From: Anaerolineae bacterium
Lineage (GTDB): Bacteria > Chloroflexota > Anaerolineae > Promineifilales > Promineifilaceae
Direction of reading: 5' to 3'
Assembly: GCA_030425205.1 (NCBI GenBank)
Contig: JAUIAP010000016.1
Location: 55,956 to 119,955, forward strand
Length of the DNA stretch: 64,000 nucleotides
In this document: piece after piece, positions 1 to 64,000 of the stretch
Layout of the letters: every line of letters begins with the position of its first letter
Position numbering within the stretch: position 1 is the first letter of the stretch
Translations under genes and position numbers: made by a program
The notes under the pieces: model-generated
What the model was told of the DNA's origin: nothing
The model's database searches: none
The model's input: the letters and a program-made list of their open reading frames with translations, nothing else

Positions 1-1
1 C

Positions 2-2185
2 GTTCCACTCCTCTGGCTCGCGTTCGCGCTCATGGTCGCCAGCGCATTACAGAAGAGTTCGACCGTTGACGAACAGAGTCATCTCTTTCGCGGCGCGGCC
101 TATCTCAAGGCAAACGCGACCCATTTCTTATTGGGGCATCCAATTGGCAACAGCGCACTCGCCGCGCTGCCCCTATTGACCGAGCCAGACCTGCAACTGC
201 CCACCGAAATTCCCGCATGGGAGACGGGAAATTGGTCGGTCGCTGGCGACTATTTTCTTTGGCGTATTGGCAACAATGCACAGCGGATCATCTTTTTGGG
301 TCGTTTGCCGATGATCTTTTGCACCTTGATTTTGGGCTGTTTTATCTTTCGCTGGGGGCGGCAACTTGGCAATATAGCGACGGGGTTGATTGCGGCCACA
401 TTGATCTTGTTCGACCCAAACATCCTCGCACATGGGCGGCTCATTTCGTCCGATGTGACGCTCACGCTGTTTTGGGCCGTGGCGGTCTATGGGTTTTGGC
501 GTTGGTCGCAGCATGGAAAGCGATCGGCCATTGTGTTGGCTGGGTTTGGCTTGGGCATGGCCAGTTTGATGAAATACAACGCGGCGTTTTTGTTGCCCAC
601 ACTAGCGATATTGGCGGGTTATGAGTGGTGGAAACGACGCACGCGCGCGCCCTTGCATGCGTTGACTGGCACAGTCGCGGTCGGCGGGTTGGTGATCTGG
701 GGGGTCAATCGCTTTGCGCTGACGCCCTTGCCCGGCGGCGCGTTTTGGGATGATCTGTTTTGGCAGATGCAGTATTTCGGCCGAAATACCGGCGGCTATC
801 TACTCGGAAACTACAATCCCGATGGCTCGCTGCTATACTTTCCGATCGCCTTCCTGATCAAAACCCCGATCCCGACCCTGCTCCTAATCGGCACGGCCAT
901 CTTATTCACCGTCAACCCATCATCCCGCGTCGCTCGTCCCCCATCCGTCGTTTATCTCCTCATCCCCGCCATGATCTTCTGCCTGACCGCCTTCACGGCT
1001 GGTTTCAACATCGGCATTCGGCACCTCTTGCCGCTCTATCCCTACCTGTATTTAGCACTTGCGCTAGCAATTTCACGTCTAAGATCGACGCAGTGGCGGA
1101 TTGCGACGACTAGCATGGTCGCGGGAACAGTATTGGTTGCTGTTTGGATCTTTCCCAACTACCTCGCCTACTTCAATCAATTGATTGGTGGACCAGAAAA
1201 TGGCTGGCGATACTTGGCCGATAGCAACGTCGATTGGGGGCAAGAGCTGCCCGCGTTGGCGCAATGGCAGCGCACACATGACGAGAAAACGCTCTATCTC
1301 AGCTACTTTGGCACAGCACACGCCGACGCATACGGCATTGAATTTGAGCCGATTCCCGCACCGATCATCACGCCCGACCCGCCGCCCACAGAACGGCAAG
1401 CGCACGACCCGCGACACCCACGACCGGGCTACTACGCCATCAGCATCAACAACTTGATCGGCTTTCCCATGCAAGATGGAGAGCGTGATATGTACGCCGC
1501 ATTTCGTGAGATGGAGCCAATCGCAAAAGTGGGCAACGCTATCTTTGTCTATGAGGTTGCGGCAACGGGTGCGCCCGTCTCTGTGGCGTTTGCTGGGACA
1601 CGGCCCGCGTTGTTGCCTGAGGCTGTCTACGCGCAATGGGGAACGAATGATGTGCGCGTGCGCTGGTTTGAAAATCCCGACGAGATGTTAGTCGTTCCGG
1701 CAGGGAATGCCGCCTACATTGTCTCCAGTCAGCCTGTTGGTGAAATCCTGCGTGAGTCTGTCGATTTGCGGGTGGAATTATCGGCCGAAAATTCCCACAT
1801 CTACGCAGTGACAGCCACACCATTCAATCAACAAACTACGCCAAAAGGGGAGACCGTTACATTCTTAGCCAGTCTACAAAACGACGCGCTTGGACACGAT
1901 CCTCTCACCGCATGGCGCGTTGAAGAGAGACTAGACGGGATGATCAAACATTTCGTACACGCGACCGACCCACAAACTGGCGAGATTCTTGCACAAGCGG
2001 ATGATGTGATGATCGATGCGTTTTCGACGCTTGAAGCGGGCGATCTCTATCTGCGACTGAGCAAGCTCAGTTTAGATGCCGATACATTCGCCGTGACAAC
2101 GGGGCTTTACGATGCGGCAACGGGCATCCGCCTTGCCGACCCTATTTTGCTCTACACAACCGAAACAATGCCGACAGAAGAGTAA
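2..2185 (+). CDS. Membrane glycosyltransferase, GT-C fold (GT39 / ArnT-PMT-like), 5' end probably outside the window
   Basis: The frame is open from base 2, with no stop before the first ATG at 32. The N-terminal half is multi-TM and carries an acidic loop motif 'DEQSHLFRGAAYL' followed by long hydrophobic segments. A soluble C-terminal domain of about 300 aa follows. This pattern matches lipid-carrier-dependent GT-C enzymes. Confidence 0.7.
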   Translation, partial: VPLLWLAFALMVASALQKSSTVDEQSHLFRGAAYLKANATHFLLGHPIGNSALAALPLLTEPDLQLPTEIPAWETGNWSVAGDYFLWRIGNNAQRIIFLGRLPMIFCTLILGCFIFRWGRQLGNIATGLIAATLILFDPNILAHGRLISSDVTLTLFWAVAVYGFWRWSQHGKRSAIVLAGFGLGMASLMKYNAAFLLPTLAILAGYEWWKRRTRAPLHALTGTVAVGGLVIWGVNRFALTPLPGGAFWDDLFWQMQYFGRNTGGYLLGNYNPDGSLLYFPIAFLIKTPIPTLLLIGTAILFTVNPSSRVARPPSVVYLLIPAMIFCLTAFTAGFNIGIRHLLPLYPYLYLALALAISRLRSTQWRIATTSMVAGTVLVAVWIFPNYLAYFNQLIGGPENGWRYLADSNVDWGQELPALAQWQRTHDEKTLYLSYFGTAHADAYGIEFEPIPAPIITPDPPPTERQAHDPRHPRPGYYAISINNLIGFPMQDGERDMYAAFREMEPIAKVGNAIFVYEVAATGAPVSVAFAGTRPALLPEAVYAQWGTNDVRVRWFENPDEMLVVPAGNAAYIVSSQPVGEILRESVDLRVELSAENSHIYAVTATPFNQQTTPKGETVTFLASLQNDALGHDPLTAWRVEERLDGMIKHFVHATDPQTGEILAQADDVMIDAFSTLEAGDLYLRLSKLSLDADTFAVTTGLYDAATGIRLADPILLYTTETMPTEE

Positions 2186-2326
2186 TAGTTTGCAAACAGT
2201 GGGCAATCGGCGGATGAGTTTCCCCTATACAATGTCGCCAACTTGCCGCGATCTGACTAAAATGTGAAGCGAAATTTCTACAAATAGAACTCCCGCAGGG
2301 GAGTTTATTTTTGCGAGGAAAGGTAA

Positions 2327-4075
2327 ATGCAACGAAGAACATTTCTGATCTTTGTGGGCATTCTGGTGTCCACACTCTCAGCTATCACGCTATTTCTCCA
2401 AACGCCTGTGTCGCAGGCCGAAAACGCCGTCTTTGCACTGGGCGCAAATGAGCGTATTAGCGTTGGGACAGACGGGATAGAAGCAAATAACGAATCGTAT
2501 CATCCATACGCATCGGCCGATGGTCGCTATATCGGCTTCATCTCGTTTGCCGACAACTTTGTGCCCGAAGCGGATGGCGTGACCAAGTGTTTGGAAGATT
2601 TTGTCTGCACTGACGTCTTTTTACGCGACCGCGTAGCCAACACGACGATTCGTCTGAGCAACAGCTTGGCGGGCAATCAAGCCAACAGCACCAGTTTCCC
2701 ACCCATTTTGACCGAAGATGGCAGCAAGGTGCTGTTTAACTCTGTCGCCGATAACATGGTGCCGGGCGACACGAACGATGACGGCGACTTCTACGGGAGC
2801 GATGGCTTTCTCTGGGAACCGGGCAAAAATCTTGTGCGCGTCACCCACAAGGCGAGCGGCGCACAGATCAAGGGTGACAGCTCTGCCTACATCACGGGCG
2901 ATGGCAATACGATGTATTTTCTCTCAAACGGCCAAGACATCGTGCCGAACGTGCTCGTCGATGCGAACGAGGTGTATAAACGCGATATAACGACGGGCGC
3001 CGTGACCCATGTGCCAATGTCATACAATGGCGAGCCAGTAGATGGCGCACATCTCGGCATTCAAACAGACCGCACGGGTCGCTACATCGTTTTCACGACT
3101 GAGGCAACAAATATCTTGCCAAACGACATCAATGGCAAAGAAGATGTCTACATCCACGACATTCAAACGGGGATTACCAAACTGGTTAGCCACACGCCAA
3201 CCGGCTTTGTCGGGAATAACCATAGCTCTGCTCCCGCTATCACGCTGGATGGCACGTTTGTTGCCTTCCGTTCCTCCGCGAGCGATCTCGTGCCAAACGA
3301 TACGAACGGTGTGGGGGACATCTTTCTCTACAACATTGCAACGGAAGAAGTGACGCGAGTTAGCGTTTCGGCCGATGGCGAACAAGGGAACGGCGAAAGC
3401 AAAGATGCGACGACTTGTGCGGGTGCAAAATTTGTCGCGTTCACATCAGAAGCGACCAATCTCACGCCCAACGCCCCCAACGGCATCCGTCAGGTCTACA
3501 TCAAACATCTCGCGTCAGGGGTCGTCGATGTCGTCTCACAAACGGAAACAGGCGTTTTGGGCAATGGAACATCGTACAAATCCTATTTCATGCCATATTG
3601 CGATGGGATTATGTTTGCGACCGACAGTAGCAATCTGATCAACAACGACGGGAATGGGGTGCGCGATCTCTACTTGCGCCCGATTATAATTTTGCCTGAT
3701 CTCTCGACATCGCAGCAGATGGGACGCGGATCGGCCGATGCGGGTGATCTTTTAACTTATACTATCCACATCGCCAATACGGGCGGTCAATCCGTCGGTT
3801 TTAACTACAGCGCGACGTTGCCTGTCAGCGTGACACACGTCAGCACAAGCGGCGCGGTCTACAATGGCACAACCAGCAGCGTCAGCGCAGCTGGCACGCT
3901 TGCGGCCGGTGGAACCCAGCAGATCACTATCGTCGTCCAGATCGACGCGGCCATCGTTGACCCGACAATCATCACGTTCAACGGACAGCTCAGCGGCGGT
4001 AGCCAACTGTTCAACTACAGCACCTCAACAATGGTGAATGGATTAGAGCTATTCTTACCCGTTATGCGACGATGA
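2327..4075 (+). CDS. Secreted PD40/TolB-like beta-propeller repeat protein with C-terminal DUF11-type repeat domain
   Basis: RBS GAGGAAAGG lies upstream of the ATG. The signal peptide is MQRRTFLIFVGILVSTLSAITLF..AEN. A repeated motif recurs (SADGRYIGFISFADNFVP, TEDGSKVLFNSVADNMVPGDTNDDGD, DRTGRYIVFTTEATNILPNDINGKEDVYIHD, LDGTFVAFRSSASDLVPNDTNGVGDIFLYN). The C-terminal 'DLLTYTIHIANTGGQSV' resembles DUF11. Confidence 0.75.
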   Translation: MQRRTFLIFVGILVSTLSAITLFLQTPVSQAENAVFALGANERISVGTDGIEANNESYHPYASADGRYIGFISFADNFVPEADGVTKCLEDFVCTDVFLRDRVANTTIRLSNSLAGNQANSTSFPPILTEDGSKVLFNSVADNMVPGDTNDDGDFYGSDGFLWEPGKNLVRVTHKASGAQIKGDSSAYITGDGNTMYFLSNGQDIVPNVLVDANEVYKRDITTGAVTHVPMSYNGEPVDGAHLGIQTDRTGRYIVFTTEATNILPNDINGKEDVYIHDIQTGITKLVSHTPTGFVGNNHSSAPAITLDGTFVAFRSSASDLVPNDTNGVGDIFLYNIATEEVTRVSVSADGEQGNGESKDATTCAGAKFVAFTSEATNLTPNAPNGIRQVYIKHLASGVVDVVSQTETGVLGNGTSYKSYFMPYCDGIMFATDSSNLINNDGNGVRDLYLRPIIILPDLSTSQQMGRGSADAGDLLTYTIHIANTGGQSVGFNYSATLPVSVTHVSTSGAVYNGTTSSVSAAGTLAAGGTQQITIVVQIDAAIVDPTIITFNGQLSGGSQLFNYSTSTMVNGLELFLPVMRR

Positions 4076-4185
4076 CTCGACAACCCTCACTCCCCCTCAG
4101 CCAATGGCGCGAGGGGGAACGCTCATGCGCTATCATCCCAGAACGCAACAGTTCACTCTCAGAAAAAATTGTTGGCATGTAACGT

Positions 4186-4256
4186 GGAGACGTGGTGCGT
4201 GGTGCGTGGTGCGCGATGAGCACAGATCACGCATTACGCACCACGCACCACACCCT
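4186..4256. repeat. Heptad-periodic hairpin repeat, family A copy 1 (GTGGTGC units)
   Basis: cgtggtgcgtggtgcgtggtgcgcgatg (4191-4218) pairs with cacgcattacgcaccacgcaccacac (4228-4253). It is intergenic, after the PD40 gene. A GC hairpin TCCCCCTC/GAGGGGGA (4091-4118) lies just upstream. Confidence 0.85.
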
Positions 4257-4315
4257 ACAAACCACACAAATTCTCAAAGATTCACCCTTGTACACAGCGC
4301 ATCGGGGGTGCAGGT

Positions 4316-5584
4316 TTGCTAAACCGGATTGTCGCCCAACGTGATAGCCTTGCCTTCCTCATCGCCACGACATTGGCCTATGGATTGGACTATCTGTTTA
4401 ACGTCGTCAGCGGTCGCTGGCTGGGTAATGAACAGTTCGGCACGCTCGTCGCGTTGGCGGGGGTCGGACAGATTCTCGTCGTCGGCTCGCGCGTCATCCA
4501 GACTGTAACGACCCGCTACATCTCCCGTTTTCGCGCCGATACGCACGAGGAGAAGGTGCGCCCATTTATCACGGCGGCCCTGCGCGTGGGCATCTGGGGC
4601 GGGTTGGGGATCACCGTTTTATTGTGTCTGTTAGCCTTTCCATTGGCACGATTTTTGCGAATCGAGGATATGTGGGCTGTTTTTGCGCTGTTGGGCGGGG
4701 TGGGGCTGATGGTGGTTCGGCCGATTATCGGCGGAACGCTGCAAGGTCAGCAACGCTTTCTCCCGCTCGGCATCATTCAAATTATTCAGGCATCCATCCG
4801 TCTCCTAGCTGGCGCACTCTTAATTCTCGCGGGTTGGGGCGCATTTGGCGCGATGATCGCCCTGCCGATTGCCAGTCTGATTGCGCTCGTTTATGGCGCG
4901 TGGCTCCTGCGCGATCTGCTCGGCGGCACCAGCACTGTTTCCAATACCACCCCACTGCGCGAACTCGCCCACTACTCTGGCTACACGGCGGCGGGGCTGA
5001 TCGGATTCGCGCTGCTCATCAACATGGACGCCATTCTCGTCAAACGTTTCTTCGACGCGGACACGGCAGGCGTTTACGGTGCGGCCGTCACGTTGGGCAA
5101 AGTGGTGCAATTTTTTCCCGTTGCCATCATCATGGTCTTGTTTCCAAAAGCTGCCCATCGGCAGGCGACTAAACGCAACCCTGCCGCCGTTCTACCCCCT
5201 GCATTCGCCCTCATTACGGCAGTCTGTCTCGGTGTCTCGATTCTTTACTTCGCCTTTCCCGATCTACTGGTCGGCACAATCTTTGGCGACAAATTTGAGA
5301 TCAGCGGGCGGACACTTGGCACGCTTGGCCTTGCCATGTGGTTGCTTTCGCTCACAAACGTCTGGCTCAACTACTTTCTGTCGCTCAATCGCGTGCGTAT
5401 CGTCTATCTCATCTGGACGGGTGTCATCACGCAATACATCGCCTTCAACATCTGGCACGATCAGCTTTGGCATCTACCGACCGTCATGGCAATCAATGCG
5501 TTGTGGCTGACCGTTGCTGGTGCAATTCTATTTGTGCGATCAAGCAGGGAAGTCACTTCATTGCAAGAAACCCATGCACCCTAA
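4316..5584 (+). CDS. Polysaccharide/oligosaccharide flippase (Wzx/MOP superfamily)
   Basis: The 422-aa product is almost entirely TM helices. It sits in a glycan-locus context. The start is TTG, preceded by GGGGGTG. The 3' end overlaps the next gene. Confidence 0.7.
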   Translation: MLNRIVAQRDSLAFLIATTLAYGLDYLFNVVSGRWLGNEQFGTLVALAGVGQILVVGSRVIQTVTTRYISRFRADTHEEKVRPFITAALRVGIWGGLGITVLLCLLAFPLARFLRIEDMWAVFALLGGVGLMVVRPIIGGTLQGQQRFLPLGIIQIIQASIRLLAGALLILAGWGAFGAMIALPIASLIALVYGAWLLRDLLGGTSTVSNTTPLRELAHYSGYTAAGLIGFALLINMDAILVKRFFDADTAGVYGAAVTLGKVVQFFPVAIIMVLFPKAAHRQATKRNPAAVLPPAFALITAVCLGVSILYFAFPDLLVGTIFGDKFEISGRTLGTLGLAMWLLSLTNVWLNYFLSLNRVRIVYLIWTGVITQYIAFNIWHDQLWHLPTVMAINALWLTVAGAILFVRSSREVTSLQETHAP

Positions 5585-6239
5585 ATTACTCTACTTCCGC
5601 CACAAACTGTTTCGCTATCGGCAAGTTGAACAAGACATTGCCCAACGACAGACATCGCTTTTGGACATTGGTTGCGGGGATGGCGAAAATATGCTGCGCT
5701 TTCAACAGGCGTCGCTTGAAAAAGTGGGGATTGAAGTGTCGTTTAGTCGGTTACAGACTGCCCAACGGCAGGGACTGGTCGTGCAGCAAGCGAGCGGAAC
5801 GGCGTTGCCATTTGCCGATGACAGCTTCGATATGCTCTACATCGCGCATGTGTTGCACCATGTTGCTGAATTCGACACGGTGCTGCGCGAAATTGAGCGC
5901 GTGGTTGTTGAGAATGGCGTGGTCTTCGTGGTGGAAACAGTGACCGATCACCCGCTGCTGCGTCTGGCGCGTTGGTTGCATCCCGTCTGGCAAGGGGATG
6001 AGGTCGAGGCAAATTGGCGTTACAGTCAGCTTTATGAGATGCTGACCGCACATAACTTTCGCGTCGAGCGCACAGAACGCTACAATGTACTCTTCTTTCT
6101 GTGGGAGATGTTACCGCTGGCATTTTGGCCGTTTGAAATTTTCACACCGCTGTTTGTTTATCTCGACCTATTCTTCGCTCGTTTCGCTCAGCGGTATTCA
6201 GCTCACTGCTATTTTGTTTTACGACGCACAAACACATGA
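5574..6239 (+). CDS. Class I SAM-dependent methyltransferase
   Basis: Motif I is 'LLDIGCGDGENML', and 'FDMLYIAHVLHHV' is typical of Methyltransf_11. I prefer the ATG at 5574 (MHPKLLYF..) over the longest ORF start at 5514, which lies deep inside the flippase gene. The stop overlaps the next start as ATGA at 6236-6239. Confidence 0.75.
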   Translation: MHPKLLYFRHKLFRYRQVEQDIAQRQTSLLDIGCGDGENMLRFQQASLEKVGIEVSFSRLQTAQRQGLVVQQASGTALPFADDSFDMLYIAHVLHHVAEFDTVLREIERVVVENGVVFVVETVTDHPLLRLARWLHPVWQGDEVEANWRYSQLYEMLTAHNFRVERTERYNVLFFLWEMLPLAFWPFEIFTPLFVYLDLFFARFAQRYSAHCYFVLRRTNT

Positions 6240-7915
6240 CCAAAATTGTACTCATTGCGCTGGATGGCGCGACATTGGATTTACTAAAACCGTGGATGGA
6301 CGCGGGTGAACTACCATTGCTGGCGCAAATCTTCGCAGAAGGTGCAGGCGGCACGCTCAACAGCACCATCCCATGGGCAACGCCAACCGCATTTGCATCG
6401 CTGGCAACCGGCACAAATCCGGGCAAACACGGCGTCTACGACTTTGGGACGCTGATTGGCGATGACTATACGGCGTTTGTGCCAACCAGTGGCGGAGATG
6501 TGCACGGTCGAACGTTGTGGGAACGGCTGTCCGACGCGGGGATCAGCTCGGCCGTCATCAACATGCCCATGACCTATCCCGCCCCAGCCATCGAAGGCAG
6601 TGTCATCGCGGGAATTCCCTACCCCAGCGGCAGCCCACAACTCTGTCATCCCCCTCATTTGCTAGATCGCCTTCAGCAAGAAGGCTGGGATTTGGCGCGC
6701 AATGCGTCTGATGATTTGGGCGGTAGTTATGCGGCGTATCTTGACGGACTGCTCGACCTTGTGCGCGTGCGGGGTGAGGCCACGGCGTGGTTGATCGCGC
6801 AAGATAATCCTGACTTTGTCGCCGTCCATTTTTTGGAAACAGATCAGGCACAACATCGCTTCTGGCAATTCATGGCGGGCGAGCCACGCTATGAACATGG
6901 CGGCGAATATACCGATGCGATTTTGCGCGTTTTCCAGCAAACGGAGTCGGCGATGCAGCAGATTATCAACGCAGCGGGGGAAGACGCGCTGATCTGTGTC
7001 ATGTCGGATCATGGATTTGGCGCCACCCGTCATCAAGTTTGGCTCAACAATTGGCTGTTGCAGAATGACTTTCTCGCGCTCAAGTCAAACATGGGCGTGC
7101 GTGTCAAACAACTGCTCTATCGGGCGGGATTGTCGCCAGCGGCGATTCGGGAGATGGCTCCCGAGCGACTCAAATTGGCGATCTTGCAGTTTTTTGAACA
7201 ACAAAAGGGGCGTGCGCTGGCGAGTCAGACGGAAGGGGGGGATGCGCCCGTCAAGCGCAAAGGGGTGATGGACTGGCTGACAGAACGCTTGGCAATCGAT
7301 TTTTATGATGTCGATTGGGCGCGGACAGTCGCATTTTCGACGGGGACAACGGCGGTGGGATATGTCTATTTGAACGTCGCTGGGCGCGATCCGCAGGGGG
7401 TGGTGAGCAGTCAGCAATATGCTGTGAAGAGGCAGCAGATTGCCGAAAAGTTGCGCGATTGGGAAGCGGTTGGGGAAGTGCTTTTGCGGGAAGAGGTGTG
7501 GAAGGGTTCGCAGTTGGAGCTTGCGCCCGATTTGGTGATTCGATGGGCAGCGGACACGACGGATGCACGTTATTTCCAGACGCGCTTTAGTAGTCATCAT
7601 CTGATGAAAGCGGTGCCAAATGATTATGCAAGCCATCGGCCGAATGGTCTGTTCGCCTTTTATGGCAACGGGGTCAAAACGGGAATGCTCAACGCTGAAC
7701 TGGTCGATTTGACGGCGACGCTGTTGTGGCTGTTCAAACAGCCTGTGCCGAGCGTGCTGGATGGACGGGTGTTGACCGACTGTTTTGTGGCCGAGCGCGC
7801 AGTTTTGGTTGTGGAAGAGGCGGAAGATTCGGCCGAAAAAAGCACAGGCGGATTTTCGGCCGATGATGACGCCTCTCTCAAAGAGGCGTTGCGGCGACTA
7901 GGCTATTTAGAGTAG
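6236..7915 (+). CDS. Alkaline-phosphatase superfamily enzyme (type I phosphodiesterase / nucleotide pyrophosphatase-like)
   Basis: The N-terminus reads 'IVLIALDGATLDLL' and 'IPWATPTAFASLATGTNPGKHGVYDF', a metal-ligand Asp plus a Thr-nucleophile motif of the NPP type. 'VMSDHGF' provides a distal metal site. Confidence 0.75.
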   Translation: MTKIVLIALDGATLDLLKPWMDAGELPLLAQIFAEGAGGTLNSTIPWATPTAFASLATGTNPGKHGVYDFGTLIGDDYTAFVPTSGGDVHGRTLWERLSDAGISSAVINMPMTYPAPAIEGSVIAGIPYPSGSPQLCHPPHLLDRLQQEGWDLARNASDDLGGSYAAYLDGLLDLVRVRGEATAWLIAQDNPDFVAVHFLETDQAQHRFWQFMAGEPRYEHGGEYTDAILRVFQQTESAMQQIINAAGEDALICVMSDHGFGATRHQVWLNNWLLQNDFLALKSNMGVRVKQLLYRAGLSPAAIREMAPERLKLAILQFFEQQKGRALASQTEGGDAPVKRKGVMDWLTERLAIDFYDVDWARTVAFSTGTTAVGYVYLNVAGRDPQGVVSSQQYAVKRQQIAEKLRDWEAVGEVLLREEVWKGSQLELAPDLVIRWAADTTDARYFQTRFSSHHLMKAVPNDYASHRPNGLFAFYGNGVKTGMLNAELVDLTATLLWLFKQPVPSVLDGRVLTDCFVAERAVLVVEEAEDSAEKSTGGFSADDDASLKEALRRLGYLE

Positions 7916-7918
7916 ATA

Positions 7919-9868
7919 ATGCCCCAGCTCACCATTATCATCCCCACGATGAACGAAGCGGACAATATCGTGCCGCTCGTCACACGTTTGGCAGCCGCTG
8001 TTGCAGAGATCGACGCAGAGATTTTATTTGTCGATGATAGCAGCGATAAAACGCCCGACGTGATCGCAAGCGTGGCGGCAACGGCGGCGTTGCCTGTGCG
8101 CTGTATACATCGGCCGAAATCGCAACGGGACGGACTAAGTGGGGCGGTCGTTGTGGGGTTACGCGCCAGCACGGGTGATTATGTCTGCGTGATGGATGGG
8201 GATTTACAGCATCCGCCGAACGTCGTGCCGATTTTGCTGGAGCGAGCGGTGTTGAGTTCGGCCGATATTGTCGTCGCCAGCCGCCAGGCAAACCGCATTG
8301 GCCCCGTCGGGTTGCCACTGCCGCGCGCGCTCATCTCAAACACGCTCACCTTAATTGCGCGCTCCTGCTTCCCGCGCTCGCTCAAAGATGTTTCCGACCC
8401 GTTGACCGGCTTTTTCCTCGTGCGGCGGGCGGCCTTAGATATCGATCGCCTGCATCCCGACGGCTTCAAAATCCTGCTCGAAATTTTGGTGCGCCATCCC
8501 GATTTACGGGCGGGCGAACTGCTGTTTGACTTTGCGCTGCGTCATGCGGGCAGCAGCAAGGCAGATTTTCGCGAGGGGATGCGTTTCTTCCGCCATGTTT
8601 TGCGCCTGCGCACCACCGTTCACACCCGCCCGTTGTTGCGGTATGTGAGCGTCGTTTTTGCAGCCGCAATGGTCAAAGTGTTGGCGTTGTCGTTTTTGGC
8701 GCGGCGTAATTGGCGGCAAATCGTCGCTGTCTTTAGCGGTGCAATGGTTGGCGACTTTGTGGGTTGGGTTGGCAACCGAACCGTCGTTTTCCCCGATGAA
8801 AAATGGCGCACATTGCGGCGATTTTTGCGCGCCAGCACGCTCTTTAATGCGCTGGTATTTACCCCTGTCTTCGCCCTATTGCAGCGCATTCCCGCGCTGC
8901 GAACACGCCGACAAATCTCGGCGGCCCTGTCGATTGGCATCACGGGCTTTGTGCGCTATCTACTATCCGATCGCTGGATTGGCGCGAGTGGCTTGATGTC
9001 AGCCGAAGCGGTCAAAACGACCTATAGCATCCACGATAAGCTCGTCATTCAATCGCCTGTGCCGCTGCCCGATCTCGCCTACTTCCAGAGTGCGGCGCGC
9101 GAAATGACGGCCGACATCGTAATTCGCGTGGATCGGCATGGGACGCCGCGCAAGTTCGAGGATGGCGTTAGTTTTGATGACGGCATCGGCCGATTTGGGT
9201 TCGCATTCACCATCACCCCCGCAAAACAGATCGAAGTCGTTATTTCGCCCATTATCGCGCAGGCGCCACACGTTTTGTATGTCAACATCGTCGAGCCACT
9301 GTTGCGATACGCGGCGTTGCGCAAGGGGTTTGTCTTTGTTCAAGCTGGCGCGTACACGGATGGGCATGGTGCAGTTCTGGTGAGCAAGTCGGGGCGCAAC
9401 GCATCGGCGGCGGCGACGTTTGAGATATTGGGCAAGAATCCAGCAGCGCGTTATTTGGCCCATGATTCTGTGTTAATTGCGGCCGATGGGACGGTCTTTG
9501 CCTTTCCACATGCGCTGACAACGACGAAACTGCTCGAATCATCATGGCAGCGACGGCTGGGCGCATGGATGCGAAAACGACGCTCCTTGCCCGCGGCGAC
9601 GTTTAACGCCTATGTGCAGCGACTCTTTCCCCCGCTCCAGACGCCTGTCGAACAGGTCGCAACAATCGTTTCGTCCGCGCCACTCGTTGGGTATGCAGGG
9701 GCAGAAAACGACGCGGCCACCATTGCAAAAACAGTGCTACAAAATTCGGCCGATCCGCTCGGTTTCCCGCTCTTTTCGATGCTCGCCGACTACGAAGCCA
9801 CCGTGAACGATCACGACTTAGTTGCGGCAGAATGCGAACGATTAACACTTGCCTTGCAAAAGGCATAA
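7919..9868 (+). CDS. Polyprenol-phosphate glycosyltransferase (GT2, DPM1-like) fused to a GtrA-like TM module and an unassigned C-terminal domain of about 290 aa
   Basis: GT2 motifs are 'IIIPTMNEADNI', 'VDDSSDKTPD' and 'MDGDLQHPP'. Four hydrophobic helices (aa about 235-350) resemble GtrA. I cannot assign the C-terminal part (nt about 8996-9868). Confidence 0.7.
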   Translation: MPQLTIIIPTMNEADNIVPLVTRLAAAVAEIDAEILFVDDSSDKTPDVIASVAATAALPVRCIHRPKSQRDGLSGAVVVGLRASTGDYVCVMDGDLQHPPNVVPILLERAVLSSADIVVASRQANRIGPVGLPLPRALISNTLTLIARSCFPRSLKDVSDPLTGFFLVRRAALDIDRLHPDGFKILLEILVRHPDLRAGELLFDFALRHAGSSKADFREGMRFFRHVLRLRTTVHTRPLLRYVSVVFAAAMVKVLALSFLARRNWRQIVAVFSGAMVGDFVGWVGNRTVVFPDEKWRTLRRFLRASTLFNALVFTPVFALLQRIPALRTRRQISAALSIGITGFVRYLLSDRWIGASGLMSAEAVKTTYSIHDKLVIQSPVPLPDLAYFQSAAREMTADIVIRVDRHGTPRKFEDGVSFDDGIGRFGFAFTITPAKQIEVVISPIIAQAPHVLYVNIVEPLLRYAALRKGFVFVQAGAYTDGHGAVLVSKSGRNASAAATFEILGKNPAARYLAHDSVLIAADGTVFAFPHALTTTKLLESSWQRRLGAWMRKRRSLPAATFNAYVQRLFPPLQTPVEQVATIVSSAPLVGYAGAENDAATIAKTVLQNSADPLGFPLFSMLADYEATVNDHDLVAAECERLTLALQKA

Positions 9869-10002
9869 AAAAGTCACACCTTTTCACCCACCTTAAGCAA
9901 TCCTGTATACTGTAGTAGAATGTTGCTGTCTAGCACTTTGATCAGCCATAATATACGACAATGATTTAGGGTTTTTCCAGTACAAATAGAGGACATACGT
10001 GC

Positions 10003-10902
10003 ATGATGGATGGAAGGTTGCCGATTTCGATAGGAATCACGGCACACAATGAAGCGGGAAATATCGGCCGATTATTAGATCGCCTTACTTATCAACAGCT
10101 AGAAAACGTTTTAATCCGCGAAATCATCGTCGTCAGCAGCGGATCGACTGATGCAACGAACGACATCGTGCGTGAATGGGAAGCACGTAACCCATTGGTG
10201 CGCTTGGTTGTACAGGCTCAACGTGAGGGCAAAGCCTCCGCCATCAACCTTCTATTGACACAAACGCAAGAAAAGATTGTCGTGCTGTCGAGTGCAGACG
10301 TGTTGCCAGAACCGACGACAATTGAACGGTTGGTCACACCGCTGCACGATGCGACCGTTGGTATGGTTGGCGTGCGTCCTGTCCCCGTCAACAATCCGCA
10401 ACAGTTCATGGGCTACGCAGCCCACCTGCTTTGGGATTTACATCACGATATGAACATGGCAGGGACGCGCAAAGTGGGTGAGATGGTCGCTTTTCGACAC
10501 GTCTTTGAGCGCATTCCCAACCACACGGCCGTCGATGAGGCGAGTATTGAACCGCTAATTCGTGGGCAAGGTTACACCATCGCGTATGCACCAGATGCGA
10601 TTGTTTACAACAAGGGGCCTGAAACAGCTGGCGACTTTTTACGTCAACGGCGACGCATCTTCGCTGGTCATTTAGAGATGCAACGGGAATTGGGCTATGC
10701 TGTCGGCACGATGAGTGGCGGCGGAATTTTGCCCCACTTTATCAAGCGATTGGAACCACACCCCAAGAAGGTCGTTTGGGCTGGCATGGTGGCGGGGCTG
10801 GAGGTTTTCGGCCGAAAACTCGGTCAGTACGACTACCGCCGCCAACACAACCACACCGTTTGGGATGTGGCGACAACGACCAAGCAGTTGACAGAGACGT
10901 GA
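10003..10902 (+). CDS. Glycosyltransferase family 2
   Basis: 'ISIGITAHNEAGNIGRLLDRL', 'VVSSGSTDATNDIV' and the acidic DxD-like region 'SSADVLPE' fit the GT-A fold pattern. Confidence 0.7.
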   Translation: MMDGRLPISIGITAHNEAGNIGRLLDRLTYQQLENVLIREIIVVSSGSTDATNDIVREWEARNPLVRLVVQAQREGKASAINLLLTQTQEKIVVLSSADVLPEPTTIERLVTPLHDATVGMVGVRPVPVNNPQQFMGYAAHLLWDLHHDMNMAGTRKVGEMVAFRHVFERIPNHTAVDEASIEPLIRGQGYTIAYAPDAIVYNKGPETAGDFLRQRRRIFAGHLEMQRELGYAVGTMSGGGILPHFIKRLEPHPKKVVWAGMVAGLEVFGRKLGQYDYRRQHNHTVWDVATTTKQLTET

Positions 10903-10939
10903 CAGAGATTTAATCCATTCATTTCACAGGAGAGTCCGC

Positions 10940-11152
10940 ATGAGTAGCTCAAATTATGAGATTGTGATTTTTTACAGCGCAGAAGACCACGCCTATATTG
11001 CCGAAGCCCCCAAATTAACCGGCTGTGTCGCCGATGGCAAAACATGTGCCGAAGCATTGGCAAATGTCGATGTTGCGATCAAACAGTGGATGACCAGCGC
11101 AAAATCACAAGGCAAAAAACTTCCCAAACATCGACGGATAATGTTTGCCTAA
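10940..11152 (+). CDS. HicB-like antitoxin-fold protein (UPF0150-type), no visible partner
   Basis: 'YEIVIFYSAEDHAYIAEAPKLTGCVADGKTCAEALANVDVAIKQWMTSAKSQGKKLP' closely matches the usual HicB N-terminal domain pattern. RBS-like AGGAGAG lies upstream. Confidence 0.65.
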   Translation: MSSSNYEIVIFYSAEDHAYIAEAPKLTGCVADGKTCAEALANVDVAIKQWMTSAKSQGKKLPKHRRIMFA

Positions 11153-11314
11153 AACGTGCGCCGTTCGTTTTTAGTGCCGCTCTATACGTTCCGAAATTCC
11201 AAGCTACCAAATGGAAAGAGTCGATCTAGCGTGATGTAACCTCGCCCTGTTCTGTAAAGAAAAAGTCAGTGGTGAGAATTCAGGTTTTATTTGAATAGAG
11301 TACGCTACAATTGA

Positions 11315-12448
11315 ATGAAAATAGAAGAACTCACACTGGTTGTGGGTTCTTTTTTATCTATGAAATCAATGCTCGGCGTGCTGGCGCGTATACCAGCGTT
11401 TCAACTTTATCGTGCAACGGGGTGGCCAAAAATGATGCCACTCAACATTACGCTTTCGCCCTCACCCAAATGTAATTCACGCTGTTTGACGTGTAACATT
11501 TGGATGAAACGCGAGAATGAGCTTACGCTTGAGGAATGGGATAAGGTGTTGGCCTCGCTCGGCCCCGCACCCTATTGGTTCACGATCAGCGGCGGCGAAC
11601 CCCTGATGTACCCCAAGATCGTCGAGCTGGCGATTTTGGCCTACAAACATTGCAAGCCGGGCATTATCAACATTCCGACCAATGGCATTTTGAAGAGTGG
11701 CCCTGAACGGGTCGAGCGGATTTTGCAGGAATGTCCCGATAGTCAGTTGATTATCAATTTATCACTTGACGGTGTAGGCGAAAAGCACGACTTTATTCGC
11801 GGCGTTGCCAATAATTTTGAGAAGTTTGAGGAGCGACTTGAGCAGTACCTCGAACTCAAGAAAAAGTACAAGAATTTGGCGGTGGGCATCCATTCGGTTG
11901 TGTCAACCTTTAACGTACATGATCTGGATGAGTTGATCGACTATGCAGATCGGTCGGCGGCCGACCAGTTTATCACCGAGATCGCAGAGCCACGTGTCGA
12001 ATTGGATACGGTTGGGTTGCCGATCACGCCAGACCCCGCCGCGTATGCTGAGGCGATTGATAAGCTGATCGCCTATGTTGAAAGCAAGCAATTTAAAGGC
12101 ATCAGCAAAATTACAGAGGCGTTTCGCATCGAGTATTACAAGTTGGTCAAGCGCATTTTAGATGAGCAAGATCAGGTGATCGCCTGTTATGCTGGTTGGG
12201 CAAGTGCACAAATTTACGCCGACGGAACGGTGTGGCCGTGCTGTGTGCGGGCGGATGATTTGGGGAATTTGCGGGATCATGATTATGATTTCGGCCGAAT
12301 TTGGCATGGTGACGCAATCAAAGAGGTGCGCCGCAGTATCCGCGATAAAGAGTGCCACTGTCCGTTGGCAAATGCCTCCTATACAAACCTGCTGCACGAC
12401 GTTCCGACCATGGGGCGCATCAGTCTAAAAGTTCTCAATGTCAAGTGA
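11315..12448 (+). CDS. Radical SAM protein with C-terminal SPASM-type Cys cluster
   Basis: The CxxxCxxC motif is 'CNSRCLTCNIW', followed by 'ISGGEPLM'. C-terminal Cys-rich segments are 'CYAGW..GTVWPCCVR' and 'CHCPLANAS'. An alternative start is at 11360. Confidence 0.75.
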   Translation: MKIEELTLVVGSFLSMKSMLGVLARIPAFQLYRATGWPKMMPLNITLSPSPKCNSRCLTCNIWMKRENELTLEEWDKVLASLGPAPYWFTISGGEPLMYPKIVELAILAYKHCKPGIINIPTNGILKSGPERVERILQECPDSQLIINLSLDGVGEKHDFIRGVANNFEKFEERLEQYLELKKKYKNLAVGIHSVVSTFNVHDLDELIDYADRSAADQFITEIAEPRVELDTVGLPITPDPAAYAEAIDKLIAYVESKQFKGISKITEAFRIEYYKLVKRILDEQDQVIACYAGWASAQIYADGTVWPCCVRADDLGNLRDHDYDFGRIWHGDAIKEVRRSIRDKECHCPLANASYTNLLHDVPTMGRISLKVLNVK

Positions 12449-12567
12449 GAGCTGTGTCGCTGGAACAGTATGTACAAACAGTTTGCAATAGCTTGGTAGC
12501 CAGCATGAGGCGACATTGGCAAAGTGGTGGCAACAATCTTTGCTGCCAACGCAATGATGAGGAAAAG

Positions 12568-12855
12568 ATGGCATTCGATTGGTTAAACAAATTTCAGAAA
12601 GCACAGACAAAGGCTCCCAACTACGCGGAGAAAACGCTGGCGGCCTACAAACTCGGGATGAAGGCAAAAGGATCAATTGCGGGGGTGAGGGTAGCTACTT
12701 CTCCCCAATCTTGTTCTGCCGCCCAAGCGATTGATGCGACAGAAATTTATCATCCCGACGAGGCGCCCCATCTCCCCCTCGCCGACTGTCCCCACGCGCA
12801 GACGTGCCAATGCGTCTACCGTCCCGTCATGAAGTACGAAGTCGAAGAGAAGTGA
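12568..12855 (+). CDS. Small Cys-containing hypothetical protein (95 aa)
   Basis: The ATG at 12568 is preceded by GAGGAAAAG. The longest ORF (from 12352) would overlap the radical-SAM gene. The C-terminus reads 'SCSAAQAIDATEIYHPDEAPHLPLADCPHAQTCQCVYRP' (C-x24-C-x6-C-x-C). I recognise no family. Confidence 0.4.
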   Translation: MAFDWLNKFQKAQTKAPNYAEKTLAAYKLGMKAKGSIAGVRVATSPQSCSAAQAIDATEIYHPDEAPHLPLADCPHAQTCQCVYRPVMKYEVEEK

Positions 12856-12938
12856 ACAGTTGACGGTGAACCGTGAATAGTTGACAGCACGCCTGTTTTC
12901 TGTTTACTGTCCACAGCCAACTGATCACTGTTTACTGA
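12852..12938. repeat. Heptad-periodic hairpin repeat, family B copy 1 (GTGAACA-type units)
   Basis: The left arm GTGAACA GTTGACG GTGAACC GTGAATA GTTGACA faces the right arm TGTTTTC TGTTTAC TGTCCAC AGCCAAC TGATCAC TGTTTAC, whose units are reverse complements of GTNNACA. It lies immediately 5' of the SDR gene ATG. Confidence 0.75.
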
Positions 12939-12940
12939 TA

Positions 12941-14647
12941 ATGAAAGTAGCAGTTACAGGTGCAACAGGATTTTTAGGCGCGGCAATTTGTCACGCGCTC
13001 GTTGCGGCGGGGCATGAAGTCGTCGCCATTGTGCGCGGCACGTCAGATCGCTGGCGACTGGATGGGTTAGATGTGACCTATCGCATTGGGGACGTGACTG
13101 TTCCCACAACGCTGCCCGACGCGCTGGCGGGGTGCGATTGGCTGGTTCATGCAGCGGGTCGCTTGGGTGAATTTGGCATCAGTGAGGAAGCATACACGCG
13201 CCTGCATGTTGAGGGAACACGCAATGTTTTGGAGGCGGCACGTGGGTTGTCGCGTGTTTTGGTGGTGAGTAGTCCCGGCGTGCTGGGATCTGGGGAGATA
13301 CGCGGAGAATCGGCTGAATATGCCCCCACCAACCGCTATGAGCGCAGCAAAGCCGCCGCCGAAAAGGTCTCCCTTACCTACCCAAACGCCATCATCGTGC
13401 GGCCCGAATTTGTTTATGGAGAAGGGGATCTGCACGTATTGGGTCTCTTTAATGCGGTCAAATCGGGTCGGATTTTCTTGATTGACGGGGGCAGAAGCAC
13501 CTGCCACCCAACCCACATCGCGGACGCAGTGCGCGGCATGCTATTGGCTCTCGAAAAGGGCAAAACGGGTGAAATCTATCACATTACGGGGCAAGAGCCT
13601 GTCCCGATGCGCCAATTTTTGCGCGACATCGCCGCCGTTTTGGACGTGCCAGAGCCAACCGTTAGCCTGCCTCGTTTTGTCATGCAACCAGCCGCCAAGC
13701 TGCTCGAAATTGTTGGAGAAAAAACGGGTATTACGCCACCGCTGACAACCTCCGCCGTCGATTTTTTCAGCACAAGCTACCGCTTCTCTTCTGAAAAGGC
13801 GCAACGCGAATTGGGTTACACGCCGCAAGTCGATCTGCGTCAAGGATTACGCCGCACGGCCGCATGGTATCGCGCGCATGGCTATCTAGGAGCACAAGCG
13901 ACTTGGGCGCGTGCCATCAACGAACTGTATCCGCTCGCCTTAGCCGAAGGGGAAGGGGTCGGCACGGCTTATGAATATTTCGTCAAGCGGCGCGCATTGC
14001 AGAAGTTTCTGATCCACAAACAGCCCCAAAGCATGTTGATCGCGGGACTGCCGCAAGTTTACGGGCATAGCAGCGACTTCCTTTTGCTGGCGCAAGAGTT
14101 GGGGGCCACGTTAACCGTCGTTGATGAGCGTGCCGAGAAGTTGGAGGCGACCAAGGTGTTGCTGGCTCAACTGCAAGCCGACGGGCGACTGGTTGGCTTG
14201 CCCGTCACGTTTAAGCAGGTTGATTGGCGCGAGCCGTTGCCATTTGCGGAGGGCGAATTTGATTTGGTAGTCTCGTCAGAGGTGATTCAGCGCATGGACG
14301 CGCCAGAGCGTGAGTTGTTTGCACAAGAGGTTCAGCGTGTGGGACGGCATTTCGCGATCTTTTGTCCCAATCAGGACAACGCATCACACGTCGGCCGATC
14401 TGGACTCAACGGCCTCACCTTAGCTGCCTTGCGTGGTCATTTTCCACAAAGTGAGATGAGTGGACTGATCGATATGCCGCCGTTTCCACCGGGAATTGCG
14501 TTGTCTGAAGAACAGAGGGAATCGGCCGAATCTGGCATGATTCAACAGATTGGCATGTGGGGTCTACAGCAGTACAGTCGATTTGAAGCGTTATTGCCGA
14601 CAAATGTGCGCGCACAATACGCGCATATCGTCTACGTTTTCCGCTGA
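12941..14647 (+). CDS. NAD-dependent epimerase/dehydratase (extended SDR) fused to a C-terminal methyltransferase-like Rossmann domain
   Basis: The start 'MKVAVTGATGFLGAAICHALVAAGHEV' carries GxxGxxG at the N-terminus, and 'YERSKAAAE' supplies the YxxxK motif. The C-terminal half has 'LTVVDERAEKL' and 'FDLVVSSEVIQRM', like a class I methyltransferase. I prefer the ATG at 12941 to the TTG at 12881, which lies inside the repeat. Confidence 0.7.
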   Translation: MKVAVTGATGFLGAAICHALVAAGHEVVAIVRGTSDRWRLDGLDVTYRIGDVTVPTTLPDALAGCDWLVHAAGRLGEFGISEEAYTRLHVEGTRNVLEAARGLSRVLVVSSPGVLGSGEIRGESAEYAPTNRYERSKAAAEKVSLTYPNAIIVRPEFVYGEGDLHVLGLFNAVKSGRIFLIDGGRSTCHPTHIADAVRGMLLALEKGKTGEIYHITGQEPVPMRQFLRDIAAVLDVPEPTVSLPRFVMQPAAKLLEIVGEKTGITPPLTTSAVDFFSTSYRFSSEKAQRELGYTPQVDLRQGLRRTAAWYRAHGYLGAQATWARAINELYPLALAEGEGVGTAYEYFVKRRALQKFLIHKQPQSMLIAGLPQVYGHSSDFLLLAQELGATLTVVDERAEKLEATKVLLAQLQADGRLVGLPVTFKQVDWREPLPFAEGEFDLVVSSEVIQRMDAPERELFAQEVQRVGRHFAIFCPNQDNASHVGRSGLNGLTLAALRGHFPQSEMSGLIDMPPFPPGIALSEEQRESAESGMIQQIGMWGLQQYSRFEALLPTNVRAQYAHIVYVFR

Positions 14648-14649
14648 GC

Positions 14650-15000
14650 TTAGCTCGGCCACTCTGCGCCATCGTAGTAGCGCGTGCCGCGATGCCCTTT
14701 TTTGGCGACGGGTGGATCAAGCTTCTCGCCGGGACACGCCACCATGATCAAGGTGCGTGGTTTGCCTGATGAGGGATTGACCGAGCCATTGGGGATGATT
14801 TCGGTGATCTTACATCGGCCGATTAATTCATCCCCATAGATCGTGTAGACATAATCCCCGACATGCAAGCGCGACGGCTTCCCCGCCATGTGAAATTCAA
14901 ACGCGCTCAGCGTGCCATCATATAAACCCTGCGCCGCTTCACCGTGTGCCTTCTGAATCGTCTTTGTAATTCCGTGCAAATTCTCGCTAGTCATCACCAA
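14650..15000 (-). CDS. Hypothetical protein (116 aa), downstream of and overlapping lepA
   Basis: This clean ORF has a start that overlaps the lepA stop by 14 nt, suggesting operon coupling. I recognise no motif. A small beta-barrel (PUA/ASCH-like) fold is only a guess. Confidence 0.45.
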   Translation of the reverse strand: MVMTSENLHGITKTIQKAHGEAAQGLYDGTLSAFEFHMAGKPSRLHVGDYVYTIYGDELIGRCKITEIIPNGSVNPSSGKPRTLIMVACPGEKLDPPVAKKGHRGTRYYDGAEWPS

Positions 15001-16792
15001 TCCTCAATACGGACATAAACGCCTCTTGCGGCACTTCAACTGAGCCGATCATCTTCATGCGCTTCTTACCCTTTTTCTGCTTTTCAAGCAATTTTTTCTT
15101 GCGTGTAATGTCACCGCCATAACATTTAGCGGTCACATCCTTGCGCATCGCCCGAACATTGGCACGGCTGATAATCATTTTGCCAACGGCTGCCTGAATT
15201 GGAACTTCAAACATTTGGCGTGGAATTTTGTCCTTCAGCGCGGTGACCAGTCGCTGTCCGCGCCGATAGGCGTCGTCCTTGTGAACGATCATCGTCAGTG
15301 CATCCACCTCTTGCTTATTCACCAAAACTTCGAGCTTCACTAGATTGCTGGCGCGATAGCCGAGCAAATCGTAATCCATCGAGGCATAACCACGTGTAAC
15401 GCTTTTGAGCTTGTCATAGAAGTCGATAATCAGTTCACCCAGCGGAATGTCATAGTTGAATACAATGCGCCCCTCGGCCGGATACTCTTGACTGATCAAC
15501 TCGCCGCGTCGTCGCGTCGCCAAATCCATGATAACCCCATAATACTCGTCGGGGGTGAAAATCTGCACGCGCATCCATGGCTCGCGGATTTCGACATATT
15601 CACCTTCAGCAGGTAAATCGGCGGGGCTGCTCACCTCTTGCACATCCCCGTTGGGCGCGACGATTTCGTAGCGCACGCTGGGTGCAGTCGCCGTGATGTC
15701 GAGATCGTATTCGCGCTCAAGTCGTTCTTGCACGATTTCCATATGGAAGAGGCCGAGAAAACCGACGCGAAAGCCGAAGTTGAGTGCGTTAGAAACTTCG
15801 GGTTCATAGACGAGCGCGGCATCGTTAAGTTGCAGCTTTTCGAGCGCATCGCGCAAATCTTCAAAATCCTCGTTGTTGGTTGGGAAAAAGCCTGCATAGA
15901 CCATTGGCTTGGCGGGTTGATAGCCAGGCAAGGCTGCGGCCGATGGATTTTTCTTTAAGGTGATCGTGTCCCCAACGCGACATTCACGCACATCTTTCAG
16001 ACCCGTTGCGATGTAGCCGACTTCACCCGATGAGAGCGATTTTGTCGCCTTCATCACGGGTTCAAACACACCAATCTCAATCGGTTCAACCTCGACGTCG
16101 TTTGACATCATCCGCACAATCTCGCGGTCGTTAATGTGGCCCTCAAAGACACGCACATAGGCGATCACGCCCTTATAGCTATCATAATGGGAGTCGAAAA
16201 TGAGGGCGCGGAGCGGCTTGTCAACTGACCCCTCAGGCGGTGGAATGCGCTCCACAACCGCCTCTAAAATCGCCCCTACGTTTTCGCCCGTCTTGGCACT
16301 AACAGGAATACAGTCGAGTGCATCGATCCCCGTGATCGCCTCCACCTCTTCAGCCACATCGTCGGGCAGCGCGGCCGGCAGGTCGATTTTGTTGATGACG
16401 GGAATAATTTCAAGATCGGCGTCAACCGCCAAATATAGATTCGCCAGCGTCTGCGCTTCGACCCCTTGCGTGGCATCGACAACTAAAATTGCTCCCTCAC
16501 ACCCCTGCAATGCGCGGCTAACTTCATAGCCAAAATCGACGTGACCGGGTGTGTCGATCAGGTTCATAATGTACTGTTCGCCATCATTGGCGGTGTACTT
16601 CATGCGGACGGCGGATGCCTTAATGGTGACACCTTTTTCGCGTTCCAAATCCATGCTGTCGAGCAACTGCTCTTGCATGTCGCGGTCGGCGACGGTGTCG
16701 GTCATTTGAAGCAAGCGATCGGCAAGCGTTGACTTGCCGTGATCAATGTGGGCGATAATACAGAAATTGCGAATTTTAGACTGATCGAGCAT
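14987..16792 (-). CDS. lepA: Translation elongation factor 4 (LepA)
   Basis: 'IRNFCIIAHIDHGKSTLADRLL', 'DTPGHVDF' and 'NKIDL' are present, with a C-terminus of 'KKLLEKQKKGKKRMK' type. The start is taken at MLDQSKIRNF (16792) rather than the longest ORF start (16834). Confidence 0.97.
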   Translation of the reverse strand: MLDQSKIRNFCIIAHIDHGKSTLADRLLQMTDTVADRDMQEQLLDSMDLEREKGVTIKASAVRMKYTANDGEQYIMNLIDTPGHVDFGYEVSRALQGCEGAILVVDATQGVEAQTLANLYLAVDADLEIIPVINKIDLPAALPDDVAEEVEAITGIDALDCIPVSAKTGENVGAILEAVVERIPPPEGSVDKPLRALIFDSHYDSYKGVIAYVRVFEGHINDREIVRMMSNDVEVEPIEIGVFEPVMKATKSLSSGEVGYIATGLKDVRECRVGDTITLKKNPSAAALPGYQPAKPMVYAGFFPTNNEDFEDLRDALEKLQLNDAALVYEPEVSNALNFGFRVGFLGLFHMEIVQERLEREYDLDITATAPSVRYEIVAPNGDVQEVSSPADLPAEGEYVEIREPWMRVQIFTPDEYYGVIMDLATRRRGELISQEYPAEGRIVFNYDIPLGELIIDFYDKLKSVTRGYASMDYDLLGYRASNLVKLEVLVNKQEVDALTMIVHKDDAYRRGQRLVTALKDKIPRQMFEVPIQAAVGKMIISRANVRAMRKDVTAKCYGGDITRKKKLLEKQKKGKKRMKMIGSVEVPQEAFMSVLRIGDD

Positions 16793-16930
16793 AGGGAGAT
16801 TATAGCATACTGGAGGAGGTAAACAGTTTATCAACCATCCGCTAACCAGCGGCAGGCGAGTTCATACGGATTGCTGTTTACTGGTTCTATCCACTACTAA
16901 TAGATTTCTTTTACAAAAGACCATATAGTT

Positions 16931-16946
16931 ACGTTACCGATAACGT
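16931..16946. promoter_or_regulatory. Putative LacI-family operator (imperfect 16-bp palindrome)
   Basis: ACGTTACCGATAACGT has 7 of 8 symmetric pairs and a central CG. It ends 25 nt upstream of the LacI-family gene ATG. Confidence 0.4.
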
Positions 16947-16971
16947 GACGGTATGGAGCAGTAACAAGATC

Positions 16972-18021
16972 ATGAAGAAACGAATAACGATCGGTGACAT
17001 CGCAATAGCCGCTGGTGTTTCAAAGCAGACGGTATCACGAGCCATCAACGACAAAGATGAGATCAGTTTAGAGACAAAAGAGCGCATTATGCAACTGGTG
17101 CGTGAATTGGGCTATCGGCCGAATCGTCTCGCCCAAGCGATGAATAGCCAGCGCACGCGCATGGTTGGCCTAGTCGTTTCTGATATCACAAACGCCTTCT
17201 TCCCAGAAATAGCGCGTGGCGCACAAGACGCAGCGATGGCGCAAGATTACACGATTCTGATCGTTAACACCGATGAAAGTGCTGACCGAGAAATACAGAT
17301 GTTGGAACTGCTGGCGGCCCAGTCGGTTGATGGGATTATCTCCTTCACACACCAAATGACCGATCGACAGTTGCTCGATTTTGCGGATGGATTTCGGCCG
17401 ATTGTGATGATCAATCGCAACATCGAACATCCAAACATTAGCCGCATCATGGTTGACAACGGTCGGGGCGCGGAAATGGCCGTCGAACATCTCATCGAAC
17501 AAGGTCATCAACACATCGCCATGTTAAGCAACATAACGTTCGCACCCGGCCACGTGCGGCGCGTGCAAGGCTATTTGCGTGCCTTGAGCCGCCATCAGCT
17601 CCCCGACTATCTGCACAGCACAAACGCCTCAAGTGACGGTGGTTACAATGGCACCATCGCCTTGTTAGGCAACCATCCCCATGTGACCGCTATCTTTTGT
17701 TACAACGACATGATGGCAATTGGCGCATTGCGTGCGTGCCAAGCGACTGGCCGGCGCGTGCCAGAGGATATTGCCATCGTCGGGTTTGACGACATCCAGC
17801 TCATCTCAATGATCACCCCATCGCTCTCTTCGATTCACGTCGATAAGTATGAAATTGGCAAATTGGCATTCATGCGCGTGCTTGAACTGCTCGAAGATGA
17901 CACAAGAAAAGCAGGTGCCATCACATTAGAACCCTCAATCAAGGTGCGCGAATCATCCCAACGCCAATCGCAGCCTAAGATGCAGGTGCGTCAAGTCAAT
18001 TCTAGATCAACCTCTTCATAA
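16972..18021 (+). CDS. LacI-family transcriptional regulator
   Basis: The N-terminal HTH is 'ITIGDIAIAAGVSKQTVSRAINDK', followed by a periplasmic-binding-protein-like sugar-binding fold ('IVGFDDI'). The start is taken at MKKRITIGDI. Confidence 0.9.
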   Translation: MKKRITIGDIAIAAGVSKQTVSRAINDKDEISLETKERIMQLVRELGYRPNRLAQAMNSQRTRMVGLVVSDITNAFFPEIARGAQDAAMAQDYTILIVNTDESADREIQMLELLAAQSVDGIISFTHQMTDRQLLDFADGFRPIVMINRNIEHPNISRIMVDNGRGAEMAVEHLIEQGHQHIAMLSNITFAPGHVRRVQGYLRALSRHQLPDYLHSTNASSDGGYNGTIALLGNHPHVTAIFCYNDMMAIGALRACQATGRRVPEDIAIVGFDDIQLISMITPSLSSIHVDKYEIGKLAFMRVLELLEDDTRKAGAITLEPSIKVRESSQRQSQPKMQVRQVNSRSTSS

Positions 18022-19241
18022 ACAGCATAGGCACGAAAGCCAAGCTGCAACGCCCGCGCACGGATGGCGGGGAATTTTGCGGTTGGTTGAGTCAACAGCA
18101 GCACGGGATTGTAACCAGCACGCACAAGTCGATGTAACGCGGCGGTCGTTGTGATGTCCCCATTGGGTGTGAGGATAAAGATGGTCGTTCCCCAGCCCAG
18201 TTTGAGTGTGGCGTGGGCGATAAATTGAAAGAGTGGTTGCGATGGGCAGCTTTCAACCCGCGCCAAAAGCTGCAAAATGTTCATTAAGTGGGGGTGACCC
18301 GTGCGGACAGGAATAGTGTTGCCGTGTTGCGTGGGGGAATCGGCCGAATTTGCCAATATCCGTCCTGTCCCCTCGTCAAAATTGACCGCATCGCCGCCCA
18401 ATGGATCAAACCCATTTGTCACCAGTCCAACCGCTTGCCGCCGCTCGCTACAGTGCGCGGCTAAAGAGGACGCTGCCGTAATCGCCCACTCAACGCGGTC
18501 GTGCAGACCGCGCCGTTCATAGTTATCATCGTTCAGATCGAGCAGGATAAAGGCCTGTAGCGAAATAGCGGGTTCGAGTGTTTTGACCATCAATCCCCCG
18601 CCCGCGCCAGCTTGCGATCGTGCGGACACCTTCCAGTTGATATGGCGCAAACTATCGCCAGCCCGATATTCACGCACGCCAATCGGCCGAGCTGGATCGG
18701 CATACAGCCGTTGATTGCTAACCAGCGTGCCAAACGGCAGACGCGAGGGTAGACGTAGCTGTTCGATTGGCACGATATGGGGATAAACGGTTAAGTATTG
18801 TGCGGGAAAGGTGGCCTCAATATTTTGAAAGCCAAAGATGTCGCCCGATTCGAGCTTGAGCGGCCCGATGCGATAGTAGCCGCGACGCATGGCACGCGCC
18901 GTATAGTGAAATTCGGCCGAATCCATCCCCCCCAATGCAACCGCCGTATTTAAATCTGTCCCGCTGCGCAGTTGCAACGGCGTCATTTCACGTAGCCGCA
19001 GCCACGTCAACGGCAAGCGGCTTTGATTTTCTACCGTCAACGTAATCGGGACTTCTTCTCCCAAAAAAGCGTTTGGGGCAAAAGCACGACTGATATGCAG
19101 TTTTGTAATTGAACGCGGAACTTGCCAGCGCGAATAAAGATAGAGTGCAGCGAGAACGTAGGCAACGTAGAAGATGAAGCTGACACGCAACAGGCCAGCA
19201 ATTAATAAGATAACGAGGATAAGCAGGGGAAGGCGTTTCAA
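17991..19241 (-). CDS. DUF58 domain protein with N-terminal membrane anchor
   Basis: The two-helix N-terminus is 'LLILVILLIAGLL..FIFYVAYVLAALYLY'. The DUF58 signature is 'VREYRAGDSLRHINWKVSARS'. The 3' end overlaps the convergent LacI gene by 31 nt. Confidence 0.75.
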   Translation of the reverse strand: MKRLPLLILVILLIAGLLRVSFIFYVAYVLAALYLYSRWQVPRSITKLHISRAFAPNAFLGEEVPITLTVENQSRLPLTWLRLREMTPLQLRSGTDLNTAVALGGMDSAEFHYTARAMRRGYYRIGPLKLESGDIFGFQNIEATFPAQYLTVYPHIVPIEQLRLPSRLPFGTLVSNQRLYADPARPIGVREYRAGDSLRHINWKVSARSQAGAGGGLMVKTLEPAISLQAFILLDLNDDNYERRGLHDRVEWAITAASSLAAHCSERRQAVGLVTNGFDPLGGDAVNFDEGTGRILANSADSPTQHGNTIPVRTGHPHLMNILQLLARVESCPSQPLFQFIAHATLKLGWGTTIFILTPNGDITTTAALHRLVRAGYNPVLLLTQPTAKFPAIRARALQLGFRAYAVYEEVDLELT

Positions 19242-19270
19242 AAGATAACCTTTTAACCAAAGCTAGATGC

Positions 19271-19295
19271 AAAAAAGCCGCTCAACTTGAGCGGC
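19271..19295 (-). terminator. Intrinsic terminator downstream of tRNA-fMet
   Basis: On the minus strand the sequence reads GCCGCTCA-AGT-TGAGCGGC followed by TTTTTT. Confidence 0.8.
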
Positions 19296-19303
19296 CATTG
19301 CGA

Positions 19304-19375
19304 TTGCGGGGACAGGATTCGAACCTGCGACCTCCGGGTTATGAGCCCGACGAGCTGCCTCTGCTCTACCCCGCG
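19304..19375 (-). tRNA. Initiator tRNA-Met (anticodon CAT), CCA not encoded
   Basis: The minus strand reads CGCGGGGTAGAGCAGAGGCAGCTCGTCGGGCTCATAACCCGGAGGTCGCAGGTTCGAATCCTGTCCCCGCAA. It has a C1-A72 mismatch and three G-C pairs closing the anticodon stem (GGG/CCC). It is near-identical in pattern to E. coli tRNA-fMet. Confidence 0.92.
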
Positions 19376-19439
19376 TCACTTGAAAGAGAGTATAGCAACA
19401 GGTCGGGAGGAAGCCAAAAAGTCAAATACGAAACTTACA

Positions 19440-20492
19440 TCAGCAAACGAGCGACCGATCGACATCGGCAATTGTCGCACAGCCACAGAGGTAGAGCGCA
19501 TTCTCAATTTCAAAACGTAGCATTTCAAGCACGTGGGCAACCCCTGCCCCACCACCGACGGCCAGCCCCCAAAGCGGCGGTCGGCCGATCAAAACCGCCT
19601 GCGCGCCTAATGCGAGCGCCTTGACAACATCGACGCCACGCCGCACGCCGCCGTCCATCAAGATCTCGATTTGATCGCCCACCGCATCGGCGATGGCGGG
19701 GAGCGCATCAATTGTCGCTATCGCCGTATCCAACTGGCGGCCGCCGTGGTTGGAGACGATGATCCCCTGCACGCCAGCGTCCACTGCACGCCGCGCATCG
19801 TCATCGCGCAAGATCCCCTTGAGCCAAACGGGAAGTCGCGTCTGTTCTTGCAGCCAGCGCACATCATCCCACGATAGGTTGTGCTTTGTGTGATCGCGCA
19901 CAAAGACGCCCCAACCGCCACTCAGATCAATGCCAAACTCGTCAATGTGCGGGCGTGCCAGCACGTCGGGAAAGGTGAAGCCAACCCGATTGAGATTCTC
20001 GCGCAACCCGGCAACGGGGAGATCGACGGTAAGCACGATGGCGGAACAATCGGCCGATTCTGCCCTTTCCAACATGCGCTCGACAATCTCACGGTTATAC
20101 GCCATATAAAGCTGAAACCACGTGCGATGCCCTGCGGCAACAACGTCTTCAACGGCTGTCGTTGAAAATGTACTCAACACCTGTGTAATGCCCGCCCCCT
20201 GCGCCGCTCGTGCCACGCCAAGCTCTGCCTCTGGATGTGCCAGCCGATTGACCGCTGTCGGCGCAATCATCACGGGCATCGCCATCTGTTCACCTTGAAT
20301 CGTCGTCTCAAGCGAAACGGCATCGATCCCCATCAACATGCGCGGGCGCAACCGAATCCGCTCAAACGCGGCACGATTGTCGCGCAGCGTGATGTTGTCG
20401 GTCACACCGCCCGCATAGTAGGCATACGCACCCGCTGCCATCACTTCCTGCGCCGCCTGTTCATAGTCGAATAAGTTGAGTAGTTGAGTCAT
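19440..20492 (-). CDS. FMN-dependent alpha-hydroxy acid oxidase/dehydrogenase (LldD / glycolate oxidase family)
   Basis: 'VSNHGGRQLD' and 'LMDGGVRRGVDVVKALALGA' are present, with a TIM-barrel FMN pattern. The start is taken at MTQLLNLFDYEQAA (20492). Confidence 0.88.
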   Translation of the reverse strand: MTQLLNLFDYEQAAQEVMAAGAYAYYAGGVTDNITLRDNRAAFERIRLRPRMLMGIDAVSLETTIQGEQMAMPVMIAPTAVNRLAHPEAELGVARAAQGAGITQVLSTFSTTAVEDVVAAGHRTWFQLYMAYNREIVERMLERAESADCSAIVLTVDLPVAGLRENLNRVGFTFPDVLARPHIDEFGIDLSGGWGVFVRDHTKHNLSWDDVRWLQEQTRLPVWLKGILRDDDARRAVDAGVQGIIVSNHGGRQLDTAIATIDALPAIADAVGDQIEILMDGGVRRGVDVVKALALGAQAVLIGRPPLWGLAVGGGAGVAHVLEMLRFEIENALYLCGCATIADVDRSLVC

Positions 20493-20591
20493 GGCCGTTT
20501 TTATACCATATTCGGTCGGGGGAAAACGAGTGATTGTCACGTTGATATAGGTGTAAGCTGTGATGCGCAAGGATTCTATGGGATATGAGTA

Positions 20592-20646
20592 GGAGCGCGA
20601 CCAGCTTGGTCACCAATCAAACAAGCGACCAAGCTGATCGCGCTCC
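20592..20646. promoter_or_regulatory. 20-bp inverted repeat in a divergent intergenic region
   Basis: GGAGCGCGACCAGCTTGGTC (20592-20611) pairs with GACCAAGCTGATCGCGCTCC (20627-20646). There is one mismatch and a 15-nt loop. Confidence 0.5.
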
Positions 20647-20694
20647 CAGAAACATATCTGCCTGCACGATTTTGCACCATTTCTCGATCACCTA

Positions 20695-20733
20695 TTGACT
20701 TAGTGTATTTTCTACACTATAATAGTTAGTGTA
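20695..20733 (+). promoter_or_regulatory. Consensus sigma-70-type promoter with embedded operator-like repeats
   Basis: The -35 is TTGACT (20695-20700), the spacer is exactly 17 nt, and the -10 is TATAAT (20718-20723). TAGTGTA-TTTTC-TACACTA (20701-20719) is a perfect 7-bp inverted repeat that fills the spacer. A third TAGTGTA lies at 20727-20733. The ATG of the next gene is at 20747. Confidence 0.7.
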
Positions 20734-20746
20734 ATCGAGACACGAA

Positions 20747-21814
20747 ATGTTAAATCTATTCAACAACTACCTACTCAAGCTGCGACAGGCAGCACAACCA
20801 GAAGACGTGTTTGGCAGATTGTCCGCCCCGCAAGCAGAATGTTTGCGCGAGTTGTATAGGGACATGGTGATCGAACTGCATCCCGACCACAATCAACTGC
20901 GCGTCGCAGAGGCGACGGAAGCGTTTAAGCTGCTACAAGAGTGGCACGAGGCGGCCAAGATCAAGGTGGCGGCTGGGACGTATGGCACAGAGCCAACGCT
21001 TGAGGTTTCTTCACGCCGACATCACTATGTCAGCGCAAAACCAGCCATCGCAGGTGATTTGAGTGATGTTTTTACGGCGCGTGCGGATGGTAAGCGCAAG
21101 GTTGTTGTGAAGGTGGTGCGCCATCCAAAAAACAATGACCTACTGCTGGCGGAAGCGACTGCGCTACGTGAGCTGCATGAGCATCTCGACCGCACGCCGC
21201 TACGCGCACATTTCCCCGTCCTAATCGAGACATTTCGTCTCAAAGATGAAAGCGGTGCAGAACGCCAGACAAACGTGTTGCGCCATGAGGCGGAGGTGTT
21301 TTCACTGGCCGACGTGCGGAAAAAGTATCCAGACGGGATTGATCCGGCGGATGCGGCGTGGATGTTCAATCGCATGATTGCGGCATTGGGCAAGACACAT
21401 GAGGTCGGGTTGGTGCATGGGGCGATTGTGCCGGAGCATGTGTTGATTCGGCCGAAAGATCACAACGGCATCCTGATCGACTGGTGTTACAGCGTGCGTT
21501 CAGGTGAACAGATCAAGGCGATCAGCCCATCCCGCAAGGCGTTCTACCCGCCCGAAGTGTTGCAAAAGTTAGCGGCAACACCCGCTACAGACTTATTTAT
21601 GGCGGCGCAATGTATGATCGAGATTCTCGGCGGCGATGTGGCAACGGGGCAACTGCCATCCAGTGTGCCGAAGCCAATTGCAGCCCTGCTACGTGCGTGT
21701 TTGATTCCTGCGCCGAAGCGACGTTATCAAAACGCCTGGCATATTTTTGACGATTTCAAAGAGATTTTAGAACGGCTTTATGGTGAACCTACGTTCAGGT
21801 CGTTCACGATGTAG
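20747..21814 (+). CDS. J-domain protein fused to a protein-kinase-like (probable pseudokinase) domain
   Basis: The J-domain pattern is 'LRELYRDMVIELHPDHNQ...ATEAFKLLQEWHEAAK', with HPD at 20879-20887. The kinase-like lobe has 'KVVVKVVRHP' (VAIK-like Lys) and 'LLLAEATALREL' (alphaC Glu). 'GLVHGAIVPEHVLI' replaces HRDxKPxN, so HGA stands in for HRD. 'ILIDWCYS' replaces DFG. Confidence 0.7.
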   Translation: MLNLFNNYLLKLRQAAQPEDVFGRLSAPQAECLRELYRDMVIELHPDHNQLRVAEATEAFKLLQEWHEAAKIKVAAGTYGTEPTLEVSSRRHHYVSAKPAIAGDLSDVFTARADGKRKVVVKVVRHPKNNDLLLAEATALRELHEHLDRTPLRAHFPVLIETFRLKDESGAERQTNVLRHEAEVFSLADVRKKYPDGIDPADAAWMFNRMIAALGKTHEVGLVHGAIVPEHVLIRPKDHNGILIDWCYSVRSGEQIKAISPSRKAFYPPEVLQKLAATPATDLFMAAQCMIEILGGDVATGQLPSSVPKPIAALLRACLIPAPKRRYQNAWHIFDDFKEILERLYGEPTFRSFTM

Positions 21815-21857
21815 TGTGGCAATGGGCAAAAACCCATTCAACAATAAGGAGCATATC

Positions 21858-22850
21858 ATGGGTTATTCAAAATGGAGCAATGCAGCATTCGATTCACGCC
21901 AAACAGACCGTAAGCGCACTGGCACAACGGCGTTCAAGTATGACAAACACGTGCGCCAAACAGGGGTTGTCAAGATCCACCCCGACATGGATCCGTATGG
22001 CAAAACGCGGGAGAGTCGCGACAGCGACGACCATCCCGAATCAGTATCAATCGCCGTCCTGTTTGACGTGACGGGTTCGATGGGACAGGTTCCGCGCGTC
22101 ATGCAAACAAAACTCGGCGCACTGATGCGTGTGCTGATCCAAAAGGGGTATCTCGAACATCCACAAGTGCTGTTTGGCGGTATTGGCGATGCCTATTGCG
22201 ACCGTGTGCCATTGCAAATCGGGCAGTTTGAGTCAGGTCTTGAGATGGACGACGATCTCGGCAAAATTTTCATCGAAGGTGGCGGCGGCGGTCAGGTATA
22301 CGAGAGCTATGAGCTTGGCGTGTACTTTATGGCGAAGCACACGTCGATCGATTGCTGGGAAAAGCGCGGCAAGAAAGGATATCTGTTCACGATTGGGGAC
22401 GAAAAGCCGTATGACGTCGTGCGCAAGGAGCAGATTGAGAAGCACATTGGGGACAAGGTGCGTGGGAATGTCGATTCGGCCGAAATTTTCAACGAGGCCC
22501 AGAAAATGTACGAACATTTCCACATCATTCCAACCAACACCGCACACGGCAAAAACCCCGCCATCCATGAGCATTGGCGCAAATACATGGGTGAGCGCGT
22601 GCTGATCTTGGACGACGAAACGGCCGTCTGCGAAACGATTGCGCTCGCCATCGCCCTCTGTGAAGGCACCATCGACGATCTGTACAGTGGAGTCGATGAT
22701 CTGGTCAGCGCAGGCTATGACGCGACAGCGACAAAGGCGGCAACGTCTGCCCTCAAGCCATACGCTACACGGCGTGAAGGGTCTCTCGTCAAAGTAGTCG
22801 CAGGTAAATTGAAAGCGGCTGTCGCTGGCGGCGACGACGGACGACTTTAG
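21858..22850 (+). CDS. von Willebrand factor A (vWA) domain protein
   Basis: AAGGAG lies 7 nt upstream of the ATG at 21858. The MIDAS-like motif is 'AVLFDVTGSMG', with 'FGGIGDAYCDRVPLQIGQFES', 'EGGGGGQVYESYE' and 'GYLFTIGDEKP'. There is no signal peptide. Confidence 0.7.
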   Translation: MGYSKWSNAAFDSRQTDRKRTGTTAFKYDKHVRQTGVVKIHPDMDPYGKTRESRDSDDHPESVSIAVLFDVTGSMGQVPRVMQTKLGALMRVLIQKGYLEHPQVLFGGIGDAYCDRVPLQIGQFESGLEMDDDLGKIFIEGGGGGQVYESYELGVYFMAKHTSIDCWEKRGKKGYLFTIGDEKPYDVVRKEQIEKHIGDKVRGNVDSAEIFNEAQKMYEHFHIIPTNTAHGKNPAIHEHWRKYMGERVLILDDETAVCETIALAIALCEGTIDDLYSGVDDLVSAGYDATATKAATSALKPYATRREGSLVKVVAGKLKAAVAGGDDGRL

Positions 22851-22857
22851 TTAGCAA

Positions 22858-22899
22858 CAGTTTGCAGTGGACAGCCCCAAAACTGTTCACTGCAAGCTG
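22858..22899. repeat. Intercistronic hairpin, family B-like (CAGTTTGCAGTGGACAG / CTGTTCACTGCAAGCTG)
   Basis: The 17-bp stem has 2 mismatches and a loop CCCCAAAA. It lies between the vWA stop (22850) and the PurA-like start (22915). Confidence 0.65.
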
Positions 22900-22914
22900 A
22901 TCACTTGGTAAATC

Positions 22915-24243
22915 ATGCGACAAGCTATTCTAACCACCGATCTCGGCTTTGGTGACGCGGGTAAAGGGGCGATCACCGACTATCTGACACGCCAGCACAA
23001 CGCACACACTGTCGTGCGCTTCAACGGCGGCGCGCAGGCGGGGCATCGCGTTGTGACCGATAGCGGTGAACACGTCTTTTCCCAATTTGGCAGCGGCACG
23101 TTGGCAGGGGCGCGCACCCATCTTTCACGCTTTATGCTTGTCGAACCGTTGGCCATGCTAGCCGAAGCAGAACATTTACAGGAGCTAGGTATTCGTGATC
23201 CGTTTGGCATGACAACAATTGATGAACGCGCATTGGTGACAACACCGTTTCAGCGCGCGGTCAATCGGTTGAAAGAGCTGGCGCGCGGCGACGGGCGGCA
23301 CGGCAGCTGCGGGATGGGGATTGGCGAGACGATGGTCGATTGGCTGGCACATGGGGGGGATGTCCTCTATTGTGGCGACTTTTCCACCCCTACCCAACTC
23401 AAAGCCAAATTGCGCCATCTTCAGGCTGTCAACCAAGTCAAAGCGGCCACGCTGCGCGATCAACTCCCCGACACGCCACAGGCGCAACAGGAATGGGATT
23501 GTCTGCACGATCCCAACGCCGTAGACCGCATCATTGTGGCCTATGCCCCCTTTATTGAACTTGCGCATGTCGTTCCCAGCGACTACCTGCACCTTTTGCT
23601 TGGGCGTGATGGCACGATCATTTTTGAACCAGCCCAAGGAGTGCTGCTCGATGAGTGGTACGGGTTTCATCCGTATACGACGTGGAGCACAACCACATTG
23701 GCAAATGCAGAAACATTGCTACACGAAGCGGATTACAAGGGTAAAGTTGTGCGCATCGGCATCACGCGCGCCTACACCCCGCGACATGGCGCGGGCCCCT
23801 TGCCAACGGAAGGTGCCCAATTGACAGCACTACTGCCCGATGCACGCAATGGCTTTGATGCATGGCAGGAAGGGTTTCGAGTTGGCTGGCTCGATCTGGT
23901 GTTGTTGCGCTATGCGCTAAGCGTCGTCGGCAAGCTCGACGGGCTGGCCGTGACCTGTTTGGATCGCGTTGTGGGGTTGCCCGAGTTGAAGATTTGTACG
24001 AGTTATCGGGGGAGTGGCGAGATCGAAAAGTGGCAAGGGACAGTGGGAATTTCGGCCGAAAACGCCATTCTCGCCCATCAATCCCAATTAACCGCCGACC
24101 TCCTGCAAAGCCAACCCAACTTGCAGACGATCGATTCGGCCGAAACGCTATTAACAACTATCGAACGAGAGACAGGACTCGACGTGCTGATTGAAGGGTG
24201 GGGTGCGGCAGCGGATGCAAAGCGGAAAAGAGAAGGCGCGTAA
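22915..24243 (+). CDS. Adenylosuccinate-synthetase-family ligase, divergent (PurA-like paralogue)
   Basis: It aligns by eye with PurA motifs: GDAGKGA (GDEGKGK), VVRFNGGAQAGHR (VVRYQGGHNAGHT), GSCGMGIGETM (TTGRGIGPAY), FEPAQGVLLD (FEGAQGTLLD) and TRAYTPRHGAGPLPTE (KAYSTRVGAGPFPTE). The Asp-binding loop TTGRRRRTGW is replaced by AWQEGFRVGW. KLD becomes CLD. Confidence 0.75.
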   Translation: MRQAILTTDLGFGDAGKGAITDYLTRQHNAHTVVRFNGGAQAGHRVVTDSGEHVFSQFGSGTLAGARTHLSRFMLVEPLAMLAEAEHLQELGIRDPFGMTTIDERALVTTPFQRAVNRLKELARGDGRHGSCGMGIGETMVDWLAHGGDVLYCGDFSTPTQLKAKLRHLQAVNQVKAATLRDQLPDTPQAQQEWDCLHDPNAVDRIIVAYAPFIELAHVVPSDYLHLLLGRDGTIIFEPAQGVLLDEWYGFHPYTTWSTTTLANAETLLHEADYKGKVVRIGITRAYTPRHGAGPLPTEGAQLTALLPDARNGFDAWQEGFRVGWLDLVLLRYALSVVGKLDGLAVTCLDRVVGLPELKICTSYRGSGEIEKWQGTVGISAENAILAHQSQLTADLLQSQPNLQTIDSAETLLTTIERETGLDVLIEGWGAAADAKRKREGA

Positions 24244-24244
24244 T

Positions 24245-24303
24245 ATTGCGTGTTGCGTATTGCGTATTGACCGCTGGATACGCACCACGCAATACGCAAT
24301 ACG
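24245..24303. repeat. Heptad-periodic hairpin (TATTGCG/GTGTTGC units) between convergent genes; probable bidirectional terminator
   Basis: attgcgtgttgcgtattgcgtat ... tacgcaccacgcaatacgcaatacg lies between the PurA-like stop (24243) and the recJ stop (24342). Confidence 0.7.
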
Positions 24304-24341
24304 TGTGAGCTATCTCTGTAGAGCCAAACCCACTCTCCCCC

Positions 24342-26057
24342 TCACGCCGCTGGTCGAATATCCTTAATCATCAACTGCAACGTCCGTCGCCCGTTCCACT
24401 CATTGACGTTGACGCTATAAACAATATCGACGTATTGTGGCATTTGGGTAGCCCAAGAGGCTTGGCGGAAAGCGATCGTTTTGAACCCTGCGCGACCGTT
24501 GGTCACTTCCATTTGTAGATGGGTCTGATCTTTGCCGACGACGCGATGGCTGAGCACTTCGACACCTGAGGACATAAAGATCGGCCGATGATTCTCCATC
24601 CCACACGGCTCTAACTGTTGCAAATTTTCATACAACGCCCAGTCGATTTGATCGAGGTCGATTTCTGCGTCAATGTCGATGCTCGGCAGAAGTTCCTTGC
24701 CTTCAAGTGCGGTGCGGGCGATGTCGGTCATCTGCTCTTGGAAGAGTGGTAAATTTTTGTTTTCGACCGTAAAGCCAGCGGCAGCCGCATGTCCACCATG
24801 CCGCAAAAGCAGATGTGAAATTTCATCCAGCGCATCGGTGATGTGAAATTCATCAATCGAACGACAGGAGCCACGACTTTCCTCTTCCCCTTTCTCGATG
24901 ATGATGGCGGGGCGATAATGTTTGTCGGACAGGCGGCTGGCAACAAGACCCACGACCCCAGCCACAAAATTTTCACCCGCTGCGATCAAAATGGGGGCAT
25001 CTTCATCAATCATCCCTTCCGCCGCAATGCCCAAATCTTCAGTCAATTTTTGCCGCTTGCGGTTGAGCGATTCCAGTTCACGGGCGAGATTTAAGGCTGA
25101 GCGGCGGTCATGTGCGGCGAGCAGTTTGGCAGCGTCGTAGGCATGAGAAAGACGACCAGCCGCATTAATCCGCGGGCCGATGTTGAAGGCGATGGTTTCG
25201 GCCGAAATCGCCCCACCCTTGACGTTCGCCACTTCTCCCAACGCCGCAATCCCCGCACGCTTTGTGCCGTTCATCACGCGTAACCCATCGCGCACCAGCT
25301 TACGATTCTCGCCTAACAGCGGAGCCAAGTCGGCTACCGTCCCAATGGCGACGAGATCGAGCACGTTGTTGAGATCGAAGCGCACATAGTTTGGCATCGC
25401 CTGATAACAGGCCTGCGCCAATTTATAGGCAATCCCAACCCCTGCCAACATCTTTTCGGGATAGTCACAGGGTAGTTTGGGGTTGATGACGGCGAGTGCG
25501 GGGGGAATTTTTCGGCCGATGCTGTGATGATCGGTCACGATCATATCCAATCCGATGCTATTGGCGTGTTCAACCTCTTGCACTGAGCGAATACCGCAAT
25601 CAACCGAAATGACCAAATCTGCGCCGACCGTCTCCTTGATATGGGTGAGCGCATCGTTGTTCAAGCCATACCCCTCATCAACGCGATCGGGAATGTAGGG
25701 CTGTGCATTGCGGCGGGATATTCCCAAGCCACGCAACGCCTCTGTGAGCAACACGGTCGATGTCACACCATCCGCGTCAAAATCACCATAGACAACAATT
25801 CGTTCGTCCTGCTCAATCGCCTGTTGAATCCGCGCAACCGCCTTATCCATGTCGGGCAGCAGAAACGGATCTTCAGTTTCAAGATAATGCCCCTCAATAA
25901 ATCCTTGAATTTGAGCGGGGGTGGTCAATCCACGATTAAACAGCACCTGTACAAAGACAGGGTGCAGATTTGGCAACTGTGTTGCGAGTGTCGGTGCGAT
26001 TTTTGGTTGAACGTGCCAGCGTTTGGCGCGCAGGTCGAGCGGTCTTACAATTCCCAT
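24342..26057 (-). CDS. recJ: Single-stranded-DNA-specific exonuclease RecJ
   Basis: The DHH-family motifs 'VYGDFDADGVTS', 'ISVDCG' and 'IVTDHH' are present, together with DHHA1 'GGHAAAAGF'. Confidence 0.93.
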   Translation of the reverse strand: MGIVRPLDLRAKRWHVQPKIAPTLATQLPNLHPVFVQVLFNRGLTTPAQIQGFIEGHYLETEDPFLLPDMDKAVARIQQAIEQDERIVVYGDFDADGVTSTVLLTEALRGLGISRRNAQPYIPDRVDEGYGLNNDALTHIKETVGADLVISVDCGIRSVQEVEHANSIGLDMIVTDHHSIGRKIPPALAVINPKLPCDYPEKMLAGVGIAYKLAQACYQAMPNYVRFDLNNVLDLVAIGTVADLAPLLGENRKLVRDGLRVMNGTKRAGIAALGEVANVKGGAISAETIAFNIGPRINAAGRLSHAYDAAKLLAAHDRRSALNLARELESLNRKRQKLTEDLGIAAEGMIDEDAPILIAAGENFVAGVVGLVASRLSDKHYRPAIIIEKGEEESRGSCRSIDEFHITDALDEISHLLLRHGGHAAAAGFTVENKNLPLFQEQMTDIARTALEGKELLPSIDIDAEIDLDQIDWALYENLQQLEPCGMENHRPIFMSSGVEVLSHRVVGKDQTHLQMEVTNGRAGFKTIAFRQASWATQMPQYVDIVYSVNVNEWNGRRTLQLMIKDIRPAA

Positions 26058-26123
26058 AGAACAGGGATTCTAACACATTCGTGGCGTGTATTGGATTAGC
26101 AAAATCATGGGGCGTTCTATCTA

Positions 26124-26240
26124 GTGTCACGAAGTTTTCGCAATAATGCAAAACGTGGTGCGTGGTACGTGGTGCGTATTCAGTTCACGCACCACGCACC
26201 ACGCACCACGCATAAGGGTAGCGAAAACCTAAAGACACAT
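26124..26240. repeat. Heptad-periodic hairpin repeat, family A copy 2 (long palindromic element)
   Basis: The core is cgtggtgcgtggtacgtggtgcgt (26154-26177) paired with acgcaccacgcaccacgcaccacg (26187-26210). The outer arms GTGTCACGAAGTTTTCGC ... GCGAAAACCTAAAGACAC are also complementary. It lies in the divergent region between recJ and the nitroreductase gene. Confidence 0.85.
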
Positions 26241-26314
26241 TCAAGTTCTCAAAATCTCGCAAGAATAACCTGAAACTGTTACAAATCTTGCACGAATTAC
26301 GTAGATTCCAGCAC

Positions 26315-27064
26315 ATGATAGAAAACTTTTCCACACTTGTAACAGAAGTTCAAAATAGACACGTCTCCGTACGCAGATTTAGCGACAAACCGCTTGAGGA
26401 TGGGATGCTTGACGCGATCCTCAACACGGCTCGTCGTTCACCCACTAGCAGCAATCGCCAAACATATAGCATCATCGTTGTGCGCGACCTTGAAACTCGC
26501 AAGAAGCTGGCTGTCCTTGCTGGCAATCAGCAACACATCGTTGACTGTCAGGCATTTGTCGCATTCTGTGCCGACACGACGCGCGTCGAGGCTGCGTGTG
26601 ACATGCATGGAATCACAATGGTCAAGGGGCTAGAGCTGACGCTTGTCTCTTCGATTGATGCCGCACTCGTTGGCATGTCAACACAGACGGCGGCCGAATC
26701 GTTCGGATTGGGCGCAGTGATGATCGGTGGCATGCGCAATCATCCAAAAGCAGCGGCTGAGCTACTTGGGCTGCCCAGTGGCGTTTATGTCGTCTTTGGC
26801 ATGAGTATTGGCTGGCCCGAGAAAGAGCCGCCGACAATCTTAAAGCCGCGTCTACCAGAAGAACTCGTCATCCACCGCGAAAAATATGACGCGACCGATC
26901 CACGTGAAAAGATGGCAGAATATGACCGTAAACTTGGCGAGTTTTACGGTGCGCGTAATAAGTCGGAGTCGGCCTGGACTGCTCCCATCGCGGGCCATTT
27001 ACAAAATCATCCCCGCCCCCATTTGCGTGGGGAGCTTGAAGACCTAGGATTTAGTTTTGAGTAA
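26315..27064 (+). CDS. Nitroreductase-family NAD(P)H-dependent oxidoreductase (NfsA-like)
   Basis: 'RHVSVRRFSDKPL', 'ARRSPTSSNRQTYSIIVV' and 'GGMRN' are present. The start is taken at MIENFSTL (26315). Confidence 0.85.
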   Translation: MIENFSTLVTEVQNRHVSVRRFSDKPLEDGMLDAILNTARRSPTSSNRQTYSIIVVRDLETRKKLAVLAGNQQHIVDCQAFVAFCADTTRVEAACDMHGITMVKGLELTLVSSIDAALVGMSTQTAAESFGLGAVMIGGMRNHPKAAAELLGLPSGVYVVFGMSIGWPEKEPPTILKPRLPEELVIHREKYDATDPREKMAEYDRKLGEFYGARNKSESAWTAPIAGHLQNHPRPHLRGELEDLGFSFE

Positions 27065-27091
27065 TCTAGCAGGATAGGTTGCAGACCACGA

Positions 27092-27937
27092 TTATGGGGT
27101 GTCATCGCCAAACGCTAAAAAGTCGCGTTGCGCCCAGCCAACCGTGCCATCAACTGTCATGATCTCTTTGTAGATGACGCCGGTGTGGTTGGCGTTGCCC
27201 GATAGCAAGATGACGGTATCGCCGTCTTGCAGGAGAATGAGATTGTTGCCACCCGGTGTGCTTTTGACCCAGAGCGTGCTGCCCCCAGTGTTGACTCGTG
27301 CGGTTGGTTGATCAATCGGCGTTGGGGTCAATGTAGGGGTTGGGCTTTGGGTGGGAGTTGGTGTGTTTGTCGGCAGTGGCGTGGGCGTGCGGGTAGGTGT
27401 TGGGGTTTCTGTTGGAATTGCGGTGGCGGGGAGTGGTGTCGATGCAGGGGCATCGGCCGATATCTCAGGCTCATCATCAGCCGCAACGGCGGTATCGGCC
27501 TGTACGGGTTCAACAGAATCGACGCTCTCTTCAAATTGAGTCGCATCATCGGCCGATCCGCTGCCATCATTACCCGGCAGTGCAGCCCCCATCGCGCCCG
27601 TTACAGGCGTGCGGGAGACGACAAGACTTCCCTCAACCGTCACAACTTCTAAGGCAGCAACTTCGTCGCCGCCGTCTGCTACGGATTGCGGCTCTTCCGT
27701 TGTCGGGAGGGTCGCACCCAACGGCACGCCAGCGATATAAAAGCCAACGGTGAGCATTAAGAACGCGAACGCAATGGTTGTAAGCGCACGTACCCGTGCA
27801 TCTTTGCGATACGGTTCAATTTGAGAAGTTAGGTGTTGGCGATTTGGCGACTGCACATAAAGCGAATAGGCCACTGTGACCAATGCGCCGACAATCGAAA
27901 ATCCCATGCCTAAAATTGTCCATTGTGGAAAACCCAT
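27092..27937 (-). CDS. Membrane-anchored protein with Pro/Thr-rich linker and C-terminal SH3b domain
   Basis: The start is taken at MGFPQWTILGMGFSIVGALV (27937), because the longest ORF would overlap lpdA. There are two TM helices and an acidic region. The linker is 'PTETPTPTRTPTPLPTNTPTPTQSPTPTLTPTP'. The SH3b-like end is 'ARVNTGGSTLWVKSTPGG..DGTVGWAQRDFL'. Confidence 0.65.
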   Translation of the reverse strand: MGFPQWTILGMGFSIVGALVTVAYSLYVQSPNRQHLTSQIEPYRKDARVRALTTIAFAFLMLTVGFYIAGVPLGATLPTTEEPQSVADGGDEVAALEVVTVEGSLVVSRTPVTGAMGAALPGNDGSGSADDATQFEESVDSVEPVQADTAVAADDEPEISADAPASTPLPATAIPTETPTPTRTPTPLPTNTPTPTQSPTPTLTPTPIDQPTARVNTGGSTLWVKSTPGGNNLILLQDGDTVILLSGNANHTGVIYKEIMTVDGTVGWAQRDFLAFGDDTP

Positions 27938-28104
27938 GTGAGCATTATAGCGATGGGCGTTAAATCTGTGTAATTGGGGTGAGTGGGAGGTGAGGGAAAT
28001 TCGGCCGAAAAGGTACAATCGCATGTTGAAATTTAGTGAACAGTTACCAGCAGACAGTGAATGGTTCATAAACGACGCGCTGTCAGTTGAAATGGAGTAG
28101 AAAG

Positions 28105-29499
28105 ATGGCTCAAGAATTTGATGTAGTCGTGATTGGTGCAGGCCCCGGCGGTTATGTGGCGGCGATTCGTGCAGCACAGTTGGGTTTGAAAACGGCAGTT
28201 GTGGAAAAAAAGTATTGGGGCGGTGTTTGCCTCAACATCGGCTGCATTCCAAGTAAGGCGTTGCTTTACAATGCAGAGTTGGCGAACATCTTCTCACAAC
28301 GGGCGAAAGAGTTTGGATTTTCCTATGATAACTTTTCGGCCGATTACAGTGTTGCCTTCAAACGCAGCCGCCAAACGTCCAACCGTCTCGTAAAAGGGAT
28401 CGGTCTCTTGATGCGTAAAAACAAGATTACCACCTTTGACGGTACGGCAACGTTAACGGGTAAAAACAGCGTTCAAGTCAGCCTCAACGACGGTGGTGAA
28501 GAGACGCTCAATGCCAAAAATATCATCATCTCAACGGGCGCACGCCCACGTGAGTTGCCCGGCATGGAGACAGATGGCGAGCGCGTCATCAGCTATATCC
28601 CGGCCATTATGAGCGAAAGCAATCCAGGAAAAGCGGTCATCGTGGGCGGTGGCGTGATCGGTGTTGAGTTCAGCTACATGTGGGCAAACTACGGCACAGA
28701 TGTCACCATCGTTGAGATGATGGATCGCATTCTGCCGCTGGAAGAACCGGAAGTCAGCAAGCTGCTCGCCAAAGAGTACAAGAAGATGGGCGTCAATCTC
28801 GAACTCGGCACAGTCGTCGAGAACATCGACAAGAGCGGTGAGAAAATGACGGTCACGCTCAAGAATGGCAAGGTGATCGAAGATGTCGATAAGGTGCTCG
28901 TCGCCGTCAGCTTCACGCCAAATGTCGAGAACATCGGATTAGATGCGGCAGGTGTTGAACTCAACGAACGCGGCATGGTCGGTGTCAACGACATGATGCA
29001 GACAAACGTAGACAACATCTACGCCATAGGTGACGTGACGGGTAAGTTGATGTTGGCGCATGTCGCCAGCGCGATGGGTCTCTTGGCGGCCGAGCATATC
29101 GCTGGTCATGAGGTGCAACCACTCGACCTCGACATGATGCCACGCGCCATCTACTGCCAGCCGCAAGTCGCCTCCTTCGGCTACACCGAAGCACAGGCAA
29201 AAGAGAAAGGGTATGAGATCAACGTCGGTCAATTCCCCTTTATCGCCAACGGCAAGGCACTCGGCACGGGTGACAAAGATGGTTTCGCCAAAATCATTTC
29301 GGATGCCAAGTATGGCGAAATTTTGGGCGCACACATCATCGGTCATAATGTGACAGAGCTGTTGCCTGAGCTGACGCTGGCACGCATGAATGAGTTAACG
29401 GCCGAAGAGATAGCCCGCAACGTCCACGCCCATCCAACGATGAGCGAGGCCATTATGGAAGCCGCACATGCCGTTGAAGGCGAAGCGATCCACATTTAG
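28105..29499 (+). CDS. lpdA: Dihydrolipoyl dehydrogenase
   Basis: GGAG lies upstream of the ATG at 28105. '[23 protein letters not shown]' is present, along with the redox-active '[16 protein letters not shown]' and the C-terminal 'HAHPTMSEA'. Confidence 0.95.
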
Positions 29500-29592
29500 T
29501 GGCTGTTTTCGCCAAGTTGCAACGCTTTGACTAGCGGGCAACGCCCTCGAAAGATAACGACTCTTTGAGGAATGGTATGGTTGTGCGCGATG

Positions 29593-29657
29593 GTATCGGG
29601 AAATCCAATTCCCGATACATGCCCACTCTGTGGTTCGGGAATTGGATTTCCCGAACC
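29593..29657. repeat. Twin hairpins, family C (20-nt core TCGGGAATTGGATTTCCCGA in opposite orientations)
   Basis: The first is GTATCGGGAA-ATCCAA-TTCCCGATAC (29593-29618). The second is GGTTCGGGAA-TTGGAT-TTCCCGAACC (29632-29657). The cores are exact reverse complements of each other. They lie about 95-160 nt downstream of lpdA. Confidence 0.8.
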
Positions 29658-29708
29658 TTTACCCCATGAATGCTCAGAGAGCCAAGATAACTTGCCGACT
29701 TGGCAACA

Positions 29709-29749
29709 GAACGGTTGACAGCAAAAAATGAACAGACTGTCAACCGTTC
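29709..29749. repeat. Perfect 13-bp stem hairpin (GAACGGTTGACAG / CTGTCAACCGTTC)
   Basis: The arms are at 29709-29721 and 29737-29749, with a 15-nt A-rich loop. It is intergenic, and its units are related to family B (TTGACAG). Confidence 0.75.
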
Positions 29750-29832
29750 CCACTTTTACTCCTCCGTTTGCCTTGCAGCGGGGGAGTTTGTTATTATGGC
29801 ACTCACACATTGAGTGGCAGTGACGTATCGCA

Positions 29833-31242
29833 ATGCGACATAGGCAGCAATCCTGTGTCGCTAAGAAACATTTGCGAAGATTGACAGCGCCCCCAGCGAT
29901 TAATAAATCGGCCGTTCCCGCAGCGGGTTATTCACGCAACCGCATGCCCTACGTGGTCACATTTTTTGTGATCGGTAGTTATCTGCTCGGTCGCAACTTT
30001 TTGGCAAATCCCGCAATCACAACCCCCGTCGCCATCGGACAAACGCTCGCCATCATGCTGGTAGCGTCATTGGCGATGCTATTCTCACGTACCCTGTTGT
30101 TTCTCATTGGGTTGGCGATGCTGGGGGCATTGCTGAATGGGCAGAGCGGTTTTGCGCTGGGTAGCTTGGGAGCGGTGTTGTGGCTGCTGGGTGGCAGCGT
30201 CGCCTTTTTGGTGACGTTGAGCTACTATGCCCGCTTTATTGCGCCTCCCCTCAACAGCGATCAAAACAGAACGACGTGGCTGGGATTCTTGTTGCTCATT
30301 CAACATGCGTTGCGCGAGTGGTATATCGAACTTCGGCCGATTCGCCATGTCCCCCCAAACGTCCCACAGAGCTTTAATGCGGTAAAGGCGGGTGAAATTC
30401 CCACCCATCAGGCGTATGCCATCTATCAAGGGCAGAATTTTCATGCGGCGGCTGGGCCGGGCTACACGATGTTGCAACGCAAAGACCGAATTCAGGCAAT
30501 CGTTGATGTCCGAACGCAAAGCCGCGCCGAAAAGTTCAGCGCAACAACCCGCGACGGCATCCCTATCGAAACAACGGTGCGGGTCAATTTTCACGTCTTC
30601 CGCAGCCAACAGGAGGCGGAGGCCGCTAGCGGCGCGGTGCCGGTCGAACCAAGCGATGAAGAAGATCGACGTGCCTTCCCTTATTGGTCTGTAGCAATCG
30701 GAAAAGTGCAGTATGGTATTGCCGTGCAGCAATTGCACAAAGAGGTGACCGTTCACCCATTTACACAGGTGTTGCCACGTGCGATCATCTATGCGACGGA
30801 GCTGTTTTCTGAGAAAAAGCTGGATGATCTGCTCGACTTAGATGTTGAAACACCTGCGCTCACCATCATTACGGAACAGATTCATCTGCGCCTACAAGCC
30901 TACTTCGTGGAGCGGGGCTTGAAAATTGCGTCGGTCACGTTGCTGCCCTTAATTCTGCCCGATAAGGTGCAGGAGGCGCGGCTCAATGCGTGGCGCGGCA
31001 GTTGGAAGCGTCCCCTCGATGAGCGGGGTCTTGGCACGGGCATTCGGCCGCTTTCACCAGAAATGGCGGCTGACCAAATAGAGGTGATCCAAGAGTTGAT
31101 GAACAATCTCGAAACGCTCAACGAGATGGGCGAGAATTTACCGATGCGCGACGAGATCATGGCGCGTGTGCGGGCGGTCATCACAGACGCGGCAACCGAG
31201 GGGTTGATCGAATCTCTGTTGCCCCCCGCCAAGAAGAAATAA
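29833..31242 (+). CDS. Polytopic membrane protein with SPFH/band-7-like domain
   Basis: Several N-terminal TM helices are present. 'RIQAIVDVRTQSRAEKFSATTRDGIPIETTVRVNFHV' and 'GLKIASVTLLPLILPDKVQEA' resemble the SPFH core. The start is uncertain (ATG 29833 or 29944). The stop overlaps the next start as TAATG. Confidence 0.55.
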   Translation: MRHRQQSCVAKKHLRRLTAPPAINKSAVPAAGYSRNRMPYVVTFFVIGSYLLGRNFLANPAITTPVAIGQTLAIMLVASLAMLFSRTLLFLIGLAMLGALLNGQSGFALGSLGAVLWLLGGSVAFLVTLSYYARFIAPPLNSDQNRTTWLGFLLLIQHALREWYIELRPIRHVPPNVPQSFNAVKAGEIPTHQAYAIYQGQNFHAAAGPGYTMLQRKDRIQAIVDVRTQSRAEKFSATTRDGIPIETTVRVNFHVFRSQQEAEAASGAVPVEPSDEEDRRAFPYWSVAIGKVQYGIAVQQLHKEVTVHPFTQVLPRAIIYATELFSEKKLDDLLDLDVETPALTIITEQIHLRLQAYFVERGLKIASVTLLPLILPDKVQEARLNAWRGSWKRPLDERGLGTGIRPLSPEMAADQIEVIQELMNNLETLNEMGENLPMRDEIMARVRAVITDAATEGLIESLLPPAKKK

Positions 31243-32759
31243 TGCGCGAGCGAACGATTTTTCGGCCGAAATCAATTCGCGGCATCACGCTGGCACTGTT
31301 GGTGGTTGCATTGCTGCTCTACTGGCTGGCTGCGCGTGCCGTGCAGGGGATCAACCTCAGCCTCAATCCACCCCAATGGCTCGATACCGTTCGCAACGCC
31401 TTCCCCCTTTTCGACACATTTTTTCCCGTTATCTATTTCGTTTCTGAGCTGTTGCATTGGTCTGTCATTCGCCACTTCATTCCGCTTGCGATTGGGGTGA
31501 GATTGGCCCACAACATCGCGCTCGATCTCGTCCATCAGCTCTATGATCTCCCTGATCGCAAAGATGCGCGTCATCTCCTGAGCCGTTTACACGGTCGGAT
31601 GCCTCCGTTTCAAAAACCACTGGCTATCAATAGACTCAAGTTTTCCGAACAGCGCGTCGAAGAAGAGTTGTTACGTGTCGGTGGTCCGGGACTCGTCACC
31701 CTGTCAGAAAGTGATGCCGCAGTGACCGAAATAAACGGCCGATTTGAGCGCGTCATACCGCCTGGTCGACAGAAACTACGCCGTTTTGAGAAGATCGTCG
31801 CCGTGATCGATCTGCGCGAACAGGAGCGATTTGAGCGTAACGTCACGCTCGTCACAAAAGAGGGATTAGAGCTGACAACCGATGTGTATGTCAACTTTCG
31901 TATCCAAGGGCGTTCTGAACATGCAGGACGTATCGGATACTCCGTGAACGACGAAGCGGTGCGCAAGGCGGCCTATAACACGACCAACTCTGAATTTGGG
32001 GCATCTCGCTGGGACAACGCACCACTGCCCATCGCGTCGGGCGTGTTGCGCGGCATCGTTGGGAGAATGAAGTTGCAAGATTTGATCGATCCCAATCTGG
32101 CATTGGAAGGTGCGCCCCAACCCGGCGTACAGCGCGATATGGAACGCACGTTGCGGGGTATCCTGCGCAGCATGGGGATTGAGCTGCTCGACGCACGCAT
32201 CACGGCATTCAAAATGGGTGACGTAATGCGCGATACGTTGGTCGATTATTATAAGGGCTTTACACGCCATAGCAATCTGAGCCCGCACGATCCCAATGCG
32301 GATAGTACGACCGCACGGCGCAAGCGGATGCGCGATAAGATGATCAACAGCATCGCAGCGGGGATGGAGAACCTGCGTGAAGATCGCACCGTGATGCCGC
32401 GTACAACGATGCGCCATCTCTCCCAACGTGAGACACTGGGGCAGAACAATCAACTGACGATGGTGCAGATGATGGGCCTGATGCAGCAGATGTTGCAACA
32501 GCTTCCACAATCCAAATGGGCGAACGATCCATCTCTCATGTCCGAACTCACCCAGCGGTTTAGCGTGTTACAAGACAAAGTTGATGAGCCAAAACGACTC
32601 GACTCTCCGCACTTGCAGATCACGAAAAACGAGGATAACACGTCTCCCGCGCATGAAACGGTTTTCGACGAATCTTTGTCACTCGATGATGAAGTACAGC
32701 GGTTACGTGCGGAAAATCAGCGTCTACGCGATGAATTGGATTCGCTAAACGAGTTTTAA
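31242..32759 (+). CDS. Membrane protein with SPFH/band-7-like domain and C-terminal coiled coil
   Basis: The TM region is 'GITLALLVVALLLYWL'. 'KIVAVIDLREQERFERNVTLVTKEGLELTTDVYVNFRIQ' and 'GIELLDARITAFKMGDVMRDTL' fit SPFH. The C-terminus is 'DDEVQRLRAENQRLRDELDSL'. Confidence 0.55.
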   Translation: MRERTIFRPKSIRGITLALLVVALLLYWLAARAVQGINLSLNPPQWLDTVRNAFPLFDTFFPVIYFVSELLHWSVIRHFIPLAIGVRLAHNIALDLVHQLYDLPDRKDARHLLSRLHGRMPPFQKPLAINRLKFSEQRVEEELLRVGGPGLVTLSESDAAVTEINGRFERVIPPGRQKLRRFEKIVAVIDLREQERFERNVTLVTKEGLELTTDVYVNFRIQGRSEHAGRIGYSVNDEAVRKAAYNTTNSEFGASRWDNAPLPIASGVLRGIVGRMKLQDLIDPNLALEGAPQPGVQRDMERTLRGILRSMGIELLDARITAFKMGDVMRDTLVDYYKGFTRHSNLSPHDPNADSTTARRKRMRDKMINSIAAGMENLREDRTVMPRTTMRHLSQRETLGQNNQLTMVQMMGLMQQMLQQLPQSKWANDPSLMSELTQRFSVLQDKVDEPKRLDSPHLQITKNEDNTSPAHETVFDESLSLDDEVQRLRAENQRLRDELDSLNEF

Positions 32760-32761
32760 CT

Positions 32762-33691
32762 ATGGATGAACATGTGCTTGTCATCGGGGCGATGCTGCTC
32801 GACACAAAGGGAACCCCAACACAGGGCTTGGAGCCAAACGTCTCAAATTCGGCCGAAATTCGCAACGCACGTGGCGGAACTGCCCGTAATGTCGCTGAAA
32901 ATCTCGCGCTGCTCGGCACAGAAGTCTGCCTCATTTCGGCGGTTGGCGATGACATCAGTGGTCGTCGTCTGCTCGCGCAAACGGCTGCCGCCAACGTCAA
33001 CACCGAACACGTGCGCGTCATCCCAAATGCCAACACAGGCTCCTATCTCGCCATTCTCGCACCCGATGGCACGCTCTCCGTCGCCCTGACAGATACTCGT
33101 GTGATGGAACACGTCACGCCCGACTATCTCTATCGCAACCGCCAGCTTTTCCGCAATGCCTCACTGATCTTCTTTGATGGCAGCCTGCACGAACACGCCA
33201 TCGCCGTCATTCTCTATCTGGCCGAACTCTATGGCGTGCCTGTTTGCGCCGACCCATCTTCTCGACGACTTGTGCATAAGCTCAAGCCACATCTCGCCCA
33301 TTTTGCGCTGGCTGTGCCGAGTGAAGGGGAAGCGGCCGAGCTATGTGGGAATCAATTCGAAGGGTATAACGTCGAAACGAGTTTGGAAATGGCGCAAAAA
33401 CTCAACAAGTTAGGCGTTCGCATTGCCGTGGTCACGCTCTCGGATTTTGGATTTGTCTATGCGAGCGAGTGGGAGAGCGGCCATTTTCCCGCCAAAAACA
33501 GCACAATTGTCGATTCAACAGGCACGGGGGATGCGATTGCGGCGGCGATTATGTATGGATTTTTGGAGCAGTTGCCGCTGACGGAGTGTATGCGTTTGGG
33601 GGCGGCGGCGGCGGGGTTGACGCTGCAATCGGCCGAATCGGTCGTCCCCAACCTGACGCTTGATCTGCTGTACGACTATCTTTACGTTTAA
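32762..33691 (+). CDS. PfkB-family carbohydrate/nucleoside kinase
   Basis: 'VLVIGAMLLDTKG', 'GGTARNVAENLALLG' and 'DSTGTGDAIAAAIMYG' (the PfkB signature 2 region) are present. The gene starts 2 nt after the upstream stop. Confidence 0.85.
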   Translation: MDEHVLVIGAMLLDTKGTPTQGLEPNVSNSAEIRNARGGTARNVAENLALLGTEVCLISAVGDDISGRRLLAQTAAANVNTEHVRVIPNANTGSYLAILAPDGTLSVALTDTRVMEHVTPDYLYRNRQLFRNASLIFFDGSLHEHAIAVILYLAELYGVPVCADPSSRRLVHKLKPHLAHFALAVPSEGEAAELCGNQFEGYNVETSLEMAQKLNKLGVRIAVVTLSDFGFVYASEWESGHFPAKNSTIVDSTGTGDAIAAAIMYGFLEQLPLTECMRLGAAAAGLTLQSAESVVPNLTLDLLYDYLYV

Positions 33692-33720
33692 GAATCTTCA
33701 CCCTTAGGGGGTGTGGCTAC

Positions 33721-35058
33721 TTACGGAACAGCCTCCAACGTTCGTCCTCCCTCTAAACCCGTCAGCGCATTCAAAAACGCCAGCAAATCATTAAACTCTG
33801 CGCCCGTCAGCGAAGGCGGATTCGCGGCATAGTCGCTCAGCGTGCGCGCCATCAGGCGATAGGTGTAGCTGTCCGTATTGAGCGTATTGGCAAGGCCGTT
33901 GGGGAGATGGCTGGGGTCATAGCTGTTGAGCATATCCTGTGCATCGAGGTGATGGCGCACAGCTTCGGTGAGCGTTGGATAGGTTCCATTGTGCATGTAG
34001 GGCGCGGTCATGGCCACATTGCGCAAGGGGGGCGTGCGGAAGCGGAAGTAGTCACGGGGATCTTCGGTGATGTTATATCGGCCGAAATTGACCTCCTCAC
34101 CAATCTGCGGCACGGCAATGTTATGGAACGCACCATCGCTAAACGACGCGCCCGCATGACAGGATGCACAGCCGGCATCGCCAAAAAAGAGCAGCGCACC
34201 CCGTTTTTCCGCATCGGAGAGCGCGTCCCGCTCGCCAGCCACAAAGCGATCCCAATCTGAGTTGACGGTGGCAAAGGACGCAACTTGATAGGCCGCCAGC
34301 GCGTTGCCGATATGTGCGGCAGAAATGGCTGGATCGGCGGGATAGGCGGCGGCGAACTGTTCTTGATAGGTCGGCATGGCCGCCAGCCGGGTGACGATGC
34401 CCGCCCAGATTGCTGTGTAATCACTGTCGTCAATTGGGGCAAGTTCGCTGTTGTTGCCACGCATCACATTGCGTTCCGCGAGGTGAATCAGCGCTTGCGC
34501 GGCGAGCAGATTGTCGATTGTCGTGGGGAGTTGCCCATTGGCGGAGGTGCTGAAACCGTCGGTAAATGAGATTGCGCCGTCCCAGTGCAGGGTTTCGGCC
34601 GAATCTAACCCAAACAGCGGCGGCACATTGACATCAAGATACCCATTTGTGCCAATCGCCAACGGCGTGCTATCCGTCGTGTTAAGCAGCGGATGGTGGC
34701 ATGTGGCACAGGACAAGTTGCGATTTCCGCTTAGCTCAGTTTCAAAAAAGAGTGACCTGCCCAGTCTGATCTCGGCTTCATTGGGCGTGGTGGGGGACAC
34801 GAGCGGCGCAATCCCCTCTTCATCCAAGATCCCATAGAGGGCGGCGGTCAGCTCTGTTGACGGGGTGCGTGGAACGGTCAGCGTTTGTAAGCGACTTGGC
34901 ACGCCATGCGTTGCGATTAGAAGACCAGCGATGAACAAGACGAAAAATCCCGCGATGATGATGAGTAGGCCGACGCGCTGCAAAAAGTCGAGGGTGCGAA
35001 ACAGTTTGACGCGCGTCTGGGGTTCAAGACGGCGGGATGGTTGGGCAGATAGACTCAT
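33721..35058 (-). CDS. Di-haem cytochrome c peroxidase (CCP/MauG family), membrane-anchored
   Basis: Two CxxCH motifs are present ('CATCHH' and 'CASCHAG'). The N-terminal TM helix is 'LLIIIAGFFVLFIAGLLIA'. 'PPLRNVAMTAPYMHNG' is typical of CCP. Confidence 0.85.
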   Translation of the reverse strand: MSLSAQPSRRLEPQTRVKLFRTLDFLQRVGLLIIIAGFFVLFIAGLLIATHGVPSRLQTLTVPRTPSTELTAALYGILDEEGIAPLVSPTTPNEAEIRLGRSLFFETELSGNRNLSCATCHHPLLNTTDSTPLAIGTNGYLDVNVPPLFGLDSAETLHWDGAISFTDGFSTSANGQLPTTIDNLLAAQALIHLAERNVMRGNNSELAPIDDSDYTAIWAGIVTRLAAMPTYQEQFAAAYPADPAISAAHIGNALAAYQVASFATVNSDWDRFVAGERDALSDAEKRGALLFFGDAGCASCHAGASFSDGAFHNIAVPQIGEEVNFGRYNITEDPRDYFRFRTPPLRNVAMTAPYMHNGTYPTLTEAVRHHLDAQDMLNSYDPSHLPNGLANTLNTDSYTYRLMARTLSDYAANPPSLTGAEFNDLLAFLNALTGLEGGRTLEAVP

Positions 35059-35244
35059 ACAGTAAACCTCTAGTACTACGGTACTAATACAACAGCTAAA
35101 GGCTAGGTGTGCAATCTTGCGGCCTTTCTTACGATGGCGTGAATAGTACAGGGGGAAACAGAAGCTGAGCGATGCGATTGTTATAATAAGCGCGGAAAGA
35201 GAATTTCTATTTGCAGTACGAACAATTTATTTCGGAGGTTTTGT

Positions 35245-36882
35245 ATGACCGACTCTGTACAGGTGCGTGGTGAACCGCTGCGTTCGGCCGAATTGCCCGC
35301 AACCCTGCCGCATGATGCACCATTAACCCGCCGCATGGCTCCCCCGCCCATCCCCATTATCGCCCTCAATCGTATGGCGTATGGCATCACCGAAGCTGAC
35401 CTTGCCCACTTCAACAGCTTGGGCAATAGTGATGAAGAACGGCTTGCCGCCTATGTCGATGAACAACTCGACCCGGCCAACATCGATGACAGCGATTACG
35501 AAAATCGTCTCGTCAACACCAATTGGATCACCCACAACTTAACGACCGAGCAACTTTGGATCGACTATCGGCGCGACTTTGCGGGGGAAACCAATTCAGC
35601 ATTGCCGCTCGATGAGCTACGACGGTTGGCACTGCTCCGTGCTGTTTACAGCAAACGCCAACTGCAAGCGGTCATGGTCGATTTCTGGCACAACCATTTT
35701 AACGTGCATGGCCCACAATTTATTATTCGTTCGATGATTATGGCGTATGACCGCGACGTGATGGTTCCCAATGCGTTTGGCAACTTCCGCACATTTCTTG
35801 AGGCGGTCGGCACAAATGTGTCAATGCTTTACTATCTCGACAACTACACCAATTCATCAGGTGGCCCCAATGAAAATTACGCTCGCGAGCTGTTTGAGCT
35901 ACATGGATTGGGTGAAGAAAACTATCTCGGCGCAGGCATTCGCCAACATGAGGTGGCCGGTTATCCCGACAACCCCGTTGGTTATGTCGATGATGATGTC
36001 TACGAGGCGACCCGCTGCTTTACAGGCTGGACGCTCAGCAACAGCACGAATAATCCGACAATTGGCGATACGGGTGAATTTTACTATCGTGACGATTGGC
36101 ATGATCGTTTCCAAAAGCAGGTGTTGGGTGAGTATATTCCTGCCAATCAAGCACCGCTGGCAGACGGCAAAAAGGTTTACGATTTGCTCGCCGGCCATCC
36201 GGGAACGGCGCGCTATATCTGTCGCAAGTTGTGTCGGCGGTTCATTTCGGATGATCCTGACGAGAGTTTGGTGCAGGCGGCGGCCGATGTTTTTCTGGCG
36301 CAAAAGGATGCCCCCGACCAGATTGCACAGGTGTTGCGCTATATTTTGAATTCGGCCGAATTTCGCACCACCTTCGGCACAAAGGTTAAGCGTCCATTTG
36401 AAGGCTTGGCCGCCCAACTGCGTGCGACCAATGCCAACATCAATCTCGACATTGGCGATAGCGACGGCAACACCATCATCTATCGCCTTGACGATGCGGG
36501 ACATCAACTGTTCGATTGGCCTGCTCCCAATGGCTACCCCGATGTGGCAGGCTATTGGCTCAACACGACTTCGATCTACAAACGCTGGCGGCTGTTCAAC
36601 TGGTTGATGAGTGACCGCGATCAAGACGACAACTTCCACATGGACATCGTTGGGGAAACACCCACAGATTCCACGAGTGCGGAAGGGTTGACCGATTATT
36701 GGATCGGCCGAATTTTTGGCTACACGCTCCCAGATGCGGAGCGTCAAGAGTTCATCGACTTCATGGCGGCTGGCTACAACCCAACCTACAACCTGCCCAT
36801 CGCTACAAACGAAGAAACGGCCGAACGGCTACGCGCCCTCGTTGGTCTCATGTTTATGTCGCCGAGCTTTCTATTGCGCTAA
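35245..36882 (+). CDS. DUF1800 family protein
   Basis: GGAGG lies upstream of the ATG. 'VMVDFWHNHFNV', 'YLDNYTNS' and 'NENYARELFELHGLG' are hallmark DUF1800 motifs. Confidence 0.85.
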   Translation: MTDSVQVRGEPLRSAELPATLPHDAPLTRRMAPPPIPIIALNRMAYGITEADLAHFNSLGNSDEERLAAYVDEQLDPANIDDSDYENRLVNTNWITHNLTTEQLWIDYRRDFAGETNSALPLDELRRLALLRAVYSKRQLQAVMVDFWHNHFNVHGPQFIIRSMIMAYDRDVMVPNAFGNFRTFLEAVGTNVSMLYYLDNYTNSSGGPNENYARELFELHGLGEENYLGAGIRQHEVAGYPDNPVGYVDDDVYEATRCFTGWTLSNSTNNPTIGDTGEFYYRDDWHDRFQKQVLGEYIPANQAPLADGKKVYDLLAGHPGTARYICRKLCRRFISDDPDESLVQAAADVFLAQKDAPDQIAQVLRYILNSAEFRTTFGTKVKRPFEGLAAQLRATNANINLDIGDSDGNTIIYRLDDAGHQLFDWPAPNGYPDVAGYWLNTTSIYKRWRLFNWLMSDRDQDDNFHMDIVGETPTDSTSAEGLTDYWIGRIFGYTLPDAERQEFIDFMAAGYNPTYNLPIATNEETAERLRALVGLMFMSPSFLLR

Positions 36883-36926
36883 ATCGGATCGAGGTTCCAA
36901 ATTGAAACCTCGTTTGTGGAGAACTC

Positions 36927-38351
36927 ATGTCACAACTATCACGACGCGGATTCCTCAAGGGATGTTCCGCAGCTATTGCCGCCATGAGCGGCGCAACCTT
37001 TCAGGGAGCCGTTTTTGGCAACCCTGAAGACGAACCAAATCAAGACATCTTAATCACTGTTTTCCTGCGTGGGGGCGCAGATGTCCTCAACATCATTCCA
37101 CCCATCGGCGGCGATGATCGCGGGCTTTACGAGCTGGCGCGTGAAGATATTGCCATCCCAACGACAGGCGATCTGGCCGCGCTGCAACTCGGCAGCAGCG
37201 CATTTGGCTTGCACAACAGCATGGGCGCACTGCACGAACTGTATGGCGATGGCAAACTCGCCATCGTCCAAGCGACAGGCATGCACCAAGACACGCGCAG
37301 CCATTTTGAAGCGATGTCGATGATCGAACTCGGGACACCGGGTGCAAAAAGCACCGTTAGCGGCTGGATGGCACGCCATTTTGAGAGCGCAACAAATCTT
37401 CCATCCACCATTCTCATGCCCGCTCTTGCCATGGGCAGCAGCGCACCGACCGCCTTTGCAACGAGCAACGAGGTGGTCGCCATGGATACGACCGACAGCT
37501 TTAGTCTCGACGGCCATTGGCGTTGGCGCGATGCTCAGCGGGCCGCCTTGCGTCGTCTCTACGCCATGGACAGTGGGCAAATCCACAGCGCAGGCCTTCA
37601 GGCGATGAATGGGGCTGACTTGATCAATCTCAACGCGCAAGGCGGCTACACGCCAGAAGCGGGGGTCGTTTATCCAGATAACTCGTTCGGCCGACATTTG
37701 CAAACCATCGCTCAAATGGTCAAGCTGCAACTGGGGCTGCGGATGGCGACTGTCGATCTCGGCGGGTGGGACACGCACGACGGACAAGGCAGCGACGGCG
37801 GGGGCTACTTCTATGATCTGCTGGCGACGCTTTCAGCGGGCTTGTCCGCCTTCTACAACGATCTCAACGTCTCGGGGCGTGCCAACTATACAGATCGGGT
37901 GACGGTGGTGGTGATGAGCGAATTCGGCCGAAGATTGCGCCAAAACGCAGATGAGGGAACCGACCACGGCCACGGTGGTGCGATGTTTGTGTTGGGTGGG
38001 CAGGTCAACGGCGGTCTCTATGGCACATGGCCGGGCTTGGCGACCGAGAACCTCTATGACAACGCCGATCTCGCCGTCACGACCGACTATCGTCAAGTGC
38101 TCAGCGAACTGCTGATCCGTCGCCTCGAAAATCCCAATCTCGGCTATGTCTTCCCTGACTACACCGACTATTCACCGCTGGGGATTGTGCAAGGGGCGGA
38201 TATGGAGCCAGTTTATAGTTCTGTTCCCACAGCGGTTGATTTGCGGGCGGTGCAATCATCAGCAGGGGCGGCTGGCAAAGTGGCGACGGTGGCGGGGGTT
38301 GGATTGGCGGCAACGGCGGGGCTGGTTGCGTTGCGCGAGCGGGGGGCGTAA
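36927..38351 (+). CDS. DUF1501 family protein (sulfatase-like fold) with Tat signal
   Basis: The twin-arginine leader is 'SRRGFLKGCSAAIAAMSG'. 'GGWDTHD', 'VVMSEFGRR' and 'GTDHGHGG' are present. The gene pairs with the upstream DUF1800 gene, as is typical. Confidence 0.88.
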   Translation: MSQLSRRGFLKGCSAAIAAMSGATFQGAVFGNPEDEPNQDILITVFLRGGADVLNIIPPIGGDDRGLYELAREDIAIPTTGDLAALQLGSSAFGLHNSMGALHELYGDGKLAIVQATGMHQDTRSHFEAMSMIELGTPGAKSTVSGWMARHFESATNLPSTILMPALAMGSSAPTAFATSNEVVAMDTTDSFSLDGHWRWRDAQRAALRRLYAMDSGQIHSAGLQAMNGADLINLNAQGGYTPEAGVVYPDNSFGRHLQTIAQMVKLQLGLRMATVDLGGWDTHDGQGSDGGGYFYDLLATLSAGLSAFYNDLNVSGRANYTDRVTVVVMSEFGRRLRQNADEGTDHGHGGAMFVLGGQVNGGLYGTWPGLATENLYDNADLAVTTDYRQVLSELLIRRLENPNLGYVFPDYTDYSPLGIVQGADMEPVYSSVPTAVDLRAVQSSAGAAGKVATVAGVGLAATAGLVALRERGA

Positions 38352-38356
38352 ATAAA

Positions 38357-38395
38357 AACGAGGCGCCAGTGGAAATTTCCCACAGGCGCCTCGTT
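38357..38395. terminator. Bidirectional intrinsic terminator between convergent genes
   Basis: AACGAGGCGCCAGTGGAAA/TTTCCCACAGGCGCCTCGTT forms a stem of about 19 bp. It is flanked by an A-run (5') and TTTCT (3'). Confidence 0.8.
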
Positions 38396-38404
38396 TCTAA
38401 ACTA

Positions 38405-41400
38405 TTACGGCGATTCGACGATCACAATTTCGGAAGCAGATCGGCCGAAAACCTCTGGCGAATACATCTCTTCTGCCTTTGCTGGGGGAACAACAAACAC
38501 ACCCGGCGTTGTCGCACGTGCCACAAATTCATATTCATGGACACCCGCGTAGAGCAGCGTCGTAAACGCTTCGGCGCGTTCGTCGCGCAGGTTGACGTGG
38601 TCATACCAACGCCACCACCACCAGTAGTTTGGTTCATCCTCATCGTTGGGTGCGTCTGGGACAGCGACCGTATTTGCCAACCCCTCGTTGATGATTTCCA
38701 AGCCAGCGGGGAGTGGCGAAACCAGTGCCACGTGCGTGCGGCGGCTGTCTGCCACCATCGTCAGCTTGACGCGCACTTTCGCGCCAGCCTTGATGTGCCA
38801 GTTACCATCTTCATCTTGCGTCACGTCGGCTGGGTCATCGACCGCCTCATATTCGCGCAGCACGATGAAGCCACGATCGAGCGGATCGAGTGCCAAATCA
38901 CTCGGCGCATAGCGTAAGCCCAAGCGATAGTACAGTCGTCCGGCACCCTCTTTGCTGATGATGACGTTTTGTGCATCGGCCGAATCAGCGAGGAAGGTCA
39001 ACGGCACATCCGTCGCGTGGCGGTCTGTCGTGCGACCTTCGTAGACGTGTTCGGCCGCATACGTCTCACCTAGCCATACTCGCGCCACAAAATCGGGGGT
39101 CTGTGCCTCAAACGTCTCGAAGTAGCGATCCATCGCCAGCAGAATAAAGACGTTTTCCTGCGTGTTGTGCCAGCGTCCGCGCGTTTTGTCGGCGAGCAAG
39201 CCGTTGACCACCTTCACGATTAGGTCGCTATCGGGGTCGTTGGCGATCAGCGCATCGAGGATCACGCCATCGGTACGGCGATTGCTGTGCATGATGACAT
39301 AGGCATCATCGCTGTATTCGGTCGTGAAGGTGGCTGCATTGGCCGTTTCGACGGCACGGTTCTCGAAGTAGCGGCTGATTTCGGCCGATTCCGTTCCCTC
39401 ACTGCCAATCACCTGCCAAACCCATGCCAACGCCTCTGGGGCCAGCCCATCTGCACCGTTACGGTTGTAAAGTGCAAGTGCTTCGTCGCGGTCATTGTCG
39501 CCGCTCAAATCACGTACATACAGCGCATAGGCGCGAATCGTGTTCTTAATGTCTTCACTGTACCAGCTTGGGAAGTGGCTATCGACGTTCTCCAAATAGT
39601 TGAGCGCACGACTGAGCATATCGGCCGGCACGTCGTAGCCGTTCATCTGGGCGCGCACAAGTGCGTGGGTGACGTGTGCCGTCAGGAACGGATAGGAGGT
39701 GCGATTGCTCGACCACCAGCGGAAACCGCCGTCACTCGTTTGCAGTCGCGCAATCCCTTCGATGTCAGCCCGTACTTGCGCTTCGATCTCTGCTTGTTCG
39801 GGCATCCCGTCCGCATCAAACGCGCTCAACACGTCTTGCAACGCGGCGATGGCGAGAATGCGCGAGCCACGTGCTTCGCTGCTCTCATAGGGATAATCGA
39901 CCAAGTAGAGAACGGCATCGGTCAACGCTTGCAGCGCGGTCGACGAGGTGTCAATTTCTAAGCCGCCAAACTGTGTATACACGCCCTCTGGCACGGCAAC
40001 CGTTTGGGCAATTGCGCCCTCATCGATCACGCCATAGGTGGCGAACGCTTCCGTCGTTGCGGGCGTGTAGACGGGCAAATCGATATTGGCTGCATCCGCA
40101 TAGTCGCCAGAAACGGCGGCAAATTGGAAGCGGGCCAAGCCCGGCTGGTCGGTGGTCGTTGGGAAGCGCACCTCGATGCGGTCATTGGCGGGAACGGTGA
40201 CACGTTGGCCGTTGCCTTCTGTCAGCGCAACGTTTGTTGCCGTGACGACGACATCGACGACCATATCTTCGTCAGTCTGGTTTTGCAGAACGACGGGCAG
40301 TTCAAAGCTATCCCCAAAGTTGAGGAAGCGCGGTGCAGATGGGCGCACCATCAGCGGTAGACGGGCCGTGAGATTGCTTTCGGCCGATCCAAACAGCTTC
40401 TCGCCGCTGACAGCAACCGCCATAATCCGATAGCGTGTCAAGTTGTCAGGCAACGTCACCTCAACGCTGGCGTTGCCGTTGCCATCGGTCGTGACCGTCG
40501 GCGCAAACAACGCGAGGGCATCAAAGTTAGTGCGAACCTGAATCGGGTCTTGATTATTACCGCTTGTGGCCTCATCGGCGGCCACTTGAGTTGCCATTGG
40601 CGCAGGTGCACTGTTCAAATTAGCACCATCATCAGCACTATCAAACGCCATAGACTCTTCCATCACCTCCCCTTCAGTGGCCCCACCAACCGCACTGCGA
40701 GCAACATCTTGGACGGCGTTCCCCGCCAATTGGGTCGGGTCGACCAAGACGAGTTGGGCGCGGCTGTGCGACCCTTGCAGGTAGGTGTAGCGATTTTGAT
40801 AGATGGCGTTGAGTGGATTGACGAGCTGATAGTTTGTCAATGCCAGCACCGCTTCATCGACAACGACAAGCGCGATTTCTGAGTTGGTGACAGGATTGCC
40901 ATTGGCATCGGTCACGGTCAAATCAATCGTGGTGCTGCCGCCGGGTTCAAGCCCTGTCTCTTGCGGCTTGAGTTCGATGTCGAGCTCACGGCTGCGCGTC
41001 GAGATGGGCAGTTCGATGCTGCCGACCGCATAGGCGGGGCGAGCTGGTGCGTCGGGCAAGGGTGTGCCGTCGTCCAGCGTGCGCGGCTGTGCGCCCACAA
41101 GATCGATCTGCACGTTGATATTGGGCAAATACACCTCTTCGATAGGGATTTCGATGATGGTCGTGTCTCCTTCCATCGTGAAGCGTTCGGTTGAAACGAT
41201 GCCCTGTCGCGTCAGCGTGAGCAGCCCTTCCGCGTTTGGAATCGGTGACTGCACCAAAATTTCAGCGACATCGCCGGGTGCAAATGTCTCTTGGCTAGGA
41301 ATCAACGTGACTTGTTCTTGTTCGACGTTGCGATTCGGCCGATTGTCGCCACCACTGACCCAGCGTGTAATTTCGCTTTCATTACCACGCCCTTGCGCGT

Positions 41401-44400
41401 CGGTGATGGTCGCCGTGATGCGATATTGTCCGCCTTCTTCCGTCGTGAAGGTGCAGATGACCGCTTCAGCACCAGAGGTCACGTTGCAAGTTTGCACGTC
41501 GGCCTCTGTCTGTTGCCAGCGTCCACTGCTAAACGTCCATTCGAGCCGTGCCGCTTGCAGCGTAATCGGCGTGTTTGCAACGGCATTGCCGTCGATGTCT
41601 GTGACAATCGCCTCAATGTCGAGCGGTGTGCCTTGGCGGACAAAGTAGCGGTCGCTGCGTAAGCCCACATAAAGATCGGCGGGATGGACGAGCAGACTGG
41701 TGCTTGCACCCCAGCCTTGTCGGTTTACATCGATCACTTCGGCCGATGCTTCTACGCTATATGGTCGATTGGCTTCAAATTCGTCAAAGTCGATTCGCAA
41801 ATAGTGGTCGCCACTCGCGTCGGTGCGTCCTTCAAAGCTCTCATAGCTGCTCTCATTGCCTTCATAGTAGAAAGAATCATCATACCAGCCCCACCATGGC
41901 GTCCATTTGCCGAAGCTGAAATCGCTCCAGTTGGGTGGTGAGTAGGTGGTTGGATTGCTGTAGACGTTCCAGTAGACTTCGGCGTTGGGCAGTGCGCCGC
42001 CCGCGAAGTATTCGGCCGTAACACCCACAACCGCATGACCACCAATAAAGTGTGGCGATGGGGTCTCATTGCGTGCCGTTACCTCAAACTCTGGACGACG
42101 GAACTCTTGGATTTGGAATTGATGATAGTAGCTGCCATTTGGCATCCGAAATTCGATGTTGGCATAGCCGAGATTGACATCTTCGGGCAGATCAATGGTT
42201 AAATCGAAGCCGCCGAGAGTGGATAGTTCAACTGAACCAGTCGATAACTCATTCCCTTGTGACCCACGCACAGTATAGTTGATCGTCTGTGCGTCATCCC
42301 ACAGCGCAATGTCACCCAATGCGCCCGGTTCAACTCTGCGAACAAACCCCTTAACGCTCATTGTCTCGCCGGGACGATACATGGCGCGGTCATCAAAGAT
42401 GACCCAGCGCACCTCGCCGACATTGCGTTCGTTGTACCATTCCCCATACCCATATTCATTGGCAGGTAGCAGGGCGATGTCGTCGCCACTTTGAACGGTC
42501 AGATAGTTCACGCCGTCGGGGAAGTCAGAGATGCGAATTGTGCCATCGGCCGATGTTGTCGCCGATTGACCCTGAAACTGTACGGTCGCATCCGCTATCG
42601 ATGCGCCATCGCTCAACTGATTCGCCCAAACGATCATCTCCCCATTGCCCAATAGTGCATCCACGCCGATGTCCGTCACTTGCACCCAATGGGTGACAAC
42701 CGGGCGATAGCGATTGGTAAAGCGATCGATCAATCCTTCCGTTGGGGTAACGCGGATGATCGCGTGTCCATGCTCGCCATTGAGGGCTGCGCTCAGGTCG
42801 ATTGGTGTGACGGTTAGTTTGTCGTCTTCGCCGTCAACGCTGACGGTTTCATCAAAGACAAGTTCACCGGGTGGCGAGGGTGGATTATCGCGGTATGCAT
42901 TTTGCTGATACCTTAAGAACGCTTCCCAATCAGCGAGCGAAACCTTGTAAACCTGCACGTCAATATTTGGCACATTGATCGAATAGACGCTAATGGCTGG
43001 ATTGGGAGCGGCGGGATCGAGCGTGACAAGCGGCTTGTTCGCGCCGAAAAGGGTGGGTTCGGCCGAATCAATATCCTGCTCAAACTCATAATCGGCGCCC
43101 ATCGTCTGCCCAAAAATGTCCTGAATTTCGCCACTGAGACGAACCGTATAGGTTGAACGAGGCTGCCATGCGCCGCGAATGCTCATATAGTTGCCATAAA
43201 CACCGACAATTGCGTTCGGGATTTCTGGCTCAATCGTCACCCAATTGATGTCAAACAGTTGTGGATCGAGTGGGTTGGTAAATTCGATGCTGACTTCGCC
43301 ATAGGGGGGGCAGTTCCCGCCGTAGCCACAGCGTGTCTCGCGGACGGCCAGTGGTGGATAGGTTTGGGTTGAATAGGAAAATGTCTGGTCGCTTGTGCGT
43401 GCGCCTTCCAACGATGGCACGTTGGGGCCGATCTGGATGCTAATTGAAGTATCTGGTTGGAAGGGGTCAACGGCGCGGAATGCCACCCAACGATTATCGG
43501 GATGATTTTCTGCCAGTCCGTTGATGCGCTCATCGGCCGAAATTTCTTCCGCTGTTGCCAAGCGCAGCGCAACCTCGTTGCCACCTGCCGTCACCGTCGT
43601 CACGTCCAAAATAGCGGCCGGGTCAACGCGCTGGTCAAAGCCTGCAAAGAAGATCGGTTCCAGCGGTTGCGAACCGTCTTGTGGATAAAATGTTTGGATT
43701 TGTGGGGTCGGCGTGCGGAAAGAGAATGAAACCGTCTCTTGCAATGTCCCACCCGTTTCAGAGGTTGTTCCCGCAGGAATCTCGATTGTCACTTCGGTGG
43801 ACATCGGCAGGCGGTCGATTTGATCGGAAGCAAACTCGAAGCGTGCCGTCTGGGTTCCTAACCAAATCCACTCACCGGGCAGGTTGGGGGTCATGACCAT
43901 CGGCACATCCATTGCGGCAAGCTGATCTTGCGTCGCAATTGGCACCATCGGCTGATTAAATGTGACGGCAATAAACGGCGCAATCGTCACATCTCCCTCT
44001 GGAGCAAAACGAATCACTTCGAGATCACCGTCATTGTTGACCACTTCAACGGGTGGCGGCGCGAGTTCACCGGGGGCAGGGAACTGCTCATTGATCGTCT
44101 CACCCGTCAGTGGGGGTGGAATCAGCTGGGTTGGCAAATTAAGCTCAACTTGATCACTCGCCTCGCGCTGCAATTGGGGTAGGCGGGCGAGGATTTGGGC
44201 GATCACTTCAGATGGCAGACCTTCCCCTTGCACGACCTGATTTAGGATTGGCGCACTGTCCGCTTCGGGATTTCCCGCGCTCAGGCGCATACCAAAACGC
44301 GGCTGATTGCCTAGCTCGGCCGCCGCAAATGGATCGACCTGTAAAATCATGCCACTCTCTCCTGTTTGACTGGTTGTGTTGCCGCCATCTGGAACAGGCG

Positions 44401-44509
44401 TCGTTACGCCGTCAGGGGTCGGCGTGGGATCATCAGGCTGCTGGTCGCGGCAGTTGACAAGCGCGAACGTTAACAGCAAGAACAAGGTAATCAATAGGTT
44501 TCTTCTCAT
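38405..44509 (-). CDS. Bacterial alpha-2-macroglobulin family lipoprotein, thioester motif absent
   Basis: The start at 44509 is preceded by GGAGACGAA. The lipobox is 'LLLTFALVNC'. The product is about 2030 aa with repeated Ig-like (MG) segments. The TED-like region 'LYLVDYPYESSEARGSRILA' stands where thioester A2Ms have YPYGC(L/x)EQ. Confidence 0.8.
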   Translation of the reverse strand: MRRNLLITLFLLLTFALVNCRDQQPDDPTPTPDGVTTPVPDGGNTTSQTGESGMILQVDPFAAAELGNQPRFGMRLSAGNPEADSAPILNQVVQGEGLPSEVIAQILARLPQLQREASDQVELNLPTQLIPPPLTGETINEQFPAPGELAPPPVEVVNNDGDLEVIRFAPEGDVTIAPFIAVTFNQPMVPIATQDQLAAMDVPMVMTPNLPGEWIWLGTQTARFEFASDQIDRLPMSTEVTIEIPAGTTSETGGTLQETVSFSFRTPTPQIQTFYPQDGSQPLEPIFFAGFDQRVDPAAILDVTTVTAGGNEVALRLATAEEISADERINGLAENHPDNRWVAFRAVDPFQPDTSISIQIGPNVPSLEGARTSDQTFSYSTQTYPPLAVRETRCGYGGNCPPYGEVSIEFTNPLDPQLFDINWVTIEPEIPNAIVGVYGNYMSIRGAWQPRSTYTVRLSGEIQDIFGQTMGADYEFEQDIDSAEPTLFGANKPLVTLDPAAPNPAISVYSINVPNIDVQVYKVSLADWEAFLRYQQNAYRDNPPSPPGELVFDETVSVDGEDDKLTVTPIDLSAALNGEHGHAIIRVTPTEGLIDRFTNRYRPVVTHWVQVTDIGVDALLGNGEMIVWANQLSDGASIADATVQFQGQSATTSADGTIRISDFPDGVNYLTVQSGDDIALLPANEYGYGEWYNERNVGEVRWVIFDDRAMYRPGETMSVKGFVRRVEPGALGDIALWDDAQTINYTVRGSQGNELSTGSVELSTLGGFDLTIDLPEDVNLGYANIEFRMPNGSYYHQFQIQEFRRPEFEVTARNETPSPHFIGGHAVVGVTAEYFAGGALPNAEVYWNVYSNPTTYSPPNWSDFSFGKWTPWWGWYDDSFYYEGNESSYESFEGRTDASGDHYLRIDFDEFEANRPYSVEASAEVIDVNRQGWGASTSLLVHPADLYVGLRSDRYFVRQGTPLDIEAIVTDIDGNAVANTPITLQAARLEWTFSSGRWQQTEADVQTCNVTSGAEAVICTFTTEEGGQYRITATITDAQGRGNESEITRWVSGGDNRPNRNVEQEQVTLIPSQETFAPGDVAEILVQSPIPNAEGLLTLTRQGIVSTERFTMEGDTTIIEIPIEEVYLPNINVQIDLVGAQPRTLDDGTPLPDAPARPAYAVGSIELPISTRSRELDIELKPQETGLEPGGSTTIDLTVTDANGNPVTNSEIALVVVDEAVLALTNYQLVNPLNAIYQNRYTYLQGSHSRAQLVLVDPTQLAGNAVQDVARSAVGGATEGEVMEESMAFDSADDGANLNSAPAPMATQVAADEATSGNNQDPIQVRTNFDALALFAPTVTTDGNGNASVEVTLPDNLTRYRIMAVAVSGEKLFGSAESNLTARLPLMVRPSAPRFLNFGDSFELPVVLQNQTDEDMVVDVVVTATNVALTEGNGQRVTVPANDRIEVRFPTTTDQPGLARFQFAAVSGDYADAANIDLPVYTPATTEAFATYGVIDEGAIAQTVAVPEGVYTQFGGLEIDTSSTALQALTDAVLYLVDYPYESSEARGSRILAIAALQDVLSAFDADGMPEQAEIEAQVRADIEGIARLQTSDGGFRWWSSNRTSYPFLTAHVTHALVRAQMNGYDVPADMLSRALNYLENVDSHFPSWYSEDIKNTIRAYALYVRDLSGDNDRDEALALYNRNGADGLAPEALAWVWQVIGSEGTESAEISRYFENRAVETANAATFTTEYSDDAYVIMHSNRRTDGVILDALIANDPDSDLIVKVVNGLLADKTRGRWHNTQENVFILLAMDRYFETFEAQTPDFVARVWLGETYAAEHVYEGRTTDRHATDVPLTFLADSADAQNVIISKEGAGRLYYRLGLRYAPSDLALDPLDRGFIVLREYEAVDDPADVTQDEDGNWHIKAGAKVRVKLTMVADSRRTHVALVSPLPAGLEIINEGLANTVAVPDAPNDEDEPNYWWWWRWYDHVNLRDERAEAFTTLLYAGVHEYEFVARATTPGVFVVPPAKAEEMYSPEVFGRSASEIVIVESP

Positions 44510-44888
44510 TTCGTCTCCGTTAGTATGAATGGACATTCGTCCACTCAACATTTGATAATTATACAGGCGCGACGATCAAAATAAGACCGCCGCGCCACCC
44601 TGAAGGGTCTGGCTTTAGATATAACGGAGGCGGCGTGCGATTTGTTCCACAATTGATGGGATTGGTTTTGGCGCGTTTGGCATCATGCGGTGCAGTCGAC
44701 CTGTGTCTTACCCATTTGCCCTTGATCTGTGGATAAGGTGTGGATTTTTTGTGAGTAAGCTGTTGAAGGCGACTCATAATTCATTAAGGTTTTACTTTGG
44801 TGCGTGTGGTGCAAACAAAATGGGCGCGTCTCCGTTGCGGAAACGCGCCCATTCGTCATTTAATCATGCCCCAACTCAGGACGTTCGA

Positions 44889-47800
44889 TTATTCTGGCAA
44901 TAGTCCAATCCAATAGTCGTTGCCACCCCAATAGTAGCTGCCCGACCAGTAGTAGCTGCCGTTCCAGTAGTAGCTGGCCAAGTCAAAGAGGCTGTTACCC
45001 GCCCAGTAGTAACTGCCACCCCAATAGTAGGTGCCACTCCAATAGTACGTCCCGCTCCAGTAGTAACTGCCTGACCAGTAGTAGGTTCCGCTCCAGTAGT
45101 AGGTTCCAGCCCAATAGTAGGTTCCGTTCCAGAGATAGCCGTCAGAATCGGCCGATAATGCACTCTCCGCCGTCACATGCACGATGGGTTCAATTCCGGC
45201 ATCTAGCACAACATTTGTACAGCGATACTGATTGCCTTCCTGATGTTTGGCAACGACCCACCTGTGATTGCGATAGGTTTGACGCGATACTGTCTGACCG
45301 GGATGAATCGTCGCTTTTAATTGCGGACTGCCACTATAGCTGAGCCAGAACAAATACATCGTTTCGTTGCTTGAATTCTCCACCGTCAGCGTTGTGGAAT
45401 TGAGACCGTCTAACGACGAGCGAATGTCGCTCAACTCTTCACAGCGGGGATCACGCCCATGGACACGATAGCCGCCTGCATCCTCGTCGTAGTAGGCAGG
45501 TCCCACATAACGACCACCAGCGTGCATGTTTTGCGAAACATTGCCGCTATAGCTTCCATAAATCGCATCATACGGCTTCAAACGCCCTGCACCTTGCTGG
45601 AAGATGCTAAACGTCGTCTGTTGACCCGAAGAGTCACGCACGAGCGGTTGTGCCGATGCTTGCAGGCGGAACTTCACCTGATCAGGCGTCAACTCTGGAT
45701 TTTCTTGCAACATGAGGGCGACCACGCCAGATGTAACGGCGGTGGCGGCCGATGTGCCAGACCCTAAATAGTAGCCGCTATTCGTTTTCCGCACGCGTCG
45801 GTTGTTGGCATAACGACTGTTTGATTGCTGTGGTTGGGCGATGTGTGCGCCGGGTGCAACGATGTCGGGTTTAACAAAACCCATCTCGGTTGGTCCGGCC
45901 GCGCTAAATGGCGGAATATAGTCATCACTCGCATAGCCCGGCGTATACGCATCGGTGTAGGCACCGACCGTCACGACCATTGGGTCGTTGCCCGGTGTCG
46001 TGATCGAACCCGCGTATGGGCCCGTGTTGCCCGCCGCAACAATCACGACAACACCAGCATCCCACAGCAGTTCAACCGCCGTGTTAATTGGATTCTCCCA
46101 ATACGGCCCCGTCACAGGCCCCATCAGTGACAAGTTGACGACGCGGATATTCAACGCTTCATGGTGATCGTAGATGACCTCAAGACCACGTAGTACGTCT
46201 GCGTAGGTCGATTTTCCATCAGGGTCTAGCACGCGGATATCGTAGATGTTTGCGTCTGGTGCAACGCTGACAAAACGTCCTCTATGCCTATCGTTGCCGG
46301 CAATGATGCTGGCCATAAATGAGCCATGTCCATTTTCGTCGATGTCGGTATCGGGTAGTGCATTGTAGCGCATCACTACATTATTTTTTAGAACGGCTGG
46401 ATTGATTCCCGTATCCACAACGGCAACGCCAATGCCTGCACCACTAAGGCCTGCCTGATGGAGAGCGGGAATGCCGATTTCATCTAAATAGTCAGTTGGA
46501 GAGACCTCGGACGCTGTCGTCTTTTGTGTTTCATAAGGGGCAAGATAGCTGCCGGAGATGACTTCACGACGACCGTTGGGGATTTGCCACGCGACAGAGA
46601 GATGGTCGGCTCCCGTATGTTCTTTTTGAATCGCCTCAATATAGTAACGTTGCCCAGCTTCGAGATAAATTTTGCGCGACTTCTGTGATGCAAGCCAATT
46701 CCATTCGTGATAGTAGGTCCACTCGGTCACTGAGGCGATTTGTTGCGCTTCGTCGGGTCGCTCTGTTGCGCTGAGATAGAGGCGTGCATAGTTGTTGCCA
46801 GCCAACCAGAAGGTATATTCGCCCGTCACGGGTGGGTATAGATAGCCGCGTACGCGAGTCCCATAATGATCATCCATGTTGACGGGGGTTTCAAATTCGT
46901 TGATGTGACTCGTTCCCGTTGGATTGTTTGGATAGTTAGGATGGTTTAGTAGTGCGTTCAGGCTATCGCCGTTGACGTTGAGCCAGTATTCGCGCAGGAT
47001 TGTCCCACGACTATCATCAGGGCGAGAGCGGAAGAGAACTTCGTCTTGAATCGGCCGTTTTGAGAAGTTCGCGCTTTGATATGAGACGACGAGTCTATCG
47101 ACATAGCCATAGCCACCAAAATACTCGACTGTAATTGGATGATACCCTTGCTTGAGGAAGATGGTGCCGCTGCGTTCGCGTAGACCATGCAGGCCGTCAT
47201 TATCGACGACGAGTTGCCCATTGATGTGTACTTGGCTGCCGCCATTTGATTCGCTATAAAATGTGTAGGTTTCATCACGGTCAATGTAAATAAAACCGGT
47301 GTAACGGAAACCAAAGTAATCAATGCGTCCACGCACAGATAGATCGATGTTGTCGACCGTACCATGAAATGTCGGTACTAGATTTTCAAAATTAGGCAAA
47401 CGCGACCACCAGCCTTGATAGTACTGATAGAAAAGACCGTTGTCGCTGCCGCGCGCTGTGCCACCGTTCTGCTGGTTGAGCGTAATGTTGTCGAGATAGA
47501 AGGTCGGTTGGGGAGATTCGGTCAAACTTTGCCAAATGATGCCGTGAATGGGTGTATCGGCCGAAATAATCTCATCAAGCGCAATTTCATACTGCATCCA
47601 CGCGCCCTTTTCGGCCGTGACGGTCGTCTGCGACTTGCCCCAGTCGATTCCATCGGCCGTCACTAGCTGCAACCAGAGCGTTTGCCCGCCGGATTCGCCA
47701 CCATGCAACCAAAAACTCAGCGTGTCAACTTCATCGACCGTGAATGGCTTGTTCGTTTTGAGATAGAACGCCGAATGTGCCGCATCAAGTGAGACGGCAA

Positions 47801-48413
47801 CGCTACTCAGATTATCGGTTTGTGTTGGTTCTGGGTTTGCAGCGGTCGTTTCGGCCGATCCCCATGGCACGATCTCCCAATCAGTTCCTAGCCGATCTGC
47901 ATACAACATCTGCGATGACGTGCTGGCTAGTTCGACTGGTGCAACCTCGCGGCCACCTTGCGACTGCTGCGGCGTGCTCTCATGCATCAGCGTCGGCAAA
48001 AATACGGTGTGGAGGGGGGAATCCTCAGTTGGATAACGCTCCGTGTGGGTGATAATCGGGGTTGCTGAGATCGCGTTGTTGAGCGTGTGGAGTGGGGCAT
48101 CGAGCGCCACGTTTTCAATCCCTTCGACCGCCTCTAACGCCGTCATTTGGAGCGGCGGGAGCGACACCACATAGCTGTCGATAAATGGTACTGGCTCAAC
48201 AATCGAACCACCAACAGCACTCACCGCTTCTGCAACACCTTCAAACCCCTCTGCCGCTCGCACAACAACGCGCACTGCTGGCAGATCGGCCGATTGATCG
48301 GCTTTCACTTGGGCGGGGGTTGCCCAAACACAAAAAAGGCCAATACACACCGACCAAAAAATCAGACGCATGGGGGAGTTCCCATTGGAAAATTTACCAA
48401 TACCTGCAAACAT
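44889..48413 (-). CDS. Secreted multidomain subtilisin-like (S8) protease with CBM-like and two PA14 domains, a VHL-beta-like domain and a YYW-repeat tail
   Basis: The signal peptide is 'MRLIFWSVCIGLFCVWATPAQVKA', giving an alternative start at 48371. PA14-like segments are 'FYQYYQGWW..YFGFRYTGFIYIDRDETYTFYSESNGGSQVHINGQLVVDNDG' and 'LREYWLNV..GTRVRGYLYPPVTGEYTFWLAGNNYARLYLS'. The S8 triad motifs are 'VAVVDTGINP', 'ENGHGSFMASIIAG' and 'GSGTSAATAVTSGVVALM'. Confidence 0.85.
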   Translation of the reverse strand: MFAGIGKFSNGNSPMRLIFWSVCIGLFCVWATPAQVKADQSADLPAVRVVVRAAEGFEGVAEAVSAVGGSIVEPVPFIDSYVVSLPPLQMTALEAVEGIENVALDAPLHTLNNAISATPIITHTERYPTEDSPLHTVFLPTLMHESTPQQSQGGREVAPVELASTSSQMLYADRLGTDWEIVPWGSAETTAANPEPTQTDNLSSVAVSLDAAHSAFYLKTNKPFTVDEVDTLSFWLHGGESGGQTLWLQLVTADGIDWGKSQTTVTAEKGAWMQYEIALDEIISADTPIHGIIWQSLTESPQPTFYLDNITLNQQNGGTARGSDNGLFYQYYQGWWSRLPNFENLVPTFHGTVDNIDLSVRGRIDYFGFRYTGFIYIDRDETYTFYSESNGGSQVHINGQLVVDNDGLHGLRERSGTIFLKQGYHPITVEYFGGYGYVDRLVVSYQSANFSKRPIQDEVLFRSRPDDSRGTILREYWLNVNGDSLNALLNHPNYPNNPTGTSHINEFETPVNMDDHYGTRVRGYLYPPVTGEYTFWLAGNNYARLYLSATERPDEAQQIASVTEWTYYHEWNWLASQKSRKIYLEAGQRYYIEAIQKEHTGADHLSVAWQIPNGRREVISGSYLAPYETQKTTASEVSPTDYLDEIGIPALHQAGLSGAGIGVAVVDTGINPAVLKNNVVMRYNALPDTDIDENGHGSFMASIIAGNDRHRGRFVSVAPDANIYDIRVLDPDGKSTYADVLRGLEVIYDHHEALNIRVVNLSLMGPVTGPYWENPINTAVELLWDAGVVVIVAAGNTGPYAGSITTPGNDPMVVTVGAYTDAYTPGYASDDYIPPFSAAGPTEMGFVKPDIVAPGAHIAQPQQSNSRYANNRRVRKTNSGYYLGSGTSAATAVTSGVVALMLQENPELTPDQVKFRLQASAQPLVRDSSGQQTTFSIFQQGAGRLKPYDAIYGSYSGNVSQNMHAGGRYVGPAYYDEDAGGYRVHGRDPRCEELSDIRSSLDGLNSTTLTVENSSNETMYLFWLSYSGSPQLKATIHPGQTVSRQTYRNHRWVVAKHQEGNQYRCTNVVLDAGIEPIVHVTAESALSADSDGYLWNGTYYWAGTYYWSGTYYWSGSYYWSGTYYWSGTYYWGGSYYWAGNSLFDLASYYWNGSYYWSGSYYWGGNDYWIGLLPE
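44907..45140 (-). repeat. Coding tandem repeat, 18-nt period, encoding (G/S)(T/S)YYW(S/A/G) hexads
   Basis: Seven consecutive hexads (GTYYWA GTYYWS GTYYWS GSYYWS GTYYWS GTYYWG GSYYWA) are followed by the spacer GNSLFDLA. Next come SYYWN GSYYWS GSYYWG GNDYWI. On the plus strand the DNA reads as repeated CCAGTAGTAGSTNCC units. Confidence 0.9.
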
Positions 48414-48525
48414 CTATCACTCCTACGCTCTGATAGCGCATGAAATCTGTTCTGTTGTTTGGGGTGTAATTTGAAGCGTTCACACCACCGATTACTGTAA
48501 CGAATGCTAGTGTAGTACTCTGATC

Positions 48526-49194
48526 TTACAAGGTGACTTGCAAACTGTAGAGATGTGCCTGTTTGTGTTTGCCAATTCTATGCACAAGCGCAAGTTTATG
48601 CAGGCAGTACATCATCTGCTGGGCGCGGCGGCGTGGGATGTTGGCATGATCGGCGAGATCAGCGGTCGTGAAGGGGGTTGGGAGCGTTTTTGGGAGGAGC
48701 AAGAGGAGATCGGCCGAATTCTCAATGCGCACCCAATCTTTAACTTTTAAGAGGCGACGCGCCGTGATCATCCAGCCGCGTCGCCGTCCATATTTGCGCT
48801 TGGGGTCATATTCGCGCTCAATTTCATCTTGCACTAGGAGCAGTTCGATCGAAAGATTGGGGTCATCGAGCGACGTGGGCAGCGCGACCAGTTGTTCAAA
48901 AATATCGTGCAGCGTGCCACGTTTGGGGGATTTGCGCCGCTTGCCCTGTTTGATGATCCAACGTTCGGCCGAAATTGGATAGACAATCGTGACGGCATGG
49001 GTGGGGAGAAAGTGGGAGAGTTTGGCCCTTAATCGGCCGAAGCTGCCTGTTTGAACTTCGATCAAGCGTTCCCCACGCACAATGTCAATCACAAACCGAT
49101 CGATTGGCACCTCAAACTGATCGCCGGGCTGCGCCAGCCACGACTTTACCTGTGCATGTAATTCCCGTTCGTTCAATGTGCCAATGTCGGACAT
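48526..49194 (-). CDS. Hypothetical protein, PD-(D/E)xK nuclease-like N-terminus with C-terminal wHTH-like region
   Basis: 'ERELHAQVKSWL..GDQFEVPIDRFVIDIVRGERLIEVQTGSF' has a D...E-x-Q pattern of the restriction-endonuclease fold. The C-terminus 'FTTADLADHANIPRRRAQQMMYCLHKLALVHRIGK' resembles an HTH. The assignment rests on motifs only. Confidence 0.45.
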   Translation of the reverse strand: MSDIGTLNERELHAQVKSWLAQPGDQFEVPIDRFVIDIVRGERLIEVQTGSFGRLRAKLSHFLPTHAVTIVYPISAERWIIKQGKRRKSPKRGTLHDIFEQLVALPTSLDDPNLSIELLLVQDEIEREYDPKRKYGRRRGWMITARRLLKVKDWVRIENSADLLLLLPKTLPTPFTTADLADHANIPRRRAQQMMYCLHKLALVHRIGKHKQAHLYSLQVTL

Positions 49195-49202
49195 GCCCTA
49201 AG

Positions 49203-50521
49203 GATCGCGAATTAAATAACTGTCGTAAATGATAGTTGCGGCATGGCACGATAATTCCACTTGGGCAGATAGGCATCAAAAATAATCGGCATCGTTTCCC
49301 TGAATGTGTCTGAAACCTTGCGACCAGTCTGGTAGAGTTTGTCGAAAACGGCGACAGAGACAGAAAGCCCAGTAGCCGTTTTGGTGCGTGCAATCAGGTC
49401 ACGAACGATGGCAACAGATTTGAAGACAACTCCTTGACAGGCAAGGGTGACATGGGGGAATAAGCGATGCTCAATCGGATTGTATTTGGAACAGTAAGGC
49501 GGATAATGGGCAATACGAATCTCGATGCCGATGTCATTGACCAATTTCTGTAATTCTTCCTTGAAAATATAATAGTGTGAACTGTTGCTGCCGCCACCAT
49601 CGCAAAGCAGCAGAATAGAGGTTGCATTGGGATAGTGATGTTGACCCGCACTCATCCACCAGTGCCGAATACTATCGCAGGCAAATTGACTGGTATCTTT
49701 ACTGGTTCCGATATGGATATACCCGTGATTGAGGGCTAAATCATAGAGCGCATGAGGAATCACAATGCCATCTGCGCTACTGGTAAAATCATGGTCATTG
49801 GTCTGGATAACCTGTTGGGTATACAGGCGACCGTCACGGTAAAAATTGCCCAGATACTCCTTCTTTTTCGTGTCCATACTCACGACAGGGTTGCCACTTT
49901 CCATGTACACTTTGCGTAGTTGTTCAATGTTCTTGAACTGTTCATCCCGATTAGCCACCTGACCCATTGTCACACTCTTCTGTGCTTTACGACGCCGAAA
50001 ACGATGTTGATTCAGTAACTTTTTGACCGTTGTCACACTCGTTTTTAATTGGTGTTCTTCCAGCATCATCTCGCTGATCTCTCTTGGTTTTAGATGTGTC
50101 CAGCGTATTCCCTCATCCATCGGGTCTCCCGCCGTATACGTCTCAATCACCTTAAGAAATGCTGCATTCAACCGTTCTTTTTTTGTCAAATGGTTTGCGC
50201 CCACCCCCTGGTCGGCGAATTCGTCCTGCTGGGATTTCATTCTTATTGCTCGCCAATTCAGCTTGCCCTCGTTGAATGGTTCTCGCTGAGCAACCCAACA
50301 CACTTTCCATATACAACTGTCCGCCATACCCCACCTTTTTGGCTTCTAGTGCTGCATAATGCCGCTTATCTCGCTCCGAGAGCGTTTCAAAAAACTTGCG
50401 CATTTGTTGTTCTATTTCTACGTCGTATTTTTTCATTTTTAGCTCCATTCTGTCAAAATATGATTGTAGTCCTTTCTCTTTCCCTTTGGCTACAATTACG
50501 ACATCTATTTAATTCGCGATC
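49203..50521 (-). mobile_element. ISAzo13-family insertion sequence (1319 bp) with 16-bp perfect terminal inverted repeats and a 5-bp target duplication
   Basis: The IRs are GATCGCGAATTAAATA (49203-49218) and TATTTAATTCGCGATC (50506-50521). Direct repeats CTAAG flank them at 49198-49202 and 50522-50526. The element contains ISAzo13-type transposase coding sequence. It has no TCGGCCGA copies. Confidence 0.85.
49212..50448 (-). pseudogene. ISAzo13-family DDE transposase split into two frames at an A7 run
   Basis: The N-terminal ORF (50448-50152) reads 'LSERDKRHYAALEAKKVGYGG..PAGRIRRPGGGRKPFDKK'. The C-terminal ORF (50327-49212) reads 'KKERLNAAFLKVIETYTAGDPMDEGIRWT..MDTKKKEYLGNF..LLLCDGGGSNSS..YCSKYNPIEHRLF'. 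The frames join at GACAAAAAAAGAA (T-run 50178-50184 on the plus strand). Removing one A restores a single ORF. Confidence 0.8.
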
Positions 50522-50640
50522 CTAAGTGTAACGAAAATAAGCGGCGTGCATGACCCAGACAGCACAAACTTACGCGAAATATTGATGGAGATGGTATGAT
50601 CAACTCTCTAAGAACTGTTACGCGATACACGAGGAAAAAG

Positions 50641-52641
50641 ATGCCCAACCGCCTTGCACAAGAAAGCAGCCCCTACCTACTACAACACGCCAACAACCCC
50701 GTCAACTGGTTCCCGTGGGGCGAAGATGCCCTTGCCCTTGCAAAATCAGAAGATAAACCGATCCTGATCAGCGTCGGCTATGCGGCGTGCCACTGGTGTC
50801 ACGTCATGGAACATGAGTCATTTGAAGATGAGCGTATCGCCGCGTTCATGAACGAAAACTTCGTCAACATCAAAGTTGATCGCGAAGAGCGTCCCGATCT
50901 CGATCAAATTTACATGAGCGCAGTACAGGCGATGACGGGTCAGGGGGGCTGGCCGATGAACGTCTTTTTGACCCCGGCTGGCGAACCATTCTATGGTGGC
51001 ACCTACTACCCGCCGACCCCACGCTACGGCATGGCGAGTTGGGGGCAAGTGCTGTCGGGGGTCGCCAATGCGTGGCAGACGCGCCGCGCTGATCTCACCA
51101 AGCAGGCGGGTGAAATGGCGGGACACATTCAGCAGGAATTTGCGCTCAAGAATCAGAACTATGTGCTTGACCCGCTGCTTTTCGAGCGGGCGGAAAAACA
51201 GTTCGACACCCAGTTTGACCGTTCACGCGGTGGCTTTGGTGGCGCACCTAAATTCCCGCCGTCGATGTCGCTTGAATTTCTGCTACGCATCGACTCGCTA
51301 GAGATGGTGACAACGACGTTCGATCAGATGGCATGGGGCGGCATCTATGACCATGTCGGCGGCGGCTTTGCGCGTTATTCGGTCGATGCCAACTGGCTGG
51401 TTCCCCATTTTGAGAAGATGCTCTACGACAATGCCCTGCTCGCCCGTGTCTACTTACACGCCTATCAGGTGACGGGGAATGCCCACTATCGCCAAGTGGT
51501 CGAGGAGACGCTCGACTGGACGTTACGCGAGATGACAGAGGATGGCGGTGGGTTTTACAGCAGTCTCGATGCGGATAGCGAGGGGGTCGAAGGCAAGTTC
51601 TATGTCTGGTCGCAAGCTGAGATAGAACAGATTCTCGGCGACGACGCACCACTGTTCATGGCACGCTATGACGTGACCGCACGCGGCAATTGGGAAGGCC
51701 ACAACATTCTCAACACCACCCACAGCAACTTAGCTGACGTCGCGGCACAATTTGATCTATCAATTGCGGCGGCTCAAAAGACGCTGGCCGCAGCACGACA
51801 AAAGCTGTTTGCCGTGCGAGCGCAACGGATTTGGCCGGGTCTCGATGACAAAATATTGACGGCGTGGAATGGGCTGATGTTGGCAGCGTTTGCGGAGGCG
51901 GGGCGCGTCTTAAAACGTGACGACTATTTGGCAGCAGCGGTCAAAAACGCCGATTTTCTTCATGCCACGATGCGAACTGATGCGGGTCGGTTATTGCGAA
52001 CATGGAAGGCGGGCAACGCGGCGAAATATAACGCCTATTTGGAAGATTACGCCTACCTAGCGGATGGGCTGTTGGCACTTTATCAGGCGACGTTCGACGT
52101 GCGCTGGTTTGAATGGGCGCAAGAGCTGACTGACATGATGATGACGCACTTTCAAGATAGTGAAAATGGGGGTTTTTATGACACGTCAGACGATCATGAA
52201 ACGTTGCTCTATCGACCGAAATCCCTACAAGACAATGCCACCCCCTCCGCCAACGCGATGGCGTGTAAGGTTTTGATTTTGATGAATCTTTTGACAGGTG
52301 ACGGCGCACTGGTCGATTATGCTGAAGAGATGGTCGCCGCGCTCTATCCCGCGCTTGCGCAATACCCAAACGGGTTCGCCCACTGGTTAGGGTGCGCGTG
52401 GTTACTGTTGAGCGAGCCAAAACAGGTGGCGCTGGTTGGCACCGATGTGAGCGAGTTGGCGGATGTGGTCTGGGGAGAATTTCGGCCGAATCTTGTCATC
52501 GCCGCTGGCACAGGTGACACACCACCCCTCTTGGCAAATCGCACACAAATCGGGGATCGGCCGACGGCCTACGTCTGCCAAAATTTCGTTTGTCAACTAC
52601 CCGTTACAGACCCAGAGAAGCTACGCGAACAGTTAAGTTAA
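50641..52641 (+). CDS. Thioredoxin-domain protein of the DUF255/YyaL (SPATA20-like) family
   Basis: '[52 protein letters not shown]' is present, followed by a six-hairpin glycosidase-like C-terminal domain. The start is taken at MPNRLAQE (50641). Confidence 0.9.
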
Positions 52642-52675
52642 CGTGGGGTGTGGCGTTCTTTTAGAAAAGGGGTTG

Positions 52676-52785
52676 GTGTCTTTAGATTTTCGCCACTAAG
52701 GTGCGTGGTGCGTGTCCAGAATACGTACCACGCACCACGCACCACGAATGATAATGTGGCTAAAACTTCATTGATACGAACAAAA
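52676..52785. repeat. Heptad-periodic hairpin repeat, family A copy 3
   Basis: The core is ggtgcgtggtgcgtg (52700-52714) paired with cgtaccacgcaccacgcaccacg (52724-52746). The outer arm GTGTCTTTAGATTTTCGCCACTAAGG is related to copies 2 and 4. It lies between convergent genes. Confidence 0.85.
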
Positions 52786-52794
52786 AACGAATTA

Positions 52795-54336
52795 TCAATA
52801 CGTCGGCAACCCAAGATCAACCATCTCTTGCCCTGCCAAAAACGCCTTTAACGCCGCCTTTGTCGCATCCCGATCGTCCCAATCATATTCTGTTGTGCCA
52901 AAACACATCGACTGTTCATGCCCTTTGCCACAGACGAGGACGAGGTCGTGTGCGCCCGCGCAGGTGAGCGCGTGATAGATGGCGCGACCGCGATCAGGGA
53001 TGCGCCAAAATGTCACCCCTTCTTTGCCGCCGTGTTTGCGACACCCTTCGGCCATCATCCCAAGAATATCATCCAGTGGCTCTTGTCGCGGGTCTTCGGC
53101 AGTAAGCACCGTCAGGTTGGCGTGCTGTTCAGAGATTTCGGCCATCATACGCCGCTTTTCGACATCGCGCCGACCTGCACTACCAAACACGGTGATAATT
53201 TTGCCAGTCGTCATACTGCGGGCTGCTTCGATGGCGCGTTTGAGCGCGTTCGGCGTGTGGGCAAAATCAACGATGACGGGGAACGGCTGCCCCATCACGA
53301 TCCGTTCCATGCGACCACTAATCAGCGTCACATTTTCGATCCCGCGTTTGATATGTTTATTTTCGATTTCGAGTGAGTGGGCAGCGGCGGCGGCGGCGAG
53401 CATGTTGTAGATGTTAAATCGGCCGACCAGCGGGGTTGCAATTTCGATGCCGAGCGGTTCTATGTTGAAGGTGGTTTTTTCGGCCGAAAAGCGCACCCCA
53501 TTTGCCCATATATCCCAGCGGTTGTCCATCCCATAGCTAATTTGCAGCGGCTTCTCAAATTGAGAGAGATATTCGGCCGAAACATCGTCCCCATTGATCA
53601 CGGTCGCCCGTTCCGCCAGTTCAAACAACCGCCCCTTTGCGTGTAGATAGTTCTCCCATGAGCCATGATAATCTAAATGCTCGTGGGTGACATTTGTCAT
53701 CACGGCGACATCGTAAAATGCAGTGTCGGCGCGATACTCCGCCAAGCCATAGCTGGTCGATTCCAGAACACAGTGTGTACAGCCATCATCGACCATTTTG
53801 CGCAGGAAAGCCTGCGTCTCAGGCGCTTGCGGCGTGCTGACGTGTAGCCCTGTCGGCTCCTCTCGATTGCCGATCACCGCCTTGATGGTGCTGATCATGC
53901 CCGTTTTGTGTCCAGCCGCGATCAGAATTTCATAGACAAGATTGGTCACCGACGTTTTGCCATCTGTCCCCGTTACACCCACAACGGTCAAATGTTGGCC
54001 GGGAAAATCGTGCCATGCGGCCGCCAGCCATGTCTCGACCATTGCCGTATCTGGCACAGTCCAGACACGGGCATGGTTCTCTGGAACGCCCGCCTGCCCC
54101 GCCTGCGCGATGACCAACGCCGCACCTTTTTCCAATGCCTGCAAGACAAAGGGGTGTCCGTTGCTGTAGGGGCGCACGCGCGCAATGAAGCAGTCGCCCA
54201 CTTCAACAAGCCGACTGTCTTCAACGATGCGATTGAATGTAATGGGGGAACCCGTGTGCGGGGGTGGCAGCACATAGTCGTGCTGAACTGCAAAGGCGTG
54301 CCATGTTGCGAGAAGATCGGTGATCGTTTTGCTCAT
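52795..54336 (-). CDS. murE: UDP-N-acetylmuramoyl-L-alanyl-D-glutamate ligase adding the third residue (MurE)
   Basis: 'VVGVTGTDGKTSVTNL', 'VLESTSYGL' and 'LTAEDPRQE' are present. The Mur ligase three-domain pattern is seen at about 510 aa. Confidence 0.9.
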   Translation of the reverse strand: MSKTITDLLATWHAFAVQHDYVLPPPHTGSPITFNRIVEDSRLVEVGDCFIARVRPYSNGHPFVLQALEKGAALVIAQAGQAGVPENHARVWTVPDTAMVETWLAAAWHDFPGQHLTVVGVTGTDGKTSVTNLVYEILIAAGHKTGMISTIKAVIGNREEPTGLHVSTPQAPETQAFLRKMVDDGCTHCVLESTSYGLAEYRADTAFYDVAVMTNVTHEHLDYHGSWENYLHAKGRLFELAERATVINGDDVSAEYLSQFEKPLQISYGMDNRWDIWANGVRFSAEKTTFNIEPLGIEIATPLVGRFNIYNMLAAAAAAHSLEIENKHIKRGIENVTLISGRMERIVMGQPFPVIVDFAHTPNALKRAIEAARSMTTGKIITVFGSAGRRDVEKRRMMAEISEQHANLTVLTAEDPRQEPLDDILGMMAEGCRKHGGKEGVTFWRIPDRGRAIYHALTCAGAHDLVLVCGKGHEQSMCFGTTEYDWDDRDATKAALKAFLAGQEMVDLGLPTY

Positions 54337-54465
54337 GCCGCAATGATACTACAATGGATTTAGGAAATAAATAACGGGCGAAACGGTTGGCGCAAGTTGC
54401 AAGTGGCAAGGTAGGATGAGTCTCATACTTGCAACTTCTTACCCACGCAATGGATATTCGTTCAT

Positions 54466-54570
54466 GTCACGTAGTTTTCGCCACTTGATAAGTCGTGGTG
54501 CGTGGTGCGTACTCTGGACACGCACTACGCACCACGTACCACTCACCTAAGTGGCGCAAACCTAAAGACC
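54466..54570. repeat. Heptad-periodic hairpin repeat, family A copy 4
   Basis: The core is cgtggtgcgtggtgcgt (54494-54510) paired with acgcactacgcaccacgtaccac (54520-54542). The outer arms TGTCACGTAGTTTTCGCCACTTGATAAG / CCTAAGTGGCGCAAACCTAAAGAC are complementary. The left flank matches copy 2 (TGTCACG-AGTTTTCGC). Confidence 0.85.
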
Positions 54571-54594
54571 CTGCCCATATTCTTAAAATTCGCG

Positions 54595-55851
54595 CTATAA
54601 AACCGTACCATCGGGGATTATCGCCCCTTTTGGAATCACAATAATGCCACCGCTCGCCGTCCAATTTTGTGCCTGCTCATCGGGACGGTCAGGGATGTAG
54701 CGAATGACGACATTTTTGCCGATGCGAACATCTTTGTCGATGATCGCATAGTTGATCATCGAACCCATGCCGATGCCAATATCGGGGCGCTTGAGCCGCA
54801 CATTTTCGCGCTTCTGATCCGCTGTCTCATACAAATCAGACCCCATCATGACCACATGGTTGAGGGTTGTCTCCTTGCCGACAATACTGCGCAGACCGAT
54901 CACCGAGTCGCGCACGGTTGCATGGTAGAGTCGGCACCCATCACCAAGCATGACGTTTTGCAGACTGCTATCATGCACAATGGTGCCGGGTAGGAAACGG
55001 GGGCGGGTGTAAATCGGCCGATTTGCATCATAGAAATTAAAGGCGGGTGCTTCTTGCGTCAGTTCAATGTTGATGTCAAAAAAGCTCTTAATCGTTCCAA
55101 TGTCGGCCCAAAAACCATCATATTGGAAACCCATCACGCGATGTGTCTCCATTGCTGCTGGAATAATCTCCTTTCCGAAGTCATCCCCCTTCGTTTCCAA
55201 CAGTTCAAACAGCGTCTCGGTGCGGAAAACATAAATTCCCATCGACGCCATGTAAGGCTTTTTCGGATCGGTACCACTCGTCAAACCATCTAAAACGGCA
55301 GGGTCTTTTGGTTTTTCTTGAAATTCGACAATTTGATGATTCTCATCGAGCTTCAAAATTCCGAACCCAGTCGCCTCTTTGCGGGTGACGGGCTGGACGG
55401 CAATCGTCACATCTGCGCCGCTATCCTTATGAAACTCGCAAAACGCACGATAATCCATTCGATAGAGATGATCGCCAGAGAGAATGAGCGTGTATTCGGC
55501 CTTCGCCTCACGAATTTCGACCATCTGCTTGCGAACCGCATCGGCCGTTCCCTGATACCAATTTTCACTGTTCGGGGTTTGCTCCGCCGCTAAAATTTGC
55601 ACCCAGCCCTTTGTAAACATGTCGCGACCATAGGTGCGGTAGATGTGGCGATGGAGTGAGGCGGAGTTGAATTGAGTCAGAATGGCAATTTTGTCAATGC
55701 CCGCGTGAAAACAGTTGCTCATCGGAATGTCGATCAAGCGATACTTGCCAGCCAACGGCACAGCGGGTTTAGAACGTTCGTGTGTGAGTGGAAAAAGGCG
55801 CGTCCCACGACCCCCTCCGAGAATAAGACCCAAAACATTTGACATATCCAT
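54595..55851 (-). CDS. glgC: Glucose-1-phosphate adenylyltransferase
   Basis: 'LGLILGGGRGTRLFPLTHERSKPAVPLAGKYRLIDIPMSNC' is present, with a left-handed beta-helix C-terminus. Confidence 0.93.
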   Translation of the reverse strand: MDMSNVLGLILGGGRGTRLFPLTHERSKPAVPLAGKYRLIDIPMSNCFHAGIDKIAILTQFNSASLHRHIYRTYGRDMFTKGWVQILAAEQTPNSENWYQGTADAVRKQMVEIREAKAEYTLILSGDHLYRMDYRAFCEFHKDSGADVTIAVQPVTRKEATGFGILKLDENHQIVEFQEKPKDPAVLDGLTSGTDPKKPYMASMGIYVFRTETLFELLETKGDDFGKEIIPAAMETHRVMGFQYDGFWADIGTIKSFFDINIELTQEAPAFNFYDANRPIYTRPRFLPGTIVHDSSLQNVMLGDGCRLYHATVRDSVIGLRSIVGKETTLNHVVMMGSDLYETADQKRENVRLKRPDIGIGMGSMINYAIIDKDVRIGKNVVIRYIPDRPDEQAQNWTASGGIIVIPKGAIIPDGTVL

Positions 55852-56026
55852 TTTAAACTCTCCTTTATCGTGCTGAATTTTCGGCCGATTATAACACGAT
55901 CTTCTACATCCTCCCCCACCTTAACATAGCCAAAACAAACCATTGAAAAATCGATAACATGCCCAATCGTGGCACGATTGGGCGGGTTAAACATGCTGCG
56001 AGAACGCATCAAAATGTGCGTTTTCC

Positions 56027-56554
56027 ATGTGCCAAGTTGCCAATTATGAAGCCCCGCTCGCTCAACTGATGAACGCCCTAAAGATGTCTATGCGCTCTGA
56101 ACAAGCTACAATCCCCTCCATGAGTCGAGTTATCAACACGAACAACCCTAACAAATTACGCAACAAAAATCGCCGTCTGATCGCTGAACTGCTGCGCCGA
56201 ATGAGCAGCAAACCAGAGGTCGACGCGGAAGTACGCGACATGGCTGCCGCCGTTGTGCTGGCATTGCGCGAGATTGACGATGGACTAACCGTCACGATGG
56301 CCGCTTGGGAAAAGCGCGGCTATTGGATGAAAGCGGAGAAGTTTTATCAGGAATGGTCATGGACAAAAGAGTCCGCCGCTAATTTAGATGATGTGATTCG
56401 GCACGAGGCATGGGATTTACTGCCCAATCTACTGCTTGACCTATTCCCGCGCTTTGCCGACGTACAGATTGCCAAATACACACGTAAAGAAGATGCGTGG
56501 AAAGGCAAGCACGCCGAATTGATGGAGATGGAGCCGATGGCGTTGCCCTATTGA
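56027..56554 (+). CDS. Hypothetical protein (175 aa; start uncertain)
   Basis: This clean ORF has protein-like composition and no competing gene. I recognise no motif. Confidence 0.4.
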   Translation: MCQVANYEAPLAQLMNALKMSMRSEQATIPSMSRVINTNNPNKLRNKNRRLIAELLRRMSSKPEVDAEVRDMAAAVVLALREIDDGLTVTMAAWEKRGYWMKAEKFYQEWSWTKESAANLDDVIRHEAWDLLPNLLLDLFPRFADVQIAKYTRKEDAWKGKHAELMEMEPMALPY

Positions 56555-56611
56555 CGAGGCGCACTGCGCACTACGGAAAGATCGCTCGAAATCGCAACGC
56601 AGATAATAACG

Positions 56612-57634
56612 TTGTCTTCTAATTCAAGATACAGACCATATTGGCTCATGCTGCTTGTCGCCCTGCATTGGGGCTGGCTAATTGGATGCAATTCAGCACC
56701 GCTGCCAACCCCAACAGCAACAGTGGTCAAGCCGCCACCCGCGACGATGAAGCCCACTGTGACCGCTGTCATTTCGGCACCATTACCCAGCGAGCATCCC
56801 AGTTTGTCATCGCTCATTCCCACACCACAACCAAGCGCGACGCCAACCAGCACGCCTGATCCATTCACAAAAATCGTCACTGCGCTGCCGCCCACGCCCA
56901 CACAGTCCCCCTGTGCAACAACTGGCACAACGACAGCAGCCAGCTATACCAGCACCATTGAAGGCCCCACCCGCACCTATCGCATCTATCTACCCCCATG
57001 CTATGCAGCAGAAACGCGCACATACCCAACGCTCTACATGCTACATGGCAATCTCTATGGCGAGGAAGAGTGGGACAACATTGGCATCGACGATGAGGCG
57101 GATGCGCTAACATTGGCTGGGGAGGTTGCGCCAATGATTATCGTCATGCCAGAGGGTCGTCGCGTTAGTGACAACACGAGTGGTGGTGATTTTTCATATG
57201 AGGCGGTGCTGGTCAACGAGCTTATTCCGCATGTCGATGCGCTCTATCGTACCAATGGCGAGCGGGCGATTGGCGGACTGTCACGTGGCGGATACTGGGC
57301 AGCGGAGGTTGCCTTTCGCCATCCAGATCTATTTAGCGCGGTTGGATTACACGCGCCGGTCTTTTTGGACACAGGCGATGATCGGGCGATCAATCCATTG
57401 TGGACGGTCGAATCGGCCGAAATCAACACCCTCTGCATCGCCTTCGACTTTGGTTCAGAAGATTTCTATATCAGCACCGCACAACCGATCCGTGACGCGC
57501 TGCTCACCCGCCAAATTCCCCATAACTGGACGATCTACCCCGACGGCAGCCACGCCTACCCATACTGGTCAGAACATCGTGCCGACTATGTCCGTTGGTA
57601 TGCGCAACGATGGCAGCGGCAAAGGTGCGACTAA
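56612..57634 (+). CDS. Lipoprotein esterase (alpha/beta hydrolase, 'putative esterase' family)
   Basis: The TTG start gives a leader 'MSSNSRYRPYWLMLLVALHWGWLIGC' containing a lipobox. A Pro/Thr-rich linker follows. 'YPTLYMLHGNLYGEEEW' and 'GGLSRGGYWA' (a GxSxG variant) are present. Confidence 0.7.
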   Translation: MSSNSRYRPYWLMLLVALHWGWLIGCNSAPLPTPTATVVKPPPATMKPTVTAVISAPLPSEHPSLSSLIPTPQPSATPTSTPDPFTKIVTALPPTPTQSPCATTGTTTAASYTSTIEGPTRTYRIYLPPCYAAETRTYPTLYMLHGNLYGEEEWDNIGIDDEADALTLAGEVAPMIIVMPEGRRVSDNTSGGDFSYEAVLVNELIPHVDALYRTNGERAIGGLSRGGYWAAEVAFRHPDLFSAVGLHAPVFLDTGDDRAINPLWTVESAEINTLCIAFDFGSEDFYISTAQPIRDALLTRQIPHNWTIYPDGSHAYPYWSEHRADYVRWYAQRWQRQRCD

Positions 57635-57737
57635 TCTACTACAGCGTCTTTCCACACTTTCGGCATCCCAAAGCGCGCTCGCCATTGACACCACACGTAG
57701 ACAAATCCATAGACCGCCAGAAATTGAATAGATGTGA

Positions 57738-57763
57738 TGTTTCGGGATTTGGAAATCCCGAAA
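57738..57763. terminator. Perfect 12-bp palindromic hairpin, family C-related, between convergent genes
   Basis: GTTTCGGGATTT-GG-AAATCCCGAAAC is followed by a T-rich stretch. It shares a TTCGGGAWWTGGAWWTCCCGAA pattern with the copies at 29593-29657. Confidence 0.7.
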
Positions 57764-57833
57764 CACCATGTTTTCTGGCTCTCGATATCTAAAGAGCTTG
57801 CAGGTGTATATCTACCTGCAAGCCTTCCATAAG

Positions 57834-60800
57834 TCAGGCGACTTTCGAGCGCAACCGACGAACCAAGAGCCCAATCGTGGATACGCAGAACAATAACATG
57901 AGCAGACTCAGGCTGTTGGGCGCGATGACGGTTACCGTGCGCAACATGACGGCGGTGGGAAGCGTTCCCGTGCGCTCGAATGCGCCCATGTCATACAAGC
58001 CAGCGCGGGCGGCATCTTGGGGGCGTATCGCGTTGTCGAGATCGTTCGGCAAGCCTGTCGCGCACTGGTCAACGGCTGGCGAGGCGGCGGCAAGGCGATA
58101 GTTACCCCGTCCCGTCACCTCAAACTGTGGATCGACACTGATGTTGTCCGTCCCAGCAAGCGGGCTGCCCTGCGTCAAGTTGCAGTTGGCGTTAAGCACT
58201 GCGCTCCCGTGCAAGCCAATGTTGATCGAGTTGCCCCAGACGATGTTGTTGCTTAAATTGACGGTCGTATTGTTATTGGCGTAAAGTGGCTGACCATTGG
58301 GGTTGTCGGCAATCGTCGCATGTTTACCGGTGAAGGTGCCATTATCAACCTCAACGACCGAACGGTTATGTGTGCCCGTGAGCAGTGCATTGTACAGTTC
58401 AATGTCGGCCGCATTGGTTTGATAGAGTGCGCTGCCAAAGCTGGCGTTGCCCGCCGTATTGTCGCGCAAGGCGACACCACGCAACTGGGCGGCACTGTCG
58501 TTAAAGTAGAACGCCCCGCCGTGTGAATCGGCCGAATTTCCCACCAACTCATTGCAATACTGATTCGCATTGAGCGCAAGCACATTGCACGCCAACCCGC
58601 CACCGCCGTAGAGCGGTTCGAGCGTCAAATCGCTGCTCGCAAACAATGCGGCAAATCCACCCTCCCCATCGGCATGATTCGACTCACCGATCACGTTGAC
58701 CAAACTCACGGTCGACGAATTAGCGGCAAAGATTGCGCCGCCGTCCCCATCCGTCTCGTTTTCTGTGATGCGCGTCCCCGTCAGTGCAACGGTCGCATTG
58801 ACCGTAGCGTAGACACCTCCGCCCGCTGAATCGGCCGAATTGTCGAGCAGCACACCCCCGTTGGCGCGCAGCGAACTATTCGGCCCAGAGACAAATGCAC
58901 CGCCACCAAACGCCGCGCTGTTGGCTGGGCAAACGATGAAATCACACTGGTTGCCCAGCGTTGCACTGTCGTTTAGTTCGGCAACCGCGCCGTTGGTCAG
59001 ATAGATGCCGCCGCCATTGTCGTTGGCGTGACTATTGGCGATGCGGCTATTGCCAAACAGCGCGATCCGACCGCCATCCACATACGCCCCGCCACCGCTC
59101 GTCGCGCTCTGGTTATCGCCAAAGAGAATTGCCGAGCCGACATAGCTATCGGTGAGCGTTACGGTGCCAGCGGGGGCAATGGCGATGCCGGCACCCCCAT
59201 CACCTACGTCTGTCCCTGTGGTGCTGCTGCCATAAATGGTGCTACCGTTGCGCAATTCGGCCGATCCCGCAAAGACGCGCAAGCCACCACCGTTATCACT
59301 CGCAACCCCGTCGATTAGGGCCACATTGTCGAGAATCAACGTGCTGTTTCCACTCACGTAGGCGATCCCGCCCCAACGCGCGCGCGCATTTTGCAGGCGC
59401 ATATTTTGCAACGTGACCGTCGCCCCATTGCTGACTTCAACCACGCCGCCCTGCGTCGCAAACGCATTGTCGCGATCAATTTCTGCATAGTCGATGGCGC
59501 GATTAGCCGCAGCCGTGCAGTCGCCGTTGCCACTGGTTAGCGTCAAATCTTTTTCAATGTCGCCCATGTGCTCGTTGTAATAGCCTGTCTGAATGTAGAT
59601 GGTGTCACCAGCAGATGCAGCCGTAATCGCGTCCACGATGGTGCCATAGGCACACGTTGCACCGTTGATGCCGACAAAGTGATGGAGTTCATCTGCACCC
59701 GCGTCATAGTCGCCCGCGTTGACCTCTTCGCAGTTATAGCAAACAAAGCTGAAATGTTGATCGGTCGTATCGCCGTTGTAGTAGTAGGCATCGCCGCCCA
59801 GCGTGGGGGCATAGATGCGGATGGCATATTCGCCTGCCACGGGGTTTTCAATCCAAACGTTTTCAACGGGATTATGAATGTCGTTGAAATTATCCCCAAC
59901 CGCGCTCCAGCCATCGTTGCCAAACTTATTGCCAACCCAGATATTGCCGTTCGGGTCGGTCACGCGCAATTTGAGATCGTTTACGAGCGGGTTGAGCGCG
60001 CCCGGTGCGCCCGGTGCGTCGGACCATGCCAGCGACAGGCGCAGCGGTTCGCCCGTGTCGCTGACCGTCACAACGAGGTCATAGAACTGCCCAATATCAG
60101 TCAGCAGAACCGGGTTTTCATAAAATAGGATGGGCACGGGCGGGTTGAGTAGACGGTCGATGTTGACACGCCCCCAGCCTTGATGCGGATTCGGCCGATT
60201 GCCCATCACGTTGTTCCAGCCATCCAATCCACCGCCGAGATCATCGGTCGTTGCGATCAACGCCGCCTTGACCGTTGCGGGTTCAGGATTGGCATTGTTG
60301 CCATTCCGCACATACCACTGTTGCGTAAACAATGCGGCCGCGCCAGCAACGTGGGGCGAAGCCATGCTCGTGCCGTTGCAAAAGGCGTGCTGCGTTGTGC
60401 CAGCAGGGGATGTGGCACACGATTCGTTGATCGCGCCATCGCGGTTCTCAGTGCTGACGATGCGGTTGCCCGGCGCAACGACATCAGGTTGAATCAGACT
60501 CGACACGGCCAAGTTGACGGCTGGGCCACGACTGCTAAAAAAGGTGATGTCGTTGGGACTATCGTTTGTGCCACCAAACGTGTCGGAGCGTTCACTGTCG
60601 TGGCTGCCGACGTTGACGATATTTTTTGCCTCTTTCGGTTCTGTGATGGAGTCGAGACAGGGGCCGGGACCACAATCATCGCCCGCATTGCCGGCCGCAA
60701 AGATGGTCAGGAACGGATTACGTCCGCCGCCCGTCAATGCATCGAGGGTCGCGTCATCTTGATTGGCCGCGAGCTGTGTATAACCCGCTCCCGCTGGCCC

Positions 60801-63800
60801 TGCGTTCCATGAATTGTTGCTCAAATCGGCATTTGCGGCGGCACTGGCAACCCGTTCCGCCATCGTCACGCGCATCTGCACCCACGCGGACGAGATGAGT
60901 AGACCCTGATCTGTGCCGTTGGCGTTTGAGCTGAATGTGAAACGGATGCGGAAGTTATTGACGTAGTAAGTCGTTGGAATTGACCAGCTGCGCAGTTGAT
61001 ACTGTCCGCCACTGTTTCCACCACAAACAGTGCGCGCGGTTGCCCAACTCGTGCCGCCATTGTTGCTGACCTGCACAGAAAAACAGTCGTTCGCATCGGC
61101 AAGGCTGAAAAACTCTCCCCAAAATAGCTGTGGCGTGACGGGGCTGGCCGCCGTGTAACTGCTCATGTCGATCAGTGGGGACGTGATACGACTCGACTCA
61201 TTGTTGTTATAGTTGCCAAAGCCGCCCGTTCCCCACGCGCCGTCACCCCCGCCTGACACATTCCATGACCACGAGCTGTTTGTGCCAGCCGCAACGTAGC
61301 CACCATTGTTGTTGGTTAAATCATCCAAATAAGGATAGGTCGCATCAGAAGAGATTGCGTCCATCGCGTGCAGGCCAGCACCGGGAGCCATGCCTTGACC
61401 GTAGAGGAAGCCATCAGAATCGGTCGAGCCGCTCCCCCCATTCCCCGCGACAATGCCCGCCACGTGCGTGCCATGTCCAGAGCCGTTCACTTGTGGATTG
61501 CTGCCGCCGTCCGTACCGGGTTCATTCGGCTCTGTGTAGGCGCCATACTCCGTGCCTGAGACGACATTGAGTTCAGGATGATCCCAGTCGACACCCGTGT
61601 CAACAATAGCGACCGTTACACCCGTGCCGTCGTAACCTGTGTCGTCGAGCCAATCTTGATACCCTGTGACGACGTTGCCGCTCCCGTCAAAGTTGCTGGC
61701 GACGATTTGATTGGTGCGTTCGTCCGCCAACGTGTCGGGATAGAGTCGGTCGAGGTTGATCAGTTGTGGTATGGCTTGCAGTTGGGCAAGTTGCGCGGGT
61801 GTGGTCCACAGCTCCCAGACGACCATGCGCCCGCGCTCCCCCATCACGTGCCGCTCAGTGGTGCTGATGCGTCCCGTCATTGCGGGCAGGTTGCCGTCAT
61901 CCCAAAGCAGGGCTGTGACCATCAGTGGCGTTGCGGCCGAACTGCGCCCAGCTTCACTTGTCAGGCGTTGGGTTGTGCGGAAATCGGCCGAAAATGGCGC
62001 AATCACACGCACGTGCGCCGATTGTTCGCGTCGCGCCAACCGCTCCGCATCTGCCCATACGAGATAGGTGTGATTTTGATAGTATTGAATCGGCGTGCCA
62101 ATCTTTTGGACCTCTTCAAATAGCTGTTCCGTCAGCGGAGAGCGCATTTGAACGAGATAGAGTCCCTCACCCGCCTTTGTCAATGCCTCATGACTACGCG
62201 AACTGTCCTGCAAGTCTAGCGTCATGTCATCGAGTCCGAACAACCCATAACCCAACTCTTGCGTAAACGGAATCCCGCTCATTTGCAATTGGGCAAACTG
62301 GGTGCTGGTCAGCTCAAGCCAGAGAAAGCTGCCATAGTCGAGCGCGCGCACGCTGTTGTCAAGCAGCGGTTGGACATCCTCAATCGCCGACCACGCAACC
62401 CGTGCAGCATGGGTGGCGCGATCCAACATAGCGCGGCTAGCTGGGTCAGATTGATCGAGGTTGCGGCGTGTGTCGAGGGGGCGCAATTGATAGTCGATGT
62501 CGCGGGCGAAGCCACTGTTGCAGTGGTCGCGGGCGGGAGATTGACGGGTGATGTGGTAGTTGCCGTTGCCCACAAAAAGTGGGTCTGCGACGATGTTACC
62601 ACCGCCCACATACGGCTCTGACAAGACCGAGCAGCTAATCATCACCTCGCCATCATCTGTGACAAGTGCGCCAGCATTGCCCCAGACAATGCTGGACGTC
62701 ATCTCTAGCGCAGCTCGCGCTGCAACAGAAAATGCGGCAGTGCTGTTACCCGTGTTGCCTGCAATGGTGACATTGTTCAGCGTCGCCTTTGCGCCATACC
62801 CATCGCTGCCCGAGTTAAGGATACTTATGGTGGAGAAACTGCCGTCATTGTCAGCGATAATGACACTGTCGAGATTGATGTAGGTATTGGCGCGTGCAGC
62901 AAAAATTGCCGCGCCCGACCCAGCCGACTGGTTATTCTCAACATAGACGCTTTCTAAATCGAGATCCGCCCCCAACCATGCGTAGACAGCCCCGCCTGCA
63001 CCAGCCGTTGTCACATTGTCGCTAATTTGAGCACATTTGACGGTACTGCATGGGAAAAGTGTCGTGTGGTCAAAATCGACAAGCGTCCCATCACCGACAG
63101 CGTAAACGCCTGCGCCGCCAATCGCCGCCCGATTGCGCAGGAGAGAGGCGTTATCACCATAAACGTCGGCGCCAGAACTCAAATAGAGTCCCCCACCGTA
63201 CTCCTCGGCCACATTATCATAGACATTCACACCGCTGCCTTGTAGTTCAATTCGGCTGTCGTTTGTGGCATAGATACCTGCGCCAGTGCGGGCGGTGTTG
63301 TAGGCGATGCTGTTGTATTCACCCGCCCCTGAGACGAGGGTTAAGTCGCAGTTGTCGAGATAGAAGCCGCCACCGCTACCAACATTGGAGTTATCGTTGT
63401 CGGCCACATTTGGGCGCGGATCGATAATGCCAGCAAACAAAACGGCTAAGCCGACCCCACTACCCGTATCGAGATCAATCGTGCCATCGACACAAAAAAT
63501 GCCGCCGCCGTGTGTATCGGCCGTATTACTTTGCACAAAACTATTGTCTGAGAGGGTCAACGTGCCGCCGTCAAGATGGATGCCACCGCCATAGCTCGAA
63601 TCGTTGTCAGTAACAATCACGCTTTCGAGCGTGACGGATGCATCGGCGTTAATTTCAATCCCACCACCATAGTCGGCATCATCTTGTCCTCCTGTAATGA
63701 CGAGTTTGTTCAGCAAAACGGTCGTGCCGCTTTCATAAATTTCTAGGACAGAATCGGCCGAATTTCCCGCCAGCGTCGTTGTGGAGCCACCAAACGAAAC

Positions 63801-63980
63801 GAGACAGGTCGAATTATAGCCACCATAAATATTGAGTGATTTATTCAGATTGTAGTTACCGTTAAACGTCTTGCCTTCGAGCAAAATGGTGTCCCCGTCA
63901 TTGGCGACGGCCAGTGCCTCAGTGAGTGTTTTATAGGTACAAGATGTCCCGACGGTTAGCGTCGCGGCTGTTTGACGCAT
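57834..63980 (-). CDS. Giant surface protein: N-terminal beta-helix (PMP-like repeats), propeptide/S8 subtilase with jelly-roll insert and P-domain, second beta-helix, C-terminal TM anchor
   Basis: The ATG at 63980 is preceded by GGAGGTGATCC with a 7-nt spacing from GGAGG. The frame stays open to the window edge, so a longer N-terminus cannot be excluded. Repeats of 'YGGGI..', 'HGGGIF' and 'GGAVYA' type are present. The S8 motifs are 'VAIVDTGVDWDHPEL', 'GSGHGTHVAGIVAGNG' and 'NGTSMASPHVAGAAALF'. The P-domain-like segment is 'LRLSLAWSDAPGAPG..NDLKLRV'. The C-terminus is 'SLSLLMLLFCVSTIGLLVRRLRSKVA'. Confidence 0.85.
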   Translation of the reverse strand: MRQTAATLTVGTSCTYKTLTEALAVANDGDTILLEGKTFNGNYNLNKSLNIYGGYNSTCLVSFGGSTTTLAGNSADSVLEIYESGTTVLLNKLVITGGQDDADYGGGIEINADASVTLESVIVTDNDSSYGGGIHLDGGTLTLSDNSFVQSNTADTHGGGIFCVDGTIDLDTGSGVGLAVLFAGIIDPRPNVADNDNSNVGSGGGFYLDNCDLTLVSGAGEYNSIAYNTARTGAGIYATNDSRIELQGSGVNVYDNVAEEYGGGLYLSSGADVYGDNASLLRNRAAIGGAGVYAVGDGTLVDFDHTTLFPCSTVKCAQISDNVTTAGAGGAVYAWLGADLDLESVYVENNQSAGSGAAIFAARANTYINLDSVIIADNDGSFSTISILNSGSDGYGAKATLNNVTIAGNTGNSTAAFSVAARAALEMTSSIVWGNAGALVTDDGEVMISCSVLSEPYVGGGNIVADPLFVGNGNYHITRQSPARDHCNSGFARDIDYQLRPLDTRRNLDQSDPASRAMLDRATHAARVAWSAIEDVQPLLDNSVRALDYGSFLWLELTSTQFAQLQMSGIPFTQELGYGLFGLDDMTLDLQDSSRSHEALTKAGEGLYLVQMRSPLTEQLFEEVQKIGTPIQYYQNHTYLVWADAERLARREQSAHVRVIAPFSADFRTTQRLTSEAGRSSAATPLMVTALLWDDGNLPAMTGRISTTERHVMGERGRMVVWELWTTPAQLAQLQAIPQLINLDRLYPDTLADERTNQIVASNFDGSGNVVTGYQDWLDDTGYDGTGVTVAIVDTGVDWDHPELNVVSGTEYGAYTEPNEPGTDGGSNPQVNGSGHGTHVAGIVAGNGGSGSTDSDGFLYGQGMAPGAGLHAMDAISSDATYPYLDDLTNNNGGYVAAGTNSSWSWNVSGGGDGAWGTGGFGNYNNNESSRITSPLIDMSSYTAASPVTPQLFWGEFFSLADANDCFSVQVSNNGGTSWATARTVCGGNSGGQYQLRSWSIPTTYYVNNFRIRFTFSSNANGTDQGLLISSAWVQMRVTMAERVASAAANADLSNNSWNAGPAGAGYTQLAANQDDATLDALTGGGRNPFLTIFAAGNAGDDCGPGPCLDSITEPKEAKNIVNVGSHDSERSDTFGGTNDSPNDITFFSSRGPAVNLAVSSLIQPDVVAPGNRIVSTENRDGAINESCATSPAGTTQHAFCNGTSMASPHVAGAAALFTQQWYVRNGNNANPEPATVKAALIATTDDLGGGLDGWNNVMGNRPNPHQGWGRVNIDRLLNPPVPILFYENPVLLTDIGQFYDLVVTVSDTGEPLRLSLAWSDAPGAPGALNPLVNDLKLRVTDPNGNIWVGNKFGNDGWSAVGDNFNDIHNPVENVWIENPVAGEYAIRIYAPTLGGDAYYYNGDTTDQHFSFVCYNCEEVNAGDYDAGADELHHFVGINGATCAYGTIVDAITAASAGDTIYIQTGYYNEHMGDIEKDLTLTSGNGDCTAAANRAIDYAEIDRDNAFATQGGVVEVSNGATVTLQNMRLQNARARWGGIAYVSGNSTLILDNVALIDGVASDNGGGLRVFAGSAELRNGSTIYGSSTTGTDVGDGGAGIAIAPAGTVTLTDSYVGSAILFGDNQSATSGGGAYVDGGRIALFGNSRIANSHANDNGGGIYLTNGAVAELNDSATLGNQCDFIVCPANSAAFGGGAFVSGPNSSLRANGGVLLDNSADSAGGGVYATVNATVALTGTRITENETDGDGGAIFAANSSTVSLVNVIGESNHADGEGGFAALFASSDLTLEPLYGGGGLACNVLALNANQYCNELVGNSADSHGGAFYFNDSAAQLRGVALRDNTAGNASFGSALYQTNAADIELYNALLTGTHNRSVVEVDNGTFTGKHATIADNPNGQPLYANNNTTVNLSNNIVWGNSINIGLHGSAVLNANCNLTQGSPLAGTDNISVDPQFEVTGRGNYRLAAASPAVDQCATGLPNDLDNAIRPQDAARAGLYDMGAFERTGTLPTAVMLRTVTVIAPNSLSLLMLLFCVSTIGLLVRRLRSKVA

Positions 63981-64000
63981 TGGATCACCTCCGGCGGGTT

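Follow-up and report, generated by a model that had tools for sequence, protein, structure and literature searches.

Within a 64-kb chromosome segment (the window) from an uncultured bacterium of the Ardenticatenaceae/Promineifilaceae (Ardenticatenales, Chloroflexota), the 8-bp palindrome TCGGCCGA recurs in gene after gene, which raises the question of what creates and keeps so many copies of one short sequence. An exact count gave 78 copies between positions 777 and 63761 (mean spacing 818 bp; 1219 copies per Mb), the number at which the original prediction had put them. Chance accounts for very few of these: Markov models of order 0-3 predict 1.3-2.9 copies, and dinucleotide-preserving shuffles averaged 1.63 copies and never exceeded 6, so that the excess is about 27-60-fold. 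That models of orders 5-6 come near 78 is due solely to the 6- and 7-mers on which they are built, which themselves consist of the motif. TCGGCCGA ranks first among palindromic octamers, and any octamer that exceeds it overlaps it. An assembly artefact is rejected: 4.9 kb of the window, with 6 motif copies, recur at 100% identity in an independent Logan contig (L149).

We compared the 78 window copies with their surroundings. In 150 of 156 half-sites, A or T stands immediately next to the octamer (-1/+1), which sharpens the A/T bias predicted earlier, and positions -2/+2 are A or T in ~70%. No conservation was found beyond +/-2; thus, the repeat unit is the decamer W-TCGGCCGA-W and not a fragment of a longer repeat. 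The same result rejects a mobile or dispersed repeat, and no parent element was found from which the copies could derive. One-off variants, said to be frequent, are common at the outer positions only (GCGGCCGA, 9; TCGGCCGT, 8; ACGGCCGA, 4; TCGGCCGC, 4), whereas variants that break the core occur at or under expectation. CGGCCG cores with both or neither flank matching exceed the expectation for independent half-sites (78, 27 and 12 with both, one and neither, vs 71.5, 40 and 5.6). The palindrome is the unit.

Could the copies be a by-product of coding? They occupy all three codon phases: phase 0 reads S-A-D/E (45 copies), phase 1 [IFV]-G-R (17) and phase 2 x-R-P-[INKT] (15); the residues given below for each copy mark its phase. 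On the forward strand they lie in ORFs 2-2185 (777-784, F-G-R; 1781-1788, S-A-E), 2327-4075 (2513-2520, 3368-3375 and 3731-3738, all S-A-D), 4316-5584 (4717-4724, V-R-P-I), 6236-7915 (7636-7643, H-R-P-N; 7829-7836, S-A-E; 7856-7863, S-A-D), 7919-9868 (8110-8117, H-R-P-K; 8258-8265 and 9746-9753, S-A-D; 9186-9193, I-G-R), 10003-10902 (10064-10071, I-G-R; 10808-10815, F-G-R), 11315-12448 (12291-12298, F-G-R), 12881-14647 (14391-14398, V-G-R; 14522-14529, S-A-E), the LacI-family ORF 16945-18021 (17115-17122, Y-R-P-N, conserved in related locus L001; 17394-17401, F-R-P-I, where L001 has TTGGCCAG), 20747-21814 (21448-21455, I-R-P-K), 21780-22850 (22476-22483, S-A-E), PurA 22915-24243 (24052-24059 and 24136-24143, S-A-E), Lpd 28087-29499 (28336-28343, S-A-D), 29833-31242 (30333-30340, L-R-P-I), 31242-32759 (31262-31269, F-R-P-K), 32762-33691 (32849-32856 and 33629-33636, S-A-E), 35245-36882 (35284-35291 and 36352-36359, S-A-E; 36704-36711, I-G-R), 36927-38351 (37687-37694 and 37924-37931, F-G-R), 50596-52641 (52482-52489, F-R-P-N; 52557-52564, D-R-P-T) and 56612-57634 (57413-57420, S-A-E).

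On the reverse strand they lie in ORFs 14650-15000 (14815-14822, I-G-R), 17991-19241 (18340-18347, S-A-D; 18683-18690, A-R-P-I; 18913-18920, S-A-E), 19440-20570 (19581-19588, I-G-R; 20050-20057, S-A-D), RecJ 24342-26057 (24581-24588, H-R-P-I; 25198-25205, S-A-E; 25512-25519, I-G-R), 27092-28177 (27453-27460 and 27549-27556, S-A-D), 33721-35058 (34078-34085, F-G-R; 34595-34602, S-A-E), 38405-44551 (38441-38448, F-G-R; 38976-38983, 42546-42553 and 43533-43540, S-A-D; 39381-39388, 40380-40387, 41739-41746 and 43059-43066, S-A-E; 41335-41342, N-R-P-N), 44889-48413 (45148-45155, 47557-47564 and 48286-48293, S-A-D; 47851-47858, S-A-E), 48526-49194 (48710-48717, S-A-D; 48965-48972, S-A-E; 49033-49040, F-G-R), 52795-54336 (53419-53426, V-G-R; 53480-53487 and 53573-53580, S-A-E), GlgC 54595-55851 (55014-55021, N-R-P-I, where related locus L012 has ATCACCCAAT, D-H-P-I) and 57834-63980 (58528-58535, 58831-58838, 61984-61991 and 63754-63761, S-A-D; 59257-59264, S-A-E; 60191-60198, N-R-P-N).

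Synonymous-codon shuffles within genes (n=300) gave 5.1±2.1 copies, with a maximum of 12, vs the 77 found in ORFs. Together with the three phases and both strands, this rejects coding as the source, as the original prediction had argued from the same phases (its quoted examples are correct) and from genes of both orientations. The motif, thus, acts at the DNA level. The claim that it also saturates the spacers does not hold, because intergenic copies are rare: the window has 1-2, and non-coding motif density is 2-4 times below coding density in the pooled loci. Of the two copies reported as intergenic, 55881-55888, between ORFs 54595-55851(-) and 56027-56554(+), is the only clear case; 28001-28008 falls inside the longest ORF 27092-28177(-), probably in a 5' over-extension of it, and thus is probably intergenic as well, upstream of lpd (ATG at 28107) and between the two divergent genes.

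Within genes the motif has been pushed close to saturation: of the 98 synonymous positions at which the proteins allow it, TCGGCCGA fills 77, about four fifths. It has also forced amino-acid replacements and so reshaped protein sequences. S-A-[D/E] occurs 52 times in the window vs 13 expected, a four-fold excess; the octamer supplies the codons for 45 of them. The three RecJ sites depart from the family majority (SLGPK to SIGRK, LTAES to ISAET and PTPVF to HRPIF). The site at 24581-24588, where the majority has P-T-P-V, is conserved in L151 and lost in L152; that at 25512-25519 (majority L-G-P) is conserved in both; and that at 25198-25205 is conserved in L151, L152 and L275.

Related genomes have the CGGCCG core in common and differ in its flanks by lineage: TCGGCCGA, AACGGCCGTT, CACGGCCGTG and CGCGGCCGCG. 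Besides the window, TCGGCCGA is carried by L001, L002, L151, L152 and L275; AACGGCCGTT by L003-5, L008, L014, L273 and L274; NACGGCCGTN by L009-11 and L013; and CGCGGCCGCG by L012. These flank 'dialects' around an invariant core span one Ardenticatenaceae/Promineifilaceae clade, and each leaves its own tripeptide imprint: T-A-V is in excess in the two A-flank groups only (47 and 77 vs about 10 expected), and A-A-A in L012 only (34 vs 6.4). In RecJ, one core is shared between lineages that differ in its flank and in the residue, TCG/Ser vs ACG/Thr; where the window has the copy at 25198-25205, the A-flank lineage carries ACGGCCGA (T-A-E). Sites are conserved in 10 of 13 pairwise comparisons in the T-flank lineage and in 29 of 35 in A-flank lineages, vs fractions of 0.16-0.35 for background octamers, at a third-codon-position identity of 53-71%. 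Sites are, thus, kept between species despite near-saturated synonymous divergence. Such retention with conserved amino acids is, however, likewise expected from any strong ongoing drive, and so does not separate selection from drive.

What might read the motif? Of 45 more distant Anaerolineae loci, 10 have few or no copies of CGGCCG (0-4 vs 5-29 expected). In the window, 15 other palindromic hexamers are purged (observed/expected below 0.15), and GGCC outside CGGCCG is about halved (137 vs 287-319 expected). The purging of CGGCCG in sister lineages and the avoidance of most other 6-bp palindromes in the window indicate that, in Anaerolineae, CGGCCG acts like a restriction-modification target, which lends indirect support to the earlier proposal of such a target. 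Cytosine-specific DNA methyltransferase, Vsr and restriction endonuclease genes were not detected in the 64-kb window (Pfam) or in ~290 kb of CGGCCG-rich related loci (sequence-motif search); the sole DNA methyltransferase encountered was a Dam-like adenine enzyme in L151. The spectrum of near-cognate sites bore no signature of the transition-specific depletion expected from very-short-patch repair.

A specific source of sites, Elhai's model, reportedly invokes mismatch repair directed by G-m5C and predicts a G flank. The dialect of L012 agrees with this prediction, but the T and A dialects do not fit it.

We give about even chances to a broader reading, in which W-TCGGCCGA-W would be an element of the HIP type. 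Such a palindrome of duplex DNA is specific to a lineage and hyperabundant in it; here, it would be bound by a dimeric DNA reader. This reader would be a homodimer that recognizes the motif by its sequence, and its flank specificity may have drifted between lineages. It would most likely be a CGGCCG (EagI-type) DNA methyltransferase of restriction-modification descent. A directional process coupled to it would create and keep the sites; it could be biased repair or gene conversion tied to methylation, selection for something that the methylated sites do, or both together.

Under the HIP-type reading, insertion sequences and other DNA of recent arrival would have yet to acquire the motif. The window holds an ISAzo13-family insertion sequence (49198-50526(-), 1329 bp, with 34-nt terminal inverted repeats and a transposase ORF at 49212-50327), which sits inside the largest motif-free gap (49033-52482). 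As noted in the original prediction, it has no motif copy, although this absence alone is not significant (P about 0.2). Taken together, three transposase segments (this element and two transposase genes of related loci) have 1 site vs 5.1 expected, suggestive of a motif shortage in mobile DNA.

The resemblance to cyanobacterial HIP1 that was first proposed is borne out by abundance, occurrence in all phases, lack of a parent repeat, conservation between species and a core that is kept as flanks change. We found no earlier description of the Chloroflexota palindrome in the literature. HIP1 includes recognition sites of two orphan methyltransferases (PMC4390886; PMC5861425). The analogy would bring no proven mechanism with it, HIP1's own function being unexplained. 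HIP1 is in 15-300-fold excess at 300-2700 copies per Mb, and TCGGCCGA in the window, by its excess and density, lies inside both ranges (PMC5861425; PMC4390886). The two palindromes show the same statistics (PMC4390886; PMC5861425), and W-TCGGCCGA-W is a counterpart, in a second phylum, Chloroflexota, to the HIP1 repeat of cyanobacteria.

An exact count in the window (64 kb, 54% G+C) gave 78 copies of TCGGCCGA, a palindrome with a CGGCCG core and T flanks, agreeing in number and position with the original prediction of about 78. Dinucleotide-preserving shuffles of the window contained a mean of 1.63 copies (maximum 6), and Markov models of order 0-3 predicted 1.3-2.9, so that the predicted excess over chance is real and amounts to 27-60-fold, at a density of 1219 copies/Mb. 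Markov models of higher order come near the observed count because the 6- and 7-mers on which they are built are themselves almost wholly the motif. TCGGCCGA is the top palindromic octamer in the window, and the octamers commoner than it all overlap it. Window positions 19330-24272, with six copies of TCGGCCGA, recur at 100% identity in a contig that Logan assembled independently (L149), which shows that the motif is not an assembly artefact. The glycosyltransferase of the window had no entry in the assembly index. A PurA search matched two near-identical Logan contigs; the PurA homologue of the window (22915-24243, plus strand) is unusually divergent, its best relatives among JGI metagenomes being 55-57% identical, versus 92-94% for LepA and RecJ. 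ACGCACCA and similar octamers, which form another over-represented group, stem from a separate family of REP-like intergenic hairpins, in which (GTGGTGC)n faces (GCACCAC)n (4190-4250, 24255-24305, 26150-26215, 52700-52745 and 54490-54535). These heptad-repeat hairpins have predicted RNA folding energies of -26 to -55 kcal/mol and resemble REP elements or terminators.

Of the 156 half-sites, 150 (96%) have A or T next to TCGGCCGA, and about 70% have A or T at the second base outward, which confirms the predicted A/T bias of the flanks at both positions. Further out there is no conservation, and the unit is thus the decamer W-TCGGCCGA-W and no piece of a longer repeat. Among the 117 CGGCCG cores in the window, both flanks (T...A) are present in 78, one matching flank in 27 and none in 12, whereas independent half-sites would predict 71.5, 40 and 5.6, respectively; the whole palindrome, therefore, and not the half-site, is the unit. 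Past the decamer we found no dyad symmetry, the bases at +/-1 of the two half-sites pairing as if independent (22/13/37 versus 21.6/14.8/35.8). One-off variants had also been thought frequent. This holds for variants differing only at position 1 or 8, which are 4-6 times enriched, but not for variants that break the core, which are at or below expectation. We looked among near-cognate sites for transition-specific depletion, the signature of very-short-patch repair, and found none.

When the longest ORFs were taken greedily as genes, 77 copies fell inside them, in both gene orientations. All three codon phases are used on either strand, as had been predicted: 45 copies are read as TCG-GCC-GAx (S-A-D/E), 17 as xTC-GGC-CGA ([IFV]-G-R) and 15 as xxT-CGG-CCG-Axx (R-P-[INKT]), S-A-D/E thus being encoded by 58% of copies. 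Shuffling synonymous codons within genes left 5.1 +/- 2.1 copies versus the 77 observed, in agreement with the earlier statement that coding cannot explain the excess. The proteins offer 98 synonymous opportunities for the octamer, 77 of which are used, and most of the unused ones are several base changes away.

The motif has also altered the proteins themselves. S-A-[DE] occurs 52 times versus 13 expected from amino-acid composition, and the control tripeptides A-S-[DE], T-A-[DE] and S-A-[NQ] show no excess over expectation. All three sites in RecJ correspond to departures from the residues that most of 120 homologues have (SLGPK replaced by SIGRK, LTAES by ISAET and PTPVF by HRPIF). The most conserved gene of the window, lepA (14987-16834, minus strand), has no synonymous opportunity for the octamer and no copy, and its three CGGCCG cores are all without T...A flanks; in lepA of a relative (L001), a full site has arisen in a variable loop, giving S-A-D where relatives have D-P-E, N-T-D or others. 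Two giant ORFs of 2048 residues each (38405-44551 and 57834-63980, both on the minus strand) differ in their domains, one being bacterial alpha-2-macroglobulin-like and the other containing an S8 subtilase domain, and their equal length appears to be a coincidence.

The spacers, in contrast to what was originally predicted, are not saturated. The window has one or two intergenic copies, that at 55881 clearly so and that at 28001 probably so. In pooled loci, the motif is 2-4 times less dense in non-coding than in coding DNA (3 copies versus 12 expected and 12 versus 24.6 expected, counts that are blurred by low-GC spacers and longest-ORF calls), a shortfall of the order predicted from the lower G+C of the spacers.

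LepA and RecJ assign the window to an uncultured member of the Ardenticatenaceae/Promineifilaceae (Chloroflexota, Anaerolineae). The closest genome, MAG GCA_964389925.1, has 94% (LepA) and 92% (RecJ) amino-acid identity to it but only about 80% nucleotide identity. TCGGCCGA is found every 0.8-1.4 kb in two loci of this MAG (L001 and L151), in two of GCA_049614105.1 (L002 and L275) and in a JGI contig (L152). Other members of the same LepA clade use other flanks around the CGGCCG core: AACGGCCGTT is the dialect of L003-5, L008, L014, L273 and L274, NACGGCCGTN, with a CA bias, that of L009-11 and L013, and CGCGGCCGCG that of L012. The top core density, 118 CGGCCG in 21.8 kb, was seen in a locus of Ca. 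Hadersleviella danica (L007, 1-21833), where the flanks are mixed and asymmetric (half-sites CA 55, CT 23, TT 21 and AG 21), although systematic basecalling errors at a methylated motif are a caveat on the flanks of this Nanopore-derived MAG. A single half-site may be specified in this organism, or a dialect change may be under way.

The protein imprint changes with the dialect. S-A-[DE] is raised in the T lineage only, T-A-V (47 and 77 versus about 10 expected) and [YHND]-G-R in the A lineages only, and A-A-A (34 versus 6.4 expected) in L012 only. Since the tripeptides track the DNA dialect reciprocally, a peptide-level cause is ruled out. Across the dialect lineages no sites at common positions were found in LepA or GlgC, and the sole positional match is at one position of RecJ, where the core is kept and flank and residue switch together, from T-TCGGCCGA (Ser) in the T lineage to ACGGCCGA (Thr) in the A lineage.

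We compared the retention of sites between pairs of loci whose third-codon-position identity was 53-71%. Sites of the T lineage were retained in 3/3, 2/3, 4/5 and 1/2 cases (10/13 in total; background octamers 0.16-0.26), and those of the A lineage in 8/11, 15/17 and 6/7 (29/35 in total; background octamers 0.25-0.35), in a small sample of non-independent pairs. Conservation of the amino acids was nearly always accompanied by conservation of the octamer. The window contains an insertion sequence of the ISAzo13 family (49198-50526; 1329 bp, with 34-nt terminal inverted repeats that are 88% complementary and a transposase ORF at 49212-50327, minus strand). It has no copies, as had been noted, although this is not significant for the element taken alone. 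Together, this insertion sequence and the transposase genes of L273 and L274 have 1 site versus 5.1 expected, and the mobile segments lie within the largest motif-free gap in three of three loci (the window, L273 and L274). A scan of viral contigs for paired copies gave chance matches only, and the one octamer-rich contig (L272, from IMG/VR) has eleven copies of TCGGCCGA in one ORF (40-1191), spaced by multiples of 33 bp, a coding tandem repeat unrelated to the genome-wide motif.

CGGCCG is the lone strongly enriched palindromic hexamer in the window, where 15 of the 64 palindromic hexamers have an observed-to-expected ratio (O/E) below 0.15. CCCGGG, CTCGAG, CTGCAG and TCCGGA are absent (11-17 copies of each expected), AGCGCT occurs once, CCGCGG twice and GCATGC 5 times versus 46 expected, and CCGG has an O/E of 0.28. 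GGCC outside CGGCCG is halved (137 versus 287-319 expected). Of the more distant Anaerolineae loci, 45 have an expectation of 5 copies or more, and in 10 of these CGGCCG has an O/E below 0.2; nine of the 10 have no copy and one has 4 versus 29.4 expected. In the LepA tree the purged loci are grouped in lineages that do not belong to the hyperabundant clade. The purging or amplification of CGGCCG in neighbouring lineages is as expected if restriction-modification systems specific for CGGCCG have long been resident in the class. Loci with no or almost no CGGCCG (0-4 copies versus 5-29 expected) are L018, L020, L022, L025, L029-L035, L038, L039, L043, L048, L063 and L073; in L035 and L039 GGCC has been eliminated too (1 copy versus 110 and 66 expected). 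Such losses imply that restriction of the EagI-like and HaeIII-like kinds has exerted pressure across Anaerolineae. The lists of avoided hexamers of related MAGs are similar to that of the window and not identical to it.

A Pfam search of the 39 window ORFs found no methyltransferase, Vsr or restriction enzyme for CGGCCG, and a sequence-motif search for methyltransferases of the C5 and N4/N6 types, which covered about 290 kb of related loci, found none relevant to CGGCCG. The C5 methyltransferase seen in L090 comes from a genome in which CGGCCG is not avoided. Six kb from recJ of the closest MAG, L151 carries a Dam-like (PF02086) adenine methyltransferase gene and an unannotated neighbour of 277 residues (17605-19571, minus strand), for neither of which NCBIfam returned a match. 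The Dam-like gene is not obviously tied to CGGCCG; GATC has an O/E of 1.14 in the window and is not avoided.

The above results show that the force that generates the motif acts on DNA and is specific to the duplex palindrome. Its strength suffices to fill the synonymous opportunities to saturation and to drive replacements to fixation, and the force has been stable across species divergence, its flank specificity changing between lineages. The reader of such a palindrome would be a protein that recognises its sequence specifically as a homodimer, and the most plausible candidate is a CGGCCG methyltransferase derived from a restriction-modification system. Sites may be made and kept through biased repair or conversion coupled to methylation, through selection on the methylated site, or through both; mechanisms of either kind have been proposed for HIP1 (PMC4390886; PMC5861425). 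Elhai's G-m5C model is compatible with the G dialect only. We tentatively propose, as a possibility to which we attach limited confidence, that HIP-type saturation arose independently in a second phylum from a restriction-modification hexamer, CGGCCG, that sister lineages purged, and that the dialects make up a code of self-recognition, based on methylation and shared across the family, by which DNA repair, uptake or recombination is gated between lineages of filamentous Chloroflexota.

In the strongest rival explanation, the motif marks DNA as self for uptake or for homologous recombination, in the manner of DUS/USS or Chi; it would have been spread by molecular drive, its dialects would be lineage barriers, and recognition may or may not involve methylation. 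DUS and USS are the sole short words for whose hyperabundance a mechanism has been established. As with the motif here, they are intragenic, number about 1 per kb and bias the tripeptides of the proteome (PMC2817400), and their conserved core likewise takes different dialects from lineage to lineage (PMC3630211). A role of this kind is consistent with recent transformation data on HIP1, whose abundance also varies together with proteins annotated as Type IV secretion system, interpreted by the authors as machinery for DNA uptake (bioRxiv 10.64898/2026.06.24.733823). Dialects, proteome imprint and depletion in transposase segments are all present in our loci. Near recJ in relatives there are a ComEA-like gene (with SLBB and HHH domains) and PilC-like T2SSF genes (L275 6710-7366, L273 20202-21725 and L274 21536-21935); homologues of ComEA and PilC, however, are widespread, and are compatible with uptake but no proof of it. 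Known uptake sequences, moreover, are non-palindromic and work in one orientation, and an uptake signal leaves unexplained why the core is a classic restriction-modification target purged by sister clades. To our knowledge, natural competence has not been documented for Ardenticatenales, which also counts against this explanation; on balance we consider it possible but doubtful.

It is rather unlikely that the motif is the site of an abundant dimeric protein, nucleoid-associated or otherwise organising the chromosome, and is selected for chromosome architecture, a role proposed for HIP1 by Xu, Lawrence and Durand. A palindromic site, positively correlated half-sites and conservation of sites between species would all agree with this. 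Copies in the window are more even than random (variance/mean 0.36-0.61 in 2-4 kb bins), which weakly suggests a role in nucleoid architecture, and a periodicity of 10-90 kb has been reported for HIP1 (PMC5861425), a scale to be set beside the 64 kb of the window. The evenness, however, is absent from 14 related loci (pooled variance/mean about 1), and architecture alone accounts for neither the restriction-type core nor its purge in sister clades.

We give slightly less weight still to the motif being a functionless by-product of biased repair, a one-way ratchet in which very-short-patch or methyl-directed mismatch repair near methylated CGGCCG creates sites that are not selected. This corresponds to Elhai's ratchet model of HIP (PMC4390886), which predicts the confinement of one-off enrichment to the outer positions, and near-saturated synonymous opportunities are the outcome of a persistent drive. 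Replacements fixed in conserved enzymes such as RecJ argue against it, as does the lack of transition-specific depletion in near-cognates, and its G-m5C version is incompatible with T or A flanks. It overlaps, in addition, with the methylation-based explanation that we prefer, from which it differs only in denying the sites a function. Finally, an excess due to coding (a peptide motif, or codon or codon-pair bias) or to copies of one longer element has a negligible probability, because the share of copies encoding S-A-D/E, which might speak for coding, is outweighed by the use of three phases on both strands, by the synonymous shuffles and by the shift of the enriched tripeptide with dialect (S-A-[DE], T-A-V, A-A-A), and the flanks past +/-2 are unconserved, which together refute this reading.

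A full-text search of open-access papers and bioRxiv returned no paper that describes this motif or another HIP-like element from Chloroflexota. We rate it as the same phenomenon as HIP1, the new aspects being the phylum, the core, the well-resolved set of dialects and the purge of the same hexamer by sister clades. HIP1 has been unexplained for three decades and regarded as a cyanobacterial peculiarity; the motif described here would add another, independent case built on a different core, with a clean radiation of flank dialects inside one family next to clades that purge the same hexamer. It is now possible to compare gene contents for genes that HIP-bearing cyanobacteria and CGGCCG-bearing Ardenticatenales have in common and motif-free relatives lack, and to search for a protein in which the residues that set specificity change in step with the T, A and G flanks. 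If the dialects are indeed a self-recognition code, the genes common to Ardenticatenales and cyanobacteria would reveal the long-sought HIP machinery. The motif also illustrates the power of a 10-bp DNA word over proteins, with tripeptides enriched about four- to eight-fold and word-creating replacements in conserved enzymes. In practice, motif density may serve as a marker for binning such MAGs and for detecting recently acquired DNA, and unusual behaviour is to be expected of EagI/NotI digestion and of methylation-aware basecalling on these genomes.

Among known systems, REP elements and MITEs are likewise abundant palindromic DNA, but they are extragenic units of 20-300 bp with conserved internal sequence that spread by transposition, whereas the motif is 10 bp long, has 76-77 of its 78 copies in ORFs and lacks conserved flanks. 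In Escherichia coli, Bhagwat and McClelland reportedly found in 1992 that the frequency of the Dcm site CCWGG is raised by biased T:G mismatch repair (Dcm/Vsr). The effect there is modest and leaves a transition-specific depletion of near-cognate sites, in contrast to the tens-fold excess and the absence of such depletion here. The core of the motif is the target of EagI/Eco52I, and the dialect of L012 is the NotI target GCGGCCGC. Many sister Anaerolineae have purged CGGCCG, as for the target of an active restriction enzyme; restriction targets are normally avoided, and yet in the window a CGGCCG-based site has been amplified 30-60-fold, the avoidance being seen in sister clades. With the DUS of Neisseria, which has dialects, and the USS of Pasteurellaceae, the motif has in common a density of about one copy per kb, a mostly intragenic location, a tripeptide bias on the proteome, lineage dialects around a conserved core and depletion in recently acquired DNA. 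Both DUS and USS, however, are asymmetric, orientation-dependent and read by a competence receptor, whereas the motif is a perfect palindrome.

The closest known system is HIP1 (GCGATCGC) with its cyanobacterial variants TCGATCGA, GGGATCCC, CAGGCCTG, GGCGCC and rCCGGy, and the HIP1-like character originally proposed for the motif stands, as it is an abundant palindromic octamer, independent of frame and orientation and conserved between species. Both are built around a CG-rich restriction-type core of 6 bp, extend palindromically to 10 nt, lie inside genes in every codon phase, have one-off variants chiefly at positions 1 and 8, and keep the core constant while flanks vary among related lineages. 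The 27-60-fold excess and 1219 copies/Mb are within the ranges of HIP1, for which 15-300-fold over-representation (PMC5861425) and 300-2700 copies/Mb (PMC4390886) have been reported. The motif differs from HIP1 in that core-breaking one-off sites are unenriched, one-mismatch sites of HIP1 being reported as enriched and conserved, in that the motif appears to be 2-4 times sparser in spacers than within genes, and in that T, A and G dialects are at odds with the G-m5C model. HIP elements go with cognate, often orphan, DNA methyltransferases for the internal core; for CGGCCG, none was found in the window or in about 290 kb of related loci. Unlike HIP, which has so far been described from cyanobacteria, it resides in Chloroflexota (Anaerolineae), and it is built on CGGCCG, a hexamer that sister lineages have wholly purged, in place of the CGATCG/GATC of HIP1.

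Follow-up and report, generated by a model that had tools for sequence, protein, structure and literature searches.

Intergenic Hairpins with Tandem CGTGGTG Heptamer Arms: a Dispersed Palindromic Repeat Family in Chloroflexota and Other Bacterial Phyla

Five intergenic hairpins of the core form 5'-(CGTGGTG)2–4 / loop / (CACCACG)2–4-3' are present in the window (the whole 64-kb stretch of DNA that was analysed), which comes from an Ardenticatenales-like Chloroflexota genome. They are copies of a real dispersed family and not chance hairpins. Our preferred reading, with a probability of about 0.5, is that the element is a non-coding "heptad-arm hairpin", i.e. a REP/MITE-like dispersed palindrome that is selfish or near-neutral, copied by an enzyme and resized by slippage. 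The CGTGGTG family is a fresh member of the class of heptamer repeats exemplified by GGGAATC of Xanthomonas, the cyanobacterial STRR sequences and TAACTGA of Beggiatoa.

The core is a palindrome and thus has the same reading on both strands. It can extrude as a hairpin of 20–30 bp when the DNA is single-stranded, and likewise in RNA transcribed from either strand. An enzyme provided in trans would paste whole units, with their lineage-specific loops and outer arms, into fresh intergenic sites, and the copies would survive chiefly where they are least harmful, typically a few to ~20 nt past a stop codon. Arm length would later drift in 7-nt steps by replication slippage, and point mutations would then build up without compensation. 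If the stable stem affected mRNA stability or the ends of transcripts, this would be a side effect.

Five copies in the window

The five hairpins described in an earlier note on this DNA were all located, both by sequence inspection and as period-7 arrays with TRF. All five are intergenic, and the gene contexts are those described: after gene ends, between convergent genes (copies 2 and 4) and between divergent genes (copy 3).

Copy 1, 4186..4256, no strand given: simple core hairpin without outer arms; (CGTGGTG)x3.3, 5' arm 4191–4213 and 3' arm 4228–4251 (TRF, folding); flank motif TTCTCAAAG at 4271–4279; 115 nt past the stop of a DUF11 gene, with a polysaccharide-synthesis gene 60 nt further on (co-directional genes).
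Copy 2, 24244..24303, no strand given: diverged core made of CGTATTG/CGTGTTG units plus a single CACCACG; arms 24244–24269 and 24278–24303 (TRF period 7); directly after the purA stop (24241–24243), with the stop of the convergent recJ gene 38 nt further on.
Copy 3, 26125..26254, + strand: composite element (profile E = 9e-46); outer arms 26125–26141 and 26221–26237; heptad arms 26154–26177 and 26186–26212 with the loop CGTATTCAGTTCACG between them; flank TTCTCAAAA at 26246–26254; in the gap between recJ and the divergent nitroreductase gene.
Copy 4, 52659..52774, - strand: composite element in reverse orientation (profile E = 8e-38); outer arms 52677–52696 and 52756–52774; heptad arms 52700–52714 and 52723–52746; flank motif TTTTCTAAAA at 52659–52668, read on the - strand; between a convergent DUF255/thioredoxin gene and murE.
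Copy 5, 54465..54588, + strand: composite element (profile E = 1e-41); outer arms 54465–54484 and 54551–54569; heptad arms 54494–54510 and 54519–54547; flank TTCTTAAAA at 54580–54588; 25 nt beyond the glgC stop, with the murE start 130 nt further on (both genes on the - strand).

All ten arms have period 7, with 2.1–4.1 copies by TRF. Folding gives heptad stems of 15–26 bp, plus outer stems in copies 3–5. The composite copies are non-coding, 98–113 bp or 100–130 bp long, with ~20-bp inverted outer arms. The outer arms and flank had been assigned to copies 2–4, but it is copies 3, 4 (reverse orientation) and 5 that have in common the outer arms TGTCACGAAGTTTTCGCCAC ... GTGGCGAAAACCTAAAGACA, the loop CGTAYTCWGNNCACG and a flank resembling TTCTCAAAA. 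Outside this group, copy 1 does have the flank motif, without outer arms; copy 2 has neither. The non-heptad sequence of copies 3–5 (outer arms, loop and flank) is 67%–75% identical. This suggests that whole units were copied and not built in place.

That these are unrelated chance hairpins, or ordinary terminators that look alike, can be practically dismissed; their intergenic position is the one point in its favor. When as many as 2 mismatches are allowed, the 14-mer GTGGTGCGTGGTGC has 17 occurrences in the window vs. an expected 0.85 (maximum of 3 in 100 shuffles). Every copy is a strong hairpin (z = -5.0 to -8.7; -28.1 kcal/mol and z = -5.8 for copy 1, z = -5.0 for copy 2) and 0 of 200 shuffles fold as well. 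A profile made from copies 3–5 matches the five copies and nothing else in the window, with E-values from 1e-5 to 1e-46 (copy 2, nhmmer E = 1.3e-5). In 596 Gb of sequence a pattern with 26 specified bases has at least 100 matches, where by our estimate well under one is expected.

The core hairpin in other genomes

The expectation of further copies beyond the window was borne out. The core hairpin was found in public genomes at no fewer than 100 loci among the matches listed, and the phyla among those matches include Chloroflexota, Gemmatimonadota, Verrucomicrobiota, Planctomycetota and Patescibacteria; there were no matches in viral contigs, phages or E. coli. The loci were chosen by a pattern that fixes 13 nt per arm, and thus the conservation of the arms is partly an ascertainment effect. 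The core heptamer is identical across phyla, and the loops and outer arms are lineage-specific. The outer-arm sequence of copies 3–5 is confined to these copies in the window and is absent from 109 further loci. The combination of an identical core in several phyla with lineage-private outer arms was unforeseen in the earlier note.

In the Ardenticatenaceae genome HK-STAS-CHLO-38, seven cores lie within a different element of ~130 bp, which has terminal inverted repeats of ~27 bp. Two of these copies (L003 and L009) display 8-bp direct repeats at their ends; their flanks are similar and they are perhaps not independent insertions. Loops and outer sequences are held in common by the Caldilineaceae copies and by the HK-STAS copies. 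As with copies 3–5, this points to copying of complete units.

Presence/absence polymorphism was also found. In a relative (L108) whose MurE is 86% identical and whose glgC–murE order is kept, copies 4 and 5 are both absent. About 67 kb of DNA from relatives, fetched by protein, has 0 copies vs. 5 in the 64-kb window.

Arm length varies in 7-nt steps; arms at the fetched loci range from 2 to 7 units, with 3 the most frequent number, and 43 of 103 hairpins have equal numbers of units in both arms. Orthologous pairs of hairpins in Gemmatimonadales show uncompensated substitutions, no compensatory changes, and indels of 8 and 15 nt (approximately one and two units) in two of the three pairs. The units mutate by ordinary transitions, and no position is strongly protected. 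Verrucomicrobiota-like MAGs display near-perfect arms together with 26–28 nt loops that have strongly diverged; the arms therefore need either constraint or homogenisation, a point against the preferred reading.

The G-arm comes first in 83 hairpins and the order is swapped in none, a uniform polarity that descent of all copies from a single palindrome would produce. At the fetched loci CGTGGTG arrays have a partner in essentially every case: against 83 paired hairpins, 33 arrays were scored as unpaired, and most of these belong to hairpins in which the second arm did not reach the threshold.

Gene context and folding

Most copies at these loci are intergenic. With crude longest-ORF calling 27 fall "inside" an open reading frame, mostly at its edges. 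Among 65 classified loci, 40 are co-directional, 13 convergent and 12 divergent, which is near the random intergenic expectation. Where the genes are co-directional the median distance is 20 nt to the upstream stop vs. 66.5 nt to the next start; the stop is nearer in 28 cases and the start in 11 (p = 0.009). Several hairpins occupy the entire gap between convergent stops.

It is possible, though unlikely, that the element is a functional RNA hairpin, carried in 3' UTRs or intercistronic spacers as a U-tract-independent terminator, a block to 3'-exonucleases by which the upstream mRNA is stabilised, or an RNase III processing site. As the stem is palindromic, such a role would work in either direction of transcription. 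The closeness to stop codons and the filled convergent gaps are consistent with this, as is the high stability of the stems as RNA in both orientations (-35 to -78 kcal/mol). Some hairpins are kept at orthologous sites between Gemmatimonadales species, and such roles have been credited to comparably placed REP elements (PMC3733652). However, copy 3 and 12 of the 65 classified copies lie between divergent genes, runs of four or more T within 35 nt are found on the sense side in 6 of 40 cases vs. 11 of 40 on the antisense side, and the hairpins show no folding bias toward the sense transcript (15 vs. 17 fold better as sense vs. antisense; G-U pairs 70 vs. 88; Wilcoxon p = 0.33). In addition, the Gemmatimonadales orthologs lack compensatory changes, close relatives live without copies 4 and 5, and a need for structure alone leaves the same heptamer across phyla unexplained. 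Rfam 15, searched with the whole window, gave tRNA-Met as the sole match at gathering score; a relaxed search yielded generic miRNA-hairpin matches far under threshold.

The element resembles intrinsic (Rho-independent) terminators in having a G+C-rich hairpin soon after a stop codon. Unlike them, it has no T-run after the hairpin, is also found at divergent sites, has far longer stems and is repeated verbatim across the genome. The view in the earlier note that the copies are not simply terminators is thus upheld, with divergent regions occupied and T-runs lacking.

Mobile elements, heptamer repeats and period 7

The dispersed palindrome of our preferred reading has much in common with REP/BIME/REPIN sequences, which are likewise short dispersed extragenic palindromes found in every gene orientation and often right past stop codons (PMC3733652, PMC3116915). 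They are also non-coding and their presence varies between relatives. REP sequences are defined by a 5–13 bp stem with an unpaired GTAG or CGTC tag (PMC3733652). The heptad stems are longer (20–30 bp, and 15–26 bp in the window copies), and the GTAG/CGTC tag of REP/REPIN is absent at the window copies. About 15 of 122 outer units (~12%) have the GTAG-like variant TAGTG, which fits a plain G-to-A substitution at position 4 of the unit. In contrast to REP sequences mobilised by RAYT, the core is shared across phyla and no RAYT gene was found next to its copies. A RAYT/IS200-like gene as a candidate mobilising enzyme was not encountered in the Pfam-scanned open reading frames of the window (25 of ~40 main ones) or next to the copies, and no other gene family recurs among 189 neighboring open reading frames.

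Copies 3–5 are similar to bacterial MITEs of the Correia, ERIC and Nezha types: they are small (MITEs are non-coding and under ~500 bp), have terminal inverted repeats and are polymorphic between relatives. The core-bearing element of HK-STAS-CHLO-38, with its ~27-bp inverted repeats, is also MITE-like. Unlike MITEs, copies 3–5 show no visible target-site duplication at their ends (the 8-bp duplications at L003 and L009 being the cases seen), outer arms are lacking in copies 1 and 2, as they are in most of those elsewhere, and the window yielded no parent insertion sequence whose ends match. Its sole transposase belongs to an insertion sequence of the ISAzo13 family (49198–50526), the 34-bp ends of which are unrelated.

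Some points argue against a mobile element. No mobilising enzyme was found in the Pfam-scanned window open reading frames or among the neighbors of the loci. REP and MITE families are lineage-specific, and it is atypical for them that one heptamer recurs unchanged in many phyla with loops and flanks that are unrelated. Furthermore, a plain mobile-element model does not explain why many other heptamers show the same architecture with almost exclusively period 7. The copy-and-paste step, the enzyme that would perform it and the near-neutrality of the insertions are inferred parts of the preferred reading.

The features of the heptamer-repeat class are all present, i.e. exact 7-nt units, multiple intergenic copies and convergent inverted pairs. 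The earlier note held the heptad register to be unusual for REP/BIME or MITE elements. This is so, but inverted tandem heptamers are an already described class (PMC4692102, PMC2700814). In Xanthomonas (Rehm et al. 2015, PMC4692102), each genome has hundreds of intergenic sites with tandem GGGAATC heptamers. In 70–75 cases per genome these are two convergent arrays capable of forming a stem-loop or cruciform, and related strains keep the type of site but differ in the number of units (PMC4692102). The Xanthomonas heptamer is a different one, however, which forms G-quadruplexes and is reported to be restricted to the genus; many of its arrays are single, whereas CGTGGTG arrays are essentially always paired, and no outer palindromic arms are described for Xanthomonas (PMC4692102).

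TAACTGA is an identical intergenic heptamer in Beggiatoaceae, Cyanobacteria and Bacteroidetes, with no evident transfer mechanism (MacGregor 2015, PMC4679880). Like CGTGGTG, the STRR/TAACTGA repeats have period 7, are intergenic and show one heptamer across distant phyla. TAACTGA however has 169 direct sets vs. one indirect set in the BOGUAY genome, and lies just upstream of start codons (PMC4679880), whereas CGTGGTG is palindromic and is mostly found after stop codons. Geobacter metallireducens has 4–5 tandem heptanucleotides at 16–49 sites per genome, and supplementary figures show some multicopy sites, including the heptanucleotide class-3 sites, drawn as looping between strands (PMC2700814). 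Its heptamers (GGACCGG, MTYCTGA) differ from CGTGGTG and some sites are intragenic; they were proposed to be regulator binding sites or RNA elements, with no experimental test (PMC2700814).

The loci carry other heptamers as well. Excluding CGTGGTG, there are 132 period-7 arrays in 865 kb (6 in shuffled sequence), vs. 16 at period 8, 17 at period 9 and 4 at period 10. Period 7 is thus ~8-fold commoner than periods 8–10, and half of these arrays are paired as hairpins. About 25 other heptamers form 35 hairpins, vs. 4, 1 and 0 hairpins at periods 8, 9 and 10. Several unrelated heptamers with the same hairpin architecture coexist in one genome.

These counts favor another view, in which the hairpins are made in place by a process that works in 7-nt steps; CGTGGTG hairpins would be what this process makes most often, and no mobile element. 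An enzyme or repair route widespread among these phyla would attach new heptamers, or duplicate existing ones, at DNA ends, nicks or hairpins, and the joining of extended 3' ends, or snap-back synthesis, might then give a G-arm-first palindrome. The uniform polarity, the recurrence of one heptamer across many phyla where loops and flanks are unrelated, and the heptamer excess also reported for Xanthomonas, Nostoc, Geobacter and Beggiatoaceae agree with it. We nonetheless consider it improbable. Shared loops and outer sequences (copies 3–5, Caldilineaceae, HK-STAS) are what copying of complete units would leave, and common descent explains the polarity equally well. The other heptamers show only a weak trend to a G-rich first arm (26 vs. 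7, in families that are not independent). No candidate enzyme for the process was found and we know of none.

It is still more doubtful that the heptad arms are the footprint of an undiscovered cross-phylum process of this kind and not mere passengers of a mobile element. If so, it would explain the dominance of period 7, the common architecture of unrelated heptamers and the recurrence of CGTGGTG across phyla.

Very improbably, the arms may be arrays of binding sites, on double-stranded DNA, for a protein that reads direct and inverted 7-bp iterons, with a role in nucleoid organisation or regulation. The heptad operators of the ribbon-helix-helix omega repressor offer an analogy for such a protein. 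The layout of 3–4 direct heptads, a spacer and 3–4 inverted heptads would suit it, as would the conservation of the heptamer across phyla, and regulatory effects of heptamer repeats have been reported in Nostoc (bioRxiv 10.1101/2022.06.06.494920). Against this, unrelated heptamers share the architecture within one genome, the copies have no favored position relative to promoters and lie mostly after stop codons, the number of units is variable and unequal between arms, and the units decay by transitions with no position strongly protected.

The CGTGGTG family is one of several heptamer repeats on record in bacteria, from the cyanobacterial STRR sequences to the later cases in Xanthomonas, Geobacter, Beggiatoaceae and Nostoc, for which, to our knowledge, no mechanism or function has been established. 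The family may help with this problem in that it is essentially always palindromic, its unit is invariant over many phyla (many of them represented only by uncultured lineages), and the genomes that carry it also contain many other heptamer hairpins.

Both the unit and its complement are free of stop codons in all frames, and thus open reading frames without stops cross the hairpin on both strands. The spurious open reading frame pointed out at 4104–4322 does exist and has 72 aa. The stop-free arms likewise create spurious open reading frames in Chloroflexota, Gemmatimonadota and PVC genomes, where the long perfect stems are also likely to break assemblies and to mislead terminator and sRNA predictors.

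Five heptad-arm hairpins in the window

Five intergenic regions of the window each consist of 2–4 tandem CGTGGTG units, a loop of about 8–23 nt, and then CACCACG units (arms and loop together are termed the core). The genes flanking the copies are ordinary housekeeping genes. The copies and the one insertion sequence of the window are as follows.

Hairpin copies and mobile-element features of the window
4186-4256: copy 1, core only; between genes for a DUF11 protein and a polysaccharide-synthesis protein
24244-24303: copy 2, core only; between purA and recJ
26125-26254: copy 3, composite; between recJ and a nitroreductase gene
52659-52774, reverse: copy 4, composite; between a DUF255/thioredoxin gene and murE
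54465-54588: copy 5, composite; between murE and glgC
49198-50526: insertion sequence, 1,329 bp, with 34-bp inverted ends that are 88% complementary; carries the sole mobile-element gene of the window
49212-50327, minus strand: ISAzo13-family DDE transposase open reading frame (PF07592, E 1e-104)

All ten arms were found as period-7 arrays by Tandem Repeats Finder in the window. The 14-mer GTGGTGCGTGGTGC, with two mismatches or fewer, is present 17 times in the window, compared with 0.85 expected and a maximum of 3 in 100 shuffles; 15 of the 17 fall inside the five elements. Single-strand folding of the five regions gives -21 to -40.5 kcal/mol (z -5.0 to -8.7), and 0 of 200 shuffles folded as well. 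A profile made from copies 3–5 recovers the five sites and nothing else in the window (E-values of 1e-46 to 1e-38 for copies 3–5, 3.5e-12 for copy 1 and 1.3e-5 for copy 2). The earlier note had placed heptad-arm hairpins at these five sites from a reading of the sequence alone, and this is borne out by the reading itself, the period-7 arrays, the 14-mer excess and the folding. Chance hairpins, the alternative named in that note, are excluded by the 14-mer excess, the profile E-values and the further copies in other genomes.

Copies 3–5 (starting at 26124, 52676 (inverted) and 54466 in the earlier numbering) have in common the outer arms TGTCACGAAGTTTTCGCCAC / GTGGCGAAAACCTAAAGACA, the loop CGTAYTCWGNNCACG and a TTCTCAAAA-like flank; this is the composite form. 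These parts had been assigned to copies 2–4, which is wrong. Copy 2 is a diverged core with CGTATTG/CGTGTTG units and one CACCACG, and it begins directly 3′ of the purA stop codon. Full-length identity among copies 3–5 is only 67%–75%, thus these copies are not recent. Inspection by eye suggested a third palindromic tier, outermost around copies 3–5, which folding did not recover and which was dropped.

The CGTGGTG repeats and their complement have zero stop codons in any frame. Open reading frames such as 4104-4322, which is present and had been described as a spurious product of the repeat, are therefore an expected artefact.

The window genome is of the Chloroflexota, class Anaerolineae, near Ardenticatenaceae/Promineifilaceae. 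Its RecJ is 94% identical to a JGI metagenome protein, 92% to that of MAG GCA_964389925 (“uncultured Ardenticatenaceae”) and 70% to a “Candidatus Promineifilaceae” protein. The ISAzo13-family insertion sequence was considered as a source of the outer arms and rejected, as its 34-bp ends are unlike them. The adjoining open reading frame (48526-49194) has no Pfam match. An Rfam search of the window gave tRNA-Met alone at the gathering score, and relaxed thresholds gave only generic hairpin matches. Two 2,048-aa open reading frames (38405-44551 and 57834-63980) are unrelated (BLASTP E 0.57), one being a bacterial alpha-2-macroglobulin and the other a subtilase-domain protein. A 1,174-aa PA14/subtilase protein contains the 18/36/54-nt tandem repeat at 44910-45133, which is thus coding.

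Spread of the core and lineage-specific forms

Public genomes, one per GTDB species, were scanned with the pattern GGTGCGTGGTRCG, a gap of 4–34 nt, and CGYACCACGCACC. Further copies outside the window, on which the family proposal depended, were found in at least 100 loci; both the copy numbers and the taxonomic breadth are minimum values. The pattern fixes 13 nt of each arm, and statements on arm conservation are biased by that selection.

Going by record titles, about 45 of the matches listed are from Chloroflexota (Ardenticatenaceae, Caldilineaceae, Anaerolineales, Thermoflexales, “Ca. Trichofilum”), 20 from Gemmatimonadota, 9 from Verrucomicrobiota, 4 from Planctomycetota, 3 from Patescibacteria, and one or a few each from Acidobacteriota, Acidimicrobiia, Thermaceae and others. 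A further 12 listed loci are from two MAGs titled “uncultured Klebsiella sp.”: CAZOCL01 (L012, L018, L041, L049, L056, L078, L079) and CAZCBE01 (L025, L027, L054, L059, L095). These display 65% G+C and the Limisphaerales element subtype, and the E. coli genomes scanned have no copy; the “Klebsiella” label looks wrong, and both MAGs are probably Verrucomicrobiota. Several genomes each account for many of the matches listed: 12 loci in Ardenticatenaceae HK-STAS-CHLO-38, 7 in one apparently mislabelled MAG and 6 in Caldilineaceae OZ243888. The few matches in Streptomyces, Oerskovia and Spirosoma resemble ordinary G+C-rich palindromes, not heptad arrays.

Zero copies were found in IMG/VR viral contigs, INPHARED phages and 5,426 E. 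coli genomes. PLSDB plasmids gave just two unpaired (CACCACG)5-6 arrays, both on large linear actinobacterial plasmids. Each has 5–6 direct units, no inverted partner nearby and no annotated feature. A text search of a literature library found the literal arm sequences in none of its papers.

Plasmid arrays
L110:1489-1530: Rhodococcus opacus pR1CP1
L111:1490-1533: plasmid of Streptomyces sp. NBC_01450

The heptad arms alone are common across phyla; loops and flanks are particular to each lineage.

Loops or centres by lineage
Window: CGTAYTCWGNNCACG
Caldilineaceae: TGTACCGGTACA, a perfect palindrome with zero loop
Gemmatimonadota: GGGA...CCC type
Verrucomicrobiota-type MAGs: 26–28 nt, near-constant in length, strongly diverged in sequence, G+C-rich

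The Verrucomicrobiota-type copies have near-perfect arms of at least 3 units, with a whole match of 56–60 nt. While the loop drifts, the arms of these copies are thus under constraint or are being homogenised.

The outer arms of copies 3–5 have no other occurrence in the window or the fetched loci. In JGI metagenomes, the outer-arm pattern gave 0 matches and the loop-specific pattern gave 1, a copy without outer arms; the composite form thus appears private to the source lineage. TTCTCAAAA was considered as a motif of flanks or target sites in general; it gave 1 match beside hairpins in other genomes, which is the background rate and no enrichment. A likeness of the right-arm CTAAAGACCC to the Caldilineaceae copy L011 is absent from that genome's other copies and was taken as chance.

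In HK-STAS-CHLO-38 the CGTGGTG core is at the centre of a different MITE-like element of about 130 bp, present in seven copies (L003:1990-2150, L009:4064-4224, L030, L035, L039, L089 and L099). This element has terminal inverted repeats of about 27 bp (GGCTCTTTGGGAATTCAGGGGGTTGAC). The ends begin GGCTCTTT and may resemble ISL3-family ends. L003 and L009 display 8-bp direct repeats at their ends (AGTCTTTT, AGTTTTTT), but the two copies share similar flanks. The core hairpin thus lies repeatedly in the middle of larger palindromic units, each specific to a lineage, that clearly appear to have been copied whole.

Turnover, position and possible function

Presence/absence differences between relatives, which the earlier note had suggested looking for, were found. 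In locus L108 from a relative (MurE 86% identical) the glgC-murE order is kept, but the spacer is without copy 5, and copy 4 is missing downstream of murE. In about 67 kb of sequence from relatives there are 0 copies, versus 5 in the 64-kb window; this sequence was retrieved by protein and is therefore unbiased for the element. Neither close relative has the window's gene order around recJ, so that an empty-site comparison there says nothing on insertion boundaries.

In the Gemmatimonadales MAGs, three pairs keep a hairpin at an orthologous intergenic site, with flanks 82%–94% identical.

Orthologous hairpin pairs
L016:4990-5048 and L040:4706-4764
L006:5131-5186 and L093:7755-7809
L022:2882-2929 and L043:3575-3628

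Uncompensated point changes are seen in all three pairs; two of the three also have indels, 8 nt and 15 nt long, or about one unit and two units. Among the fetched loci there are 2–7 units per arm, with a mode of 3, and the two arms have equal unit numbers in 43 of 103 hairpins. The most frequent unit variants are G-to-A at positions 4 and 7.

The family is read here, at a probability of about one half, as a REP/MITE-like, non-coding, near-neutral dispersed palindrome copied by an enzyme in trans and resized by slippage. A putative enzyme would copy whole units into new intergenic sites, copies would persist chiefly after stop codons, and the arms would drift in 7-nt steps by slippage. Effects of the stable stem on transcript ends may arise incidentally. 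This reading leaves the heptad register and the cross-phylum identity of the unit unexplained, and three other explanations are therefore kept.

One of these is a functional RNA hairpin that acts independently of orientation. Gene contexts bear on it, and were taken from crude longest-ORF calls in the fetched loci: 40 are co-directional, 13 convergent and 12 divergent, a mix close to that expected of intergenic regions generally. In co-directional spacers the median distance is 20 nt to the upstream stop versus 66.5 nt to the downstream start; 28 hairpins are nearer the stop versus 11 nearer the start (p = 0.009). This position fits equally well purifying selection against promoter insertions and a stem that acts non-specifically and in either orientation. 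A run of at least 4 T is found on the sense side in 6/40 and on the antisense side in 11/40; with so few on the sense side, these are not canonical intrinsic terminators. Together with the 12 divergent loci, this upholds the view that the elements are not simply terminators. Sense and antisense RNAs fold alike (15 versus 17 cases; G-U pairs 70 versus 88; p = 0.33), and there are no compensatory substitutions in the three Gemmatimonadales pairs. Thus nothing points to selection acting on an RNA structure within one particular transcript, and a functional RNA hairpin is considered doubtful.

Clustering of 189 neighbouring open reading frames gave no recurrent protein family; a RAYT or other mobilising gene, which the earlier note had suggested looking for, does not recur among them.

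recJ and murE are each flanked by two copies (spans including the copies, 24244-26254 and 52659-54588), the murE pair being inverted. Two adjacent pairs among five copies are only weakly unexpected (p ~0.07 by rough estimate). In two relatives with 92%–94% identical RecJ, recJ lies beside ftsZ in another neighbourhood, and the recJ-upstream homology stops about 65 nt short of copy 3. The elements may be markers of rearrangement breakpoints. A 21-nt stretch just 5′ of the recJ start, ATGTGTTAGAATCCCTGTTCT (recJ strand), is kept in three genomes (window 26060-26080; L102:9980-10000; L103:1314-1334), although the sequence beyond it on the upstream side differs. The stretch probably corresponds to the 5′ leader of recJ or to its ribosome-binding region.

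Polarity and the period of seven

The G-rich arm is 5′ in 83 hairpins and the swapped arrangement is found in 0, in about 870 kb of loci; most of the 83 were selected by the search pattern, and about 10 additional unselected copies obey the same polarity. Because inversion leaves the arrangement of a palindrome unchanged, common descent predicts uniform polarity. A mechanism of directional synthesis would likewise produce it.

In these loci, hairpins in which both arms are tandem arrays have almost exclusively period 7, with period 7 in 125 cases, period 8 in 5, period 9 in 3, and periods 4–6, 10 or 11 in 0. With CGTGGTG excluded, loci L002–L101 (the core-hairpin scan matches) have 132 period-7 arrays versus 16, 17 and 4 at periods 8, 9 and 10, and 6 in shuffled sequence; period 7 is about 8-fold above periods 8–10. 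About 25 other heptamers form 35 hairpins in several phyla, e.g. GGAGATT, CAGTAAT, GCGTGAT, GGTCCTT, GGCGAAT and GAGTCAA (examples at L005:6557-6614, L035:1673-1744, L013:3202-3268, L046:2553-2661 and L096:1662-1744). GGAATTT and CAGTAGT form such hairpins as well. A rule of “G-rich arm first” for all heptamers was rejected, being a weak trend among families that are not independent.

Of the two remaining explanations, an in-place process acting in 7-nt steps is regarded as unlikely, and the larger units that appear copied whole speak against it. A double-stranded iteron array, read by a putative DNA-binding protein, is held to be very improbable.

Heptamer repeats are known from other bacteria. 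Xanthomonas and Nostoc have an excess of heptameric repeats, with 70–75 convergent inverted GGGAATC pairs per Xanthomonas genome (PMC4692102). TAACTGA repeats are common to Beggiatoaceae, Cyanobacteria and Bacteroidetes, and no mechanism of transfer is evident for them (PMC4679880). Geobacter metallireducens has multicopy heptanucleotide elements (PMC2700814), and heptamer repeats in Nostoc are reported to have regulatory effects (bioRxiv 10.1101/2022.06.06.494920). The period-7 excess and inverted-pair hairpins in the present loci agree with these published Xanthomonas, Nostoc, Beggiatoaceae and Geobacter repeats.

The CGTGGTG family shares with this class the period of 7, intergenic location, multiple copies and inverted pairs. 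In contrast, the GTAG/CGTC tag and short stem of REP sequences are absent. Of MITE features, terminal inverted repeats are found in copies 3–5 only, no target duplication was seen, and no parent insertion sequence was found within the 64-kb window. The hairpins were likewise recognised neither as intrinsic terminators nor by Rfam. The family thus belongs to an already known, mechanistically unexplained class of heptameric repeats, within which its obligate hairpin form, its spread over many phyla and its nesting in lineage-specific larger palindromes are notable.

In the closest NCBI relative (L102, about 12150-12190) a small hairpin made of a further heptamer of this kind, with two GGCTAGT units facing two ACTAGCC units, lies upstream of a nitrite/sulfite reductase gene.

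What the first reader, a model, noticed from the sequence alone, without database searches (positions are those of the whole stretch)
20592..24303. Three-gene operon: J-domain/pseudokinase, cytoplasmic vWA protein and divergent PurA-like ligase
Three co-oriented genes (20747-21814, 21858-22850, 22915-24243) lie between unrelated housekeeping genes (lldD-like, recJ). They sit behind a textbook promoter and end at a hairpin. I know of no described system with this domain combination.
- Gene 1 has an N-terminal J domain with an intact HPD, which implies recruitment of DnaK/Hsp70. It is fused to a kinase-like fold whose catalytic loop reads HGAIVPEH rather than HRDxKPxN.
- Gene 2 is a leaderless vWA protein with a DxTGS MIDAS-like motif.
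- Gene 3 is an adenylosuccinate-synthetase homologue with a remodelled substrate loop.

vWA-plus-kinase pairs recall the TerY-P triad (vWA, kinase, PP2C phosphatase) and vWA-centred conflict systems, but here there is no phosphatase. The kinase looks catalytically dead, and a nucleotide-ligase homologue is attached. One possibility is a chaperone-coupled sensor (vWA/pseudokinase) that controls a nucleotide-modifying or nucleotide-depleting effector. That is speculation.
Basis: partly seen in the sequence, partly recalled or inferred. Interest (0 to 1): 0.85.

Follow-up and report, generated by a model that had tools for sequence, protein, structure and literature searches.

The report
Conserved PurA-like, vWA, J-pseudokinase module
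This is a real three-gene operon of unknown function (a remodelled purine-ligase enzyme, a metal-site vWA partner protein and a chaperone-recruiting dead kinase) that recurs in hundreds of bacteria and large phages and appears to be switched by an NAD/ADP-ribose-sensing type of repressor.

Summary
Three co-oriented genes sit behind a near-consensus promoter, end at a strong hairpin, and lie between an FMN-dehydrogenase gene and recJ. g1 is a J domain with intact HPD fused to a Hanks-type kinase fold. The catalytic Asp is missing in all 96 homologues checked. g2 is a cytoplasmic vWA/MIDAS protein with no Pfam family. g3 is a PurA paralogue that keeps the phosphotransfer residues, but its aspartate and IMP-phosphate contacts are replaced by other invariant residues.

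New findings:
- The module recurs in the same gene order in Chloroflexota, Actinomycetota, Planctomycetota, megaplasmids and at least 546 viral contigs, including cultured Bixzunavirus mycobacteriophages.
- The core is the g2-g3 pair. g1 is an add-on whose presence co-varies with a C-terminal ...RL tail on g2.
- g2 always starts with Met-Gly.
- Two copies of a 21-bp palindrome (TTAGTGT-N7-ACACTA) overlap the promoter. This is an NrtR-type operator. In metagenomes the same site flanks nrtR, pncA-like, nadA and ADP-ribosylglycohydrolase genes.
- Actinomycetota encode an NrtR-like regulator inside the operon.

The function is unknown. My best guess is an NAD/ADP-ribose-responsive nucleotide-ligase module with DnaK-coupled control. 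I found no description of it in the literature or in the defence-system library I searched.

The parts
20695..20723 (+). Sigma-70-type promoter, TTGACT-17 nt-TATAAT
   Evidence: 11 of 12 matches, the best site in 20000-25000.
20700..20720 (.). Operator site 1, TTAGTGTATTTTCTACACTAT. It is a 21-bp palindrome with a GT-N7-AC core and lies between and over the -35 and -10 hexamers.
   Evidence: The pattern is expected 0.03 times in the window. Equivalent sites occur upstream of the module in nearly all Chloroflexota loci and nowhere else in those loci. The NrtR core consensus comes from PMC2330246. The same site flanks nrtR-like genes in metagenomes.
20726..20746 (.). Operator site 2, TTAGTGTAATCGAGACACGAA. 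It lies 26 bp after site 1 and covers the likely transcription start and the short leader.
   Evidence: These are the only two GTGT-N7-ACAC sites in 64 kb.
20747..21814 (+). g1: an N-terminal J domain (about residues 28-75, HPD at 45-47) fused to a Hanks-type pseudokinase domain (about residues 85-350; HGA replaces HRD, DWC replaces DFG).
21858..22850 (+). g2: a cytoplasmic vWA-fold protein. It has an invariant Met-Gly N-terminus and a MIDAS-like D70-x-T72-G-S74 ... D181. A conserved insert carries PLQxGQFE...EGGGGG. A flexible C-terminal tail ends in ...RL.
22915..24243 (+). g3: a PurA-family GTP-dependent ligase paralogue with a remodelled substrate pocket.
   Evidence: PF00709 at 1.7e-63. 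NCBIfam purA 169 bits against a 402 cut-off and PurZ 27 against 300. Residue mapping against E. coli PurA over 71 homologues.
24236..24306 (.). Strong hairpin between the convergent g3 and recJ genes, probably a bidirectional terminator. It has no U tract.
   Evidence: -40.1 kcal/mol, z = -5.48. No Rfam family above noise.

Best explanation
This is a self-contained, repressor-controlled module whose catalytic output is g3. g3 is a neofunctionalised PurA-type enzyme. It still uses GTP to phosphorylate a purine-like 6-oxo (lactam) oxygen and then replaces the phosphate with an amine. The amine is not free aspartate, and the acceptor is probably not a simple 5'-monophosphate.

g2 is its obligate partner. 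It is a Mg-site (MIDAS) vWA protein that either presents the substrate or is itself the substrate. g1 is an optional adaptor: its dead-kinase domain grips the C-terminal ...RL tail of g2, and its J domain fires the host DnaK/Hsp70 on that complex to remodel or recycle it.

Transcription is held off by an NrtR-family (Nudix plus winged-helix) repressor bound to two operators over the promoter. It is released by a nucleoside-diphosphate-X ligand such as ADP-ribose. The module would therefore act when NAD is being consumed.

Shown here: the folds, the motif states, the gene linkage, the co-variation between g1 and the g2 tail, and the operator with its NrtR association.
Inferred: the chemistry of g3, the g1-tail contact, the use of DnaK, and the identity of the inducer.
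For: - Linkage. g2 and g3 are adjacent in 79 of 80 viral loci and in most bacterial loci. They also occur together without g1. No other gene family recurs in the flanks.
- g3 residues. Over 71 homologues, D13, K16, H41, Q224, T239 and D333 (E. coli numbering) are invariant. N38, T128, T129, S240, V273, T300 and T301 are replaced by invariant Q, S, C, W, H, W and Q. R303 is deleted and R305 is Phe in 67 of 71. This indicates an active enzyme with a new, conserved pocket.
- g2 features. It has a vWA fold, invariant MIDAS residues and an invariant Met-Gly start.
- g1 features. HPD is kept in about 90 of 96 homologues and the VAIK Lys and alpha-C Glu are kept. The HRD Asp position is never Asp. 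The kinase fold is certain.
- Co-variation. g1 is present and g2 ends in RL in 65 loci, and both are absent in 12 loci from several lineages. There are 3 exceptions. Fisher p = 2e-11, not corrected for phylogeny. In viral loci the x-[LV] tail occurs in 43 of 51 loci with g1 and 4 of 27 without.
- Regulation. The operator TTAGTGT-N7-ACACTA occurs only upstream of the module in Chloroflexota loci, and twice in the window against 0.03 expected. It matches the published NrtR 21-bp palindrome with a GT-N7-AC core.
- Regulon. Of 120 metagenomic stretches with this exact site, 21 carry an NrtR-like gene. Others carry an isochorismatase-family (pncA-like) gene, nadA, an ADP-ribosylglycohydrolase gene or SIR2 next to the site.
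- In-operon regulator. An NrtR-like gene (NUDIX plus NrtR_WHD, both above the Pfam cut-offs) is the first gene of the operon in about 50 Actinomycetota loci. It is also present in viral loci L108 and L109.
Against: - No substrate, product or interaction has been measured, and no complex could be modelled.
- No NrtR gene lies in the window or in the Chloroflexota loci held, so the regulator there is inferred from the operator alone.
- Actinomycetota loci use a different operator sequence.
- Retention of the PurA catalytic residues does not prove a purine substrate.
- g2 is unusually conserved for an adaptor and might be an enzyme or a nucleotide binder in its own right.
- The co-variation statistics ignore shared ancestry. 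'g1 absent' means not found within about 6 kb.
- Most phage copies show no NrtR site, so the NAD/ADP-ribose link may be host-specific wiring rather than a clue to function.
Confidence: 0.4

Rival explanations
1. Conflict (anti-phage or inter-phage) system. The vWA protein, with or without the pseudokinase, senses an invader protein. It then releases the PurA-like enzyme, which depletes or corrupts the purine nucleotide pool and aborts infection.
For: - Distribution in Actinomycetota is sporadic, and the module occurs on Rhodococcus megaplasmids and in phages.
- Nudix-HTH regulators and vWA 'peptide-binding chaperones' are recurring parts of predicted conflict systems (PMC9503650).
- g1 gives weak hits to kinase models of defence systems.
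- The same operator precedes a SIR2-like gene and an Hsp70-ThiF cluster in metagenomes.
Against: - PADLOC gives no hit for g2 or g3.
- No nuclease, toxin or variable effector lies next to the module, and no other family recurs.
- Chloroflexota flanks are ordinary metabolic genes.
- g2 keeps 63-70% identity across most Chloroflexota hits, unlike fast-evolving sensors.
- The pair is a stable part of lytic Bixzunavirus genomes (201 records).
Confidence: 0.2
2. Dedicated maturation or reactivation machine. g3 is the only 'working' enzyme. g2 binds it through the MIDAS site, and g1 brings DnaK to fold, assemble or rescue it from a dead-end state. This would be an Hsp70-based analogue of the MoxR-vWA activases (CbbQ/CbbO, NorQ/NorD).
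For: - The vWA fold has an intact MIDAS.
- A chaperone-recruiting J domain is tied to the g2 tail.
- g2 and g3 are strictly linked.
- That vWA proteins act as adaptors for chaperone ATPases is established knowledge of the MoxR-vWA family, recalled and not tested here.
Against: - Many lineages have g2 and g3 but no g1, so recruitment of Hsp70 by g1 is dispensable.
- The invariant free N-terminal Gly and the many invariant charged residues of g2 are not explained by an adaptor role.
Confidence: 0.15
3. Ordinary purine biosynthesis: g3 is the cell's adenylosuccinate synthetase, and the two upstream genes are unrelated neighbours.
For: PF00709 matches over the full length. Public annotations call homologues 'adenylosuccinate synthetase'.
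Against: - The score of 169 bits is far below the 402-bit equivalog cut-off.
- The aspartate-binding T300/T301/R303 and the IMP-phosphate residues N38/T129/R143 are lost in the whole family.
- Copies sit on plasmids and in phages.
- The three genes travel together across phyla.
Confidence: 0.02

Closest known systems
Adenylosuccinate synthetase PurA (EC 6.3.4.4) and the phage paralogue PurZ
   Same: g3 has the same fold (PF00709) and is 32% identical to E. coli PurA. The P-loop, Asp13 base, His41 acid, Gln224 and the guanine-specifying Asp333 are all kept.
   Different: The aspartate site (T300, T301, R303, R305) and the IMP 5'-phosphate contacts (N38, T129, R143) are replaced by other invariant residues. 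g3 is not PurZ: PurZ has Ser at position 13 (PMC12884076) and g3 scores 27 against a 300 cut-off on the PurZ model. g3 is always paired with a vWA gene.
MoxR-vWA chaperone/adaptor pairs (CbbQ-CbbO, NorQ-NorD, CoxD-CoxE)
   Same: A cytoplasmic vWA/MIDAS protein is genetically tied to one enzyme and to a chaperone ATPase system.
   Different: There is no AAA+ MoxR gene. The chaperone link is a J domain, which implies Hsp70. g2 matches no Pfam vWA model and carries a unique Gly-rich insert.
TerY-P triad (vWA TerY, Ser/Thr kinase, PP2C phosphatase)
   Same: A vWA gene lies next to a Hanks-type kinase-fold gene.
   Different: There is no PP2C phosphatase in any locus. The kinase lacks its catalytic Asp throughout the family. 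A J domain and a PurA-like enzyme are present instead.
GAK / auxilin (eukaryotic kinase-plus-J-domain co-chaperone that directs Hsc70 to the clathrin C-terminal tail)
   Same: A kinase-fold domain and a J domain are combined in one protein. A flexible C-terminal tail of the client appears to be the handle. The mechanism of GAK is recalled from knowledge, not tested here.
   Different: The domain order is reversed, the kinase is dead, and there is no sequence relationship beyond the shared folds. The client is a vWA protein.
NrtR regulons (Nudix-related, ADP-ribose-responsive repressors of NAD metabolism; Rodionov et al. 2008, PMC2330246)
   Same: The operator is a 21-bp palindrome with a GT-N7-AC core overlapping the promoter. 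The same site lies next to nrtR, isochorismatase-family (pncA-like) and nadA genes in metagenomes. An NrtR-like gene sits inside the operon in Actinomycetota.
   Different: None of the three genes is a known NAD-pathway enzyme. They are not listed among the published NrtR targets. The paper's unexplained 'nrtX-nrtY' targets could not be compared.

Membership tests
PurA, adenylosuccinate synthetase | PF00709 fold over the full length | tested here: met
   215 bits, E = 1.7e-63, residues 11-432.
PurA, adenylosuccinate synthetase | Score above the NCBIfam equivalog cut-off | tested here: not met
   169.2 bits against 402 (NF002223) and 135 against 396 (TIGR00184).
PurA, adenylosuccinate synthetase | Catalytic and GTP residues D13, K16, H41, Q224, D333 | tested here: met
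   Invariant in 71 of 71 family members.
PurA, adenylosuccinate synthetase | Aspartate-binding T300, T301, R303 and IMP-phosphate contacts N38, T129, R143 | tested here: not met
   Replaced by W, Q, a deletion, Q, C and H/Y respectively. Five of the six changes are invariant across the family; position 143 is His in 51 of 71 and Tyr in 10.
PurZ (2-aminoadenine pathway) | Ser in place of Asp13, and a score above the PurZ model cut-off | tested here: not met
   Asp is retained. 27 bits against 300. The criterion comes from PMC12884076.
J-domain protein (Hsp40 class) | HPD tripeptide between helices II and III | tested here: met
   HPD lies at residues 45-47, between helices 29-44 and 50-75 of the model. 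It is kept in about 90 of 96 homologues.
J-domain protein (Hsp40 class) | Pfam DnaJ above the gathering score | tested here: inconclusive
   The window protein scores 23.3 bits against 27.8. Many homologues carry a precomputed PF00226 hit.
J-domain protein (Hsp40 class) | Stimulates the Hsp70 ATPase | not testable with these tools
   Needs biochemistry.
Hanks-type Ser/Thr protein kinase | Bilobal kinase fold with the VAIK Lys, alpha-C Glu and DFG Asp | tested here: met
Hanks-type Ser/Thr protein kinase | Catalytic Asp of the HRD motif and Asn of the catalytic loop | tested here: not met
   The HRD position is Ala 91, Asn 2, Gly 2, Ser 1 and never Asp. The Asn position is His in 90 of 96.
vWA / MIDAS domain | vWA alpha/beta fold | tested here: met
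vWA / MIDAS domain | MIDAS DxSxS ... D | tested here: met
   D70, G73, S74 and D181 are invariant. T72 is nearly invariant and is Ser in Rhizobium phage Y65. Metal binding was not tested.
vWA / MIDAS domain | Match to a curated vWA sequence model | tested here: not met
   No Pfam, NCBIfam or PDB sequence hit.
TerY-P triad | PP2C phosphatase gene in the cluster, and an active kinase | tested here: not met
   No third recurrent family in 160 loci. The kinase lacks its catalytic Asp.
MoxR-vWA system | Adjacent MoxR-type AAA+ ATPase | tested here: not met
   No recurrent neighbour of that kind. The DUF58 gene at 17991-19241 is separated from the module and on the other strand.
NrtR regulon | 21-bp palindromic operator with a GT-N7-AC core at the promoter | tested here: met
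   Sites at 20700-20720 and 20726-20746. Consensus from PMC2330246.
NrtR regulon | NrtR regulator associated with this operator type | tested here: met
   21 of 120 metagenomic stretches with the exact site carry an NrtR-like gene, and in 11 the site lies within 200 nt upstream of it. No NrtR gene lies in the window itself.
NrtR regulon | Derepression by ADP-ribose | not testable with these tools
   Needs EMSA or expression data.
Known anti-phage defence systems (PADLOC-DB 2.0) | Match of the component proteins to a system model | tested here: not met
   g2 and g3 give no hit. g1 gives only generic kinase-domain hits.

The most novel reading that the evidence does not exclude
g3 uses PurA chemistry on a protein. 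It activates C6 of a 6-oxopurine nucleotide with GTP and joins it to the free alpha-amine of the invariant N-terminal glycine of g2. This would make a protein N-terminally linked to a purine nucleotide through N6, a modification with no precedent. The mark would be written when an NrtR-type repressor senses ADP-ribose. In lineages with g1, the modified or unmodified vWA protein would be remodelled by DnaK through its RL tail. Large phages would carry the same writer-substrate pair to manipulate or mimic this host signal.
Probability: 0.1. Interest if true: 0.95.

Novelty: categorically new. Interest (0 to 1): 0.8.

Why it matters
- **New enzyme activity.** The PurA fold has so far been tied to adenylosuccinate and Z-base synthesis. 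This family keeps the catalytic machinery but has a different, strictly conserved pocket, so it very probably makes an unknown N6-substituted purine compound or conjugate.
- **Large uncharacterised family.** g2 represents more than 7000 clusters at 90% identity, has no Pfam model, and is shared by bacteria and jumbo phages.
- **New co-chaperone type.** g1 would be a bacterial and phage Hsp70 co-chaperone in which a dead kinase domain reads a C-terminal tail.
- **Testable regulatory link.** The NrtR-type operator ties the module to NAD/ADP-ribose turnover, the currency of many phage-host conflicts. This gives a concrete induction hypothesis.
- **Tractable hosts.** Homologues exist in Mycobacterium smegmatis phages, Rhodococcus and Streptomyces relatives, so the question can be tested directly.

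Tried and rejected
I repeated it with a closer alignment.
- The first all-against-all ORF clustering timed out. The second missed the NrtR-like gene in high-GC loci because spurious antisense ORFs were selected. That gene was found only through the Rhodococcus plasmid annotation.
- The afdb50 fold library was not available. The BFVD search gave only generic vWA proteins plus an intein-bearing mycobacteriophage homologue.
- Rfam found nothing in the region.
- Ten literature searches found no description of the module. The last one was wasted on the human PURA gene.
- The Chloroflexota operator is absent from Actinomycetota loci. Those carry a different AT-rich repeat (TCTCA-N4-5-GAGA) after a TAnGTT box. 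I did not prove that this repeat binds the NrtR-like protein.
- The 'nrtX-nrtY' unknown NrtR targets of Rodionov et al. could not be identified, because no supplement is held.
- Rejected readings: PurZ or Z-genome synthesis (Asp13 is kept), canonical purA, and the TerY-P triad.
- P0263 and P0295, which looked like fusions, read like frameshifted gene calls.
- Complex prediction for g1-g2 or g2-g3 was not possible with the tools and caps.

Full report
**1. The observation**

- g1: 20747-21814, 355 aa
- g2: 21858-22850, 330 aa
- g3: 22915-24243, 442 aa

g2 has an AAGGAG box 6 nt before its ATG. The gaps between genes are 43 and 64 nt, and no terminator-like site was found between them.

The promoter TTGACT-17-TATAAT at 20695-20723 matches 11 of 12 positions and is the best site in the region. 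Downstream, a hairpin at 24236-24306 folds at -40 kcal/mol (z = -5.5) and separates g3 from the convergent recJ gene. The neighbours are an FMN-dependent dehydrogenase and RecJ. A tRNA-Met gene lies at 19304-19375.

**2. The three proteins**

*g1.* It gives sub-threshold Pfam hits to DnaJ (residues 32-68) and Pkinase (residues 103-298). It gives a full-length hit to phrog_3043 'kinase' at 5e-54. Many homologues carry precomputed PF00226 and PF00069 hits.
- An AlphaFold model built on 63 homologues is very confident (pLDDT 93.6). It shows helix 29-44, HPD at 45-47, helix 50-75, and then a bilobal domain.
- Across 96 bacterial and viral homologues, HPD, the VAIK Lys (K122), the alpha-C Glu (E136) and the alpha-F Asp are kept. 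The DFG Asp is kept in 81.
- The HRD Asp position is Ala 91, Asn 2, Gly 2, Ser 1 and never Asp. The catalytic-loop Asn is His in 90.
- g1 is therefore a J-domain protein fused to a conserved pseudokinase, or at most a non-canonical enzyme.

*g2.* It has no Pfam, NCBIfam, PADLOC or PDB-sequence match, but it belongs to phrog_2971.
- In a diverse alignment the invariant columns include M1, G2, R51, E52, D55, D70, G73, S74, Q120, E125, G143, E149, D181 and E182.
- These positions correspond to a MIDAS-like D-x-T/S-G-S ... D and to a family-specific insert, PLQxGQFE ... EGGGGG. The insert is modelled with low confidence.

*g3.* It is a full-length PF00709 protein, but it scores 169 bits against the 402-bit purA equivalog cut-off. 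I mapped 71 family members onto E. coli PurA.

| Role in E. coli PurA | Residue(s) | State in the g3 family |
|---|---|---|
| Catalysis and GTP binding | D13, K16, G17, H41, Q224, T239, D333 | invariant |
| IMP contact | N38 | invariant Q |
| IMP contact | T128 | invariant S |
| IMP contact | T129 | invariant C |
| Pocket | S240 | invariant W |
| Pocket | V273 | invariant H |
| Aspartate binding | T300 | invariant W |
| Aspartate binding | T301 | invariant Q |
| Aspartate binding | R303 | deleted |
| Aspartate binding | R305 | Phe in 67 of 71 |
| IMP phosphate (from the other subunit) | R143 | His or Tyr in most |

g3 is not PurZ. PurZ has Ser at position 13 (PMC12884076), and g3 scores 27 against 300 on the PurZ model. 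The pattern is that of an active enzyme with a different, conserved substrate pair.

**3. Distribution and the true unit**

- g2 has at least 7105 relatives among 90%-identity clusters and 1795 clusters at 50% identity.
The best 80 come from Chloroflexota, Actinomycetota and Planctomycetota. An Ardenticatenaceae MAG at 91% identity is the closest.
- tblastn shows the order g1-g2-g3 in about 65 of 83 loci.
- The module is also on Rhodococcus, Tsukamurella and other large plasmids.
- It occurs in 220 phage records: 201 Mycobacterium phages of the Bixzunavirus group (kinase, hypothetical, small ORF, 'PurA-like'), plus Rhizobium and Vibrio phages.
- A scan of viral contigs gave at least 546 hits, many on contigs of 100-400 kb. 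Among the best 80, g3 follows g2 in 79 and g1 precedes it in 51.
- Clustering of the flanking ORFs found no other recurrent family in the viral loci. In the bacterial loci it also found none, although that clustering missed the NrtR-like gene found later (section 5).
- Rhizobium phage Y65, Vibrio phage phiTY18 and several bacterial lineages have g2 and g3 but no g1.

The core is therefore the vWA/PurA-like pair, and g1 is an accessory.

**4. Two terminal features of g2**

- Every g2 homologue examined starts Met-Gly: 83 of 83 bacterial and phage loci, and all 42 diverse representatives. Established knowledge of methionine aminopeptidase predicts that this leaves a free N-terminal glycine.
- The C-terminus is a variable, low-confidence tail that ends in ...RL in 68 of 83.
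- This ending tracks g1. g1 and RL occur together in 65 loci, and neither occurs in 12 loci from Caldilineaceae, Planctomycetota and several actinomycete genera. There are three exceptions. Fisher p = 2e-11, uncorrected for phylogeny.
- In viral loci a polar-then-Leu/Val ending occurs in 43 of 51 loci with g1 and in 4 of 27 without.
- I infer that the pseudokinase domain, or DnaK loaded by the J domain, reads this tail. The nearest analogy I know is GAK/auxilin with Hsc70 acting on the clathrin tail. That analogy is recalled, not tested.

**5.

- Between and over the promoter hexamers lies TTAGTGTATTTTCTACACTAT (20700-20720). A second copy, TTAGTGTAATCGAGACACGAA, lies at 20726-20746.
- The pattern TAGTGT-N7-ACAC occurs only there in the 64-kb window, against 0.03 expected.
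- The same 21-bp palindrome, usually in two copies about 25 bp apart, lies just upstream of the module in most Chloroflexota loci, Ktedonobacteria included (19 of 23 distinct loci). In loci that lack g1 it lies directly upstream of g2. It occurs nowhere else in those loci.
- Rodionov et al. describe NrtR operators as 21-bp palindromes with a GT-N7-AC core (PMC2330246).

I tested the link in three independent ways.
- About 50 Actinomycetota loci have a Nudix plus NrtR-winged-helix gene as the first gene of the operon. In Micromonospora, NUDIX scores 78 bits and NrtR_WHD 44.5 bits, both above the cut-offs. On a Rhodococcus plasmid the gene lies just after g3.
- Two viral contigs also encode an NrtR-like protein by the module. 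One of them has TTGGTGT-N7-ACACCAT upstream of that gene.
- A metagenome scan for the exact operator returned 120 stretches. Of these, 21 carry an NrtR-like gene, and in 11 the site lies within 200 nt upstream of it.
- Other genes directly beside the site are isochorismatase-family (pncA-like) genes, NadA, an ADP-ribosylglycohydrolase, a SIR2-like protein, Band-7 proteins, an Hsp70 paralogue and two g1 homologues.

The window's operon is therefore very probably a member of an NrtR-type regulon. Its known effector is ADP-ribose (the paper's abstract). The regulator gene is not in the window.

**6. What it does**

Nothing here measures function. The best-supported picture has four parts.
- g3 performs PurA-type chemistry: GTP-dependent activation of a purine-like lactam oxygen, then substitution by an amine. 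The amine is not aspartate, and the acceptor has an altered phosphate end.
- g2 is its obligate MIDAS partner, either presenting the substrate or serving as it.
- g1, where present, couples the g2 tail to DnaK.
- The whole module is induced when a Nudix-type sensor sees ADP-ribose or a related nucleotide.

I put this at about 0.4.

The rivals are:
- a defence-type sensor-effector system (0.2);
- an Hsp70-based activase for g3 (0.15);
- plain purA (0.02).

Against the defence reading:
- PADLOC gives no hit for g2 or g3.
- There are no variable effectors.
- Chloroflexota flanks are housekeeping genes.
- Conservation is strong.
- The module is stably present in lytic phages.

For the defence reading:
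- The module is patchy in actinomycetes.
- It is carried on plasmids and phages.
- Nudix-HTH regulators together with vWA components were described in predicted ADP-ribose conflict systems (PMC9503650).

**7. Novelty**

The Pfam, NCBIfam and PADLOC searches and ten full-text literature searches turned up no description of this module. Phage annotators simply label the parts 'serine/threonine kinase', 'hypothetical protein' and 'PurA-like adenylosuccinate synthetase'. A recent survey of phage PF00709 proteins separates PurZ from 'other PurA homologs' and does not discuss the latter.

The folds are known, but the combination, the enzyme subfamily, the g2 family and the J-pseudokinase are not. 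I rate it categorically new as a system. The caveat is that its function is still inferred.

Noticed in passing
P0276 (metagenomic g2 homologue); Mycobacterium phages Iota, FoxtrotP1, Pinkcreek and ET08 (hits H47, H48, H58, H66); BFVD A0A3G3M5V4 (phage Sauce, 595 aa): Some g2 homologues are interrupted by an intein-like insert. In P0276 it lies between the conserved KKGY and FIIGDE residues (KGYLFxIGDE motif) next to the last MIDAS aspartate. In the phages the tblastn match is split into two pieces by about 760 bp.
   Followed up: partly
P0219 (698 aa, metagenome): A g3-family PurA-like protein is fused at its C-terminus to a Peptidase_S51 domain (cyanophycinase / dipeptidase E type). This is possibly a hint about an aspartyl-peptide-related substrate, or merely a fused neighbour.
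   Followed up: no
L090:4215-4919 (Vibrio phage phiTY18), L089:3777-4568 (Rhizobium phage RHph_Y65), also L158: In phages that lack g1, a conserved protein with a methionine-rich C-terminal half and no Pfam match sits just upstream of g2. It could be an alternative partner.
   Followed up: partly
L090:3193-3843 and L097:2498-3019; L089:570-2245: A NADAR-domain gene (PF08719, 170 bits) lies about 1 kb upstream of the pair in phiTY18, and a relative is present in a viral contig. In Rhizobium phage Y65 a phosphoribosyltransferase-like gene and an NMN-adenylyltransferase/Nudix gene lie 3-4 kb upstream. These are further loose links to NAD/ADP-ribose metabolism.
   Followed up: partly
L189:700-6800 (metagenome contig Ga0302046_10013403): Three copies of the same NrtR-type operator precede a 513-aa Hsp70 paralogue. 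It is followed by two proteins without Pfam matches, a Cys-rich protein and a ThiF/E1-like protein. This is an apparently different, also undescribed cluster under the same kind of control.
   Followed up: partly
L192:7278-8234, L258:502-1458, L271:899-1894, L234:9992-10870: A Band-7/SPFH protein gene repeatedly sits directly beside the same operator, twice in an operon that ends with an nrtR-like gene. These might be the unexplained 'nrtX-nrtY' NrtR targets of Rodionov et al. 2008, but that could not be checked.
   Followed up: no
L031-L086, about 130 nt upstream of the nrtR-like genes: Actinomycetota operons carry a conserved AT-rich block in otherwise GC-rich DNA. A TA(T/C)GTT box is followed by two or three TCTCA-N4-5-GAGA / ACTCA-N3-TGAGA repeats. 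This is presumably their own operator and differs from the Chloroflexota site.
   Followed up: partly
window 20592-20646: A 20-nt inverted repeat, 95% complementary, lies just after the FMN-dehydrogenase gene on the - strand and is followed by a T-rich run.
   Followed up: partly
window 17991-19241 (- strand): A DUF58 protein gene lies 1.5 kb upstream of the module. This family usually accompanies MoxR ATPases and vWA proteins. It is separated from the module by a tRNA-Met gene and the dehydrogenase gene, and it is not conserved next to the module elsewhere.
   Followed up: partly
window 22851-22914: The g2-g3 spacer contains an 8-nt inverted repeat, TTGCAGTG ... CACTGCAA, with an 18-nt loop. 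I did not fold it or check it for conservation.
   Followed up: no
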